Of a stretch of DNA of 64,000 nt, positions 1 through 64,000 are shown piece by piece. The stretch is from Mobula hypostoma (Eukaryota). Position 1 is the stretch's first letter, and every line of letters begins with the position of its first letter. The translations under genes were made by a program, and so were the position numbers. Where the stretch lies: NCBI RefSeq assembly GCF_963921235.1, contig NC_086097.1, forward strand, positions 168,084,001-168,148,000. Reading direction: 5' to 3'. The notes under the pieces are model-generated. The model was not told the origin of the DNA and did no database searches. It saw nothing but the letters and a program-made list of their open reading frames with translations.

Positions 1-1100
1 TAAAAGGTACCCCTTCCCCAAATTCTGTAGATTAGAACTATTTGTTAATGGAGTTGTGCTGCAAATTAGTCATTTATTTTCCAGGATGCAAGTGGAAATA
101 TTTGCCATATTCCATTGAACAGAACTCATAAACACTTCAAATCCCTAATCTCAATTCACCTGCTCTTCCCTTCCCTTCCCAAAGGAGTAGAGGGGATATG
201 GGTTTAATGCAGGTAAATGGTTAACATAGATAGACATCATGGTTGGTACGAACAACATGGGCATAAGGTCTGTGTATTTCTATGATTCTACGAAATAATG
301 GTGTGACCTCGAGTTTATCCAGAAGGTCTTCAGTTTCTACTGAGTTTTCCTGGTTTTCTTTCCACTATAATTTGCCACAAACCAGTATAAATCACCTGAA
401 AAGAAAATCATCTAAGTGCAAATTCATTTGAGTTTCCAATAACTCAACAAAGGTAAAATGTAAGCCCCATCCATAAAACTGTCCGCAGTCCTCAGAATGA
501 ACCAATCATTGATGATACTAATCATTTGCAGGTCTTTAAGGGTCTAAAAAGATCCTCAATCTTTTGGGCACTGGTACACTTTACCAAAGTTTGACTACAC
601 ACCCCAAAATAAAATGTTGATTTTGAATACTTACAATGTGTTACTCATTTCTCATAGTGAGACATTTCGAACAAAATTATATGCTATCATGTTGAATACA
701 TTTATATCAGCTCAGCATTTTCTAGATATATTACATATTTCTCATCATTTTGTTTTTAAAAACTTAAATTTTAAAAACTGGTTCAGAATAAATTTTGTCA
801 TTGGCGATGTGCGGATAAATTTGAGCAGAAACATAGGAGAATTTTTCAAGTGGGCACTGCTTCTGCCCAGGCCAATTAATGGGCAGAAACAAAATCCGTA
901 CCCAGCAGGTGTTGTTTTTCAGATGGTTCTGCAGTTTCAAACACATTCTTGACTTATTTAATTAACTCAGGTTAAATTCCACTGTTGTTGTGGTGGAATT
1001 TGAACTGGCATTTCCACATGTTCCCTACTGATTATAGCTTGCTGATAACAAAATCAGATTACAGACTTCGGGCAGTATGTGTATTACAGTAACATCAATA

Positions 1101-2417
1101 CAGACATCCCACCCTGCAAAAACTCATTTCAGGGAGGTAGCACCCCCACCCCACCCCCGCAACACCATATCCCCCCCACCCCCCGCCGACCTCCAAGGGT
1201 GTATGTAATACTTTGTTTAGTGATTTTGTCTAATCTGTAAACCAAGTTGGGTATATGCAGAAAATGTGACATTAAAATATGTGCTTATATTACATAATAT
1301 TATCATGTTTATTCTATTACAACTTTAAGCAAATCTACTGGGAGTTTGGCCTCAGGACGTAGGACATCAATAGCGTAGCTCCTTGGCAGCCAGCCAGCTA
1401 GTTTAAATAATGTTAGCTACGCTAATAAACGAATGGCACCAGTTAAACTCACCTCAACATGTCGTTTACATTTTAACCCACCATGGGCAATAGAAAAGTC
1501 ACTGTTGCAAACAATGCAGCGAACAACACTGTCATTATTTTTGAGGTCGACTGTAAAGCCCGCCCACAGAGAAAACTGATAGGTCTACTTAGCAGGGGTC
1601 CCCAACATTTTTTTGCACCGCAGACCGGTTTAATATTGACAATATTCTTGCGGACCGGGGGGGGGGCGGTGGTGTTAATCACGACCGGAATATAGGTGAT
1701 AAGTCAATAGCATAACATTTTAAGTAACGTTTGAATATTAAACACAGCGCATATTTTCCCCGTATGAATATATAAAATCATTGCAACACACCAATATCGC
1801 TGGATCAGTGGGAGCCCTGGGCTTGTTTCCCTGCAATGAGACGGTCCCATCGAGGGGTGATGAGAGACAGCGATACTCGAAGGGTCCTTATGTCCAGTCT
1901 ATTCCGCAATTTAGTTTTCATTGCATTCATTGCGGAAAACTCCGCTTCGCAGCGATATGATGTTGGAAATGGAAGCAACGTTTTCAGTGCTTTCATGGCT
2001 ATCTCAGGATATTTAGCTTTGACTTTGATCCAGAATGCCGGCAGAGATGTTACGTCGAACAAATTTTTCAGCCCACCGTCATTTACAAACTCGAGGAGTT
2101 GATCTTCTTCCCGCGCTGACATGGATGACGCGCGCGTAATGACCTCGCATGCGTTCAAAATCAACAGTGCGTGGCAGGGAATGAGGAAAGGTGCAAATGA
2201 CTCATATCGTTACATATCGCCAAATCATATCGTTTCCTCACGGCCCGGTGGTTGGGGACCACTCTTAGCACGAAGAGAGACCAATCAGGATGCTCGCTCT
2301 CCCTCTCCCTCTCAAAAAATTCTATTTCCGGGATATTGTATATAATTTCCGGGCGTCAGGGAGCCACTATTGATATGCGGGAGACTCCCGGATCTTCCGG
2401 GAGAGGTGGGATGTCTG
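1101..2417. mobile_element. Non-autonomous DNA transposon (hAT-like) with 13-bp TIRs CAGACATCCCACC
   Basis: Perfect TIRs at 1101-1113 and 2405-2417; contains a nested Buster-type element. Confidence 0.75.
1593..2264 (-). mobile_element. hAT/Buster (Charlie-like) internal-deletion derivative with transposase C-terminal dimerisation fragment
   Basis: TIRs CAGGGGTCCCCAAC / GTTGGGGACCACT. ORF 1805..2164(-) contains FWIKVK.KYPE.A..ALK.LLPFPTSY.CE..FS...QAQGSH. Confidence 0.85.
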
Positions 2418-2419
2418 TT

Positions 2420-4090
2420 AATACAAGGATGAAAGATCAAGTTCAATCGTTTGTTAGTTTATTACAGTCACATACACGGAGGTACAGTGAAAAACTTGCC
2501 TTGCAAACTGTCAGACAAATCATTTCATTACAACAGTGCATTGAGGTAGTGCAAAGTAAAGCAGTATCAGAGTACAGAATAAAATGTTACAGTTAAAGAG
2601 AAGGTACAGATATACAATGTTTAAGGTCATATGAATGCAGATTGTGGAATCCATCTTATCGTACTAGGGAACTGCTGAATCATCTTATACCAGCAGGCTA
2701 GAGCAGCCTTGAGCCTGGTGGTACATGCTTTCAGGCTCTTGTATATTCTGCCCATTGGGAGAGGGATGAAGAGAGAATTACGGGGTGGGTGGGCCTTTGA
2801 CTTTATTGGCTGGTTTACCAATGAACTGAGAAGTATAGGTAGAGTCTATGGAGAGGAGGTTGGTTTCCATGATATGCTGAGCTCTGGCAACAACCCTTTG
2901 TGGCTCTTGTTGTCACGGGAACAAGCTGTGATATATCTAGATAGGATGCTTTTGAATGTGCATTGGTAAAAATTGATGAGGGTCAAAGGGGAATGCCAGA
3001 TTTCTTTGGCCTCTGGAGGAAGTAAAGCTGCTGGTGAGCTTTCTTGGCAGTGGTGTCAACATGGCTGAACCAGGACAGGGTATTGCTGATGTTTATTCCT
3101 AGGAATTTGAAACTCTCAACCTTCTTGACTTAAGCACAATTGATATTAAAAGGAGCATGTGTACCACATACAAAAAATCCTGGAGGAACTCAGCAAGTCA
3201 TCTATGGAGGGGAGTAAATAGTCAACGCTTTGGATTGAGACCCTTTGTCAGGACTGTAAAGGAAAGAGGCAGAAACATGAATAAGTAGGTGGGGTGAAGG
3301 GAAGGAGTACAACCTGACAGGCGAAAGGTGGGACCAGGTGAGGGGAAAGGTGGGTGTGAGGATGGATGGGGGAGGGAGGAATGAAGTAAAAAACTGGGAG
3401 GGATAGGTGGAAGAAGTAATCTAATAGAAGACAGTGTACCATGGAAGAAAGGGAAGAAGAAGGGGAACTGGAGGGCGGTGAAATGTGGGTGAGAAGAGAA
3501 GGGATGAGGGGATAACTAGAATGATGAAAGGGCAAAAAAGAGGAGGAGAAAGGGGTGAAATTATCAGAAGTTAGAAAAATTTATGTCCTTGCCACCAACT
3601 ACCCAGATGGAATATGACATATTGTTCCTCCAATTTGAGTTTGGCCTCATCACAGTGGTTGAGGAGACCATGGGCAGACATTTCAAAATGGGAATGGAAA
3701 GTTGAATTAAAATGGGAGTCCCTCTTCCCAAAATCAATGACTAGATCTTTTGTTTTAGTGACAGAGAGGAAAAGATTGTTGTCATGACACCATGTTACTA
3801 GATGTTCTATCTCCCTCCTGTACTCTGACTCATCCATTATTTGAAATGTGGCCCGCTATGGTGGTGTCATCTTCAAACTTGTAGATAGAGTTACAGCAGA
3901 ATCTGGCCACATAGTCACGTGTAGAATAAGGGGCTCAGGATGCAACTTTATTGGGCACCAGTACTGAGAATATCCATGGCTGAAATGTTGCTGCCCATCC
4001 TTACTGATTGTGGTCTGTTGGTCCAGTTGAGGATCCAATTGCAAATGAAGGTGTTTAGTCTCAGGCCTAGGGGTCTGGAGATGAGTTTCC
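2420..4090 (-). mobile_element. Decayed Rex1-like LINE fragments, interrupted by a Penelope-like fragment
   Basis: DESEYRREIEHLVTWCHDNNLFLSVTKTKDLVIDF and CNWILNWTNRPQSVR motifs; boundaries approximate. Confidence 0.7.
3166..3720 (-). mobile_element. Penelope-like element 3' fragment (GIY-YIG C-terminal part plus degenerate hammerhead at 3220-3255)
   Basis: HFNSTFHSH...KLEEQYVIFHLGS motif; same layout as the copies at 29.9k, 53.2k and 61.3k. Confidence 0.75.
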
Positions 4091-4217
4091 TTATAGTAAA
4101 CAGAAATATGGATGATACCATGCGAGGCATAATATAGAAAGTCCCTGCACTATAAATTAACATTATTTTAGAAAAGTTAGGCATGCATCAAGAATATGTT
4201 AAATCATTGGGCAGAGG

Positions 4218-5720
4218 GGCGGCACAGTAGTGTAGTGATTAGTGCAATTGCTTTACAATACCAGCAGTTCCTGATCAGCATTCAATTCCCACCATTGTCT
4301 GTACATTCTCGCCGTGACCTCGTGGGTTTCCTCCCACATTCCAGAGATGCATGGTTAGGTTTAGAGTGAGTAAAAAATGTCTAACTTGAAGGTATTGCAG
4401 AAAGTGTGAGTATGAAAGAGAATATTTATCAATTAATTGTTCAAAGGACATCAATCTATCTTCTTTAAATAAATCCAAAAAAGAATTAATACCTTTATTT
4501 TTCCAAAGTAGAAAAATTGGATCACTCAAAGAAGGCTTAAAAAAGTAATTAAAAATATTTAAGTAATTTCCCTAACATATTGGAGGCTGACCTGTTAGAT
4601 ACTATTATGAGTATGAATCCTTTGATTAAGAGTTCTATTGGAAGAATTTATAATTTACTATTACAATGGGATAAGCGTCCTTTGTCTAAAATTAAACAGG
4701 ATTGGGAAAAGGAACTTAATTTGACTTTTATGATGGAGGATTGGATGCGGATATTGAAGTTGGTTAACTCTTCTTCAATTTGTGCTAGCCACTCATTGAT
4801 TCAATTTAAAATTGTACATCGTTATCATTTGACAAAGGAGAGACTTTCTAAAATCTTTCCTAATCTTGATAGTCATTGTGATAGATGTAAACCTGAGATA
4901 GCTACACTGACACATATGTTTTGGTTCTATATTGGAACAGTTCTGGAAGTCGGTTTTCTCAACAATTTCTAAAGCACTTAAAATTAATTTACAACCTGAT
5001 AAATTAACTGTGCGTTTTGGAATAGCTCCTCAAAATATTCATGGTATTTCTGTGTCTGACCAACATGTTATTGCATTTGTTACATTGATAGCTAGAAGGG
5101 CCATTTTGTTGAAGTGGAAAGATACATCAGCTCCCACTTTGTCACAATGGTTCTCTCAAGTGATGCTATGTCTTAGTTTGGAGAAAATTAGAAGTCGAAC
5201 CTTTGAACCTTTATTTGATTTTGAGAAAAGATGGGGCTCATTTGCTCATTATTATCATTTGAGTTAATTGATATAACTTTTCCACAATCTAATTGTAAAT
5301 TCTTTTAGCATATTTTCTTTTCTTGCTGGCAGTTTGATGTTTATTTTTAGAAGCTTTTTGTATGATGCATGGCTCCGGGGTTTTTTTTCTCACTTTTTTG
5401 CTTAGTAGGATTTTTTTTTTGTTACCACAGAATTTTGTTTTCAATCTTTAAGATGATGGGTTTTTTGAGGCATTGTAAGTGTTGTTACTTCAATGTACTC
5501 ATGTTATTTTTCCTATATATACAATAAAAAGATTTGAAAAGAAAAGAAAGGTTTAGAGTGAGTGAGTTGTGGATATACTATATTAGTGCCAGAAGCTTGG
5601 TGTCACTTGCAGGCTGCCCCCAGCACAATCCTCAGAATGTGTTGGTTGATAACATAAAGCGACACATTTCACTGTATGTACATGACGAAGAAAGCTAATC
5701 TTTAAAGATCTTAATCTTTA
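4218..5720 (+). mobile_element. tRNA-derived SINE split by an L1 insertion
   Basis: tRNA-like head GGGGCGGCACAGTAGTGTAGTG. The body resumes at 5564; a related intact copy lies at 10291-10530. Confidence 0.7.
4372..5548 (+). mobile_element. 5'-truncated L1 ORF2 3' end with 5' inversion (4372-~4550 inverted)
   Basis: L1 C-terminal motifs QFKIVHRYHLT and C.RC....ATLTHMFW. AATAAA plus A-rich tail; 15-bp TSD AGGTTTAGAGTGAGT at 4357-4371 and 5549-5563. Confidence 0.9.
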
Positions 5721-6439
5721 ATGTTTACAGGTCATAGAGAATAAAATCATATCATGGTGCAACTTTGTTTCTTACTGTTGGGCCTCAGCTGCAGTGTTGT
5801 GAACAATTCAAGGCACCAGAGGGCTTTAAAAAAGGGAACTCGGTCCATTTCCAGGATGAGAGATGAAGCTTATGGGGGGGGAGGGGTGGTGATTAGAGTT
5901 TAGAACTGCTATCTCAGGAACAGAAAAGATTAAGAGGGGCCTAATAATTGTTTTCATGACAATGACGCGTCTCTATGTAGATGGATAACTCTTCCTACTG
6001 GTAAGCAATTTAATGTCAGAAATCTGAAATCATTAATATATCACCAACCTTACAGCCTCACAGAGCCTAGAAACAGTTCTGTCCCTTCTGATTGCCAACT
6101 TGCACTCACTACCCTACCCCTGTGAGGCTTACTTTTGTCTGACAAGATTTGCTCCTGGTTCACTCTCTCAAGGACTATTGCCCAATCTTGGTTATTTGAA
6201 GAATGGCCTTGCAATTTAATGGTCTCATCATCAGAGAGTGGTTCCAGTCTTTACTCCTGTTCAACCGTGCAGAGCTTATATTAGGAGTCCAAGTGACATG
6301 AGTATTTGATTAGACCAGAAACTGGCTCTCCTCAATGATTAGTGTAAGGATCAAGGATGAAGATAGTAATAGGAAACTTGATAGTGAGGAAGACAGACAT
6401 GAGATTTGTGGCCACAGAAGAAACACCAGGAGAGTGTAC

Positions 6440-7660
6440 CTTCCAGATTACAATGAATTGCAAAGACCTTGATCAGTTAGGCTGAGAAATGGCAATTGGA
6501 TTTTAGCTTAGGTAAGTGTGAGTTGATGCATTTAGAGCAGTCAAACCAGCTTAGGACTTATACAGTGAATGGCAGGGCACTGAGTGATCAGGAAAAACAA
6601 GTGCAAAGTTCATGCAAGCAGACAGGGTGGTGAAGACATGTTTAGCAAGCTGCTCTTCATCAGTCAAGACATCAAATTTAGAAGTATGGGTATTATGTAG
6701 GGATATTATGTTGCAGTTAGTCATTGGTGAGACTGCACTTATAGAGTATTGTGTTAGGTATGAAGCACCAGTACTATTATACTGTTTACTTTTTAACTTG
6801 TATCATATATGCACCTTATTATTTGTTAATTTATTTCAGATAATATTACTTTACTATGTGTTATCTGTGAGTTATATGTACTGAGTTGTGCACCTTGGTC
6901 TGGAGTACTGTGTTCAGTTTTGGTCACGTTACTCCAGGAAGGATGTGGATGCTATAGAGCGAGTGCAGAGAAGATTTACAAGGAAGTTGCCTGGATTGGG
7001 GAGCATGCCTTATGAGAATAGGTTGAGTGAACTTGGCCTTTACTCCTTGGAGCGATGGAGCATGAAGTGACCTGATAGAGGTGTATAAGACGATGAGGAG
7101 CATTGGTCATGTGAATAGTCAGAGGCTTTTTCCCAGGGCTGAAATGGCTAACACAAGGGGGCACAGTTTCAAGGTGTCTGGAAAAGGTACCGAGTGGATG
7201 TCAGGAGTATGTTTTCCACACAGAGAGTGGTGGATGCATGGAATGCACTGCTAGCAGCAGTGGTGGAAGCGGAAACAATAGGGTTTCTTAAGAGCCTCTT
7301 AGATAGGTACATGGAGCTTAGAAAAATAGAGGGCTATGCACTAGGGAAATTCTAGCAGTTTTTAAAGTAGGTTACAGGGTTGGAACAACATTGTGGGCCA
7401 AAGGATCTGTAATATGCAGTGATTTAAGAGACCCACGAGGTACCTTTTTCACATAGATGATATTCCTCACTTGGAACAAGCAGCCTGAAGTAGTCAAGGA
7501 AGGCACACTTGCAACATTTAAAAGGCATTTGGAGAGGTGGAGAATGGAAGATCATGGGCCAAATGCAGGCAACTAGGACTAGCAAGGTGGAAGCTGTAGC
7601 TGGCATGGACCAATTGGGCTAAAGGACCTGTTTCCATGTTGTATTGGTGTATGACCCGAA
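6440..7660 (+). mobile_element. Decayed CR1 LINE 3' fragments
   Basis: LEYCVQFWS...ERVQRRFTR..PGL....YE.RL..LGLYSLE motif. Confidence 0.8.
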
Positions 7661-8254
7661 GAGCATGGGTGAAAGTAAGGTGGGAAGGAACAAATGAAAG
7701 GTGATTAGTGCAGCAGTTAGGAGGAAGTGAGTAAAAATCAGTGTGTGGTTCTTTGGATGGTTAATTTGGCTCTCCCCACAAACCCACTGAGTGACATATT
7801 AGTGTGGGGAGACAGTGAGTTCAGCTTAATGATGTATTGGAGAGACCTCTAATGGTGCAGCAACTTATAAGCACTTAGTGCCTGCAGCTTTAGTAACAAA
7901 TTTCTGACTCAAAGGCATGTTTGCACTATAAGATAACAGCTGTCATATTTGCCTTTACCTATCATGTTCATTTTGATTTTGTTAACCCTTGTTTGTGGTT
8001 TTGATAGTCTAAACTTCCAAAACCTATTCCAGATCATTAATGAAAATCAATGATTTTCAAAGCAAACCCATGGAACTTCAGACCTGTTAATAATTACTTG
8101 TTATTGCACACAATTTAGATCAATTCACAATTATTCCATTGTTTCCTCATTAACATCACAAAGCAGGCTTTAACCAGCTGCTTTATTGGAACACAAGACA
8201 AAAAAAATGAAGGACAATGCCAGCCAGAATTTTTCTCTATATTGGCACCATCAT

Positions 8255-8585
8255 GGGCTGTGGGTGTCACTGGGGTTGCCAGCATTTATTGTTGCTGCTT
8301 GGCACTGTAAATATTTGAGCATCTGTTAAGGCACTTTATGGACCAGCTGGGAGTCAACCACATTGATGTGGGTGTAGAAACACACAAAGCAGTCCAGACA
8401 AATTCAACAGTTTTCCTTCCTTAATAATTGAATAATCTTGATCACAGTCCCTGAGCCTAGCTTTTTATTCCAAATGTATTTAATGATTTGAATTTAAAGT
8501 CTCCAGTGCTGTAGGACAAGTCAGCTTCATCAGATTAGTAGTCCTAAATACTGGTCCAGTAACTTAAGCACAATGCTGTCATCCT
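8255..8585 (-). mobile_element. Ancient Deu-domain (SacSINE1-like) SINE remnant
   Basis: Recognised similarity (gccagcatttatt...gagtcaaccacatt...agctttttattcca...tccagtaac); from recollection only. Confidence 0.45.
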
Positions 8586-8903
8586 AATATCAGCCAAAAT
8601 ACCAGAGGGAAGTGCTTTTGAAAATAATGCAATGAAGAAATGTCCTAAATTTGGTGGTAGCACTCTGAATCAGAACATAGTGGCTTCAAACATTGCAAAA
8701 ATATGTGCCATGTAATCTAGATGTTGTTGGGAATCTTTTCTTTTTGCTGAAATCCTAAAGTAGTTCTCTCAGGTGACTGGCAAAATTCAGAGATTAACTT
8801 GCTACCTCCTCCTCCTCAGATGCTGTTTGGACTGCTGTTCTTCCTCTCATACTGGTTTTCTCCTATCTCTCACTGAATATTTCCAGCCTCATGTTTTATC
8901 ACT

Positions 8904-8909
8904 TTTATT
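8904..8909 (-). terminator. Candidate polyadenylation signal AATAAA of the coiled-coil gene
   Basis: TTTATT on the + strand, about 70 nt downstream of the stop codon. Confidence 0.4.
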
Positions 8910-8977
8910 TTTGCCTTTGGAGCTCAATTATTCTATTGCTATAGAAACAGACTTTAATATTCTTAAAAATTAATTCA

Positions 8978-9151
8978 CTAATTAATGAATGAATTATATT
9001 TTGTCAATTTTGTGACCACCGGATATGATGGCTGTATAAATGGAAGCCCATGTTTTTCACACATCTTTTGTAGACACTTCTCATATTCTTTATTCAGTTT
9101 AGCAGATTCCTGCAGAGCATACTTCAAATCTTCAATTTCTTCAAAGAACCC
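8978..9151 (-). CDS. Coiled-coil gene, last exon (GFFEEIEDLKYALQESAKLNKEYEK...NSFIN*)
   Basis: Acceptor catttacag|GGG, phase 0, TAG at 8978-8980. FFEEIEDLKY matches my recollection of the CEP290 C-terminus. Confidence 0.9.
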   Translation of the reverse strand, partial: GFFEEIEDLKYALQESAKLNKEYEKCLQKMCEKHGLPFIQPSYPVVTKLTKYNSFIN

Positions 9152-10290
9152 CTGTAAATGCCATGCAAAATATAAAATTAGTTTAATATACCAAACATTC
9201 AAGATGCTCATAAAGATCTATTTTTTTTGTTCCAAGGATGAAGAGACAAAAAAGGTTAAAATGGCAATGACAGATTTGGATATTCAAATGTCTTGCTCCC
9301 ACTTGGTCCTTGTTTCAAATCAAACTGTAAATTACATTCTATGGCAACAAAGTATGTTGTAATCTGATCAGATGGAATGGTTAGGTAGCAAATGCCCACG
9401 CTGTGCAACATACTGCCTACTGAGCACAGACAATTTATAACCTACCACTGTTTATAGCAACAGCTTTGCTACAAGGTGATTCCTGATTATTGGATTAGGC
9501 ACAGCATTAAACAAGAACTCAACACGTGCTAATTTCATTACTTTACCTCCATAACAGCAGTTGTACACATATAATTTATAAGAGACTCTTTAAAACAAAA
9601 GCTTTAAGAAATTTATGTCCAAGAATAAGTGAAGAAAAGAATAAATCAGGCAGGGATGATTTGATAATGCTAAATTTCAAAGCTAAAAGTAGATGTGTGG
9701 AGAAAAGATTATTGAAATGAGAGTAGAGGACGTAGCCTGTTCCATCATGGCCAGAGCCCTCCCCACAAATGACAGCAACTACATAAAAGTGCTGCTTCAA
9801 GAAGGTGTTATTGACATCAAGGAACCCCACCATCCAAGTCATGCTCCCTTCCTGCTATTAACATCAGGCAGGATTTAAAAGCCCAGAGTCACAGACCACC
9901 AGGTATAGGAACAGCTGCTCTCCTATTACTGTCAGTTTCTTGAACCAACCTTTACATCCCTAGCCCAATCTCAGCAAACAAACACTACCGACCATCTCCA
10001 ACACTACCATGGACTGGCACCTGACTCTGGTTTTCTTGCACTAATGTTTTGTTTTACACAGTCTTTTTCTTCAGTTTTGTATAATTTATATTTGGCCTTA
10101 GCCCAAAAGTCAACTTTTGGTTTATTTCCATAGATGCTGCCTGATCTGTTGAGTTCCTTCAGCATTCTCTGTGCATTGCTTTGGACTTCCAGAATCTGCA
10201 AATTTTTTTGTTTACAGTATATTTCATGTTTTGCCTGAATCTATGTGCTTGTGATGCTGCTGAAAAGATGTTTCTCATTGCACATAAACT

Positions 10291-10530
10291 GCGGGCAGCA
10301 CAGTAGTGTAGCAGTTAGGGAAATGCCATTTTACAGCCATGGTTTCCTCCTATATTCCAAAGATGTACAGGTTAAGGATAGTGAGTTGTGGACATACCAT
10401 GTTGGCACTTAAAACATGGTTACACTTGCAGGCTGCCCCCAGCACCAACCTCGCCAAACTGATTTGACGCAAGTGCCACATTCACTGTATCTTTCCTTGT
10501 ACATGTAACAAATAAAGCTAACATTTATCT
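10291..10530 (+). mobile_element. tRNA-derived SINE
   Basis: Homologous to the split SINE at 4218-5720. Confidence 0.65.
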
Positions 10531-10630
10531 TGATATAGGACAATAAACTCATGAGCAATGCTAAATGAGGCAGTACATTCAGGAATGTAACCCATAAACA
10601 CAAATGGCACAATACATTTTAACTCAGTTA

Positions 10631-11521
10631 CATAGGAGCAGAATTAGGCCATTTGGCCCATCAAAGTCTGATTCACCATTCCATCATGACTGATTTATTA
10701 GCCCTCTCAACCCATTCACCTGCATTCATCCCATAAACTTTGACGCCCTGATTAATCAAGAATCTATCAACCACCACCTTAAATATACCCAATGAGCTGG
10801 CCCATACAGTCATCTGTAAATGAATTCCACAGATTCACCACTCTCTGATTAAAGAATTTTTTCCTCATATCTGTTCTAAATGGGTGTCCCTTAATTCTGA
10901 GGCTGTGCCTTCTGCTCCTAGACTCCCCCACTATAGCAAGCATCCTCTTCACACCAACTCTATCCAGAACTTTCCATATTTGATAGCTTTCAATAAGATC
11001 ACCCATCATTCTTCTAAACTCCAGCCCGTACAGGCCCAGAGCCGTCAAATACTCCTCATATATTAACCCTTTCAACCCTGGGGGTATTTCTTGTGAATCT
11101 CCTCTGAACCCTCTCTAACACCAACACATTGTTTCTTAGATAAGCAGCACAAAACTGCTCACAATACTCCAAAAGCGGACTGACTGATGCCTTATTAAGC
11201 CTCAGCATTACATCCTTGCTTTGGCATACTAGCCCTCTGGAAATGAATGCTAACATTGCATTTCCCTTCCTTACCACTGACTCAACCCGCAAATTAATCT
11301 TCAGGGTATCCTGCAAGAGCACTCCCAAGTCCTTCTGCACTTTTGATTTTTTAAATTCTCTCCTTTTAAAAAAAAATTGCCCATGCCTTTATTCTGACTG
11401 CCAAAGTACATGTCCATGCACTTCCCTATATTATACCCTATCCATCACTTCTTCGTCCATTCCCCTAATCTAAGTCCTTCTGCAAACACCCTCCTTCCTC
11501 AAAACTACTTGCCCCTCCAAC
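10631..11521 (-). mobile_element. CR1 LINE 3' part (RT C-terminus and 3' UTR), decayed
   Basis: ORFs 10779..11075(-) and 11056..11340(-) carry CR1 motifs. Confidence 0.85.
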
Positions 11522-11523
11522 TA

Positions 11524-11624
11524 CAGTGGTGCTAGAAAGTTTGTGAACCCTGTAGATTTTCTCTATTTCTGCATAAATATGACCTAAAATATGATCAGAT
11601 CTTCACGAGTCCTATAACTAGATT
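11524..11624 (+). mobile_element. Tc1-like terminal fragment
   Basis: TA|CAGTGGTGCTAGAAAGTTTGTGAACCC terminus; no partner end found. Confidence 0.55.
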
Positions 11625-13873
11625 AAACATAGAAACATAGAAAATAGGTGCAGGAGTAGGCCATTCAGCCCTTCGAGCCTGCACCGCCATTTATTATGAT
11701 CATGGCTGCTCATCCAACTCAGAACCCCGCCCCAGCCTTCCCTCCATACCCCCTGACCCCCATAGCGACAAGGGCCATATCTAACTCCCTCTTAATATAG
11801 CCAATAAACTGGCCTCAACTGTTTCCTGTGGCAGAGAATTCCACAGATTCACCACTCTCTGTGTGAAGAAGTTTTTCCTAATCTCGGTCCTAAAAGGCTT
11901 CCCCTCTATCCTCAAACTGTGACCCCTCGTTCTGGACTTCCTCAACATCGGGAACAATCTTCCTGCATCTAGCCTGTCCAATCCCTTTAGGATCTTATAC
12001 GTTTCAATCAGATCCCCCCCTCAATCTTCTAAATTCCAACGAGTACAAGCCCAGTTCATCCAGTCTTTCTTCATATGAAAGTCCTGCCATCCCAGGAATC
12101 AATCTGGTGAACCTTCTTTGTACTCCCTCTATGGCAAAGATGTCTTTCCTCAGATTAGGGGACCAAAACTGCACACAATACTCCAGGTGTGGTCTCACCA
12201 AGGCCTTGTACAACTGCAGTAGTACCTCCCTGCTCCTGTACTCGAATCCTCTCGCTATAAATGCCAGCATACCATTCGCCTTTTTCACCACCTGCTGTAC
12301 CTGCATGCCCACTTTCAATGACTGGTGTATAATGACACCCAGGTCTCGTTGCACCTCCCCTTTTCCTAATCGGCCACCATTCAGATAATAATCTGTTTTC
12401 CTATTTTTGCCACCAAAGTGGATAACTTCACATTTATCCACATTAAATTGCATCTGCCATGAATTTGCCCACTCACCCAACCTATCCAAGTCACCCTGCA
12501 TCCTCTTAGCATCCTCCTCACTGCTAACACTGCCACCCAGCTTTGTGTCATCCGCAAACTTGGAGATGCTGCATTTAATTCCCTCATCCAAGTCATTAAT
12601 ATATATTGTAAACAACTGGGGTCCCAGCACTGAGCCTTGCGGTACCCCACTAGTCACCGCCTGCCATTCTGAAAAGGTCCCGTTTATTCCCACTCTTTGC
12701 TTCCTGTCTGCTAACCAATTCTCCACCCACACCAATTCCTTACCCCCAATACCGTGTGCTTTAAGTTTGCACACTAATCTCCTGTGTGGGACCTTGTCAA
12801 AAGCCTTTTGAAAATCCAAATATACCACATCCACTGGTTCTTCCCTATCCACTCTACTAGTTACACCCTCAAAAAATTCTATGAGATTCGTCAGACATGA
12901 TTTTCCTTTCACAAATCCATGCTGACTTTGTCCGATCATTTCACCGCTTTCCAAATGTGCTGTTATCACATCCTTGATAACTGACTCCAGCAGTTTCCCC
13001 ACCACCGACGTTAGGCTAACCGGTCTATAATTCCCCGGTTTCTCTCTCCCTCCTTTTTTAAAAAGTGGGGTTACATTGGCCACCCTCCAATCCTCAGGAA
13101 CTAGTCCAGAATCTAACGAGTTTTGAAAAATTATCACTAATGCATCCACTATTTCTTGGGCTACTTCCTTAAACACTCTAGGATGCAGACCATCTGGCCC
13201 TGGGGATTTATCTGCCTTCAATCCCTTCAATTTACCTAACACCACTTCCCTACTAACTTGTATTTCGCTCAGTTCCTCCATCTCACTGGACCCTCTGTCC
13301 CTTACTATTTCTGGAAGATTATTTATGTCCTCCTTAGTGAAGACAGAACCAAAGTAATTATTCAATTGGTCTGCCATGTCCTTGCTCCCCATAATCAATT
13401 CACCTGTTTCTGTCTGCAGGGGACCTACATTTGTCTTTACCAGTCTTTTCCTTTTTTACATATCTATAAAAGCTTTTACAGTCCGTTTTTATGTTCCCTG
13501 CCAGTTTTCTCTCATAATCTTTTTTCCCCTTCCTAATTAAGCCCTTTGTCCTCCTCTGCTGAACTCTGAATTTCTCCCAGTCCTCAGGTGAGCCACTTTC
13601 TCTGGCTAATTTGTATGCTTCTTCTTTGGAATTGATACTATCCCTAATTTCTCTTGTCAGCCACGGGTGCACTACCTTCCTTGATTTATTCTTTTGCCAA
13701 ACTGGGATGAACAATTGTTGTAGTTCATCCATGCAACCTTTAAATGCTTGCCATTGCATATCCTTTAAGTCAATCCTTTAAGTGTCATTTGCCAGTCTAT
13801 CTTAGCTAATTCACGTCTCATACCTTCAAAGTTACCCCTCTTTAAGTTCAGAACCTTTGTTTCTGAATTAACT
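11625..13873 (-). mobile_element. Young 5'-truncated CR1 LINE with near-intact RT
   Basis: 464-aa ORF 12004..13398 with KSPGPDG, NYRPVSLTS, DFQKAFD, GVPQGSVLGP and FADD; (TTTCTATG)n tail. Confidence 0.95.
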
Positions 13874-13880
13874 ATTAATT

Positions 13881-15172
13881 AAGAACATAAGAACATGATA
13901 ACACATGAAATAGGAGCAGGAGTAGGCTATTCGGCCCATCAAGCCTGCCCCCCCATTCAATAAGATCATGGCTGATCTGTCCGTAAACTCGGCTCCATCT
14001 ACCTGCCTTTCCCCCATAACCCTTAATTTCCCTACTATGTAAAAATCTATCTAACTGTATCTTAAATATAATTAGTGAAGAAGCCTCAACTGCTTCCCTG
14101 GGCAGAGAGTTCCACAGATTCACCACTCTCTCGGAAAAACAATTTTTCCTCATCTTCGTATGAAACCTTCTCTCCTGAATCTTGAGGCAATGTCCCCTAG
14201 TTCTAGTGCCACCTACCAATGGAAACAACTTTCCTACTTCTATCTTATCTATCCCTTTCAAAATTTTGTATGTTTCTATAAGATCCCCTCTCATTCTTCT
14301 GAATTCCATAGAGTATAGTCCCAGGCAACTCAATCTCTCCTCATAGGTTAACCCCTTCATCTCTGGAATCAACCTGGTGAACCTCCTCTGCACTACCTCC
14401 AAAGCCAGTACTGCATATCCTTCCTCAAGTATGGAGACCAGAACTGCACACACTTCTCCAGGTGCGCCTCACCAGTACCCTATATAGTTGCAGCATGACC
14501 TCCCTGCTCTTGAATTCAATCCCTCTAGCAATGAAGGCCAACATTCCATTTGCCTTCTTAATAACCTGTTGTACCTGCAGGCCAACTTTTTGCGATTCAT
14601 GCACAAGCATTCCCAAGTCCCTCTGCACAACAGCATGCTGCAATCCTTCACCATTTAAATAATAATCTGCTCTTCTACTATTCCTTCCAAAGTGGATGAT
14701 CTCACATTTACCAACATTGTATTCCATCTGCCAGACCTTGACCCACTCACTTAACCTATCTATATCCCTCTGCAGACTCTCCACATCTTCTGTATAATTT
14801 GCTTTTCCACTCAGCTTAGTGTCATCAGCAAATTTTGCTATGCTACACTCAGTCCCCTCTTCCAGATCATCAGTGTAAATGGTAAACAGCTGCCGGCCCA
14901 GCACCAACCCCTGTGGCACCCCATTCACCACCAACTGCCAACCGGAGAAACACCCACTTATACCAACTCTCTGCCTTCTATTGGTTAACCAATCTACTAT
15001 CCATGCCAATACACCTCCTCCGACTCCATACATCCGTATCTTATTTATAAGTCTCTTGTGCAGCACCTTATCGAACGCCGTCTGGAAATCCAAGTATACG
15101 ACATCCACCTGTTCCCCTCTATCCACTGCACTCATTATGTCCTCAAAGAACTCCAGTAAGTTTGTCAAGAAA
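13881..15172 (-). mobile_element. 5'-truncated CR1 LINE (second subfamily)
   Basis: RT motifs in ORFs 14425..15321(-) and 13875..14453(-); (TTCTTATG)n tail. Confidence 0.9.
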
Positions 15173-15595
15173 GATTGAATACTTTGGAACTTTATTCCCT
15201 TAAATGTAGAAGACTGAGAGGAGATTTGATAGAGGTGTACAAAATTATGAGGGGTATAGATAGGGAAAATGCTATCAAGATTTTTCCACTGAGATTGGGT
15301 GAGACTACAACTAGAGGTCACAGGTTAATGGTAAAAGGTGAAATGTTCAATGGGAACACAAAGGGAAACTTCTTCACTCAGAGAGTGGTGAGAGTGTGGA
15401 ATGAGCCGCCAGTGCAAGTGGTGGATACAATTTCAATTTCAGTGTTTGAGAGAAGTTTGGATACCTACATGGATGGGAGGGGTATAGAGGGCTGTGGTCC
15501 AGGTGCAGGCTGATGGGACTAGGCAGTTTAAATGGTCTGGCATGGACTGGATGGGCCGAAGGGCCTGTTTCTGTATCATAGTTTTCTATGATTTT
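15173..15595 (+). mobile_element. CR1 3' end in the opposite orientation
   Basis: ORF 15175..15513(+) LYSL..RRLRGDLIEVYKIM. Confidence 0.85.
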
Positions 15596-15974
15596 ATCAC
15601 GTGTGCTGCTCAAGTAATTCCTATGTGTGCCACTTCTACTTATTACAAGTGCTCAAATTTGTAAAGCAGAGACTATTTCAAAATGCATGACGGCATGCCG
15701 ACCAGCTATCAGCTCCCTGTGACTAACAACATCCTAAAAGTTGTGCAATCAAACACAGAAAACCAGTTGTAATTCTGAGCACCACACACTAAATGCTGGA
15801 GGAACTTAGCAGGTCAGGCAGCATCTATGGAAATAAATAGTCCATGCTTCTGGCCGAGACCCTTCATCAGCTGTAATTATGTACATTTTAAGTAAGGAAA
15901 CCATAATTAGCTTGGTAATTTGAACATAGAGTGCTCATAAACTCCAGCTTTTTGTGATACGTCACCATAACAGT

Positions 15975-18660
15975 ACCTGCCTCTCAGCCAATCTTCTATC
16001 CATGCCAGCAGCTTTCCAGTAATACCACGAGCTCTCATCTTGTTAAGCAACCTCATGTATAGCACCTTGTCAAAGTCCTAATAAACAACATTTACTGACT
16101 CTATCCTTCCTGTTATTTCCTTAAAGGGTTCAAAAAGATTTGTTGGGCAAGATTTCCCCTTTAGAAAACCACGCTGACTTTGGCCTGTTTTATCACATGC
16201 CTCCAAGTACCCGAAAACCTCATCCTTAATAACAGACACCACATCTTTCCAACCACTGAAGTCAGGCTAACTGGCCTATCTTTTCCTTTCTTCTGCCTCC
16301 CTCCCTTCTTAAAGAGTGAAGCGATATTTGCAATTTTCCAGTCCTTGGGAATCATTCCAGAATCTACTGATTCCTGAAAGATGCCTCCACAATCTCTTCA
16401 GCTACCTGGGATGTAGTCTCTACCTTCAAACTTTTCAGCTTCCCAAGTGCCTTCTCCTTTGTAACAGCAGCAACACGTACATCTATCCCCTGATACTCTC
16501 ACATTTCTAGCATTTTGCAAGTGTCTTCCGTAATGAAGATTTACGCAAAATATTTAAGTTCATCCATCATATCTTTGTCCCCCTTTACTACCTCTTCAGC
16601 GTCATTTTAAGCACTCTGTTATCCACTCTCATCTACAAACGTATATATATCTAAAAAATCTTTTTGTATTCGATTTTATATCATAAGCTTTTTTTCTTTT
16701 TATGGCTTATTTAGTTGCCTTCTGTTGGCTTTTAAAAGGTTCCTAATCCTTTAACTTCCCACTAGTTCTTGCTATAGTAGTACATCTCCTCTCTTCATAT
16801 CCTTTTCAGCCACAGTTGTCTTATCCTTCCTTTAGAATACTTCTTCAGCTTTGGGATTCATCTTTCCTGCACCTTCTGAATTCCCCCCAGAAACACCAGC
16901 CATTACTGTTCTGCTGTCATCCCTACAGTGTCCCTTTCTGATCAACTTTTCCTCTCTCGTGCTTCTGTCATCCCTTTACCCCACTGTAATACTGATACAT
17001 CTAATTGTAGCTTCTCCTTCTCAAACTGCAGGGTGAATTCTGATCCCTGTCTCCTAAGGGTTCCTTTACCTTAAATTCCCAATTATTATAACACACAATT
17101 TTATATATACAAACAGAGGCACCCCAGGCCCTCTGCTTAACTACCTGTCCTTTCAATACAATATGCATCCTCAGATGTTAGGCTCCCAACTATGATTTTT
17201 AAGCCATGACTCAGAGATGCCCATAACATCATACCTGCCAATCTCTAACTGTGTTACAAGATCATCATATTCTATATATTGTGTGTATTGAAATATAACA
17301 CTTCCAGTCCTGTATTCATCACTCTTTTTGATTTTGGTCCCCACTTTAACCCATCCCACTGACTGCAAATTTGTCCTATCATCTGCCTATCCTTCCTCAC
17401 AGTCTCCCTACACACTACATCTCATTGTATACCACCTGCCCCATCCTCAACCATATCACTGTGGTTCTCATGCCTGTGCTAAATTAGTTTAAATCCTCCC
17501 CAACAGTTCTAGCAAACCTGCCCGCAAGGATACTGGTCCCCATTGAGTTCAGGTGTAACCTGTCCTTTTTGTACAGGTCATACATTTCCCAGAAGAGATC
17601 CCAATGATCCAGAAATCTGAAATGCTGCCTCCTACCCCCAATTCTTCAGCCACATATTCATCTGCCAAATCATCCTATTCTCACTAGTGTGTGATACAGG
17701 TAGCAATCCAAAGATTACTATCCTGGAGGTCCTGCCTTTCAGCTTTCTGCCTCACCCTATAATTACTCTTCTGGACCTCCTCCCTTTTCCTACCCATGTC
17801 ACTGATACCAATATCTACCACGACTTTCGGCTTTCATCCTCCCCCTTTAGAATACCATGGACCTGACCAAGACATCCCTGACCCTGGCACCTGGGAAGCG
17901 ACATACCATCCGGGTGTCTCTTTCACGTCCACAGAATCTGCTTTCTGCTCCTCCAATTACGGAGTCCCTTATCACTACTGCACTGCTCTTCTCTTCCCCA
18001 CCCCCACCTTTCCTTCTGAGCCACAGCACCAGACTCAGTGCCAGAGACTCGATCGCTGCAGATTCCCCCAGTAGGTCGTAGCCCGCCACCCCCACCAACA
18101 GTTTCCAAAGTGGTATACTTATTATTGAAGGGAACGGCCACAGGGGTACCCAGCAATGACTGCCAATTCCCTTTCCCTTTCCTGACAGTCGCCCTGGTAT
18201 CTGTGTCCTGCAACTACCTCCCTGTCGCTCCTATCTATCACCTCCTCATTATCATGTATAAACCTACAGTCATCCAGCTGCAGCTCTGTTTCCTTAACAC
18301 AGTCTCTATAAGGAGCTGCAGCTCGATGCACTTCGTGCAGGTGCAGCTATCAGGGGGACTGAAGGTCTCCCAGATTCCCACATCTCGTACAAGGAACATA
18401 CCACTACCTTCAGATCCATTTTCAGCATACTAATTATGTACTAACAGAGAAACTTACTAGAAGCTTACTTAGAACCTCTGCCTGTGCTTGTCCAAGCCTG
18501 TTGAGCCAAAATCAGACCACTCTAACAATGGCTACCCTGCTTACACCTCCTTTCTTTTTATTGGACTGGCACTGTTTGCAGATGCAAAAGAAAAGTCAAA
18601 AGTACTAGGCTCTTTTTAAACCTCACACTGCATCATCAATAAGTGACTTCTATTCCAATA
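15975..18660 (-). mobile_element. Decayed CR1 5' portion (ORF1 esterase-like, endonuclease, RT N-terminus)
   Basis: AVVIRDSVI...RDTRMVCRFPGARVRDV (ORF1); YDVMGISESWL; DWKIANI..LFKKG. Confidence 0.8.
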
Positions 18661-18720
18661 TCAGACTATGCTGCATCAAAATCTCTATATGTGTATCACC
18701 AAACACCGAATTTACTGCAC

Positions 18721-18834
18721 TTGGAGGAACTCAACAGGTCGGGCAGCATCCGTGGAAATGATTAGTCAACGTTTCGGGCCAGAACCCTTCGAGTGCTGCT
18801 TTGACCCCAGCATCTGCAGAGTATATTGTGTTTA
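18721..18834. mobile_element. Short Penelope-like insertion with truncated hammerhead and 13-bp TSD
   Basis: TSD GAATTTACTGCAC at 18708-18720 and 18835-18847. The minus strand reads GAAGGGTTCTGGCCCGAAACGTTGACT. Confidence 0.7.
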
Positions 18835-19067
18835 GAATTTACTGCACATAAATGGTCATGAATCATTAACTCTCAATCACACCAACAAAATGGGATATCA
18901 ATTTTCATGGTATAGAATATGTTTTATCATTGAAGTGTGCATCCCAGTGGTTAAAATCGATACTTTCTGGGATTGAAGGACAGTATCTGTGGTGACCAAC
19001 CAAGTGTCAGTAACACAATTAACCGGTATGGAAGGGGTACAGCAAGTAAGTTGTGAAAAATCAATAC

Positions 19068-19162
19068 CTTATCCAGTCCAGCCAACTCATTCTTCAAGCT
19101 GTTTTTCTCCTTTGTAAGTCTGTCCTTTTCCTTTTGCAGTCTTTCTACCATGAAGAGGAGCT
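19068..19162 (-). CDS. Coiled-coil gene, exon 6 (LLFMVERLQKEKDRLTKEKNSLKNELAGLDK)
   Basis: Acceptor ttttctttag|AG and donor AAG|gtattg. 95 bp, phase 1 to 0; lies within ORF 18951..19178(-). Confidence 0.9.
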
Positions 19163-22100
19163 CTAAAGAAAAGCACAAATATTAAACATTAAAATATTAG
19201 ATTCCAAACATGGTAGCTATAAACTTTTAAAGCAAACAGGCAAAATTTTGTGGTTGTATAAATTTAGTACTGCTTTAAACAGATTCATTTTATTTTAAAT
19301 CAAAGAAGTCCCTTTAGTACTTGTTAGCTCAGTCCCAAATGAGAGCAAGTGGTCTACTGATTCCATAATACAAGGAATCATTCTGGAATCTCTTCTTTCT
19401 CTCTACCTACCTACCTAAACAACAATCACATTCCACAGATATCATTACCTGAATGAATTATCTTCCAATCCTTCTTAAATACTAAGCTGGCATTCAAGGA
19501 CTATAGATGCCATGTCTTTCCACAAAAAGAGAGAAAGTCAATATGCCAATGAAGATGATTTGAGAGACATAACATGGGAGAAAATTAACAGGTGCATGGA
19601 TAAATAAAGGAGAACTAAGACAGATTTGTTATTCGACCAATGCATTTATATATCCGCCATGAAGGTCAGAGGCTGGAAAAGAGGGTGCTGATGTGAATCT
19701 AGACTCAAAGGATATGGCGAGAAGGCAGGTGTATGGGGTTGAGTGGGATCTAGGATCAGCCATGATGGAATGGTGGAGCAGACTCGATGGGCTGAATGGC
19801 CTAATTCTGCTCCTATGTCTTATGGTCTTCTAAGAGTATCTTAAATGCCTCTACCACCATCCCTGGCAGCGCGATCCACGTACTCACCATTCTCCATCAA
19901 AAAAACCTTAACTCTGACAGGACCTGTATGTATCAATACATTCAATGAGAGTATTGTGAAGAATGGTTGTTGCTAATATCAATGGTCTGGATGGGAAAGA
20001 CAACCAGAGATAATCAACACTGATTAGCTAAAGTAGGCTAAAGCCTCCTCAGTTAATGTGCTTGTGTTACAATGTTCTGTTAAATTTCTATAAGTTGTGA
20101 TTCTTGGATATGAAAGTCCATTGATTCAAAGCAGGAAGCAGCAGCACAGCCAAGTGATCAGATTTACCAAACTGCAGTGAGGGGCAGAACAATAGGAGCC
20201 TCCGATTGTGATACAGCAGTGACCGAGTGTGTTTGGTTCTCTGGTGTTGAGGGTGACATGTTGATGGTAGCTACACAGATAATTCTTCAGGCTTGCCCAA
20301 TGAAGTCCCCAGTAATGATGAGAAGGGCACTGGAGTATGCCATTTTATGTTTAATGACACTCAATTCCCTAAATGCTACATCTGCCTAAGGCAGGATATA
20401 GACTAGAGTCAGGATGACAGTGGTAAACTCCCTCAGTAGGTAAAGCAGTCAGCACTCTACCAGCTGATGTTGCAGGTTCAGGAAGCAGGAATGGAACAAG
20501 ACTGTCACGTTCATGCACCATCACAAATTTATCATTAAACAGTTGCCTCTTCCCTGAGAGAGATTCCCTTCCCTGACACAGTTGTCTAGTCCATTCAGTT
20601 GATGAAGAAACCCTCGGGCTGGTGCACTATGTCTACTGTGTTGGAGGCAGCCATGTTCTCTGTGAAACAGAGTACATAGCAATTACTCATATCCCACTGA
20701 TACAGCAGTTCTGCTTTTAGGCCTTCCATCTTGTACATTGGCCAAAGATGCCAGTGAGGAGGACCTACCTTAAGTCTTCCCTAACAACCATGTTCTCCAA
20801 CATTATGGACGCCTCCATGAACCTTCCAGGTGCTCTACTTACATTCGGGAAGGTGAAATTTGCTAAGTTTGTCAGATGATCATAAGATCCCTAATATATT
20901 TAAATAGTTTAACAGCCTGTTTGATACCACAGTATTCCTGGCTACAGATTTGAGATTTAGAAGTTCAGAACATGTTCTACTGCCTTCATAATGTCGCCCA
21001 TCTCCAGCACTATTTTATAACTCTGCACAATTTATATTGACTAAAATACTGAATGGACCAAATGCATTATAAACTCAGCTAAAGTGAAAGACAGGAAACT
21101 AGGATATCAAGGTACAAAGGTCAGCAAAGGTTTACAGATAGGTAAGTTGACTGGGTAAAAATATCACAGATGGACATAATGTAGTTAATTCGAGGTTATC
21201 TACTTTGGTAGAATAAGGATGTTAGGTGAGCCATAAGCAATCAACATTTATTGGCCTGCTATCAACCAATCCCACACTGGCTTTCTCTGATGGGTCATCG
21301 TTCCAGACAACATCTTGAATGCTCTTCGTGACCTGGTTGCACTGTTGATTTTGGCTGTGTGGTTTATTCTATGTTCCAGCTTTGTTCTATCTTCAAGCTC
21401 AGGATCTCATCTGTAGTTATAGGCTAGCACACACAACAGTTAACAACAAGATGCTGTATTTAGGACAGGCATCTCGTTCTGAAAATCAGGTACTGCTGAA
21501 CATGAGCATTATGTCAACCACATCCTACCCAAGAACCCATATGACCAATCGTTTCACAAAACTGTCCAATAGCAAAGAGCCGCACTCTTCAGTGTTCACT
21601 ATCACTGTTTGAAACTTGTCAAACATGACACCAGTAACTTTATCACATATGCTGGTGTCATCAATCATGAATGTGAAAAGTTCAAGCTGGGTAATTTGAC
21701 TGAATCACAGTTTAAATGTCTAAATTTTATTTGTGGACTTGCCGATGCAGCCTCCTGGAGCATGACCCTAATATGACTCTACAAGTTGTCACTCAAGACA
21801 GTTAGCGTTTGATCAACCTGAAATACGATTCCAACATGGTCGAGCAAAATCATGTCAACGCAATTTCCAATGGGCCATTCATCATCACTCAGCAAGTCTC
21901 CAAGAGCCAGCCACAGCCTGCTGGAGTTGTGGTGCATGGCACTGTGCAAGAAAATGCCAGTGCAAGAACCACATATGCAGCATATGCCAATGCCATTGTC
22001 ACAAAGGAGGCTTTTGCCACCCTTCACTGTCTTTTAAGCCAGTGAAACACAAGGGCAAGTAGTTTAAAGGCCATCAAACTCCACAAGCAGTTTAATGACT

Positions 22101-22844
22101 ACATTCAAAGTTGATTTCGCCACGAGAAGATGGTACAACAATATCAACAATCATTTGGTCAAGCTACAACTCAAAATAGCATTAGACATTATCATCTCCA
22201 AAAGCACGTGGCAGACTCTTGAGACCCCACCAGTCCAATGAACTCATCACTGTGCCTGCAGTGTATCGGGTGGAACCTTTCAGCTATTTGGTGAACTGCA
22301 CTGCATGGTGAAGTTGTTAAGTACTCACATTGGGCAGCTCCAATAGTCAACATCAAGAAAGCCAACAGTAGTGAAGACTTCTCAACTATTCTCAATGCAG
22401 TTTTGGAGACACATCAATACCCACATCAGTACCGACAGATCTCTTCACCTCATTGAACCATGGTCACTACTTTGCAAAGTTAAACTTGGCTGAAATCTAC
22501 CTCCAAGAAGTGGCAGAAAATTCACAGGAGCCTCTCACCATTACAACACATAAAGGGTTATGTGTTATTTTTCCTCCTCTGTCTATCTTTTAAAGGTGGC
22601 TCCTTCAACATTCCAGCAGCTTATGGATACCATGCTAAGTGGATATTGACAGTGTTACCTCAACAACACCGTTACAATAGGCACAGATCAGAAAGAACTG
22701 AACCTACTACAAGACTTTGAATTGTGACTTCTGGCAGAAAGATGCAGCCTCCTTCAAGTATCTGGGGTTCATCATAGGTGAGCATGGTCATTGCTCAGAT
22801 CCAAAACATCACTGCTATCTTAAAGATGCTTCTACCATCAGATA

Positions 22845-25800
22845 TCAAGTTCAAAGTTCAAAAGTAAATTTATTATCAAAGTATATGTATGTCACCAGGT
22901 ACAACCCCGAGATTTAATTTCTTGCAGTCATTCACGGTAAATACAAGAAACACAATAGAATCAATGAAAGGCTACCCCAACAGGGCAGACAAATAACCAA
23001 TGTGTAAAAGATAACAAATTGTGCAAAAAAAGAAAAAAAGTAATATATAAACAATAAATATCAAGAACATGAATATCGAGAATTGAAACTTGCAGGAAAA
23101 GATCAACAGTGGCTAAAGAGAAATACAGGAGAGAGTTGGAGAACGAGCTTGGGCAGAGTAGCACAACGGAGGTGTGGAGAGGCATGAAGAACATCACTGG
23201 CTTCAATCAGCCAAGCTGCAGAGCCTCAGGATACAGCTGTGAATGGGCTAATGAATTAAACCAATTCTTCAATAGGTTTGACAATTGCCCTCCTATTCAC
23301 AGCCCCCTCAGCACACCAACTCAGATGCTGAGGAATCCAATGCTCCCTCAGCACCAAAGCCTCCCCTCCTCCCCCCTCCAGTTCAACATGTGGATGAACA
23401 ATACAGGCTGCCGCTGTCTGCACAGTCTACTTCCCCTACTTGCCCTGTACCTACTATCCATACCTCTACATACCAACTGCTATCGTCCCAATCTTCACCT
23501 TCCCTAGCTCCCACTTTCCACCAACTCCCCAGTCACCATGGACTCACCTTCACTACTGAGCAGGTGAGAAGGGCTCTGGGGAAACTCAGGCTTGAAGGAC
23601 TACCGTCCAATTGCCCTAACCTCACACATCATGAAGACCCGAGAGAGGCTGGTCCCTGGCTCACCTCCGACCCCTGGTCAGATCAGCACTTGATCCCCTG
23701 CAGTTTGTCTAACAGGAGCACATTGGAGTCAACAATGCTGTCATCTACCTGCTGAACAGAGATTACTCCCGTTTGGTTAAGCAATGCAGCACTACGAGGA
23801 TCATGTTTTTTGATTTCTCAAGTGCCTTGAATATCATACTGCCTTCATTGCTGGGGGAAAAGTTCTGTTCACTGCAGGTTGGCACTTCCGTTACATCCTT
23901 GATAATGGACTACCTGACTGGTAGACCACAGTTTGTGCAGCTTCAGAGCTGTATGTCAGACACGGCTATAAGTAGCACCGGAGCCTATAGGGGACTGTAT
24001 TGGTCCCTTTTCTGTTTATCCTCTATAACTCAGCATTTAGATACAACACCGACTCATGTCATGTGCAAGAATTCTCTGGTGACTCAGCAATAGTTGGGTG
24101 TATAAAAGGAGAATGGGGGGATGAATACAGGGCCCTGATAGAGGACTTTGTCAAAGGATGCAAGCTGAATCATCTGCAGCTCAACATCAGTAAGACAAAG
24201 AAGATGGTGATGGACTTCAGGAAGGCTAAGCCTGCATATTGCTCCCTGTTACTACTGATGATGAGAACAAGGATGTGGTGAGGACCTACAAGTATCTGGG
24301 GGTGCACCTAGATAACAGATTTGAGTGGAGCACCGACACAGAGGCTGTGTACAAGAAGGGCCAGAGTCGCCTCTGCTTCCTGAGAAGACTGAGGCCCTTT
24401 GGAGTATGATTGTTCTACTAGTCTGTTGTCATAATTACAAACTATGCAGTAGTGTGCTGAAGCAATGGCATCAACACGGTGATGCCAACTGATTAGAAAG
24501 GCTGGCTCTGTCATAGGAGTCAAATTGGACACACTGGAGGCTGTGGTAGAACAAAGGACCCTACGGAAAACCTGGCAATTCTGGACAATGTTTCTCACCC
24601 TCTGCATGTCACCTTGACTAAATAGGAGCACTTTTAGTAACTAAGGGCAACTATGATGCTCCAAAGAGTGTTATATGAGGTCATTCTTACCCTCAGCCAT
24701 TAGGCTCTATAATAAGTCAACCTATAGATAGGGAAGTGATGACCCCCTCCTGTTAGACTGCTTGTGGTAACATTTTTGTTTATCCTTTCTTACTTCTCTT
24801 TTAATATTTGTATATCTATGTACTTGTAATGCTACTGTGACATTGTCATTTCCTTTGGGGTCAATAAAGTATCCATCTATCTATCTATGAGAAGAAGAGC
24901 CCTTGAAAGTGAGTATAGGGGTTATGGGAACAGTTCAGTGATGGGTGAATGAAGTTCAGTGAAGTGATACCCTCTGGTTCAAGAGCTTGAGGTTGATGGG
25001 TAATAACTGTTCCTCAACTTGGTGGTGTGGGTCCAGAGGCTCACTACCTTCTTCCTGATAGCAGCAGCGAGAAGAGAGCGTGGTCTGGATAGTGAGGATC
25101 CTTGATGATAGATGCTGCTCTTCTGTAACAGTTCTCTGTGTAGATGCAGTCAATGTTGGGGAGGACTTTGCCAGTGATGGACTGGGCTGTGTCTTCTTTT
25201 TGTAAACTTTTCCATTCAAGGGCATTGGTGGTTCCATACCAGGCCATGATGCAACCAGTCAATAAATTTTCCACCGCACATCTATAGAAGTTTGTCAAAA
25301 TTTTAGATGACATCCCAAATCTTTGCTAATTTCTAAGAAAGTAGAAGTGCTACCATACTTTCTTCATAATGGCACTTATGAGCTAGACCCAGGACAGATC
25401 CTTTGAAAGGATAACATAACACTGAGGAATTTAAAGTTACTGATCCTCCAATAAGGACAGGCTCATGAACCTTGGGTTTCCTCCTCCTGAAGTCAATAAT
25501 CAGCTCCTTGGATTTGCTGACACTGAGTGAGAGGTTGTTCTTGTGCCACCACTTAGCCAGATTTTCAATCTCCCTCCTATATGCTGATTTGTCACCATCT
25601 CTGATTCAGTCATGAATAGTGGTGTAGTCAGCAAACTTAAATATGGTATTGCAGCTGTCTTTAGCCTCACAGTCATAGGTATAAAACAAGTACAGCAGGG
25701 TGCTAAGCACACAGTACTGATAGCAATTGTGGAGGTTTCATTGCCAATCTGAACTGACTAAGTTCTGCAGTGAGGAAATCGAGGATCGAAGGAGGTTTTG

Positions 25801-26905
25801 AGGTCTAAGGTCTTGAAGCATTTGATTAGTTTTGAGGGGATGATAGTATTGAATGCTGAGCTGTAGTTAATGAAGAGCATCCTGATATATGCATCTTTGC
25901 TGTCCAGCTGTTCCAGGGTTGAGTGAAGCACCAATAAAATGACATCTGTTGCTGACCTGTAATGACGATAGGAATATTGGAGCAGATCCAAGTCACTCCT
26001 CAGGCAGGAGTTGATGTGTTTCATCACCAACTTCTGAAAGCATTTTATCAGTGGATGTAAGTGCTACTGGATGATAGTTATTGATCTTAGGCAAATTTTA
26101 ATTAAAGCCTGGTGGGTACTTCAGAATGCTGAAGAAAGAGGTTAAAGATATCAATGAACACTCCAGCCAGTTGATCGGCACAGGTCTTTGTTAAACGGCC
26201 AGGTACCCCATCTGGGCTGGATGCTTTCTGTGGGTTCACCCCCCTGAAGGATGCTCTTATGTCGGCCTTAGACTGAAATCACAGGGTCATCGGGAACTTT
26301 GGAAGTTTGTGAAGGAATCTCCATGTTTGACAGTCAAAGCGAACATAAAAGGCATAAAGGTCATCTGGAGGCAAAACAATGTTGCCACCAATGTCACTTG
26401 GTTTCACTTTGTAGGAGGTGATAGCATTCAAGCCCTACCACAGCTGTTGAACATCCTTCAGCGATTCAGGTTTGGTCCAGAATTGCCAATTCACATTTAA
26501 GATGGCTTTCCGGATTGTACTTGGACCCCGCATATTTTACTTAGTTGCCAGACTTGAACACCACATATATGGCCGTCAGCAGATTGCAGATTTCAGATTT
26601 CATGGTTTATCCAGGGCTTCTGGTTGTGAAAGACTCTAAATGATTTTGTAGGGACACACTCATTCATCTACGACTTTTTATAAAGTCTGTGACAACTGTG
26701 GCATATTCATCCTATGACCATCTCTTCGTTGTCCTTACTTCTGAAGCATTGCTCTTTAGCCTCTGCCAGCATGCAGGTAGGAGGAGGACATCCAAATGAT
26801 TAGATTTCCCAAAGTGCAGTCTAGGGATCGAACGGTAAGCATTCATTACGGTAATATATCAGTGGTCGAGTGTGTTAAGACTCCTGCTGCTGCAGGTGAT
26901 ATTTG
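22845..26905 (-). mobile_element. Rex1-like LINE (decayed), split by a Rex/Babar copy
   Basis: LQYSYRHYRSATD...YIRMLFINYSSAFNTIIP and LTNFYRCAVENLLTGCIMAWYG. Confidence 0.8.
23073..24887 (+). mobile_element. Rex/Babar LINE, 5'-truncated
   Basis: EVWRGMKNITG, RIMFFDFSSA, FS.DSAIVGCI and LQLNISKTKKMVMDFR; AATAAA plus (CTAT)n tail. Confidence 0.85.
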
Positions 26906-29891
26906 AGAGTCAGAGAGTCATTAAGAAGTACAGCACATAAGCAGGCCCTTTGACCCATCTAGTCCATGCCAAAACCATTTAAACTGCCTACTCCCATCAA
27001 CCTGCACCAGGACCATAGCCCTCGATATCCCTACTATCCATGTACTTATCCAAACTTCTCTTAAATGTTGAAATCGAGCTCACGTGGATCACTTGTGCTG
27101 GCATTTTATTCCACACTCTCACAACCCTCGGAGTGAAGAAGTTTCCCCTCATGTTCCCTTAAACTTTTCACCCTTAAGCCATGACCTTTGCTTGTAGTCC
27201 CATCCAACCTCAGTGGAAAAAGCCTGCTTGCGTTCACCCTATCTATACCCCTCATAATTTTGATACCTCTGTCAAATCTCCTCTCAATGTTCTATGTTCT
27301 AAAGAATACAGTCCTAACTTATTCAATCTTTCCTTATAACTCAGGTCCTCCAGACCTGGCAACATCTTTGTAAATTTTCTCTGCACTCTTTCAACCTTGT
27401 TTACATCTTTCCTATAGGTAGGTGACCAAAAATGCACACAATACTTCAAATTAGGCCTCACCAACATCTTATACAACTTCAACATAACATTCCATCTTCC
27501 GTACATAATACATTGACTTATGAAGGCCAATTTGCCAAAAGCTTTCTTTTCGACCCTATCTACATGTGACGCCACTTTCAACAAGTTAGTACCCTTACTT
27601 CTACCACACTCCTTAGTGCCCTACCCTGGTTAATACTACCGAAGTGCAAAACCTTCCACTTGTCTGCATTAAATTCCATCTGCCATTTTTCCAGTTGATG
27701 CAGATCCCTCTGCAAGCCATGATAGCCTTCCTCACTGTCCACTGCACCACCAATCTTGGTGTCATCCACAAATTTGCTGATCCAGTTAACCACATTGTCA
27801 TCTAGATCACTGATATAGATAACCAACAACAAAGGACCCAGCACAAAAGGCACACCACTAGTCACAAGCCTTCAGTCAGAGAGATAACCCTCTACTACAA
27901 CTCTCTGGCTTCTCGCACAAAGCCAAAGTCTAACCCAATTTACTACCTCATCCTGAGTGCCTAGTGACTGAACCTACTTGACCAGCCTCCCATCAGGACT
28001 TTGTCAAATGCCTTACTAAAGAGCACATAGATAACATACACTGCCTTGCCTTCATGCACCTTCCTGGTAACTTCCTCAGGAAAAAATCTAATTAGTCATG
28101 ACCTACCATGCACGAAGCCAGGCTGACTATCTTATATCAGTCCATGTCTAATAAACTCTACTCAGGCTTCCAGCCAGGTACAAGTATCAATTATAACCGA
28201 CATTTCGATGACGAACTTTGCCATCTCCTTTTTGAGGGTTCCTCCTCGTTGTTAGGTTTCTTGGTTTTTCTGTCAGCCCCTTTAAGAGCTTAGTCTCCAA
28301 GTATCCTGAAACCTTATCCTTAATAATAGACTCCAACACTTTCCCGACCACTGAAGTTAGGCTAAATGGCCTATAATTTCCTTTCTTTAGTCTCCCTCCC
28401 CTCATAAAGAGAGGGGTGACATTTGCAATCTTCCAGTCCCCTGGACCCATACCAGAATCAAGTGGTTCTTGAAAGATCATGACCAATGCATTCATCACCT
28501 CTTCAGCAACCTCTGTCAGGACTCTGGGATGTAGTCCATCTGGTCCAGGTGACTTATCCACCTTAAGACCTTTCAGTTTGCCTAACACTTTTTCCTTTGT
28601 AATAGCAATGGCACTCACTCCTGCTTGCTGATACTCTTGGACCTCTGGCACACTGCTTGTGTCTTCCACAGTGAAGACAAATGCAAAGTACCCATTAAGT
28701 TCATCTGCCATTTCTTTGTCCCTCATTACTATCTCACCAGCATCATTTTCCAGGTGCCTAATATCAATTCTCACCTCCCTTTTACCCTTTATATAACTGA
28801 AAAAACTTATGGTATCCTGCTTTATATTATTGGCTAGTCTGCCCTCATATTTAATCTTTTCCCTTCTTATAGCTTTTTTAATTGCCTTTTGTTGGATTTT
28901 AAAAGCTTCTCAATCATCCAACTTCCCACTCACTTTTGTTACCTTATATGCCCTTCCCTTGGAAGTCTTCAACTTCCCTTGTCAGCCATGTTTGCCTACC
29001 CCTGCCATTTGAGAACAACTTCTGTGGGACAGATCTATCCTCTGCCTTGTGAACTTTCCCAGAAGCTTCAGGTGCCTCTTTTCTGCCCTCATCCCACCAG
29101 TATCCCCCTCCAATCCACCTGGACAAGCCCCTCTCTCATGCCTCTGCAATTCCTTTTATTCCATTGTGATACTGATACATGTGACTTGTGCTTCTCCCTC
29201 TCAAACTGCATATGAATTCAATCATATTATGATCGCTACCTCCTAAGGGTTCTTTTACGTTAAGCTCCCTAATGAGATCCGGGTTATTACACAACACCCA
29301 ATCTAAGTTAGCCTTTTCCCGAGTACAGTTACAATTGTGTCATTATCCTTATTACATGCCTTTTCCAGATCCCTTTGCAATCTCAACCCCACATCTTGGA
29401 TACAATTTGGAGGCCTACATATAATTCCCATGTTTTTTTTACCCTTGCAATTTCTTAACACCACCCACAAAGATTCAACATTCTCTTACCTTATGTCATC
29501 TATTTCTAAAGATGTAATTCCATCTCTTTTCAATAGAACCACACTACCGCCTATGCCTTCCTACCTGTCCTTTCGATACAGAGTATATCCTTTGATCTTA
29601 AGTTCTCCACTATGGCCTTCTTTCAGACACAACTCACTGATGCCCACAACGTCATACCGACTAATCTCTAACTGCACCACGAGTTCGTCCACCTTATTCT
29701 GAATGCTACACACATTTAAACACAGCACCTTCAGTCCTGTGTTCTATACCTCTTTGAATTTTGCCTCTGTGGTACAGTTTAACTTTTTGCTCTTGCACCA
29801 TTTGCACCAAATCATTGGCTTGTCCTTCCTTACATTCATGTTATACCCATCATCTACGTGTAAACCTGCTGGCTCATCCTCAGCTCTATCA

Positions 29892-30504
29892 ACACACACA
29901 AAATGCTGGTGGAATGCTGGAGAAGGGAGGGGATCCCATTCTGATATGTCTATCCATGGCCTCCTCTACTGTCAAGATGAAGCCACACTCAGGTTGGAGG
30001 AACAACACCTTATATTCTGTCTGGGTAGCCTCCAACCTGATGGCATGAACACTGATTTTTCTAACTTCCGTTAATGCCCCTCCTCCACTTCTTACCCCGT
30101 CCCTTATTTACTTATTATTATTTTTTCCCTTTCTTTCTCTCTCTCATTTTTTTCCCTCTGTCCCTCTCACTATAACTCCTTGCCTGCTCTCCATCTTCCT
30201 CTGGTGCACCTCTCCTCCCATCCCATGACCCTCTCCCTTCTCCAGCCTTGTATCCCTTTTGCCAATCAACTTTCCAGCTCTTGGCTCCACTCCTCCTGTC
30301 TTCTCCTGTCATTTCAGATCTCCCCCTCCCCTCCCCCTCCCACCTTCAAATCTCTTACTATCTCTTCTTTCAGTTAGTCCTGACAAAGGGTCTCGGCCTG
30401 AAACGTCGACTGTACCTCTTCCTATAGATGCTGCCTGACCTGCTGCGTTTCACCAGCATTTTGTGTGTGTTGCTTGAATTTCCAGCATCTGCAGATTTCC
30501 TCGT
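29892..30504 (+). mobile_element. Penelope-like 3' fragment with short inverted head and 13-bp TSD
   Basis: RLEEQHLIFCLGSLQPDGMN motif; hammerhead at 30376-30411; TSD CTCAGCTCTATCA at 29879-29891 and 30505-30517. Confidence 0.85.
30376..30411 (+). ncRNA. Minimal type I hammerhead ribozyme motif (core mutated, CUGACAA)
   Basis: AGTC-CTGACAA-AGGGTCTCGGCCT-GAAA-CG-TC-GACT; stem I AGTC/GACT, stem II AGG/CCT. Confidence 0.75.
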
Positions 30505-32975
30505 CTCAGCTCTATCATATTGCTTCCCATCCCCTTGCCGTATTAGTTTAAACTACTCCCAACAGTTCTAGTAAATCTGCCCACAAGAATATTGGTCCCC
30601 CTCGGATTCAAGTGCAACCCATCCCTATTGTACAGGTCCCAATTATCCAGAAATCTGGATCCCTGCTCCCTGCTCCAATTCTTCAGCCATGCTTTTATCT
30701 GCCACCTTATTCTACTCCTGTCCTCACTGTCGCGTGGCACAGGCAGCAATCCCGAGTTTACTACCTTTGAGGTCCTGCTTCTCAGCTTCCTTCCTCACTC
30801 GCTGTATTCTTTATTCAGGACATCCTCCCTTTTTCTACTTAGTTCGTTGGAACTAATATGTACCACAACTTCTGGCTACTCGCCCTTCCTTTACAAGTTA
30901 TTGGGAACGCATCCAGAAACATCATGTACCCTGAGACCTGGAAGGCAAATAACAATCCGTGTTTCCTTTTCCCATCCAGAGAATCGTTCCTCTGTCCCCC
31001 GACTATAGAGTCCCCAATTACTGCTGCCATCCTCTTCAGTTTCCTACCCTTCTGAGCCACAGGGCCAGACTCAGTACCAGAGGCACAGCCACTGTTGCTT
31101 CCCCCAAGGTAGGTTAACACCCCCCCCCAACCAACTATATTCAAAATGGAGACAATATTGTTGAGGGGTACGTCCACTGGGGTGCTCTCTACTATCCCTC
31201 ACCTCTCCTGACAGTCACCCATACAGATGCAAAGAATGCATTTAAGATCTCCCCCATCCATTTTGGCTCCACATATGGAATACCATTCTTATCTTCCAGA
31301 AAACCAAGTTTGTTCCTTGCAATCCTTCTGCCCTTAACATACCTGTAGAATCCCTTAGGATTCTTCTTCACCAAACAGCTAGAGCAACGTCATTGCTTCT
31401 TTTAACCTTCCCGTTTTCTTTCAGAAGTGTTCTCTTACATTTCTTGTACTCCATGAGCACCTTATTTGTTTCTGCTTGCCCTATACCTGCAAAGCACCTC
31501 CTTTTTCCTCTTAACCCGGCCCTCAATGTCTCTTGAAAATCAAGGTTCCCTACACTTGTTATCTTTACCTTTTATTCTGACAGGCACAAACAAGCTTTGT
31601 ACTCTCAAAATTTCATTTTTGAAGGCCTCCCACTTTCCAAGTACACCTTTGCCAGAAACAGCCTGTCCCAATCGACACTTGCCAGATCATTTCTGATACC
31701 ATCAAAATTGACCTTTCTCTAATTTAGAATCTCAACCCACAGACCAGACCTATCGCTTTGCATATTTACTTTGAAACTAATGGCATTGTGGTCACTGGAT
31801 TCAAAGTGTTCCCCCACACAAACTTCTGTCACCTGCCCTGTCTCATTCCCAAATAGCAGATCCAGCATTGCACGCTCTCTCATTGGGACTTCTATGTACT
31901 GATGAAGGACAGGTTCCTGAACACATTTGACAAACTCTATCCCATCTAGTCCTTTTATAGTATGGGATTCCTAGTCAATATGTGAAAAGTTAATATCACC
32001 TACTACAACAACCTTATGTTTCTTGCAGCAGTCTGCAATTTCTTTACAAATTTGTTCCTTTACATCCCTGTGACTGTTGGATGCTCTGAAATTTCTTATT
32101 TCTCAGTTCCACCCATAGCACCTCACCAGTCAAGTTCTTCTGACTGTTCTGATGGAGCACTGCTGTGACATTTCCCCTGACTAGTAACGCCAACCCCTCT
32201 CCTTTAATCGTTCCCACTCTGTTACATCTAAAACAACAGAACCCCAGGATACTGAGCTGCCAGTCCTGCCCCTCCTGTAACCAAGTCTCACAAATGGCTA
32301 TAATGCCATAATTCCAGTGTAGATCCATGCCTTGAGCTCATCCACCTTTCCTTCTATACTTCTTGCATTGAAATATCTGCAGCTCAGGACACTAATTGCA
32401 CCATGCTCAACCTTTTGATTCCTGACTTTGTCTTAGGTCTTACCAACATTTGCCTCCACAACCTCTCCACTAACTGTTCTGGCATTTCCCCCTGCAAATC
32501 TAGTTTGAACCCCACCGTGTAGCATTAACAAACTTTCCCGCTAGGATATTTGTCCCCCTCCAGTTCAGTTGCAAACTGTCCCTTCAGCACAGGTCCCACC
32601 TTCCTTAGAAAAGAGCCCAATGATCCAAAGATCTGAAGCCTTCCCTCCTACATCAACTCCTTAGCCACATATTAAACTATATAATCTTCCTAGTTCTGGC
32701 CTCACTAGCATGTGGCAAGGGTAGCAATCCTGAGATCACAACCCAAGCACCTAACTCCCTATGCAGAACCTCGTCACTCGTCCTATCCATGTCATTGGTA
32801 CCTGCATGGACCACGACCTCTGGCTGCTCACCCTCCCACTTAAGAATACTGAGGTCTTGATCCAAGATGTGCTCGGTCCTGACATCCAGGAATCTCGCTC
32901 TTGCCCACAGGATTTCCTGTCCATTGCCCTATCACCACAGCATGCCTCTTCTCCTCCTTCCCCTCTGAGTCACTG

Positions 32976-33011
32976 AGTCCTGCCGAAGGGTTTCGGCCTG
33001 AAACGTCAACT
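32976..33011 (+). ncRNA. Minimal hammerhead motif (mutated)
   Basis: AGTC-CTGCCGA-AGGGTTTCGGCCT-GAAA-CG-TC-AACT. Confidence 0.65.
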
Positions 33012-35992
33012 GTACTTTTTCCATGGCCTACTGAGTTCGTCCAGCATTTTGTGTGTGTTGTTTGGCAGACTCAGTGCTAGAGACCTGACCGACCACTGTG
33101 ACTTTCCTCTTGTAGGTCAACCCCTAACCACTTCCCCCTCCCGATAGTATCCAAAGTGATATACCTGTTATTGAGGAGGATGGCCACAAGGGTACTCTGC
33201 ACTGGCTCCTTAACCCCTTTCTCCTTCCTGACTCTCACCCAGCTTCCTGCACCCTGCACCTTGGGTGTGACTACCTCTCTATATATCCTATCTATCACTC
33301 CTTCAGCCTCCCAAATTATCCAGAGTTCATCGAATTTCAGCTCCAATTCCTTAAATGCATATTATTAAAAGCTGCAGCTGGACGCATTTTTCAGTTATAG
33401 TCATCAGGGACACTGGAGGTCTCTCTGCCTTCCCACATTCCGCAAGATGAGCATTCCACTATCCTGCCTGACATGTCTATTCTCCTGAGCAGATATAAAT
33501 AAGGGAAGGAAAAGAAACCTAGAGCTCTTCTTTGCTTTCTCTGACTGAAGCACTTTTTGCTGAAGCCTCGAAGAGCCTCAAGTTCACCACTCTGACTGTC
33601 CACTATGACAATGGCCACTGCACTTGCCCCTGCTTTCCTTTAATTTGCTCTTGCTGATCAATCCCAAACATGGATTGGTCGCTGGTCAGAACTCAATTAC
33701 ACTGCAGAAACCAGCTGCTGCCTTTTTCTACTCAGACAATGGACCTGAGTGAAATCCCCTTCACTCAAACTTCCAATGTCTGGATTGGTCACTGGTCAAA
33801 GCTTTAGGTTAATGATAATTAGGTAGAAATGTCTTCAGACAGGCCTGTTTGAAGTCCCCAACAATGATTTGCAAGGCGTTGGATTAGGCTCTCAGTACGT
33901 CAAGTGCCTGCTTGAGGGAGGTATTATGACAAGTCTAAAGCAGCCAACACCTATTGCTTGGCTGTCAACCAATCCCAGGCTGACCTTTTCTGATTGGTCA
34001 TTGTTCTGGACAATGTTTCAAATGCTCTTCATGAACTTTAGATAGTCATGCTCTGACTGCACTGTTGATTTTAGCTGTGTGGTTTGCTGAATAAAGGTAT
34101 ATTCCGTCTTTGTTCTATCTCCAGGCTTAGGAGTAGTTACAGACAAACGAACACAACAAAGGGGATCAACATTGCTTAAAAAGTCTGACACTATAAACAG
34201 ACTTACAGAATGTACAGAATTAGGATGCAGATTTTTTTTTGTAAAACTGTATAAGGCTGTGGTCCTGTGGTAAATTCATACCTCAGATACTTTGTAGTGT
34301 TTTGGTCTCCTTCATAAGGCTGATGGATTCCTGGAATAAGAGCATTGTCCATGAAAAAAGTGCAAGCAGAGTGGGTATTTACTCTCTGAAGTGCAGGAAA
34401 GAGAAGTGACTTCACTGAAACATAAAACATTCTGATTGAGCTAGACTGAAACCCCTGCTGGAGGAAATTTAAACATGAGAATTCTCTGTCCGAGATACTT
34501 GTGAATAATGCCAAGTCACTAAGTTCTACTCAGATCACATATAATTACTGTAAACCCCCTACATTCAAGGTTTCACAAGTTTGTGGCCAACTCTTCCATG
34601 GTTATCACAACTTCTAGATACAAGAACAGTGTAATACAAGCGGATTAACGGAAGAAGCTGCTGACCTATTCTAGCTATTTAGTATTAATTACCTCCAGCT
34701 GCCTTTCCCATCCAGCCCCTTGATTTTAGCAGCAACCATCCTTCACAATACTTCCATTGAGTGTACTGACACTTACTGTACAACCAGTGCAGCTGTGTGA
34801 AGAATGACAGCTGGCTGGCTACTTAAACAGCAGTGGTTTCCACATAGCAGGGAGCCACTTAACATAAGTGGTCTGAAAATACTCACCATATTTATATGAA
34901 AAATGATTTGTTCCTCAATAGGTATAGATATTACGGTTTAGTATTGGGACAAGACAAATGTGTGGAGAACATAATAAGCCATGTGGAGATTTATGCAAAA
35001 GTGGCCATGAATCACATAATTTTTGGGATCCACAGCAATTTCTGGAATTCCCTCCTACAAAAGTTAAGGGTATACGGTAGATCTTATGACCTATGAAGGG
35101 GTGGAGAGGTGAGGTGGTAGTTTGTGAAGGAGTGATGTCATGGGTTTATGGGAATTGAGCAAAAAGTGTATGAACAGATCACAACAAATGGCAGAGCAGA
35201 TTCAAAAGAACTCATGGTCAACTCCCGGTCCTATTTTTTTCTTAACTTCATGTTCGTTTTGTTTGGAAAAACTATATAGCCTTTAGAACATTAAACGATT
35301 CATTAAAGGATGGAAAAAGAGCTTTGATGAATAATTGTTTTTAGGCTGTACCAGTAGCACTGCAGTTTTCTTTTGATTACATTAATAATTTACAGAGTAT
35401 ATGGTAAAGTTTTGAAATTTGCAACTGAAATAACTTAGAGTACAGTTCAGTAAATCAGGAATGGATTTCAAGAGGACAGAGACAATAGGCAGACACAAGA
35501 TCACACGAAGAATTTAGAACCCATCACTTCACAGGACAACTGGAAGTAGGTTCAACAGCATTCAAATCAAAAATGGATAAATCTTGCAAGAAAAGTGGGA
35601 AGGAATGGGAGGTTGTAGGACTAACTGGATTGTTCTTCAAAAAAAAAACCGAAGCAAGCAAAATGGTTCAAATGGCCACTTTATGCCATTGTTTGAGCAA
35701 TGCTAGATGTTCTAGACTTGGTTTATGCCAAGTGAGCTTTTTCCAGCAAGGACGTCATTAATAGTCTCTCTGCCCTTAGGAAATTTCTCAGCAGCTATAC
35801 CTATGCTTGTTCACCAGTCAAAATGCATAATGCTTTCTTTATAGTATTCTCTCCCCTATCTATCTTATATGGTTAGTCAGCACTCCAATTATACGTGAGA
35901 AATGGACATTTGAGTTAGTTGATGTACTGTATAGCTACTTCCTCTTACAGGTGAAAATCTCCAGGAGAGAAAGTATCCAGTTGAAACCTCAC

Positions 35993-36167
35993 CAATGTTA
36001 ATGCAGCCAGGTGAGCAAGCACTGGCACCACCAGACATACGTTTGCAAGATGTAGAGTCTTGTTCCAGCATAGACATTCTTTGCTTTCTCTCCATTTGTG
36101 TCTGCTGCAGCTGCTGAAGTTTTTGCTTACAGGTCATTAGCTGTAGCTCTAACTCATGATTCATGAT
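35993..36167 (-). CDS. Coiled-coil gene, exon 5 (IMNHELELQLMTCKQKLQQL...PGCINI-E)
   Basis: Acceptor ttttccag|ATC and donor G|gtgagg. 175 bp, phase 0 to 1; lies within ORF 35889..36194(-). Confidence 0.88.
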
Positions 36168-37194
36168 CTGGAAAATGCAAGAGAGAGGAACCAAAACATT
36201 TCGAAATGAATGAATAGCAAATGTACTTAAAATTAAAAATCCAAATAAAATTAATGGTCATTACTCTTTTCTATTTGACTTTGAGTCAAACATCAACATC
36301 TGCTTAAGTGGGAAAATAGCAGACATTCTTATGCAAACTTTTTCCATAGTCAGTTAACATCCAACATAGAGATCAATGTAAATTTAAATCCAACATTGAG
36401 TGAAAAAATCAAAAACTGCAGATGCTAGAAATCTAAAGTAAAAACAAAAAATACTGGAAATACTCAGCAGGTCACAATAGAAACAGAGATAATGTTTCTT
36501 TATCCGAACATTCTGACCCTTTTGTAGAACATTCAACATCCGTTTGCTTAGTCTACAACTTCCTTTATACTTTTATCAAAAGATGTTGGAAGTTTTGGGA
36601 TAAATAATTCCCAATACAGATATCATGTCCATTTATTCCTGAATTTTTATACATATTTATGGTGCTCAAATAGTATATCTGGTTGAAATCATATTTTTTA
36701 AATTTTGGTGATCTAAGGTCGACTTCCTCTACGGCAGCAGTTATTCTGAAAGCACAGTAAAGCACAGGTACCTGAGGTTCATGTCTGCTATAAATGAAAC
36801 TATACTTTCATTTCAAAGTATAGTTTCAAAGGATCTATACTCTCCCATTGCAGGCATCTTGTGTGTAGAAAATTTCCCATCTTCATACCATATTCTGCTG
36901 CCTAGACCTCAAACTCTGGAATTCCCTCTTGAAACTTCTTTTCCTTTTCCAACTTTCAATCCCTGTTTAAGGTTCTTGAAACCTCCCTCTTTACTGGTTG
37001 TATAATCCTAATGAGACTTATCAACAAATGTTAAGATACTGTACCTACAATGACTGTAAGTGATAAGATGTGAGATAAATACAACATATTGTTGAGTAGT
37101 ATTTTAAAGTAGGGTGTTAATGCTGAACCTGAAACAAGGTACTCTAATCTGAAAAGATTAACTGCGAGAGTAGAAGAAGCTGGATTACTGCAAA

Positions 37195-37850
37195 CAGGAG
37201 AAGATGGCGGCGCGATGGCAGCACACGTGGCCTCGCTGGTGATTGATATCTGTAATTGTCAAGTAGGGGACCATGCACAACTCTGATTTGATGGAGACAG
37301 ACGTGAGAGTACGGAGGAACATCTGGAAAACTTCTGAAATGTCCGCTTCGCTGCCGCTGCTACTGTGTGGTAACCGGAATCTCCAGAGCAGAAGGCCCGA
37401 ATCCTCGGCTTTACTTGTTTCTATGGCCGGGGCGAGGTCGAAGGCGCTCGGGAGGCTGTATCAGAGGGGCTGGTCGGAGGCTCGAAGTTTTTGGACGGAC
37501 GGACTCAGCGTCGGCTGTGGTTGGCTGCTTCCAAGGCAAGTTGACGGTGCCTGGGGGTTTATGTCAGGGAGTTTCTCCCTTTTGCCACCTGCTATCGGGG
37601 ACTCAGGAGTCGATCGACTCGGGGACTTTGAGGCTATTTTTACCGTGCCCATGGTTTGTTCTTCATCAAATTATGGTATTGCTTTGTACTGCTGTAACTA
37701 TTTGTTATGATTATGTGGTTCTGTCAGTGTTAGTCTTTGGTTTGTCCTGTTTTCTGTGATATCACTCCAGAGAAACATTGTATCATTTCATAATGCATGT
37801 ATGCATTTCTAAATGACAATAAAAGAGGACTGAGTCTTCTCATAATCTAC
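37195..37850 (+). mobile_element. CpG-rich non-autonomous retroelement (YY1-like head, LINE-like AATAAA tail)
   Basis: Starts AAGATGGCGGCG and ends ...ATGACAATAAAAGAGG...ATAATCTA; CpGs retained; no recognisable protein. Confidence 0.55.
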
Positions 37851-38630
37851 TTGCAATCCAGGGGTTAATCAAGCAGTCTTGATTTTTCAGTAAGATTACT
37901 GGTCATAACCAACATTGTTCAAAAATGTTAAAACTCAAATTAGGAAAAGACTGGCATTTAGCTACGGGATAAAGACAAATTCAAAATGCTGAAAAATATG
38001 GAGATACAGGAATATAGCAAGACTGGTGCAAGGGAGACATAGGCTCACTCTAGTTTTGAGATCAGCGTCGTTCCACTAAATGCAGTCTAATAAAAAGCAC
38101 ATTTAGGTAAGTACATGAGAAATTGTATTATATTACTAGAGAAGAACAAAACATTGAATTAAAATACAATATCAGCACTAAAGAGCAAAGCAGTCAGATT
38201 GCTAGAAAATTCAGGATTAGTGTTCCTCACGTTATGGAATGTTTGGAAATCCCAAAAATAGCATGTTGAGAAACAGGGAATGCTGACATCCATGAAAAGC
38301 AACTGAGATTTATGAATCATCTTTAAATGGGAAGAAAATCAATGTAAGATGTTTTACAAAAGACATTCATAGGTTTTTTTCATTTTACTGCTGCTAACAA
38401 TATAACTAATTCCACCCATATGATTGGGCTAACATCTATAGCCAAAATTCCTTGTATGAAGGAATCAATAAACAAACCAGTGACCAAAATAAACTTGTAG
38501 TCCCGTTTTCAATCAAATTCAGTTTTGATTCTAAATCTAGGGTACACTTGTATTTTAGACATCACAATATTTCACGTGTAAATATTCACTGTACTATGAG
38601 TAAGGCATGACACAAAAATGCACAACTCAC

Positions 38631-38724
38631 AGTGAGCTTCGAAATAGTTTCACTCTGCTCTTTGATGGTTTTAAGTTCTTCTTCATATTGTTTCTGAAGG
38701 GCATTGTATGTCTGCAATAGCTGA
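38631..38724 (-). CDS. Coiled-coil gene, exon 4 (QLLQTYNALQKQYEEELKTIKEQSETISKLT)
   Basis: Acceptor ttttcccag|T and donor ACT|gtgagt. 94 bp, phase 2 to 0. Confidence 0.88.
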
Positions 38725-40139
38725 CTGGGAAAATAATGGCATTATCTTTAGTTTAAGAACTAATACTTACATGATTAAGAAGTCCAATATTAAAATTATC
38801 ATATTATCCAGATGTCACCTATGTATCCCCAAGTGCCAGACACAATTTTTGTTATCCTGAACAACATTCATTCCACAACCAGCACCACTAAAAACAGACA
38901 ATTGATCATTTAGTTCAGTGTTGTTCCAGCAATGTTTGAAGTAGAGAAAGTTCAGATTAATTAAATATGTGCTGTGTAGTTTGATACACCTATAAGATAA
39001 TATGTTATGTAATTTTTCTCTTGGCATGCACAAATTCTCAGAACAGGCATCTTAAAGAAAATAGAAGAGGATAGGAACATTCAGAATTTAAAGCTTATTC
39101 CATCATTCAACTAGGTAAAAGGCGATACATTATTGTTCATTTACCCATCAACTTTATTTGACAGTACAGAACTGAACAAGTCCTTTAGCTCACGATGTCT
39201 ATGCAATCACGATGCCAAATGAAACTAATCCCATCTGCCTACACATGATCCATATCCCTCCATTCTCTGCAGAGTGACGTGCCTGTCCAAATCCCTCTTA
39301 AACGTCACTATCATATCCACTTCCACCACCTTCACTGATAGTGCGTTCCACACGCCTACCACTCAGCATGAAAAACTTGCTTCGCACATCTCCTTTAAGC
39401 TTGCTCTGCCTTACCTTAAACCTATGCTCTGCGTATAAAACATTCTCACTCTGGGGAAGAAAGTATGGGTTTTGAATATTTAAATGATCCCATAGTCTTT
39501 GATGGAGTCATAAAGCAATACTGCACAGAAACAAGCCCTTCGGCCCATCCAGTCTGTGCCAAACTGTTACTCCACCTAGTCCCTTGGAACACAGCTCTCC
39601 AGACCCCTTTCATCCATGTACTTACTCAAATTTCTCTTAAGTGTTTTAATCAAAATTGTATCCATCACTTCTGCTGGCAGCCCATTCCACATTCTCACCA
39701 CCCTCTGAGTGAAGAAGTTCCACCTCAGATATTTTAAAATTTCACCTATGTCTACCTCCCGTTGTGTGGGAAAAATGTCTCCAGATTTCACTGCTCACAT
39801 ATCTTCACTTCTTTTCCCATAACAATCATTCTCAATTGACTTTAGAGACAAGAGGCGCATAAATTGATATTTATTCGATATTAATTACTTAAAAGAGTTG
39901 GCACTTTGTTTAGATGATTCTTGAGTATTTTACTCAGAAGTATATGAGTACTGCAAAGATTTCAAGTGAAGAATTGTTGCTGATGGTCAAAGAAATCATG
40001 GGTCACAAATCAAAATTAATGCATCAAACTGCTTTAAAAAGGAAACTATTCCTGGTCTCTTAATGAAACATTTCTTTTGTGTAGTTTCTACCATTGGTCA
40101 AATTTTGATTACTTTTGTTATGATCAGATAAATACTCAC

Positions 40140-40223
40140 TTCCTCTTTACATCAGCCTTTGTAGCATTGTCCTCTTTAAAGCCAGTTCTATGCCATTGCT
40201 GAGGTTCCGTCTGTATTTGAGCA
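40140..40223 (-). CDS. Coiled-coil gene, exon 3 (AQIQTEPQQWHRTGFKEDNATKADVKR-N)
   Basis: Acceptor tttataaag|T and donor AA|gtgagt. 84 bp, phase 2 to 2, in frame with both neighbours. Confidence 0.82.
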
Positions 40224-40909
40224 CTTTATAAATGTATAAAAATATGAAGTTTAATATTAATCCTTTGATGCTTTCAAAATAGTCCAACTACAGTCAGAAT
40301 CAACCTTTATCTATACGTCTTCTATAAACATTTTGCAGATGGTTACTTCTAATAAGACAGGCATAATGACAGGCGTAAGGATATGTGGTTTCCCATAACA
40401 CCACCATTTTTTCTCAAAAATCTGTAGAGTCACAAGGAAAAAAAAAGATTTCAAGATTAAGAGATAGAGAAAGGTGATGGTGGCCAGGAACTGCGTTGTT
40501 TTCCATTTGAAGACACAGTGAGCACCAAGGCTATTCTGGTAGGGGAGGAAGGAGGAGACGCTTATACAAGTATATTTGACATACATCATTAAAGTGGCAC
40601 AAAGCATCGGAAGACCTAACCAGTATGTATTTATAGTTAAAGCAAAAGCTTGTAAGATGAACAAAACATTTTAAAGAAAGAAGGCCTAGTAACATCAGTA
40701 GGGTCAAACATGAGAACTACTTAAGGAGGAGCATATAAAATCAGCTACAAGTAATTTAAATTAAACAATGACATACTTATAATTTGTAGAGTGTGGCAAT
40801 ACTAACTGTGGGAATTTGGATGGACAGAACTTTCCTAACAGGACCAAACCCCACCCTTCTATAACAGAAAGTCAGTCGTCTTGTCCTCACACTGAATCCC
40901 ATTTTGTAA

Positions 40910-40987
40910 ATGAAGATGTATCCTATATGAAGATGCATCCTACATGAAGATGTATCCTACATGAAGATGCATCCTACATGAAGATGT
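40910..40987 (+). repeat. 17-bp minisatellite ATGAAGATGYATCCTAY, about 4.6 copies
   Basis: Read directly; position 10 alternates T/C, giving a 34-bp period. Confidence 0.95.
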
Positions 40988-41537
40988 TCTCTCAGGAGTA
41001 ATGAGAGAAAATTACTCTCCCTGTGGTACACAGAATACAGGCAAGAGATTTTGATTGTATTGTTGCCAGAAAAGAAAGTTTTGTTGTTTTAATTAACTAG
41101 AAATCAATATTATAGTTTGATAAAATATTGTATAAGTATTAAGAGACTACCCTGTCAGTTTCCAAGCATATTTTTAAATGGCCTCCCACAGTAAACCGAC
41201 AGCCTGTAATATTTGCCCTTAGTAAACTAGTTCATTTTCTTTGTACATTGTTCGTTTAGTTATTATTTTCACATAAACTCCATAACAGTGAATTTTTATT
41301 CCCTATCTCAAACCTTTCAGTAGTGATTTTTGAAATGAATAAGGATGATTTTTTGTTATTCAAACAGCTGTAATGCAGGGGTTCACTGTACTTATATATT
41401 TTTCTGTCCCTTGGATAGAATTTTAGGGGAGCTGTTTTATATTAAATTGAGAATGAGGTTTATACAGTAATAAAAAACACCATTAAAACAGTATGTTTAC
41501 ACAGGTGGAGAAAGAAGGATGCTTTTAGGGTTCTCAC

Positions 41538-41677
41538 TCTCTGGTGGTTACAAAATCCCTCATCAGCTGCTGCAAACGAAGTTTTTCCTGGATTTCTAAA
41601 AGCTGAGTCTCCAGCAGTTCATTCTTCTGACGGTGTTTCTTGAGTTTTCTTTGCAAGTGCTCATTTTCAGCACAAAG
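41538..41677 (-). CDS. Coiled-coil gene, exon 2 (LCAENEHLQRKLKK...DFVTTR-D)
   Basis: Acceptor tgtttctgtag|CTT and donor GA|gtgaga. 140 bp open frame with heptad-like E/K/Q/L content; phase 0 to 2. Confidence 0.88.
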
Positions 41678-41795
41678 CTACAGAAACACAAGATATTTGT
41701 GACAGCACTCTTGGGGGGGTACCATAAATTGTTTTGGTTACCCTGCTATCGAAAGGGTGCAGAAAGGTTGCATTAAAATGTTAGTGGGAATAGTT

Positions 41796-43623
41796 GGGAA
41801 AGAGGAGGAGGAGGAGGGGTGAGGTGGGAGGGGGAAGGGGAGGGGGAGGGTGGGAGGGGGAAGGGGAGGGGGGAGGGTGGGGAAGGGGAGGGGGGAGGAG
41901 GGGGAAGGGGAGGGGGGAGGAGGGGGAGAAGAGGGGGGAGGAGGGGGAGAAGAGGGGGGAGGAGGGGGAGAAGAGGGGGGAGGAGGGGGAGAAGAGGGGG
42001 GAGAAGAGGGGGAGGAGGGGGAGGAGGGGGAGGAGGGGGAGGAGGGGGAGGAGGGGGAGGAGGGGGAGGAGGGGGAGGAGGGGGAGGAGGGGGAGGAGGG
42101 GGAGGAGGGGGAGGAGGGGGAGAAGAGGGGGAGGAGGGGGAGAAGAGGGGGAGAAGAGGGGGAGAAGAGGGGGAGAAGAGGGGGAGAAGAGGGGGAGGAG
42201 GGGGAGGAGGGGGAGGAGGGGGAGAAGGGGGAGGAGGGGGAGAAGGGGGAGGAGGGGGAGAAGGGGGGAGGAGGGGGAGAAGGGGGAGGAGGGGGAGAAG
42301 GGGGAGGAGGGGGAGAAGGGGGAGGAGGGGGAGAAGGGGGGAGGAGGGGGAGAAGGGGGGAGGAGGGGGAGAAGGGGGGAGGAGGGGGAGAAGGGGGGAG
42401 GAGGGGGAGGAGGGGGAGGAGGGGGAGAAGGGGGGAGGAGGGGGAGAAGGGGGAGGAGGGGGAGAAGGGGGGAGGAGGGGGAGAAGGGGGAGGAGGGGGA
42501 GAAGGGGGGAGGAGGGGGAGAAGGGGGGAGGAGAGGGGAGGGAGAAGGGGGGAGGAGAGGGGAGGGAGAAGGGGGGAGGGGAGGGGAGGGGGAAGGAGGT
42601 GGAGGGGGAGGGAGGGGGAAAATAAGGGGGAAGGTGAGGGGGGAAGGAGGGGGAAGGTGAGGGGGAGGGAGGGGGAAGGTGAGGGGGGAGGGAGGGGGAA
42701 GGTGAGGGGGGAGGGAGGGGGACGGTGAGGGGGGAGGGAGGGGGAAGGTGAGGGGGGAGGGAGGGGGAAGGTGAGGGGGGAGGGAGGGGGAAGGTGAGGG
42801 GGGAGGGAGGGGGAAGGTGAGGGGGGAGGGAGGGGGAAGGTGAGGGGGGAGGGAGGGAGGGGGAAGGTGAGGGGGGAGGGAGGGAGGGGGAAGGTGAGGG
42901 GGGAGGGAGGGAGGGGGAAGGTGAGGGGGGAGGGAGGGAGGGGGAAGGTGAGGGGGGAGGGAGGGAGGGGGAAGGTGGGGGGGGAGGGAGGGGGAAGGTG
43001 GGGGGGGAGGGAGGGGGAAGGTGGGGGGGGAGGGAGGGGGAAGGTGAGGGGGGAGGGAGGGAGGGAGAGGAGGGAGGGAGAGGGGGGAAGGAGGGAGGGA
43101 GAGGGGGGAGGGAGGGAGGGAGAGGGGGGAGGGAGGGAGGGAGAGGGGGGAGGGAGGGAGGGAGAGAGGGGGAGGGAGGGAGGGAGAGAGGGGGAGGGGT
43201 GGAGGGGGGTGGGGGAGGGAGGGGGAGGGGTGGAGGGGGGTGGGGGAGGGAGGGGTGGAGGGGGTGGGGGAGGGAGGGGTGGAGGGGGTGGGGGAGGGAG
43301 GGGAGGGGTGGAGGGGTGGGGGAGGGAGGGGGAGGGGTGGAGGGAGGGGGAGAAGAGGGGGAGGGAGGGGGAGAAGAGGGGGAGGGAGGGAGGGGGAGAA
43401 GAGGGGGAGGGAGGGAGGGGGAGAAGAGGGGGAGGGAGGGAGGGGGAGAAGAGGGGGAGGGAGGGGGAGAAGAGGGGGAGGGAGGGAGGGGGAGAGGGGA
43501 AGAGGGGGAGGGAGGGAGGGGGAGAAGAGGGGGAGGGAGGGAGGGGGAGAAGAGGGGGAGGGGAGGAGGGGAGGAGGAGGGAAAGAGGAGAGTAGGAGGG
43601 TGGGGGAAGGGGAGGGGGAGGAA
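41796..43623 (+). repeat. About 1.8 kb G-rich polypurine compound tandem repeat
   Basis: Blocks of (GAGGAGGGG)n, (GAGAAGAGGGG)n and GAGGGGGAAGGTGAGGGGGGAGG-type units; almost no C. Confidence 0.97.
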
Positions 43624-43728
43624 ATTCTGCAAAGTGGGGCTAGGAACAGAGAGAGGGAGGGTCGGAAAATAGAGAGCGCGCTTTTTGGAGAGTATTGGAA
43701 CTCGGGTCCGACCCCCTACTTCACTCAC

Positions 43729-43761
43729 CCAAAGACACCGGTGGATGGACGGAATGTCCAT
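43729..43761 (-). CDS. Coiled-coil gene (CEP290 C-terminus-like), coding exon 1: [11 protein letters not shown]
   Basis: ATG at 43761 in a good Kozak context (ataATGG), inside a CpG-rich island. Strong donor TGG|gtgagt at 43728; phase 0 matches the exon 2 acceptor. Confidence 0.7.
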
Positions 43762-43834
43762 TATAAACCACGCGAAGATGAAATTAAAGTCGCTAGTGGC
43801 AATTCAAAAATTACAGCCTTCGCTCCGGTCTCTC

Positions 43835-43847
43835 GTTGCTGGGCGAC
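43835..43847. promoter_or_regulatory. RFX X-box-like motif GTTGCTGGGCGAC
   Basis: Imperfect palindrome resembling GTTGC(C/T)N(1-3)GGCAAC, 74 bp upstream of the ATG. Confidence 0.6.
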
Positions 43848-44219
43848 GAAGACCTTGGCGGCGCTCCGTGGTCTCTAATGTCCTCGCCTCCTACCGCCGG
43901 GAGGTCCGCACTGCGTCTGGGTCGTACGGGTTTCCTGCCGTCCCTGCCGCACAGAAGCCAGCTTAGGAAATGAGCGTTAGTTGGCGCCGGTGTCTGAGAG
44001 CCATCTATCGTTCAGATGATCAATCTACAGTGAAAAATAGCGATCTTTGCTCTGCCTTACGTTATGATCTAACTGAACAAACAGAAGGTGGGAATGCAGC
44101 CAGAGAGTGGTGAAGTTGGGGAATTCTTCGCCACCTCCCGATGGAATGACCAAGGTGTCGTCTGCTAGGAACTGAGGCGATTTCACCACATTTCGAAGGT
44201 TTAAGATAACCAGGCTAGA

Positions 44220-47200
44220 CTCATAAGACCATCGGACATAGCAGAATTGGACCATTCGGCCCTCAAATCTGCTCTGCTATTTCATCACGGCTGATCCATT
44301 TCTCTCTCAACCCCCCATTCTCCTACCTTCTTCCTGTAACCTTTCACATTCTGACTAATCAAGAACCTATCAACCTCTGCCTTAAATATAAGGCCTCCAC
44401 AGTCACATGCGACAATGAATTTCACATTCTCCTTCCCCTGGGTAAATACATTCCTCCTCCTCTCCGTTCTAAATGGACCCCCCTATTCTGCGCTGTCCCT
44501 ATCTATGTCTTTTAACATTCAATGTTTCAGAGAGATCTCCCAATCCCTCATTCTTCTAAATGCCAGCGAGTACAGGCCCACAGCCATCAAACACTCCTCA
44601 TGTAATAACCCTTTCATTCCTGGAATCATTCTGGTAAACCTCCTTTGAACCCCCTCTAAGGATAAGGGGCCTAAAACCGCTCACTGTACTCCAACTGAGG
44701 CCTCACCAATGCCTCCTTGCTTTGATATTCTAGTCCTCTCAAAACGAATGCCAACCTTCTGATCCAAGTTAACTTTTAAGGAATCCTCTGCATGAGGAAT
44801 CCCAAGTCCTTGGATATTTTAATCTTCTCACCATTTAGAAAATAGCCTACGCTTTCAATTCTTTCTACCAAAGTGCATGACCATACACTTCGCAACACTG
44901 TATTCCATCTGTTACTTCTTTGCCCTAATCTGTGTAGTCCATCTGGTCCAGGTGACTTATCTAGCTTCAGACCTTTCAGCTTCTGAAGCACCTTCTCCCA
45001 AGTAATAGCAACTGCCCCGGACACTCTCAAACTTCCCACATACTGCTAGCCTTCCACAGTGAAGAATGATGCAAAATTCTTATTCATTCATCATTTTCCT
45101 ACCCCTTCCAGTGTCATTTTCCAGTGATCAATATCTACTCTTGCCTCTCTTTTTATCTATCTAAAAAAAACTTTTATTTTCTTCTTTTGTATCATTGGAG
45201 AGCTTAGCTTCATATTTCATCTTTTCCCTTGCCTTCTGTTGGTTTAAAAGATCCACAATCCTCTAACTTCCCACTAACATTTGCTCTAAAAAGCCATCTC
45301 ATTGACATTCTACAGATTCTATCTCTTGAGATCCGGCAACCTGATATTCCCAATCTTCCTGCATATTGAAATCCCCCATGACTATCGTAATAATGCCTTT
45401 TCTCTCTTCTGTTGTAATTTGACCTGCCCATGACCTGTCTACTCTTCAGAGGCCTGTATATAACTGCCATCGGAGTATTTTTACCCTTGCAGTTTTTAAA
45501 CTCTACCCACAAGGATTCTACATTTTCCAACCCTATATCACCTTTTTCTAAGGATATGATTTCATTTTTTTACCAACAGAGCCATCCCATCCCCTCTGCC
45601 TACCTGCCTGTCTTCGGATATTAATTTCCCAACTATAATCTTTCTCAACCACGACTCATAGATGTTCACAACAATCTGTAAATGCGTTACAAAATCACCT
45701 ACCTTGTTCCGTATAGTGCATGCATTAAAATATAACACCTTCAGTCCTGTATTCATCACCCTTTTTGATTTTAGCCCCCACTTTAACCCATCCACTGACT
45801 GCAAATTTGCCCTACCAACTGCCTGTCCTTTCTCACAGTCTCCCTTCACACTACACCTAGTTGTATATCAACTGCCTCATCCTCAGCCCTATCACGGGTT
45901 CCCATTCACCTGCTAAATTAGTTTAAACTCTGCCCAACAGTTCTAGCAATCTGCCCACAAGGATATTGCCCCCCCCCCTTGGTTCAGGTGTAACCCTTCC
46001 TAGAAGAAGGTCATACCTTCCCTCGAAGAGATCGCAATGATCCAGAAACCTGAAGCCCTGTGCCCACACCAATTCCTTAGCCACACATTCATCTGCCAAA
46101 TCATTCTTCTTCTCACTGGTGTGTGACACAGGCAGTAATCCAGAGATTATTACCCTGGAGATCCAGTTTTTCAGTTTTCTACCTAACTTTCAGTCAGACT
46201 TCAAAACTAAGCACAGTGGTGCTGCCAACATTGCTGCCTCTCTCCCAGATGAGCTAAATCTTTTTTATGCTCTGTTCGATGTCACCAACACTGAGTCCCT
46301 GAGGAGAGCCACCAAGGCAGCCTGCACCTTTGGTCATCACTAAGGCTGAAGTACGCAGGTGTTTCCAACCAATGGACAATTGCAAGGCTGCGGGACCGGG
46401 CAGCATCCTAGGGCGGGTACTCAGGATGTGTGTGGCACAATTGGCAGGTGTGCTTACAGACATTTTCAATCTCTCCCTCTCCCAGTGAAGAGGGCTCTCC
46501 TGCTTCAAAGCATCCACCATTGTAACCATGCCTAAAAAGACCAAGGTAACATGTCTGAACGACTGGCGTTCTGTCACACTCACCTCAATAATAAGCAAAT
46601 GCTTTGAGAGACTGGTCAAGGACTACATCTGCAGCATGCTACCACTCACAATGGACTCCCTACAATTCACTTACTGACACAACTGACTGACAGATGATGC
46701 AATAGCCACAGCTCTACACACCATCCTTGCACATCTGGAGAAGAAGGATGCTTATGTGAGAATGCTGTTCTTAGACTACAGGTTCTTAGAGACAGGTAAA
46801 AAAGGTCTGAAGGATCATTGAGGACTTGAGTCATCCCAACCACAAACTGTTCCAGCTGCTACCATCTGGTAAACGGTACCGCAGCATTAAAGCCAGGGCC
46901 AACAGGCTCCGGGCAGCTTCTTCCACCAGGCCATCAGACTGATTAATTCATGATGATCCAATTGTATTCCTATGCTATATTGACTGTCACTTTGTACATA
47001 CTATTTACTACTACTATTTATTACAAATTACAATAAATTGCACGTTGCACATTTAGATGAAGACGTAACATAAAGATTTTTACTCATGTGTGAAGGATGT
47101 AAGAAATAAAGTCAACTCAATTCCCTAAGTTCTCTCTTTAGGACCTTCTGTATGTCACTGGAACCAATATGTACCAAGACTTCTGGCTGCTCACCCTCCC

Positions 47201-48110
47201 CCTTTAGAATGACACAGACCTGATCCGAGATGTCCCTGAATCTGCGACATGGGAGGCAACATACCATCGGGTGAATCTATTGTGTCTGCAGAACCTCATG
47301 TCTAATCCTCTAGCTATGGAATCCCCTATCATTACTACAGTCCTCTTCTCCCCCTTCCCTTCTGAGCCACAGCTTCAGACTCAGTGCCAGATACCTACTT
47401 GCTGTTCCTCCCACCCACCCCCAAAAGGTTGTCCCCCTCAACAGTATCCAAAATGGTATACTTACACCCGCAGGTGTACTCTGTACTGGCTGCCAATTTC
47501 CCTTCTCTCTCCTGAGTCACCCAGGTACCTGCCTCTTGCAACTTAGGGTAACTACCTCCCTGTAGCTCCCATCGATCACCTCCTCATTTTCCTGTATGAA
47601 CCAAAGGTCATCAATGTGCAGCTCCAGTTCCTTACCCTTCCTCTGAGGAACTGCAGCTCGGTGCACCTGGTGCACATGTGGTTATCCGGGAGGCTGGAGG
47701 TCTCCCAGAATTCCCATATCTCACAAACAGAACACAACACAGCCCTGGAACCAATCTCACAGCACTAGTACGTGAAGAATGAAGAAGAAACTTACCTCAT
47801 CCAGACCTGTTCTCACCAAACCCTGTTTAGTGGAAGTCTCCCCACTCTAACAATGGCTGCTCCACTTGTCCCTACCTTATTTTTATTTGTCCTACCTAAT
47901 GAATCATGATGCAAGTGGACCACTGGAAAAAGCCAAAAGCCTGCAAATGCTACTCTTTAAATCGCTCTTCTGTATATGTCTGGAGCCTTCTCTTTTGGTT
48001 CAATTGGGCTGCTGGAAAAAGCCGAAAGCCTGCAAACGCTACTTTTTAAATTGCTCGCCCCTACCTGTGTGGAGACACTCCTTCGAGGTGATTGGGCCGC
48101 CATGTTCCTG
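44220..48110 (-). mobile_element. Decayed near-full-length CR1 directly upstream of the promoter
   Basis: KSPGPDGLH, ESLWVEFKNCKGK..MAVIYRP and LKVLYFNACTIRNKV; ORF1 remnants; 5' UTR direct repeat. Confidence 0.8.
46190..47120 (+). mobile_element. Rex1-like LINE fragment inserted in CR1
   Basis: SLPDELNLFY..FD; KAAGP..IP; CLND.R.V.LT; AATAAAGTCAACTCAATT tail. Confidence 0.8.
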
Positions 48111-48164
48111 CTAAATAGAAATAAATCAAACTTGGATATTCTTGTAAGTTCTTCAAATGGATTG

Positions 48165-51100
48165 GGAAATTGGTTATTATTGTCACATGTACCAGGGTAC
48201 AGTGAGAAACTCCTTGCATATTGCTCATACGGACCAATCAGTTACCAGTGCATTGAGGTGATAGAATGTAAACAATGCAGTAAAGTGTCACAGAAAAAGT
48301 GCAGTGCAGGTAGACAATAAGTTATAAGGTGATATAGAGCTAGACCATGAATCAAGAGTCTATCTTTTCATACAAAGGAACCATTCAACAGCCTTATAAC
48401 AGCAGAGAAGAAGCTGCCCTTAAGCCTAGTGTTACTTGCTTTCAAGCTTTTGCATCTTCAGCCCATTGGGAGGGGGAGAAGAAAGAATGTCCAGAATAGG
48501 TGGGATCTACGGTTATGCTGGCTGCTTTACCAAGGCAGTGAGAAGTGTAGAAATAATGGAGGGGAGGCCTGTACTGTGATGTGCTGATCTGTGTCTACAA
48601 CTCTCTGCTGTTTCTTGCGGTCATGAGCAGAGTAGTTACCATACCAAGTTATGATGTATCGATATAAATTGGTGAGGGTCAAAGGGGGTGTGCAAGATTT
48701 CTTCAGTCTCCTGAGGAAGTAGAAGCATTGGTAGCATCTATGTGATTGGACTAGGACAGGCCATTGGTGACTTTCACACCTAGGAACTGAAGCTCTCATC
48801 CCTCTTGATCTCAGCACCGTTGGTGTAAACAGGAGAATGTACACAACCCCCTCACCCCTCCTTCCTGATCTCAATGACAAACTATTTTGCTTTGCTCACA
48901 TTGAGATAAAGGTTTTTGCCATGACACCGTGTCACTAGGCTCTCTGTCTCTTTCCTGTAATCTGATTCATTGTTATTCGGGATAACAAATTGAGATAATG
49001 GCAGCAATTACTTGGATCACAACAATCTTTTAACTCATAGAACATAGAGCAGTATTGCCCAGTACAGATCCTTTGGCCCACGATGTTGCACCGACCTTTT
49101 AAACTATTCTAAGATCAATCTAACCTTTCCCTTCTACATAGTCCTACATTTTTCTATCACCCATGTGTCTAACAGTCTCTTAAATATCCCTAAAATTTCT
49201 GCCTCTACCACCACCCCCAGCAGTGTGTTCCATGTACCACAGTGTAAAAAACCTATCTCTGACATTTCCCCCATCCCCACCATACTTCCCTCCAATCACC
49301 TTAAAATTATTAGCCACTGCTCCAAAGACAAAAGCCCTAGCTTGCTCAACTTTTTCTTATAAGGCATGTTCTCTAATCCAGGCAGCATTCTGGTAAATCT
49401 CCTTTGTGCCCTATCTAAAGTTTCCACATCCTTCCTATAATGAAGTGACTGGAACTGAATGAGCACAGTGTTAGAAACATAGAAAACCTACAGCACAATA
49501 CAGGCCCTTCAGCCCACAATGCTGTGCCAAACATGTACTTACTTTAGAAATTACCTAGGGTTACCCATAGCCCTCTATTTTTCTCAGTTCTATGTACCTA
49601 TCCAGGAGTCTCTTAAGAGACCCTATCGTATCCGCCTCCACCACCGTTGCTGGAAGCCCATTCTACGCACTCACCACTATCTGCGTAAAAAACTTACCCC
49701 TGACATCTCCTCTGTACATTCTTCCAAGCACCTTAAAACTGTGCTCTCCCGTGTTAGCCATTTCAGCCTTGGGAATAACCCTCTGACTATCCACACAATC
49801 AATGCCTCTCATCATCTTATACACCTCTAACAGGTCATCTCTCATGCTCCGCCTCTCCAAGGAGAAAAGGCCGTGTTATTTAACCAGAGTTTTATAGGGG
49901 TGCAACATTACCTCAAGGCTCTTGTAGATATAGAGCAGAATCGGATCACACAGTCCTAAGTGTACAGGGATAAGAATAGAGGACTGAGGATGCAGCCTTG
50001 TGGGGTACCATTGCTGAACTGACTTTCATCCATTGGTCAGGAAATCAAAGATTCAATTGCTAAGGGAGGTGTTGAGTCCTAAGTCCAGGAGTTTGGAGTT
50101 TGCTTGGAATTATAGTATTGGAGGCAGATCGTTAGTCATTAAACAATAGTCTGACCTTGGTGCATTTACTGTCCTGATACTCCAGAGATTCATTGAGAGC
50201 CAAGAAGATGGGTTCTGTCATAGACCTATTTCGGCAGTGGGTGGATTGCAGAGGGCTGAGGTTGGAAGTTAGAAACATTCAGGGGGCAGTTGCCCTGCTG
50301 AGGTTGATCATTAGCAGTTTGCTTTACAGAAGAACAAGGATAGACCAGAAATTAAGGTCCTGAATGTGGGTATTTCAATATAACAAGGCAGAACTTGCCA
50401 ATATTAGCAGGAAGCAGCTACTTGCAGTTACACCTACATGGAATTATTCTGCCCAAGACCAAGGAAGAACAGATTCCAAGGGATATGAAGGGTTGAAGAT
50501 AGCAAAATACTGAACTGAAAACAGGAAAAGGTCTACAAGACTATGAAAAATGTAATAGAGTACTTAGAAAAGTAATTAGAAGGATGAAGAGGGAGCACAG
50601 CATCATAGTAATGAGCAAGTCCAAGGTGTTTTAAGTTTATTAAGGGCAAGAATGTCACCAGGAAAAAGACAGGGTTCATTATGGACCAAGGGGCAACCTA
50701 TAGACGCATAGAGTCAAAGAGAGTTATAGAGCAATACAACATGGATATAGGTTCTTTGGCCCAATGAGTCCATGCTGACCACTGTATGCATCCAGCTGGT
50801 TCCAATATGTTGCATTTGGCCCATATCCCTCTTGAGCCTAGCCCCTCCACAAGCTTCTTAAATGATACTATTGTACCTGCCTCAATCACTTCTGGCAACT
50901 CGTTCCTTATATTCACCACCCTCTGCGTAAAAAAGTTGCCCCCCCCGGTCCCTTTTAAATCATTGCCTTCTCGTTCTCAATCTATGCCCCCTAGTTTTGG
51001 ACTCCCCTGCCCTGTGGAAAAGACTGTTACCATTTACCTTATCCATGTGTCTTATCATTTTAAATATTTCTCCTCATCACCCTCAACTTGCTATTTCCAA

Positions 51101-51950
51101 GGAATAAAAACTTAGCCTGGTCAATACCACCTTCTCCCCCGCCACCCCGACCGGGTCCTGGCAATATCCTTGTAAGTTGTTTCTGAACTCTTACCAGTTT
51201 AACTACTGTATATCTTTTCTATAACAGTCAACAAAACTGTGCATAGTACTCAGCCTCACCAATGAGTTATACAACTGGAACATAATGTCCCAACTCAAAT
51301 ATCGGTGCCCTGCTTTTTAACCACCCTGTCTACCAGTGACATTGCCTTCAATGAACAATGCACTTTTGGTCTGAAGTCCCTTTGTTCCATTACACTCTCT
51401 AGTGCCCTAACATTCATTGTACAAGTCCTACACTGGTTTGACTTTAAAAAAATGCATCATCTCACACTTGCCTGTATTGAAATCCAGTTGTGTCCCCTTA
51501 GCCCATTTCTCTAACTGATCAAAATCCCTGTAATCCATGATAAATAACTTTCTGAACCATCAACAGCACTAGTTTTGTATCACCACAAACTTGTGTGCAT
51601 TGGCATCCAAGTCATTTATATAAATAATGAATAGCAAGGTTCCCAACACTAACCCCTAAGCAACACAGTTGATCACCAGCATCCTCAACCTTCAGCTACC
51701 TCCCTCTGCTTCCTAACACTGAGCCAATTTTGAATTCCCCTAACTAACTCTCCCTGGATTCCATGGGACCTAAACTTCCAGAGCAGATTGCCATATGGGA
51801 CCTTGTAGAAAGTCTTGCTAAGGTCCAAGTATGCAACCCTGCCTTTTTGGTTACCTCTTCAAAAAACATTTAAAGCTATGCTGACCTCACTGAATCAGAC
51901 TCTGTCTATCCAACCAAAGGTTAACTCACTGGGCTAAATTATCTCCTACA
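48165..51950. mobile_element. Cluster of decayed Rex1-like and CR1 3' fragments
   Basis: YFLRRLKK...LTNLYR (ORF 48527..); RGDLLEVYKMMRG (ORF 49663..); several CATAGAA-type tails. Confidence 0.7.
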
Positions 51951-52149
51951 TTGTAAGGAAAATGATAAAACTATGTTTTTAACAAAAGGAAAATGACCAG
52001 ATAATCTGTTTCAGTGATAAATATTGACTTGGATATTGGGTACAAATCTTTCTTCTTTATGCCTCCCTGCATGGCCATGCTAGGTTTGGAGCACAGTTTA
52101 ATGTCGCTTTCAGAAATAGCAATTGTGACAATGCAGCACTCTCTCGATA

Positions 52150-54750
52150 ATGGCTGGATTTTCTGGGAGCATTTTGGAAGGCACGGGATAGCTATATCCC
52201 AAAGGAGAAGAAATATTCTAAAAGGAGAATGACAAGGGAAGTCAAGGACAGCATAAAAGCAAAAGAGAGGGGCATAGAATATAGAAAAAAAAAGGGAAGC
52301 TAGAGGATTGGGAAGCTTTTAAAAACAACGGAAAACAACAAAAAAGCTTCAAGGAGAGCGAATAGGAAATATGAATGTATGTAAGTTACCCAATATTATA
52401 AAAGAGGAACCAAAAGTATTTTCACATATGCAAAGAGTAAAAGAGAGGTGAGAGTGGATATTGGACTGCTGAAGAATGATGCTGGAAAGGGAATAATAGG
52501 GAACAAAGAAATGATGGATAAACTTAATACGTATTTTGCATCAGTCTTCATTGTGGAAGACACTAGCCAGAAATTCAAGAGTGTCCGGGGGCAGAAATGG
52601 CTGTAGTTGCTATTACTAAGGAAAAGGTGCTTGAGAAGCTGAAAAGTCTGAAGGTAGGTAAATCACCTGGACCAGATGGACTACACCCAGAGTTCTGAAA
52701 GAGATAGCTGAAGAGGTTGTGGAGGCATTAGAAGTGTTCTTTCAAGAATCACTTGATTCTGGAATGGTTCCAGAGGATTGGAAAATTGCGAATACCACTC
52801 CATTTTTTAAGAAGGAGGGATGCAAAAAACAGGAAACTATAGGCCAGTTAGCTTGACCTAAGTGCTTACTAAGATGTTGGAGGCCATGATTAAAGATGAG
52901 GTTTAGGAGTATTTGGAGGCTCAAAATAAAATAGACTGAAGTCAACATGGTTTCCTTAAGGGGAAATCTTGCCTGACAAATCTGTTGGAATTCCTTGAGG
53001 AAATAACAAACAGGATAGACAAAAGAGTCAATGGATATTGTTTACTTTGACAAGATGCTGCACACAAGGCTATTAAACAAGGTAAGGGTCCATGGTATTA
53101 TAGGAAAAATACTAACATGGATAGAAGATTGGTTGACTGGCAGGAGCAAAGAGTGGGAATAAAGGGGGCTTACTCAGTCCATGGCCTCCTCTACTTTCGC
53201 AATGAGGCCACACTCAACACCTTATATTCCATCTGTTAGCCTCTAACCTGATGGCATGAAAATCGATTTCCTGAACTTCCGATAACTGCCCTCTTCACCA
53301 TTCCCCAGTCCCATTTCCTTCTCTCACCTTATCTCCTTACCACCTCCTTCCCCCACCCCCCATATCCTCCTCTGGTGCTCCTCCCCTTTCCCTTTCTTCC
53401 ATGGTCTTCTACCCTCTTCTATCAAATTCCCCCTTCCCCAGCCCTTTATCTCTTTCACCAATCAACTTCCCAGCTCTTTGCTCACCTCTCACGATTTCAC
53501 CTACCAGCTTGTACTTCTTCCTACTCACCCTCCATCTCTTACTCTGACTTTTCATCATTTTTCCAGTCCTGATGAACGGTCTTGTCTGAAACATCGACTG
53601 TTTACTCTTTCCATAGATGGTGCCTAGCCTGCTGAGTTCCTCCAGCATTTTGTGTGTATAGCCTATTCTGGTTGGCTGCTGGTGACTCGTAGTGTTCCGC
53701 ACAAGTTTAGCATTGAGGCTGCTTCCTTCTACATTGTATGTCAATGATTTGGATGATGGAATTGATGGATTTGTGGCCAAATTTGCAGATAATGCAAAGA
53801 TGCATGGATGGACAGGTGGTGTTGAGATAACAGGGAGTCTGCAGAGGATATAGCCAGATTAGGAGAATGGTGATCGATTGCAGTGTAGGGAAGTGTATGG
53901 TCATGCACTTTTGTAGAATGAATAAAGGTGTAGACTATTTCCTAAATGGGAGAAAATTCAGAAATCAGAGGTGCAAAGGGATTTGAGAGTCCTTTTGCAG
54001 GGTCCCTAAAGGTTAACTTTCAAGTTGAGTCGGTGGTCAGGAAGGTACATGTAATTTTAGCAATAATTTTGAGAAGATTTGAATATAATTTTTAATAAAA
54101 ATATTTTTGAGAATATGACATTTTACCAAATTTTAATTAAAAAATTTTTGGGATGACTACGATATAGAAACATAAGGCATTGGTCAGACCACACTTAGAG
54201 TACTGTGAGCAGTTTTGGTCCCCTTATCTAAGAAAATATGTGCCGGCAGGGAAAGTACATATGATGATTCCATGAATGAAAAAGTTAACATATGAGGAGC
54301 ATTTGTTAGCTCTGGGCCTGCACTCACTGGAGTTTAGAAGAATGAGGGTGGATCTCATTGAAACCTGTCAAATATTGAAAGGTCTGGATAGAATGGAAGT
54401 GGAGAAGATGGCTTCCATAGTGGGGGGAATCTAAGACCAGAGTGTACAGCCTCAAAACAGAAGGATGTCCCTTTAGAACAGAAATAAGGAGGAATTTCTT
54501 CAGCCAGAGGGTAGTGAATCTGTGGAATTCTTTGCCGTAGATGACTGTGGAGGCCAAGTCATTGGGTATATTAGAGCAGATATTGTTAGGTTCTTAATTA
54601 GTAAGAACATCAAAGGTTACAGGGAAAAGGCAGGAGAATGGGTTTAGGAGGGACAATTAATCAGCCACACAGGAATAGTGGAGCAGTCTCGATGGGGTGG
54701 GTGAATGGCCTAATTCTTCTCCTATGTCATATGATCTTCTGTTTTATGGT
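52150..54750 (+). mobile_element. Decayed CR1 ORF2 with a Penelope-like insert at 53175-53658
   Basis: Sequence encoding KSPGPDG, NYRPVSLT and QHGF.KGKSCLTNLLEF; CR1 3' UTR. Confidence 0.85.
53564..53600 (+). ncRNA. Minimal hammerhead motif in a Penelope-like fragment (53175-53658)
   Basis: CAGTC-CTGATGA-ACGGTCTTGTCT-GAAA-CA-TC-GACTG; core intact, stem II damaged. Confidence 0.7.
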
Positions 54751-55876
54751 AATAGATCAGTGTCTAAGCTTAGATCTTTGAGCTCAGGTTGTTGGAATGG
54801 GGTTTAAATTGACAACTGTGTGACTCTGAGTTGAGAAGCTCTCCCTGCAAGCCACAAGCCATCAAATTAGGTTCATTTAGGAGCAAAAGCATTGTTCACT
54901 AATTTGTATTCTCACCCAGCTAAGATCAACCAAACGTCAAAGTCTTGACCACACTTTTAGGCCTCCTCCTTCTTAGCCACTAGAACCACTTCTCTCACTG
55001 CACTCTGTAATATGATTTGGAATGTCTTTTTATTTCAAAGGTACTGCATCAATAAGCATTGTTACCATATCACCAAGGTAATTTGTATAAATGTTAAAGG
55101 TGTCTATTCGTTAATATACAATACCCTTCTACCAGAAGTGTAAGATGGTGCCTGGATGGGAAAGGTTTAGAGGGATATGGGCCAAACCAGGCAAATGAGA
55201 TGAGCACAGATAGGCATCTTGGTCTACATGAACAAGTTGGGCTGAATGGCCTGTTTCCATGCTGTATAATTCTATGAGCTTAAGTCAGAGCTGGAGGAGG
55301 CCATTTGACCGTTAAAGCTTCTTCACTCAAAAATACTAAGCCTGACCTTTTGTCTCAACTCTACATTCTTGTTTGATCCCCAAATCCCTCAATTCCCAGT
55401 CAATGGACATACACAGACATCCAGGGAAAAGAATTTAATGGTGGGATGCATAAACAACATAGGTTTCTACCCAGTGTCTAAGTTGATTGCTCTCACAATA
55501 CTGAAGGATTTCTCCTTATCTTAGTTCTAAGTAATCTTTTTTTTTGGTGACATGTGGCTCACAGGGTGACATTCTCACCTCTATGGCCTAGAATTGTGGG
55601 TTGTTCTTCAACCTGGCGTGTGGGACTTCAGGATTATGTACCTCACGCCCAATGGTAGCTGTGAGAAGGTAGCGTTGCCCAGGTGATGGGGACCTTTGGT
55701 GATGGTTATGAAATACTCTGAAATGGGCAGGAACAATGAGGTATTGTCCTTTTTGTGAAAAACTATGGGCTGGAATAGACAGACATGAGGTAAGGGGCAA
55801 TATCTCATATCTGTTGAAGAGGCAGACCTGACAGAGGAGGACCACAGTGAACAAGACTCTGTCATTTTTTTTTTGA

Positions 55877-58600
55877 TAGGAAGGTAGGCAAAGGGGGTGG
55901 CGTGGCCCTGATGGTAAGTAATGATATCAAATCAATAGAAAGAAGGGACATAGGATCAGAAGAGGTCGACTCCTCATGGGTAGAATTAAGAAATGGCAAG
56001 GGTAAAAAGACACTAATAGCAGTCATATACAGGCCTCCAAACAGCAGCTGGGATGTGGACTACAAGTTGCAGCTGGAAATAGAAAAAGCGTGTCAGAAGG
56101 AAAATGTCAAGATAATTATGGGAGATTTTAATATGAAAGTGGATTGGGAAAGTCAGGAAGGTAATGGATCTCAGGAAAGGGAGTTTGTAGAATGCCTACA
56201 GGATGGCTTTTTGGAGCAGCTTGTCCAGAACCCACCAGCGGACTGGCTGTTTTGGATTGGGTGCTGTGTAACGAACCGGAGGCGATTAGGGAGCTGGAGA
56301 TAAAGGAACCCCTTGGAAGTAGTGACCATAATATGATTGAGTTCAGTTTCAAATTTGAAAAGGAGAAGCTGGTATCAGGTGTATCGATATTTCAGTGGAA
56401 CAGGGGAAATTACAGTGGTATGAGAGAGAAACTGGCCCAAGTTGATTGGAAAAGTAAGCTAAATGGAGAGACGGCAGAGCAGAATTGAATGAAATTCCTA
56501 CAAGAAATAAGGAAAATGCAGGAAAAATATATTCCAAGCAAAAAGAAAATCATGAATGGAAAAATGGCACAAATGTGGCTAACGAGAGAGGTTAAGACAA
56601 AAATAAAAGCAAAAGAAATGGCGTACAAGGAAGCAAAAATTAGTGGGAAAAATGAGGACTGGAAGACTTTTAAAAACTTACAGAAGGAAACTAAGAAAGT
56701 CATTAGGAAAGAAAAGATGAATTATGCAAGGAAGTTGGCGATTAACATAAAAAAGGATACTAAGAGTTTTTTAAAATATATGAAAGGTAAAAGAGTGACA
56801 AGGGTAGATACGGAACCGATTGAAAATGATGCTGGAGAAATTATAATGGATAACAAAGAGATGGCGGAGGAACTGAATAAGTATTTTGCATCAGTCTTCA
56901 CAGTAGAAGACATGAGCAATATACCTGATAGCCAGAGGTATCAGGGAATAGAATTAGGTACAGTCAAGATTACTAGAGAGAAAGTGCTTGGGAAGCTAAG
57001 TGGACTAAGAATAGATAAGTCTCCCGGTCCGGATGAGGTGCACCCAAGGGTTCTGAAGGGGGTGGCTTTGGAGATTGTGTAAGCATTGGAAATGATGTTC
57101 CAGGAATCAATAGACTCTGGCATGGTTCCGGAGGACTGGAAGGTCACAAATGTAGTTCCGCTATTTAAGAAAGGAAGGAGGCAGCAAAAAGAAAATTACA
57201 GACCTATTAGTCTGACATCGGTAGTTTGAAAGATATTGGAGTCGATCCTCAAGGACGAGGTTATGAAATACCTCGAGGTGCATGACAAGATAGGCCGAAG
57301 CCAGCATGGTTTCATGAAGGGAAGATCCTGCCTCACCAACCTATTGGAATTTTTTGAGGTAATCTCGAATAAGATTGACAAGGGAGAGGCTGTGGATGTT
57401 GTGTATTTGGATTTTCAAAAGGCCTTCAATAAGGTGCCGCATATGAGGCTGCTTAATAAGATGAGAGCCCATGAAATTATAGGAAAGATATTGAAATGGG
57501 TGGAGCATTGGCTGATAGGCAGAAAGCAAAGGGTGGGAATAAAGGGATCCTATTCTGATTGATTGCCGGTTACTAGTGGTGTTCTGCAGGGGTCGGTGTT
57601 GGGGCCGCTTCTTTTTACGATGTATATCGATGATTTGGATTATGGATTAAATGGTTTTGTGGCTAAGTTTGCGGATGACACCAAGATAGGTGGAGGAGCA
57701 GGAAATGTTGAAGAAACGGAAAGGTTGCAGAGAGACTTAGTCAGTTTAGGGGAGTGGGCAAAGAAATGGCAGATGAGATACACCGTTGACAAATGTACAG
57801 TTGTACATTTCAGAAGAAGAAATAATCGGGCAGATTATTATTTAGATGGGGAGAAAATTCAAAAATCAGAAGTGCAAAGGGACTTGGGGGTCCTCGTGCA
57901 GGATACCCTAAAGGTTAACCACCAAGTTGGATCGGCGGTAAGGAAAGTGAATGCTATGTTGGCATTCATTTCAAGAGGAATAGTGTATAAGAGTAAGGAG
58001 GTGTTGATGAGGCTCTATGGGACATTAGTGAGACCTCATTTGGAATACCATGTGCAGGTTTGGGCCCCCTATCTTAGAAAGGATGTACTGATGTTGGAGA
58101 GAGTTCAGAGAAGATTTACGAGGATGATTCCTGGAATGCAGGGGCTAACATATGAGGAGCGTTTGTCGGCTCTTGGATTGTATTCATTAGAGTATAGAAG
58201 AATGAGAGGGGATCTCATAGAAACGTTTTGAATGTTGCAAGGGTTGGACAGAGTAGATGTGGAAAGGTTGTTTCCCTTGGTGGGTGAGTCCAGGACAAGA
58301 GGCCATAGTCTTAGAATTAGAGGGTACCCAGTTAAAACAGAGATGAGGAGAAATTTTTTTAGCTAGAGGGTCGTGGATTTGTGGAATTCATTGCCACATA
58401 CAGCTGTGGAGGCCCGATCATTGAGGGTGTTTAAGGAGGAGATTGACAGGTATCTAATTAGTCAGGGTATCAAAGGATATGGGGAAAAAGCCGGAAATTG
58501 GAACTAGATGGGTGAATAGTTTAGCTCATGGGGGAGCTGCGGAGCAGACTTGATGGGCCGAATGGCCTATTTCTGTTCCTTTGTCTTGTGATCTTGTCTT
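55877..58600 (+). mobile_element. 5'-truncated CR1 ORF2 (endonuclease and RT) with in-frame stops
   Basis: Colinear ORFs 55902.., 56192.., 56489.., 57236.. and 57563.. with IYRPPNS, MGDFN, SDHN and FADD. Confidence 0.93.
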
Positions 58601-59639
58601 GTGAATACCCCATTGTATTATTCTCTCAATTTAACTATGTGACAGTGATAGATCGTGAAATTGGGTCATTTTATTATTACTACTACATCGACTCAGGCCT
58701 AGTAAAGTCTAATCAGAGGTCTAATAAAGTCACCACCTGAGGTAATGGGCCTAGTCTCAGACTCCAATGGCATCCAGAGCCTCAGTGGCCAGCAGAAGAG
58801 ATAATTGTTACTAGGATAATAGGAGATAAGCAGTGGTACTACAGAGAAATACCTAAGTGATCAGGCCTGGGAGTCAGAATCAGAATCAGATTTACTACCA
58901 CTGACATGTGTCATAACATTTGTTGTTTTGTGACAGAAGTAGAGTGCAAGACATAAAAATTACCATGATTTAAATTTTAAAAATAGTGCAAATGAGAAAT
59001 AACAAAGTAGCATTCTCAGGTTCATGGACCATTCAGAAATCTGACGGTGGATGGGAAGAAGCCATTCCTAAACTGTTGAGTGTGTATCTTCAAACTCCTG
59101 TACCTCTGCCTCTTCTTTGGTAGTAATGAGAAGAGAGCATGTTCTGAATGGTGAAGTCCTTAATGACGAATGCCACCTTCTTGAGGCATTGCACATTGGA
59201 GGCTCCATACAACCGATTAGAATGTTTTCTACTGAAGATACATCTGTAGAAATTTCAAAGTCTTTGGTGACCTACCAAAACTCCTCAAATGAGATCTTCA
59301 TGGAGAATCAGCACTTTGCATGAATTGTCAGGAGCAATCAATTCCACACTCCTCTGCATGTGGTTTGCTCAGTACCAATAAATAGATTGCCACACAAATG
59401 ATAATGTTGGAAATGGAAGTGACACTGGGGCAATCAATAGTCCAGCTTACATAGGACAAAGGTGATTAAAGTACTGTGTGTCTGACTTGGATTGGGCTAT
59501 CAATGTGATGTTGTCTCAATGGAGGAGAACTGGAGTAGGGGTGAGATTGATCCTGGAAACATGATTTAACTGCTTAATAAATTGGAAAGAGAAATGGAAA
59601 CATGAGACCAACACTTAGAAGGAAAACCCCCTAATTCAG

Positions 59640-60074
59640 TGTCACAACCACAGACTCTGCTGTAGGCAGGCAGCTGAAACGAGTCAGCAATCATGCTCAT
59701 GCACGTTCCAGTCAAATAGGGCTTTTTTGCAGTTATATTTAACTCCCTTCATTTCGTTTCAGTCTTCTCGAATCTTAACCAAAGCACAGAAACACCACAC
59801 TCCCTGCTTACCTTACTCCATGTTCTGGGAAATAAAGATTACAATTTAGATTGCTGCTGTAAAGGAGAAGTATTAATTTAGTATTAAGTTACTGCTTCCG
59901 AGGCCCAGTGATGGCATTAGATTTTAGATTGAGAGTTTTAGCTAGTAGCCCTGTTGGCCTGGCATTTGTTGTTTACCTTTGACTCTGCACAGTTCCTATT
60001 AAAACTCAGTGAACTATTCATTCCACTTCTGTGTCTCTTCCACTGCACTTGGGTCATTACCGAACATCACGTCA
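59640..60074 (+). mobile_element. Candidate solo LTR
   Basis: TGTCACA...CA ends, flanks TTCAG/TTCAA, TATA-like TATATTTAA, ATTAAA near the 3' end. Confidence 0.45.
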
Positions 60075-61244
60075 TTCAAAGATTCCGGTGATAGATGTCA
60101 AAGACTGATCATCTTGTCTTGGTGGGTTGTACACCGTACAAGCTGGGAGGGCTTGTACAAGTAAAGACAAGAAATCCACACCTGGAGAAGAAGGCCAAAA
60201 TCGTATGCAGTAGTCTTGCGGCCTGACCAAAGTTCAATATCACTACTGAAAGACCATCATCCTGCAAATCCCCTGTACATAAGTCAAAAGCATATTTGAC
60301 TTCCTAGTTGTTTATTATTCTTGAGCAATAGCTTACTATGATTTATGCAAGGGTTGATTCATATGAAAGGCAGCATTAACAAAACATAGGCAATTTTAAG
60401 TACATTATTTAAGCATGATACAATTCAAATATTCTTTGCCACTGGCGCCATTATTTCATGACTTTGTCACTGGATGTTATCCAGCCCATTCAGAATTCTG
60501 ATGGTGAAGGGAAAGAAGCTGTTTCTGAATCATTGAGAATGGGTCTTTAGGCTTCTGTGCCTTCTCTCCTCTGGTAACAATGAGAAAAGGGCATCTCCCA
60601 ATTGCTGAGAGTCCTTACTGATGCCTTCTTGAGGAACCAACCACCTCTTGAAGATGTCCTCTGGTGGTGGGGAAGTTTGTGCCCATGATGGAGCTAGCTG
60701 AAACTATAACCTGCAGCCTCTATTGGATATTATCTCCATTAATCTACCCTTTAATAAAATGACAGAACCAAACAAGTGCTCAAGTGGAAGTGGCAGGGAG
60801 ATGGACAGATGGGGGAAATGGTGGGAGTCATTCACTATTGTATCTTTCGTACACCTGGGAGTAACTGGCAATCATTATTGTCATGGATACCTAGATACAG
60901 TGAAAAACCTTGCTTTGCCTGCCATCCATAGAAATAATTTCAAAAGATAAGTACATTGAGGTAAAGTAGAATATAGTTTTAAAGATACAGAGAAAGTACG
61001 GTGCAGGTTGACTGTGATGTAGAATGGCCATACCAAGGTAGATTGTGAGGTAAAAGGTTCATCTTTATCATACATGAAGTCCATTTAATTACCTTCTAAC
61101 TGTGGGATAGAAGCTGACCTTAAACCAGGTTGTGTATGTTTTCAATCTTTTGTATCTTTTTCCTGCTGGAAGAGGGGAGAAGAGAGAATGTTTGGGGTGG
61201 GAAGGGTTATTACTATGTTTAAGGAAAAGTCTACAGGTGCCGGA

Positions 61245-62005
61245 TAGCCAAAGCAACAGGCAGCGTCTATGGAAATGAATAAATAGCCGATGTTTTGGGC
61301 TGAGACCCTTCTTCAGGGCTGAAAAGGAAGGGGGAAGTTTCCAGAATAAAAAGGTAGAGGGAGATGATGGAGGATAGTTAAAAGGTGATAGGTGAAGCCT
61401 GGTGGGTTGGAAAGATAAAGGGCTGGAGAAGAAGGAATCTGATAGGAGAGGAGAGTGGACCGTGGGAGAACGGAACAGAGGAGGGGACCAAGGTTGAGAC
61501 AAAAACAGGTGAGAAGAGGTAGGGGGCAAGAGTGAGAAATAGAATAGGGGAGGGGGAGGGAAATTATTTTTACTGGAAGGAGAAATCGATATTCATGCCA
61601 TCAGTGTTGTTCCTCCACCATGAGAGTGGCCTCATTTTGGGACAAAAGGAGGCCATGGACGACATATTGGAACAGGAATGGGAATAGGAATTAAAATATT
61701 TGGCCATTGGGAAGTTCTGCTTTTGGCAGATGTAGTGGTGACGCTTGATGAAGCGGTCCCCCAATTTACAACGGCTCTGACCAATGCATCGGGAGCACCA
61801 GACACAATGGATGACCCCAGCAGGTTTGCAGGTTAAATGTTGTCTCACCTGAAAGCACTGATTGGGGCCCTGAATGGAGGTGACTGGGCAGATGTAGCTT
61901 TTAGGTCGCTTGCAGGGATAAGTGGCAGGTGGGAGATTATTGGGGTGTGATGAATGGACGAGAGAAAGCAGAGAGGGGGAGGTAAAGATATGTTTAGTGG
62001 TCAGA
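61245..62005 (-). mobile_element. Penelope-like 3' fragment including decayed GIY-YIG endonuclease
   Basis: ORF 61570..61848(-) TC...GVIHCVWCSRC..IGQSRCKLGDRF, with the hammerhead downstream. Confidence 0.8.
61285..61320 (-). ncRNA. Minimal hammerhead motif with covarying stem I
   Basis: AGCC-CTGAAGA-AGGGTCTCAGCCC-AAAA-CA-TC-GGCT. Confidence 0.7.
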
Positions 62006-62478
62006 TCCCTTTGGAGATGGATTCCTTTGGATTATGTTGTCTGTTTAACTGAGATAGCACAAAGTGTTGACATAGTCAATGGAGGGGAGGCTGTTTTTTA
62101 TGAGGTGCTGAGCTGTTTCCACAACTCTGCAGTTTATTGCAATCATGTGCAGAGAAGTTGCAATAGTAAGCTGTGATCCATTGAATTAGGATAACTTCCA
62201 TCATGCATTTATAAAAATGTATGCCGAATTTCCTTAGCCTTCTGAGGAAGTAAAGGTGCTGGAGTGCTTTCTTGGCTCCATATAAGGACCATTATCACTG
62301 ATGTTTACACCTAGGGTCTTGAAGCTTTCAACCATCTCCACCTCAGCAGCATGATGCTTACAGGGAAGTGTGCACTACTCCATTTTCTGAAAGCAACAAC
62401 CAGCTTCTTTTGTTTTGCTGACCCTGAGGAAGAGGTTGTTGTCCTGACACAATGCCACCAGGCTCTCTATGAGCTTAT

Positions 62479-62761
62479 TGTTGTGTATTTAATATATCAA
62501 TAATATTTGAGTAAGATTGTAAATAAACTGTTTGATTAACAATTCTTTATTTGTTTAAATAATTCAGTACGGGTTATATTCTTTATTTAAATAATTCATT
62601 ATGGGCTATATGTAAAAGTACATCAATGGTATATGTCATTATATCACCATGTCATAAGTGCGCATTTCACTAAAGTAACGAAGGAAGTAGACACAAGTCA
62701 TCCTCAGCTCTCCTGTGTGTTTTTTTTCTTTCAGTTAACTTTTGGAATTACAAAACATAAC
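62479..62761 (+). mobile_element. Candidate Gypsy LTR with start of leader
   Basis: TGTTGTG start and ...CATAAC end, followed by a decayed TGGCGACGAG-like PBS (GGTGATGATGAG). Confidence 0.5.
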
Positions 62762-62829
62762 GGTGATGATGAGTAAGTTTTAAAACAAACCTGAGAAAAC
62801 TACCTACCTGTTGAAGCTCAGCGAGATGT

Positions 62830-63692
62830 GAAGGCGGAGCTTAGGAGAGTTAATGGTGCCTAACGGCGACTCCTTCACTTGCATCTTTGGAGACAGCTCT
62901 ATTTCCATCTTTAATATCTCTATTTTTCCCTTTCAAGGTTCTTTTGAAGACCCCGACCTGGAATTACACGCTGACTACGGTTCTTTGCGGGAATGGGACC
63001 CGCTCTCGGGGTTTCACGACTGGCCGTTGTTCGGCATGACAAGGGCTCAGCCTAAGAGCTCTGCTCGCCTTTGGAGGACCAAGTTTTTGTGGTTCTGGAG
63101 AAGGGGGGGATTGGAGGTCGGTGCCTCTGCAGAAGATCGGTGTGTTGTGGGAGCTGGAAGATCTCTGGCTGAGATCTTTGGGCACAGGACTCGGAAAAAG
63201 TGAGGCAACAGACTTTTAACACCGTAAATCAGCAAGTTATTTGTTATGTCTCCCCTCTTGCTGTGAAACGGGGTGGCGGGTGCCAATGCTTTTTTGCTGG
63301 TGGGGGGAGAGGGAATTGTTGCTTGCTGCCGCTTACACTCAAGAGGGAGGGGAGTGGGGGGTACTTTGGAGTTCTAACATTTAACTGTCATCCATTCTTT
63401 GGGGGCACTCCTCTGTTTTCGTTGATGGTTGCGAAGAGAAAGCATTTCAGGATGTATATTAAAACAACAGGAATTCTGCAGATGCTGGAAATTCAAGCAA
63501 CACACATAAAAGTTGCTGGTGAACGCAGCAGGCCAGGCAGCATCTCTAGGAAGAGGTGCAGTCGATGTTTCAGGCCCAGACCCTTCATCAGGACCTCTTC
63601 CTAGAGATGCTGCCTGGCCTGCTGCGTTCACCAGCAACTTTTATGCAGGATGTATGTTGTATACATTTCTCTGACATTAAATGTACCTTTGA
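62830..63692 (+). mobile_element. CpG-rich non-autonomous retroelement carrying the palindromic hammerhead insert
   Basis: GC/CpG-rich body, ATTAAA plus ACCTTTGAA-like tail; interrupted at 63461-63645. Confidence 0.5.
63560..63594 (-). ncRNA. Minimal hammerhead motif with intact core, in the spacer of a 53-bp palindrome
   Basis: GTC-CTGATGA-AGGGTCTGGGCCT-GAAA-CA-TC-GACT. Confidence 0.78.
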
Positions 63693-64000
63693 AACCTCTG
63701 ACATGTTTGAGTTAATAAAAAGTGTGGCACATTTTTTTCCTTCAGAGCAGCACATGGTTTCTTTGTAAAAGGCAAGACAATTGAGTTTAAAAAAAGGCAG
63801 AAAAAAGATTAATTTCATAGGTTCATAAACAGAGAGTACTGAGTGATCATAATCATAAATAAATCATGCCATCCGAGTGCAATCCGGGTCATATTATGAT
63901 CGAGGAACATGTTTGTAGACTGGATATTGAACTTTTTACTGGTGGACTTCGGCCATATTCCGCCGAGGTACAACACAAGGCGGCACGGGAGGTCGTTCCT

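Follow-up and report, generated by a model that had tools for sequence, protein, structure and literature searches.

Nine hammerhead sites in a 64-kb window of Mobula hypostoma lie at the 3' ends of truncated Penelope-like elements

A 36-nt motif resembling a hammerhead ribozyme recurs along 64,000 nucleotides of the Mobula hypostoma genome (the window, meaning the whole stretch analysed), which raises the question of what the copies are, how they arose and whether self-cleavage has any part in their spread.

The nine sites and their setting

An earlier note had placed eight copies and one worn copy in the window, and all nine sites are present with position and strand as it gave them. All were recovered by a profile built on 15 natural copies, seven of which come from the window (E-values from 5e-11 to 2e-35). 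Their significance derives from the whole unit of ~110 nt, whose tail pattern gave four matches versus 0.00 expected; the bare core boxes do not exceed chance in the window (11 matches versus 7.15 expected, with one mismatch allowed). The analysis confirms that the sites are the 3' ends (pLTR, hammerhead and tail) of 5'-truncated Penelope-like elements (PLEs), a known kind of repeat, and that their motif is the minimal type I hammerhead (min-HHR) which Cervera and De la Pena (2014, PMC4209133) described in metazoan PLEs. The features of the window are:

3165..3721 (-): 5'-truncated PLE 3' fragment with a GIY-YIG end (3598-3711), pLTR, decayed hammerhead 3220-3255 (core changes G8A, G12A, A15.1G) and tail
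8981..43761 (-): host gene, "centrosomal protein of 290 kDa-like" (CEP290-like); coding exons at about 43726-43761, 41537-41677, 40142-40225, 38628-38723, 35994-36167, 19068-19163 and 8981-9151
Intron 5 of the host gene: copies 30376 and 32976, both antisense
Last intron of the host gene: copies 10094 (antisense), 15839 (sense) and 18764 (sense)
10094..10181 (+): worn stub, from inside stem II through the tail
15774..15874 (-): stub of ~100 bp starting at CUGA (core changes A15.1G, G16.2A, H17G)
18708..18847 (-): subfamily-C stub, hammerhead part 18764-18791 from N7, preceded by an inverted tail
29879..30517 (+): insertion with inverted tail (29885-29918), GIY-YIG end (29934-30068), pLTR, hammerhead 30376-30411 (core change G8A) and long tail
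32970..33064 (+): subfamily-D stub of ~95 bp, hammerhead 32976-33011 (core change A6C)
53174..53657 (+): PLE 3' fragment with GIY-YIG remnant (53174-53279), pLTR, hammerhead 53565-53599 (G10.1C, G16.2A and a 1-nt deletion in stem II) and tail
61257..62020 (-): longest PLE fragment of the window, with decayed linker and GIY-YIG (61579-62019), pLTR and hammerhead 61285-61320 (core changes G12A, G16.2A)
63450..63655 (-): young subfamily-A fold-back insertion with inverted arm (63573-63645), hammerhead 63560-63595 starting at helix I (core change G16.2A) and long tail

The host gene was named by protein search, while a Pfam search did not identify it. That several copies sit in host-gene introns, as had been noted before, is borne out for five of the nine; the 3220 fragment lies ~5.3 kb past the stop codon and the 53565 fragment upstream of the start codon. 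Target-site duplications of 13 bp bound the 18764 stub (18835-18847 and 18708-18720) and the 30376 insertion (29879-29891 and 30505-30517), and one of 8 bp bounds the 63560 insertion (63648-63655 and 63450-63457). The 15839 stub is flanked by a 7-bp repeat (15872-15878 and 15768-15774), the 7-bp AT-rich match flanking the 10094 copy is probably due to chance, and no duplication was found for copies 3220, 32976 and 53565.

The whole motif had been ascribed to all eight listed copies, which holds for six, but the 15839 copy lacks the 5' strand of helix I and the 18764 copy is without the CUGA box; the worn 10094 copy is likewise without the CUGANGA box. The intact core pattern is matched by none of the nine copies. 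Most of the changes are CpG decay, in line with the earlier note, but A6C and U11.1 are inherited lineage traits. Helix I of the 61285 copy reads AGCC/GGCU, a double change that retains pairing. Taken as they stand, the nine copies are likely inert.

The parent element and its family

The Penelope-like origin proposed earlier is supported by GIY-YIG remnants upstream of four of the nine copies, one of which (29934-30068) shares 96% amino acid identity with a long genomic copy and another of which, with its linker, matches at a tblastn E-value of 4e-34 (61579-62019), and by longer copies carrying a reverse transcriptase (RT), a Zn-linker and GIY-YIG. The element runs pLTR, hammerhead, 5' UTR, ORF (RT, thumb, CX4CX2C linker, GIY-YIG), pLTR, hammerhead and tail. 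Long genomic copies contain the RT motifs PADKG and YIDD followed by linker and GIY-YIG; one 474-aa frame spans RT and GIY-YIG in copy L044, and the same order continues up to the pLTR in copy L061. The linker sequence CKRNKCYTC fits CX2-5CxxC, and the CCHH motif of the endonuclease is present as C-x-x-C between the GIY and YIG equivalents with two His further on. Of 30 loci selected by their ORF start, 20 have a hammerhead on the same strand ~170 nt ahead of the first ATG, and five of these 20 form one segmental array. The linker motif suggests that the parent element is Neptune-like, an assignment that rests on motifs, the Pfam scores of a long copy being below the gathering cut-offs (RVT_1, E 1.4e-4; GIY-YIG, E 2.4e-3). 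A 4.65-kb array on C58, considered as a PLE tandem, is really a segmental repeat of one truncated piece plus flank.

Genome-wide, the intact-core motif gave 91,797 matches versus 114 in a control, and 800 kb of evenly spaced genome stretches gave 146 profile matches versus none on reversed sequence, from which a total of roughly 0.5-0.6 million fragments, or one per ~5.5 kb, is estimated. The family is thus huge and denser than the one copy per 8 kb suggested from the window, but the label of a very large "ribozyme" family overstates function, since core boxes are intact in only 28 of the 146 sampled fragments (about one in five) and close dimer partners are rare.

The 36-nt motif is common to several subfamilies (A-E) and to other organisms, whereas the flanks differ. 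The CUGANGA, GAAA and UH boxes are in register with helices I and II across the family, the extra nucleotide between A9 and 10.1 is A in 37 of 37 young copies, and GAAA-CG-UH, which leaves no helix III or loop 3, is kept in subfamily A (C and G each 39/40) and in the majorities of the other subfamilies. The proposed anatomy, a minimal type I hammerhead in which a palindromic CG replaces helix III, is therefore borne out. The consensus drawn up from the window has 878 exact genomic copies; the commonest form has C at N7 together with U11.1. The dominant young lineage carries G10.1·U11.1 (40,838 exact copies versus 7,538 with G10.1-C11.1); this wobble is also found in old family E (helix I AGUU/AACU, stem II U-A), so that pairing survives in either form, and among contigs of four other organisms G-C dominates in three. 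An older lineage with the core change A6C has also been amplified (1,665 genome matches versus 913 for A6G plus A6T); 21 of 30 A6C copies share subfamily-D flanks, and window copy 32976 belongs to it.

Copy ends and the role of the motif

The 3' ends of copies are fixed and bimodal, at about +100 or +134 from helix I, and 30 exact-motif loci have a common 3' end with staggered 5' ends and many inversions; partial tandems, inverted 5'-truncated copies and an optional tail are all seen. Among 40 young copies, ten have their 5' end within -10 to +8 of helix I (the front edge), none around the cut site (+28 to +36) and two in the 189 nt upstream; boundaries were set by local alignment, and six of the ten front-edge ends are fold-back junctions. 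In contigs of four other organisms, loose ends occur at the boundaries of helix I (1299/1300 and 1332-1336 of long copy L092). A pyrimidine tract and AG directly precede or overlap helix I in subfamilies A-D; the 5' ends do not fall sharply on the acceptor AG, and a donor-to-helix-I splice joint was not found among the 15 of 383 joints listed for contigs of four runs presumed to be RNA, placed on a long copy. A donor-like CAG/GTGAGG site is located inside the endonuclease region. Contig depth in runs presumed to be RNA tracks genomic copy number, so that nothing is concluded from it about expression.

These ends would be accounted for by a scheme that follows Frangieh et al. (2024, PMC11167929), in which the protein of the element would nick the target and initiate internal reverse transcription at two positions in the tail, premature stops or fold-backs giving rise to the stubs. 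Any copy that spans the cut site would come from RNA that had stayed uncut or been re-ligated, and the surplus of 5' ends at the front of helix I may mark the RNA 5' end or a copying stop. The motif is likely to function, if at all, solely in the RNA of the parent element. Very probably, each of the nine sites is the 3'-terminal part of an endonuclease-bearing PLE that was truncated at its 5' end; the sites themselves are likely inert, and the motif likely works, if at all, in parent RNA.

As to what the motif does there, the dominance of U11.1, the spread of A6C and the position of 5' ends at the front edge rather than the cut site together suggest that cutting is weakly constrained. A tentative reading, possible though short of probable, is that the hammerhead serves mainly as a landmark, folded at the 5' end of element RNA, and not as an obligatory cutter; tail-started reverse transcription running off the front edge would yield the large class of stubs of 100-135 bp, and lineages with a weakened core (G10.1·U11.1, a rod-stabilising C7, and A6C, known from another hammerhead to shift the metal preference from Mg2+ to Mn2+) could spread to thousands or tens of thousands of copies. 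Predicted folding of the free RNA favours an inactive rod, with G5-G8 paired to C15.2-C17, over the hammerhead fold by 2-4 kcal/mol, in nearest-neighbour energies that ignore tertiary contacts. Given such a rod, cleavage, should it occur, would depend on a dimer partner and probably also on the element protein, and would not be required for spread. The motif is near-unchanged across subfamilies, which argues for some function and limits a reading of it as dispensable.

It is doubtful that in every lineage the motif serves as an essential, active dimeric ribozyme that cuts unit-length RNA from tandem transcripts and circularises it, the role which Cervera and De la Pena proposed. The core boxes and helices shared by subfamilies A-E and other organisms despite differing flanks, the palindromic ACGU that permits a two-molecule helix III, and the existence of partial tandems agree with this proposal, and copies spanning the cut site are compatible with it, since re-ligation would restore the junction. 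However, the A6C lineage was amplified, and in one tested hammerhead A6C left the rate in Mg2+ more than 10,000-fold below that in Mn2+ (PMC7151607), and the active dimer is predicted to be 5-10 kcal/mol less stable than two inactive rods. Furthermore, for the anole PLE, core mutants are described as unaffected in insertion in vitro and RNA-seq as giving no reads that end at the site (PMC11167929).

The short copies had also been taken as "retrozyme/SINE-like". It is very unlikely that they form a separate non-autonomous family (a non-LTR retrozyme or SINE) spreading through its own small, possibly circular RNA, even though many are just ~95-135 bp long, with a start close to the front of the ribozyme, and vertebrates, one chondrichthyan among them, are reported to have PLE-derived retrozymes (bioRxiv 10.64898/2026.07.22.740005). 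The stubs align colinearly with the pLTR of the coding element, of which they are 5'-truncated or folded-back pieces; they occur in several subfamilies and in some cases have target-site duplications, and no tandem array of the unit was seen in the window, so that the retrozyme or SINE reading fails. Within 1 kb, 71 matches gave one same-strand versus 12 opposite-strand pairs, and five close same-strand pairs among the first 100 intact-core matches listed are separate insertions or inversions. A circle cut at GUC would moreover give units permuted at the cut site, where none of the 40 young copies starts; no tRNA-like head or gene, as in the 5' head of a Pol III-derived SINE, was found, and the 5' ends are variable and colinear with the pLTR. 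A separate family is thus already largely refuted.

Very unlikely, too, is an accidental likeness to a hammerhead, with the 36 nt kept solely as a promoter, splice or protein-binding element. An Rfam scan found no hammerhead in the window, and the pyrimidine tract and AG at helix I would suit such a role; yet Rfam also found none in an intact young copy, which makes its silence on the window uninformative. The slight within-genome covariation points the same way as that tract. Covariation across copies, raised in the earlier note, is thin: between families it amounts to one compensatory pair and one one-sided change, and none is evident among point mutants, stem mutants with an intact core being mostly single and uncompensated (among the matches listed, 100 in each of two listings). 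In family E the pair beside the cut site changes from C-G to U-A (T in 13/20 and A in 13/20 copies, both together in 8/20), and stem II changes on one side from U·G to U-A (14/20), figures that refer to 20 of 55 decayed copies chosen by likeness to one of them. This double change preserves pairing, and every letter of the core, the additional base that follows A9, the palindromic pair 15.2-16.2 and both helices stand in register at the pLTR position described for PLE hammerheads. Finally, domestication of some intronic copies with an effect on CEP290-like pre-mRNA processing is highly unlikely: host introns make up about half of the window, so that five of nine copies in introns is the neutral expectation, and the two sense copies among them are both truncated and core-mutated.

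Comparison with known systems

The class was already known, and the identification mainly extends it to a ray, in which copy number is very high. With hundreds of thousands of insertions in several subfamilies, including A6C and the G·U at 10.1-11.1, the family offers natural data on what PLE hammerheads do: one can ask whether retrotransposition needs cleavage and at which point the template RNA starts; if the hammerhead is indeed a landmark, these insertions amount to a natural in vivo test of the need for cleavage. A literature search found no report of such hammerheads in sharks or rays, and the sections of PMC4209133 consulted do not name cartilaginous fishes; supplements to that paper or to the bioRxiv study may list chondrichthyan motifs.

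With the min-HHRs the motif shares the core boxes, the short helix I, the extra nucleotide between A9 and 10.1, the palindromic 15.2-16.2 without helix III, the pLTR location and the prevalence of solo copies on truncated elements (PMC4209133). Stem II has 4 bp versus 7-8 bp in Schistosoma, and intact-core motifs are ~10 times the ~9,000 given for Xenopus, the search methods being different (PMC4209133). The dominant lineage here is G10.1·U11.1 and one lineage is A6C, whereas G10.1-C11.1 is described as highly conserved in the 2014 set, whose search did not impose it (PMC4209133).

Neptune-clade endonuclease-positive PLEs likewise have a single ORF with RT and then a C-terminal GIY-YIG, the CX2-5CxxC linker and the CCHH motif, as well as partial tandems, inverted 5'-truncated copies, an optional tail of 30-40 bp and a hammerhead near the 3' end (Craig et al., 2021, PMC8557442). 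This likeness rests on motifs, and Nematis has the linker as well; unlike those of Neptune-clade PLEs (PMC8557442), the insertions seen here lie outside (TA)n. PAc, a Poseidon element of Anolis, resembles it in two internal RT start sites that match the optional tail, a pLTR hammerhead and insertion copies spanning the cut site (Frangieh et al., 2024, PMC11167929). In PAc, stem II is where the ORF begins, and RT is initiated within the ORF (PMC11167929); the long ORF here begins ~170 nt downstream of the start of helix I, so that hammerhead and tail lie in the 5' UTR, and the linker type differs as well.

Non-LTR retrozymes share the type I hammerhead, short non-coding genomic pieces and a relation to PLEs (PMC7229834; bioRxiv 10.64898/2026.07.22.740005), but are head-to-tail units each with a hammerhead, whereas the copies here are scattered truncations of the coding element, either solo or inverted (Cervera and De la Pena, 2020, PMC7229834; Li et al.). 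The natural A6C hammerhead of phage Bcep176 has the same core substitution as the subfamily-D lineage and window copy 32976 (Naghdi et al., 2020, PMC7151607); it is a monomer shown to prefer Mn2+, whereas the motif here is a minimal, putative ribozyme.

Hammerhead copies in the window and the host gene

The earlier note had placed nine hammerhead stretches in the window (copies 3220, 10094, 15839, 18764, 30376, 32976, 53565, 61285 and 63560, named by their start), and all nine were found where it had located them, each as part of a unit of about 110 nt composed of hammerhead and tail. A profile HMM, for which seven of the 15 natural input copies came from the window, recovers 9/9 sites and two inverted pieces; taken by themselves, the two core boxes show no enrichment in 64 kb (11 matches vs 7.15 by chance). 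The whole motif ascribed to the listed copies is present in six, but incomplete in copies 15839 and 18764, which begin at CUGA and at N7, respectively; copy 10094 begins within stem II. None of the nine window copies fits the intact motif pattern, and helix I of copy 61285 reads AGCC/GGCU. An Rfam scan of the window gave no hammerhead match, and neither did a scan of one intact young copy, so that the lack of a covariance-model match, one of the three joint grounds on which the earlier note would have abandoned its reading, cannot discriminate. The window hammerheads are real and belong to a known class: the motif, its location in the pLTR (the repeat of Penelope-like elements, PLEs, that carries it) and mass solo copies were already published (PMC4209133). 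A literature search found no report of hammerhead PLEs in shark or ray, with one supplement of the 2014 paper and those of a 2026 preprint lying outside its coverage; the preprint includes one chondrichthyan (bioRxiv 10.64898/2026.07.22.740005).

In a protein search, the exon at 8981-9151 matches "centrosomal protein of 290 kDa-like" proteins, the closest from Mobula rays (98%). This CEP290-like gene lies on the minus strand, its seven mapped coding exons spanning 43761 to 8981. Its last intron holds copies 10094, 15839 and 18764, and the preceding one copies 30376 and 32976, which bears out the claim of several intronic copies, with 5/9 within the coding span and four outside. Since both intronic copies in sense orientation are truncated and carry mutations, the window hammerheads would not be expected to affect the host RNA. 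The first coding intron also contains a 1.85-kb repeat with extreme purine skew of GAGGGG type (41802-43661), adjoining GC-rich sequence close to the start codon. Several decayed LINE fragments that match RVT_1 and APE-type endonuclease lie at 10779-15324, 25758-26063 and 55851-58231, with a 483-aa open frame at 12007-13455(-), and several PLE stubs are apparently inserted into them. Short frames at about 21780-22590, within 21500-22720, resemble decayed LTR-retrotransposon pol pieces but gave no Pfam match above threshold.

The carrier element

The 30 exact-motif loci share a common 3' endpoint of homology, extend 0 to 1,140 nt in the 5' direction and frequently contain inverted pieces. In fetched loci a GIY-YIG domain is encoded upstream of the hammerhead, and longer copies encode RT (PADKG, YIDD), thumb, a CKRNKCYTC linker and GIY-YIG with CCHH. 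Pfam matches on long copies are weak and under gathering scores (RVT_1, E 1.4e-4; GIY-YIG, E 2.4e-3). The linker type points to the Neptune or Nematis clade. A same-strand hammerhead lies about 170 nt 5' of the long frame's first ATG in 20/30 loci fetched by ORF start, five of these 20 belonging to one segmental array, which establishes the order pLTR-hammerhead-5'UTR-ORF-pLTR-hammerhead-tail. Within the window, tblastn with the natural frame of the long copy L044 detects endonuclease remnants 5' of copies 3220, 30376, 53565 and 61285, and three copies, with perhaps a fourth, are bounded by duplications:

Target-site duplications of window copies
Copy 18764: 13 bp
Copy 30376: 13 bp
Copy 63560: 8 bp
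Copy 15839: 7 bp, perhaps

Three of these four contain inverted pieces. The 3' ends fall into two classes, roughly +100 and +134 relative to helix I, which match the optional 30-40-bp tail described for PLEs (PMC8557442, PMC11167929).

Beside the observed anatomy, truncation, inversion, duplication, subfamilies and counts, a copying route may be proposed in which RT would start internally at two tail positions, copies would be made from uncut or re-ligated RNA, and the ribozyme front would mark an RNA 5' end or a copying stop. A pyrimidine tract with AG, resembling a 3' splice acceptor, stops 2 nt short of helix I in young subfamily A (L092:1285-1300), and overlaps the first two helix I bases in subfamilies B-D; a donor-like CAG|GTGAGG occurs within the endonuclease region. 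The acceptor-like site can be likened to D. virilis Penelope, where an intron ends at helix I. No splice joint at this site was present among 15 of 383 joints listed for contigs aligned to a long copy.

Some young copies (L079, L099, L105-L107) carry an internal duplication of about 210 nt, apparently in frame, in the proline/serine-rich region 5' of the RT. Loci L105-L107 lie in an at least five-fold segmental tandem repeat with a period of about 4.65 kb (G000:C58:11272000-11299000), each unit holding a truncated PLE 5' part and an intact-core hammerhead. In N7=U copies (the motif of L001-L030) the core CUG-AUG-AAG starts a frame of 31 codons, which terminates upstream of the main ORF; the young form, with N7=C, has no core ATG. 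The ORF of an anole PLE begins at stem II (PMC11167929).

Genomic abundance and the retrozyme reading

In the 3.48 Gb searched, the exact consensus of the earlier note has 878 matches (control 0), and a relaxed intact-core pattern, in which the core boxes, ACGU-H and helix I's outer purine/pyrimidine are the sole fixed positions, has 91,797 (control 114). In 80 evenly spaced ten-kb stretches (800 kb) the profile HMM gave 146 matches, and 0 on reversed sequence, i.e. one fragment per 5.5 kb or, extrapolated, 634,000 (Poisson 536,000-746,000). As the sample over-predicts the intact pattern (28 matches, scaling to 122,000), the scaled figure is about 480,000. With another descriptor, about 9,000 hammerheads were counted in Xenopus and 4,000 in coelacanth (PMC4209133).

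Retrozymes are defined by tandem units with a hammerhead in each (PMC7229834; bioRxiv 10.64898/2026.07.22.740005). The suggestion that short copies are retrozyme/SINE-like did not hold: the window contains no tandem array of the 110-nt unit, and a tRNA-like head was sought and not found. Within 1 kb there were 1 same-strand and 12 opposite-strand pairs (71 matches, first 400 kb of the sample), and five close same-strand pairs, chosen among 100 of the 91,797 intact-core matches, represent independent insertions or inversions. A 44-bp minisatellite of at least 16 listed units (G000:C5:220884918-220885610, L216-L231) derives from the tail of the old family E and lacks the hammerhead.

Constraint on fold and cutting

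A 36-nt motif is common to subfamilies A-D, whose flanks differ, and contigs from four other organisms have loose ends at the helix I edges. In family E, helix I is AGUU/AACU instead of AGUC/GACU and the fourth pair of stem II is U-A instead of U·G, amounting to one compensatory and one one-sided change; these figures come from 20/55 decayed copies, fetched by tail and picked by likeness to one copy, a choice that introduces bias at the first pair. On the opposing side, where intact-core copies differ at a stem position, the 100 matches listed per pattern are mostly point mutants lacking a compensating change, which is what dead copies should show. Support for the fold from covariation appears real but thin.

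Several signs suggest that cutting may be loosely constrained. Otherwise exact copies carry U11.1 in 40,838 cases vs C11.1 in 7,538. U11.1 occurs in 28/39 young copies, far above the decay at other CpG sites (0-4 of 36-40), indicating that it is inherited; position 11.1 is mostly C in three other organisms and U in family E, which suggests that the G·U wobble is tolerated rather than fatal. A6C has 1,665 matches vs 913 for A6G and A6T combined, and 21/30 fetched A6C copies (L323-L352) have subfamily-D flanks, so on sequence grounds A6C is an inherited change of a subfamily-D lineage, which includes window copy 32976 (32976-33011). In one tested hammerhead, A6C gave a Mg2+ rate more than 10,000-fold below that in Mn2+ at 0.3 mM, with activity retained in Mn2+ (PMC7151607). 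In an unbiased sample of 40 young copies, 10 5' ends fall at -10..+8 of helix I (six at fold-back junctions), three at +9..+27, two across 189 nt upstream and 0/40 at +28..+36, the would-be cut site. A rod, pairing G5-G8 to C15.2-C17, is predicted to be more stable than the hammerhead fold by 2.2-4.0 kcal/mol, and two such rods to be favoured over the active dimer by 5.5-10.5 kcal/mol, both computed with secondary-structure terms but no tertiary ones. The hammerhead of an anole PLE is reported to cut only with the element protein and to be dispensable for insertion in vitro (PMC11167929), and low hammerhead activity was reported in 2014 (PMC4209133); the U11.1, A6C, 5'-end and rod results all agree with both of these accounts.

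What the first reader, a model, noticed from the sequence alone, without database searches (positions are those of the whole stretch)
8978..43761. Small 264-aa coiled-coil gene carrying a CEP290-like C-terminal module
Seen: seven exons (33, 140, 84, 94, 175, 95 and 174 bp; 795 nt) splice in frame with canonical sites and no internal stop. The ORF track shows only fragments of it. The end, LKNELAGLDKGFFEEIEDLKYALQESAKLNKEYEKCLQKMCEKHG, closely resembles the CEP290 C-terminus as I recall it (LKKELENFDPSFFEEIEDLKYNYKEEVKKN...), but CEP290 is roughly ten times longer. Inference: a separate, probably uncharacterised ciliary/centrosomal 'mini-CEP290-tail' protein that could partner or compete with CEP290.
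Basis: partly seen in the sequence, partly recalled or inferred. Interest (0 to 1): 0.75.

Follow-up and report, generated by a model that had tools for sequence, protein, structure and literature searches.

The report
Ancient CEP290-tail protein with LC8 motif
A spliced ray gene encodes a 264-residue coiled-coil protein that shares only its tail with the ciliopathy protein CEP290, belongs to an apparently unstudied family reaching back to choanoflagellates, and carries a conserved motif predicted to bind the dynein light chain LC8, so it is likely a small dimeric adaptor at the base of cilia.

Summary
Seven GT-AG exons on the minus strand give a 264-aa protein identical to RefSeq XP_062896912.1 (Mobula hypostoma, auto-named 'CEP290-like'). 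Contigs from 4 runs of one study join exons 3-4-5; 3 of 4 also join exons 2-3.

It is not a CEP290 fragment. Only residues ~174-245 match full-length CEP290 (33-39% identity), and the tails split from CEP290 on one tree branch (92/79). The ~250-aa family runs from choanoflagellates, ctenophores and corals to sharks, reptiles and birds. No named hit is a mammal, teleost, frog, arthropod or nematode. It has no Pfam family or solved relative, and no study was found.

New here: an LC8/DYNLL-type motif (R-D-x-x-[VTI]-Q-T-[ED]) between two coiled coils in 128 of 148 full-length members (4.2 expected). A complex model puts it in the LC8 groove (0.81 vs best control 0.41; textbook pair). Its core lies on an in-frame exon skipped in 25 vertebrate protein models.

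Best reading: an LC8-clamped dimer with a CEP290-type tail at the ciliary base. Location and tail partner are inferred. Earlier scan notes held nothing on it.

The parts
43729..43761 (-). Exon 1 coding part (aa 1-11), start codon at 43761, in a CpG-richer stretch
   Evidence: family N-terminal motif M-x-x-P-x-I-H-x-C
41538..41677 (-). Exon 2 (140 nt): coiled coil 1, ending in R57-D58, the -5/-4 positions of the LC8-type motif
   Evidence: joined to exon 3 in 3 of 4 runs
40140..40223 (-). Exon 3 (84 nt, phase 2-2, the only symmetric internal exon): disordered linker with the core of the LC8-type motif
   Evidence: skipped in 25 of 333 fetched protein records
40202..40222 (-). Codons of A59-P65, the I-Q-T-E anchor of the LC8-type motif
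   Evidence: motif in 128 of 148 full-length members; residues 54-64 modelled in the LC8 groove
38631..38724 (-). Exon 4 (94 nt): first half of coiled coil 2
35993..36167 (-). Exon 5 (175 nt): rest of coiled coil 2 and a low-confidence linker; an internal donor at 36040 gives the 248-aa isoform X2
34281..34331 (-). Extra cassette of RefSeq isoform X3 (216 aa), which shifts frame and loses the CEP290-like tail; not seen in the laid runs
   Evidence: tblastn of P0095; zero depth there
19068..19162 (-). Exon 6 (95 nt): first helix of the CEP290-like tail
8978..9151 (-). Exon 7 coding part (174 nt): FFEEIEDLK core and end of the CEP290-like tail, stop codon
8160..8977 (-). Probable 3' UTR of ~0.8 kb with AATAAA at 8187

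Best explanation
This expressed gene encodes the ray member of an ancient family of ~250-aa coiled-coil proteins that end in a CEP290-type tail and carry a conserved motif predicted to bind LC8, so the protein likely works as an LC8-clamped parallel dimer whose paired tails would dock at the ciliary base on the same kind of site as the CEP290 C-terminus. Steps: (1) gene, splicing and family: shown. (2) Tail homology to CEP290, limited to about the last 70-130 aa: shown. (3) Layout coiled coil 1, disordered motif, coiled coil 2, linker, tail helices: predicted (AlphaFold, heptads). (4) An LC8 dimer binds two copies of residues 54-64 and aligns the flanking coiled coils: predicted, about 0.8. 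(5) Skipping exon 3 removes the LC8 site in frame, giving LC8-bound and LC8-free forms: the isoform models exist, a regulatory role is inferred, about 0.4. (6) Location at the basal body or transition zone through the tail: inferred from CEP290, about 0.55, untested.
For: Splicing. Family from choanoflagellates to birds with a conserved start motif. Tail homology. The N-terminal 140-aa profile scores under 13 bits on the five named CEP290 records. Tail tree: one change between 42 small-type and 24 CEP290-type rows, support 92/79, in 93% of bootstrap trees. Motif: 128 of 148 full-length members, 111 of them matching strict [TVI]Q[TV][DE]; 4.2 expected after shuffling. It fits the LC8 consensus and sits in disorder next to coiled coils, as PMC3078936 describes (pLDDT<50 at residues 57-76). 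Echinoderm versions closely resemble the validated SON motif in Table 2 of PMC6607443. Ctenophore members have a K-x-T-Q-T a few residues downstream; two named choanoflagellate proteins carry V/S-Q-T motifs. Complex model: ipSAE 0.81, best of 3 controls 0.41 (mark reached by 51 of 78 solved and 2 of 108 mismatched pairs), runs agree in at least 90% of contacts, partner pLDDT 55-59, residues 54-64 against LC8 59-70. LC8 clients are enriched in the ciliary-centrosomal system (bioRxiv 10.1101/2023.09.15.557927). Large CEP290 C-terminal fragments localise to the transition zone or centrioles (PMC7793253, PMC10914257, PMC3063982).
Against: No localisation, tissue or interaction data exist for any member. 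The CEP290 fragments that localise are 590-715 aa and include the microtubule-binding region, which this protein lacks; no paper read maps a function to the last 70 residues. LC8-peptide is a textbook pair, so the pass may come from memory; the tool's calibration excludes peptides and disordered chains, and the LC8 used is a stand-in identical to a solved LC8. Three IQT-anchor peptides are non-binders in PMC6607443, and the -3 position here is Ala/Val/Ser, not the consensus Lys. 7 of 148 full-length members lack the motif; members are related, so the counts are not independent. The apparent absence in mammals, teleosts and frogs, which all have cilia, means it is not a core ciliary part. Exon 3 is the only exon that can be skipped in frame, so skip models may be tolerated noise; no exon-3 skip was seen in the 4 laid runs. 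The tree branch is unstarred, rests on 76 columns, and unnamed rows were grouped partly by their own signature.
Confidence: 0.5

Rival explanations
1. Direct CEP290 regulator: the tail forms a mixed coiled coil with the CEP290 C-terminus or competes for its partner, tuning the closed/open state or docking of CEP290.
For: Tail homology with invariant F-F-x-E-x-E-D-x-K in both families. CEP290 C-terminal fragments are reported to self-associate (cited second-hand in PMC10914257 and PMC3063982).
Against: Residues after the core differ consistently (Y/F-A-L-Q in the small family, Y-N-Y in CEP290), which suggests distinct pairing or partners. Self-association was not mapped to the last 70 aa in what was read. 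No heterodimer model was run.
Confidence: 0.2
2. Accessory part of motile cilia or sperm flagella (an LC8-linked element at radial spokes, dyneins or the central-pair base) rather than of the transition zone.
For: Many LC8 clients are radial-spoke and dynein-arm proteins. Present in choanoflagellates, ctenophores and aquatic invertebrates; no named arthropod or nematode hit.
Against: No match among PDB chains by profile (best E 0.012, generic coiled coils) or fold. Mammals, teleosts and frogs keep motile cilia yet gave no hit. Tissues of the runs are unknown.
Confidence: 0.15
3. Non-ciliary LC8 client, such as a cytoplasmic or pericentriolar coiled-coil adaptor, in which the CEP290-type tail has been reused for another partner.
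For: LC8 has over 100 clients with diverse roles (PMC6607443). The gene seems dispensable in several ciliated lineages. Contigs carry it in all 4 laid runs, whose tissues are unknown.
Against: The tail core is the best-conserved part of the protein (12 invariant columns, 11 in the tail) and has stayed CEP290-like since before animals. All named carriers are ciliated organisms (own knowledge).
Confidence: 0.13
4. A mis-predicted fragment or decaying duplicate of CEP290.
For: Databases name many members 'CEP290', 'CE290 protein' or 'CEP290-like'.
Against: Own conserved start motif, own 170-aa N-terminal region with no CEP290 match, intact frames from choanoflagellates to birds, spliced contigs, separate tree branch.
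Confidence: 0.02

Closest known systems
CEP290 (NPHP6), extreme C-terminal module
   Same: Residues ~174-250 align with the last ~80 aa of CEP290 from chytrid, sea urchin, Ciona and lamprey (33-39% identity; HHalign 99.2%, weaker alignment back to residue 122): coiled coil, acidic aromatic core, second helix, terminal Gly.
   Different: 264 aa against ~2,300-2,470 aa for the chytrid and lamprey records. No significant match to the rest of CEP290 (other segments E>0.1). A different signature after the core. An LC8-type motif that the CEP290 records lack in their C-terminal part.
LC8/DYNLL client proteins with a TQT-type motif beside a coiled coil (e.g. OFD1, CEP152, EML3, SON motif)
   Same: Motif consensus, place in a disordered linker flanked by coiled coils, and modelled binding in the LC8 groove.
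   Different: No sequence homology to any of them was found; one motif per chain, on a skippable exon; binding not measured.
[quoted passage not shown]
   Same: These are the same gene; the model here is identical to XP_062896912.1.
   Different: The name is automatic. No Pfam family covers it. The literature searches found the name only in gene lists, and those entries may be true CEP290.

Membership tests
CEP290 orthologue | Very long (~2,000-2,500 aa) coiled-coil chain homologous along its length | tested here: not met
   264 aa; significant similarity only at the C-terminus
CEP290 orthologue | Pfam CEP290 coiled-coil region or any curated CEP290 domain | tested here: not met
   0 of 33 members reach a Pfam cut-off among the 25 of 27 families shown; none shown is a CEP290 family
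CEP290 orthologue | Groups with CEP290 tails on a tree | tested here: not met
   Separate side of one branch, 92/79, unstarred, 76 columns
CEP290 C-terminal module (shared domain) | Coiled coil, then D-x-x-F-F-[ED]-E-[ILV]-E-D-[LM]-K core, second helix and terminal Gly at the chain end | tested here: met
CEP290 C-terminal module (shared domain) | Targets to the transition zone or centriole; depends on CEP162/CEP131 | not testable with these tools
   Shown only for large CEP290 fragments (PMC10914257, PMC7793253)
LC8/DYNLL client | Motif [D/S]-K-x-[T/V/I]-Q-[T/V]-[D/E] | tested here: met
   D58-A59-Q60-I61-Q62-T63-E64: matches at -4, -1, 0, +1, +2 but not the -3 Lys; 128 of 148 members
LC8/DYNLL client | Motif in a disordered segment near a dimerising coiled coil | tested here: met
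   pLDDT<50 at 57-76 between helices 6-56 and 77-150; heptad a/d hydrophobic-or-Asn fraction 0.76-0.89
LC8/DYNLL client | Binds in the LC8 dimer groove | tested here: inconclusive
   Model supports it (0.81 vs 0.41) but this is a textbook pair and a prediction; needs ITC or pull-down

The most novel reading that the evidence does not exclude
CEP290 has an ancient small sibling, born before animals by duplication of its last domain, that was lost in mammals, teleosts, frogs, flies and worms and so was never seen. It is an LC8-switched dimer that occupies or licenses the docking site of the CEP290 tail at the ciliary base, and a vertebrate-wide cassette exon turns the LC8 clamp on and off. It defines the CEP290 tail as a stand-alone domain whose partner can be found with a 250-aa protein.
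Probability: 0.3. Interest if true: 0.75.

Novelty: new variant of a known kind. Interest (0 to 1): 0.55.

Why it matters
[quoted passage not shown] A natural 250-aa protein that has kept exactly this module since before animals shows that the module is a unit of its own and offers a small handle to find its partner. The family seems absent from the main model animals, which would explain why it is unstudied. It can be studied in chicken, sea urchin, cnidarians or choanoflagellates. Its members are also widely mislabelled as CEP290 in databases, which can distort presence/absence studies of transition-zone genes.

Full report
OBSERVATION. A search by exon length and phase recovered exons at 43761-43729, 41677-41538, 40223-40140, 38724-38631, 36167-35993, 19162-19068 and 9151-8978. 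All six introns are GT..AG and the 795-nt frame gives 264 aa. [quoted passage not shown] The gene is therefore already predicted in RefSeq. Isoform X2 uses a donor 48 nt inside exon 5. Isoform X3 adds a cassette near 34281-34331 and loses the tail.

EXPRESSION. Of 24 runs listed, 4 held all sampled words of the last exon; none is on record as RNA. These 4 (one study) were laid on 34000-41760. Contigs join exons 4-5 and 3-4 in 4 of 4 runs and exons 2-3 in 3 of 4, at the predicted bases. Junctions 1-2, 5-6 and 6-7 were outside the stretch. The same contigs carry 1066-1109 further letters beyond exon 5, which would fit exons 6 and 7 plus a UTR ending at 8138-8181, near AATAAA at 8187 (inferred from length). 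In run X3 the contig leaves exon 3 for 200 letters outside the stretch, without exon 2. The joining base fits exon 1; that join would shift frame and stop after 22 aa (the letters themselves were not shown). Tissues are unknown.

FAMILY. The last exon found 47 relatives of 117-302 aa. A 33-sequence profile found 83, a vertebrate profile 172, of which 120 were listed, and the full HMMER scan of 1.84 billion representatives 629 at E<=0.001, of which 150 were listed. Named members come from sharks, rays, bichirs, sturgeon and paddlefish, coelacanth, lungfish, caecilians, turtles, a crocodile, squamates, birds, amphioxus, hemichordates, echinoderms, molluscs, an annelid, a nemertean, a flatworm, corals, Trichoplax, Mnemiopsis and three choanoflagellates. 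No named hit is a mammal, teleost, frog, arthropod or nematode. Of 164 representatives and unnamed proteins compared with a named set, 24 were nearest to a vertebrate member: 20 at 67-100% identity to a bird, turtle, crocodile, squamate, bichir or sturgeon, and 4 weak at 25-49%. None looks like a missing vertebrate lineage. Absence is still not shown: 52 hits were unlisted, candidates were capped at 7999, and no genomes were searched. Two bird models named as MPPE1 isoforms and one sturgeon model fused to MPPE1 suggest the gene lies just upstream of MPPE1; MPPE1 is not seen in this window.

RELATION TO CEP290. Long hits are CEP290 of Spizellomyces (2285 aa), lamprey (2470), sea urchin (1978) and Ciona (1330). 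Pairwise, only residues ~163-258 align significantly (33-39%, E 3e-14 to 8e-10); all other segments have E>0.1. Profile against profile gives 99.2%, E 2.9e-19, aligning 122-252, with high confidence only from about residue 176. A profile of the first 140 residues scores 3-13 bits on the five named CEP290 records, against 35-206 bits on named animal members and 4-34 bits on the three choanoflagellate proteins. After the shared core the small family reads Y/F-A-L-Q and CEP290 reads Y-N-Y. A tree of 66 tails (76 columns) separates 42 small-type from 24 CEP290-type rows by one change, support 92/79, unstarred; unnamed rows were grouped partly by this signature. With choanoflagellate members, the duplication most likely predates animals (inference; the tree is unrooted).

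ANATOMY. AlphaFold gives helices 6-56, 77-150 and 171-240, with low-confidence linkers at 57-76 and 152-168 (mean pLDDT 78, pTM 0.27). Heptad positions a/d are 76-89% hydrophobic or Asn. There is no Pfam family at cut-off and no solved relative by sequence or fold. Of 148 full-length proteins (from 333 fetched; 200-345 aa, both ends scoring), 128 carry a [TVIMSCA]-Q-T-[EDVAI] motif there, 111 of them strict [TVI]Q[TV][DE]; 13 are models that skip this exon and 7 lack it. Shuffling the same regions gives 4.2. These sequences are related and include isoforms. The motif matches the LC8/DYNLL consensus [D/S]-K-x-[T/V/I]-Q-[T/V]-[D/E] except at -3, and such motifs sit in disorder beside coiled coils (PMC3078936, abstract and passages). 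Table 2 of PMC6607443 lists a near-identical SON motif as a binder but three IQT peptides as non-binders (passages).

COMPLEX TEST. An LC8 reading frame from a metagenome locus (L118), identical to the solved LC8 of PDB 1rhw, was folded as a dimer with two copies of residues 44-80. The score was 0.81 against a best control of 0.41 (mark reached by 51 of 78 solved and 2 of 108 mismatched pairs; on eukaryotes 71 of 105 and 2 of 126). Runs agreed in at least 90% of contacts and partner pLDDT was 55-59. Residues 54-64 lie on LC8 59-70. The alignments were not used, peptides are outside the calibration, and LC8-TQT complexes are solved, so the pass shows likeness rather than binding. PMC12057147 (passages) reports that AlphaFold scores separate LC8 binders from non-binders with about 8% false positives and 20% false negatives, using another model and other thresholds.

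CASSETTE EXON. The motif straddles the exon 2/3 junction and its core is on exon 3 (84 nt, phase 2-2). A junction lacking this exon appears in 25 of 333 fetched records, from sharks, a skate, coelacanth, paddlefish, turtles, squamates and birds. This would give an LC8-free form. Against a regulated switch: exon 3 is the only internal exon that can be skipped in frame, these are computed gene models, and the 4 laid runs showed no such skip.

MECHANISM. Most likely, an LC8 dimer clamps two chains at residues 54-64, aligns coiled coils 1 and 2 in parallel and presents two CEP290-type tails. By homology the tails would dock at the ciliary base. In fly, the C-terminal 590 aa of CEP290 go to the transition zone through Cep131-Cep162 (PMC7793253 passages; PMC10914257 passages and section 7). 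Human CEP290 1765-2479 is paracentriolar in zebrafish (PMC3063982 passages). A cat allele predicted to remove the last 157 aa gives retinal disease (PMC10107307 abstract; PMC3063982 passage). None of these isolates the last 70 residues, so the location step is inference. LC8 clients are enriched at cilia and centrosomes (bioRxiv 10.1101/2023.09.15.557927, abstract and section 11). Confidence is 0.5 for the whole chain. Rivals: direct CEP290 regulator 0.2, motile-axoneme accessory 0.15, non-ciliary adaptor 0.13, fragment or pseudogene 0.02.

WHAT IS KNOWN. '290 kDa-like' with 'centrosomal protein' found 3 papers; in the 2 opened, the name occurs once in a gene list. 'CEP290-like' with 'cilia' found 0, and MPPE1/IMPA2/synteny 0. 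Two searches on CEP290 paralogues and evolution were seen as listings only and showed no title on this family. The library lacks most subscription papers and no supplements were read. It is not a CEP290 orthologue (three features tested, not met). It does carry the CEP290 C-terminal module and meets the sequence criteria of an LC8 client.

VERDICT. A real, expressed, database-predicted but apparently uncharacterised gene. It defines an old family that joins a CEP290 tail to an LC8-type motif: a new variant of a known kind, interest 0.55. The sequence evidence is strong; the cellular role is inferred.

Noticed in passing
window:41802-43622: Intron 1 (2051 nt) is almost entirely a G/A-only tandem repeat of about 1.8 kb, which produces long spurious Pro-rich and Gly-rich ORFs. 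It could form G-quadruplex or triplex structures and may bear on exon-2 skipping; its length may be an assembly artefact.
   Followed up: no
window:40223-41677: One of 4 runs has a contig going from exon 3 to sequence outside the laid stretch without exon 2, probably exon 1, which would give a 22-aa truncated product. In two other runs the exon-2 contig has about half the depth of the main one.
   Followed up: partly
window:12004-13455, 14425-15324, 28187-28909, 55851-58231: Reverse-transcriptase-like ORFs of LINE type (CR1-like by recall) in introns 5 and 6 and upstream; the longest is open for 483 aa.
   Followed up: no
window:1805-2209: ORF resembling the C-terminal part of a hAT-type DNA transposase (recalled resemblance).
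   Followed up: no
window:37108-37884 and 39439-39956: Intronic repeats with contig depth in the hundreds to thousands in all 4 laid runs, i.e. abundant repeat families from many loci.
   Followed up: no
P0079, P0263, P0148: Two bird models named MPPE1 isoforms and a sturgeon model fused to MPPE1 contain this protein, pointing to a conserved place just upstream of MPPE1. Other orthologues are named CEP290, CE290, AKAP9-like, paramyosin-like or cancer-associated gene 1-like.
   Followed up: partly
P0090, P0124, P0129, P0137, P0139, P0156, P0033: Seven unnamed full-length members lack the LC8-type motif by the pattern used, so some lineages may have lost or altered it.
   Followed up: no
window:1-8900 and 43900-64000: No other protein-coding gene was recognised in the window by a crude exon scan.
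   Followed up: partly
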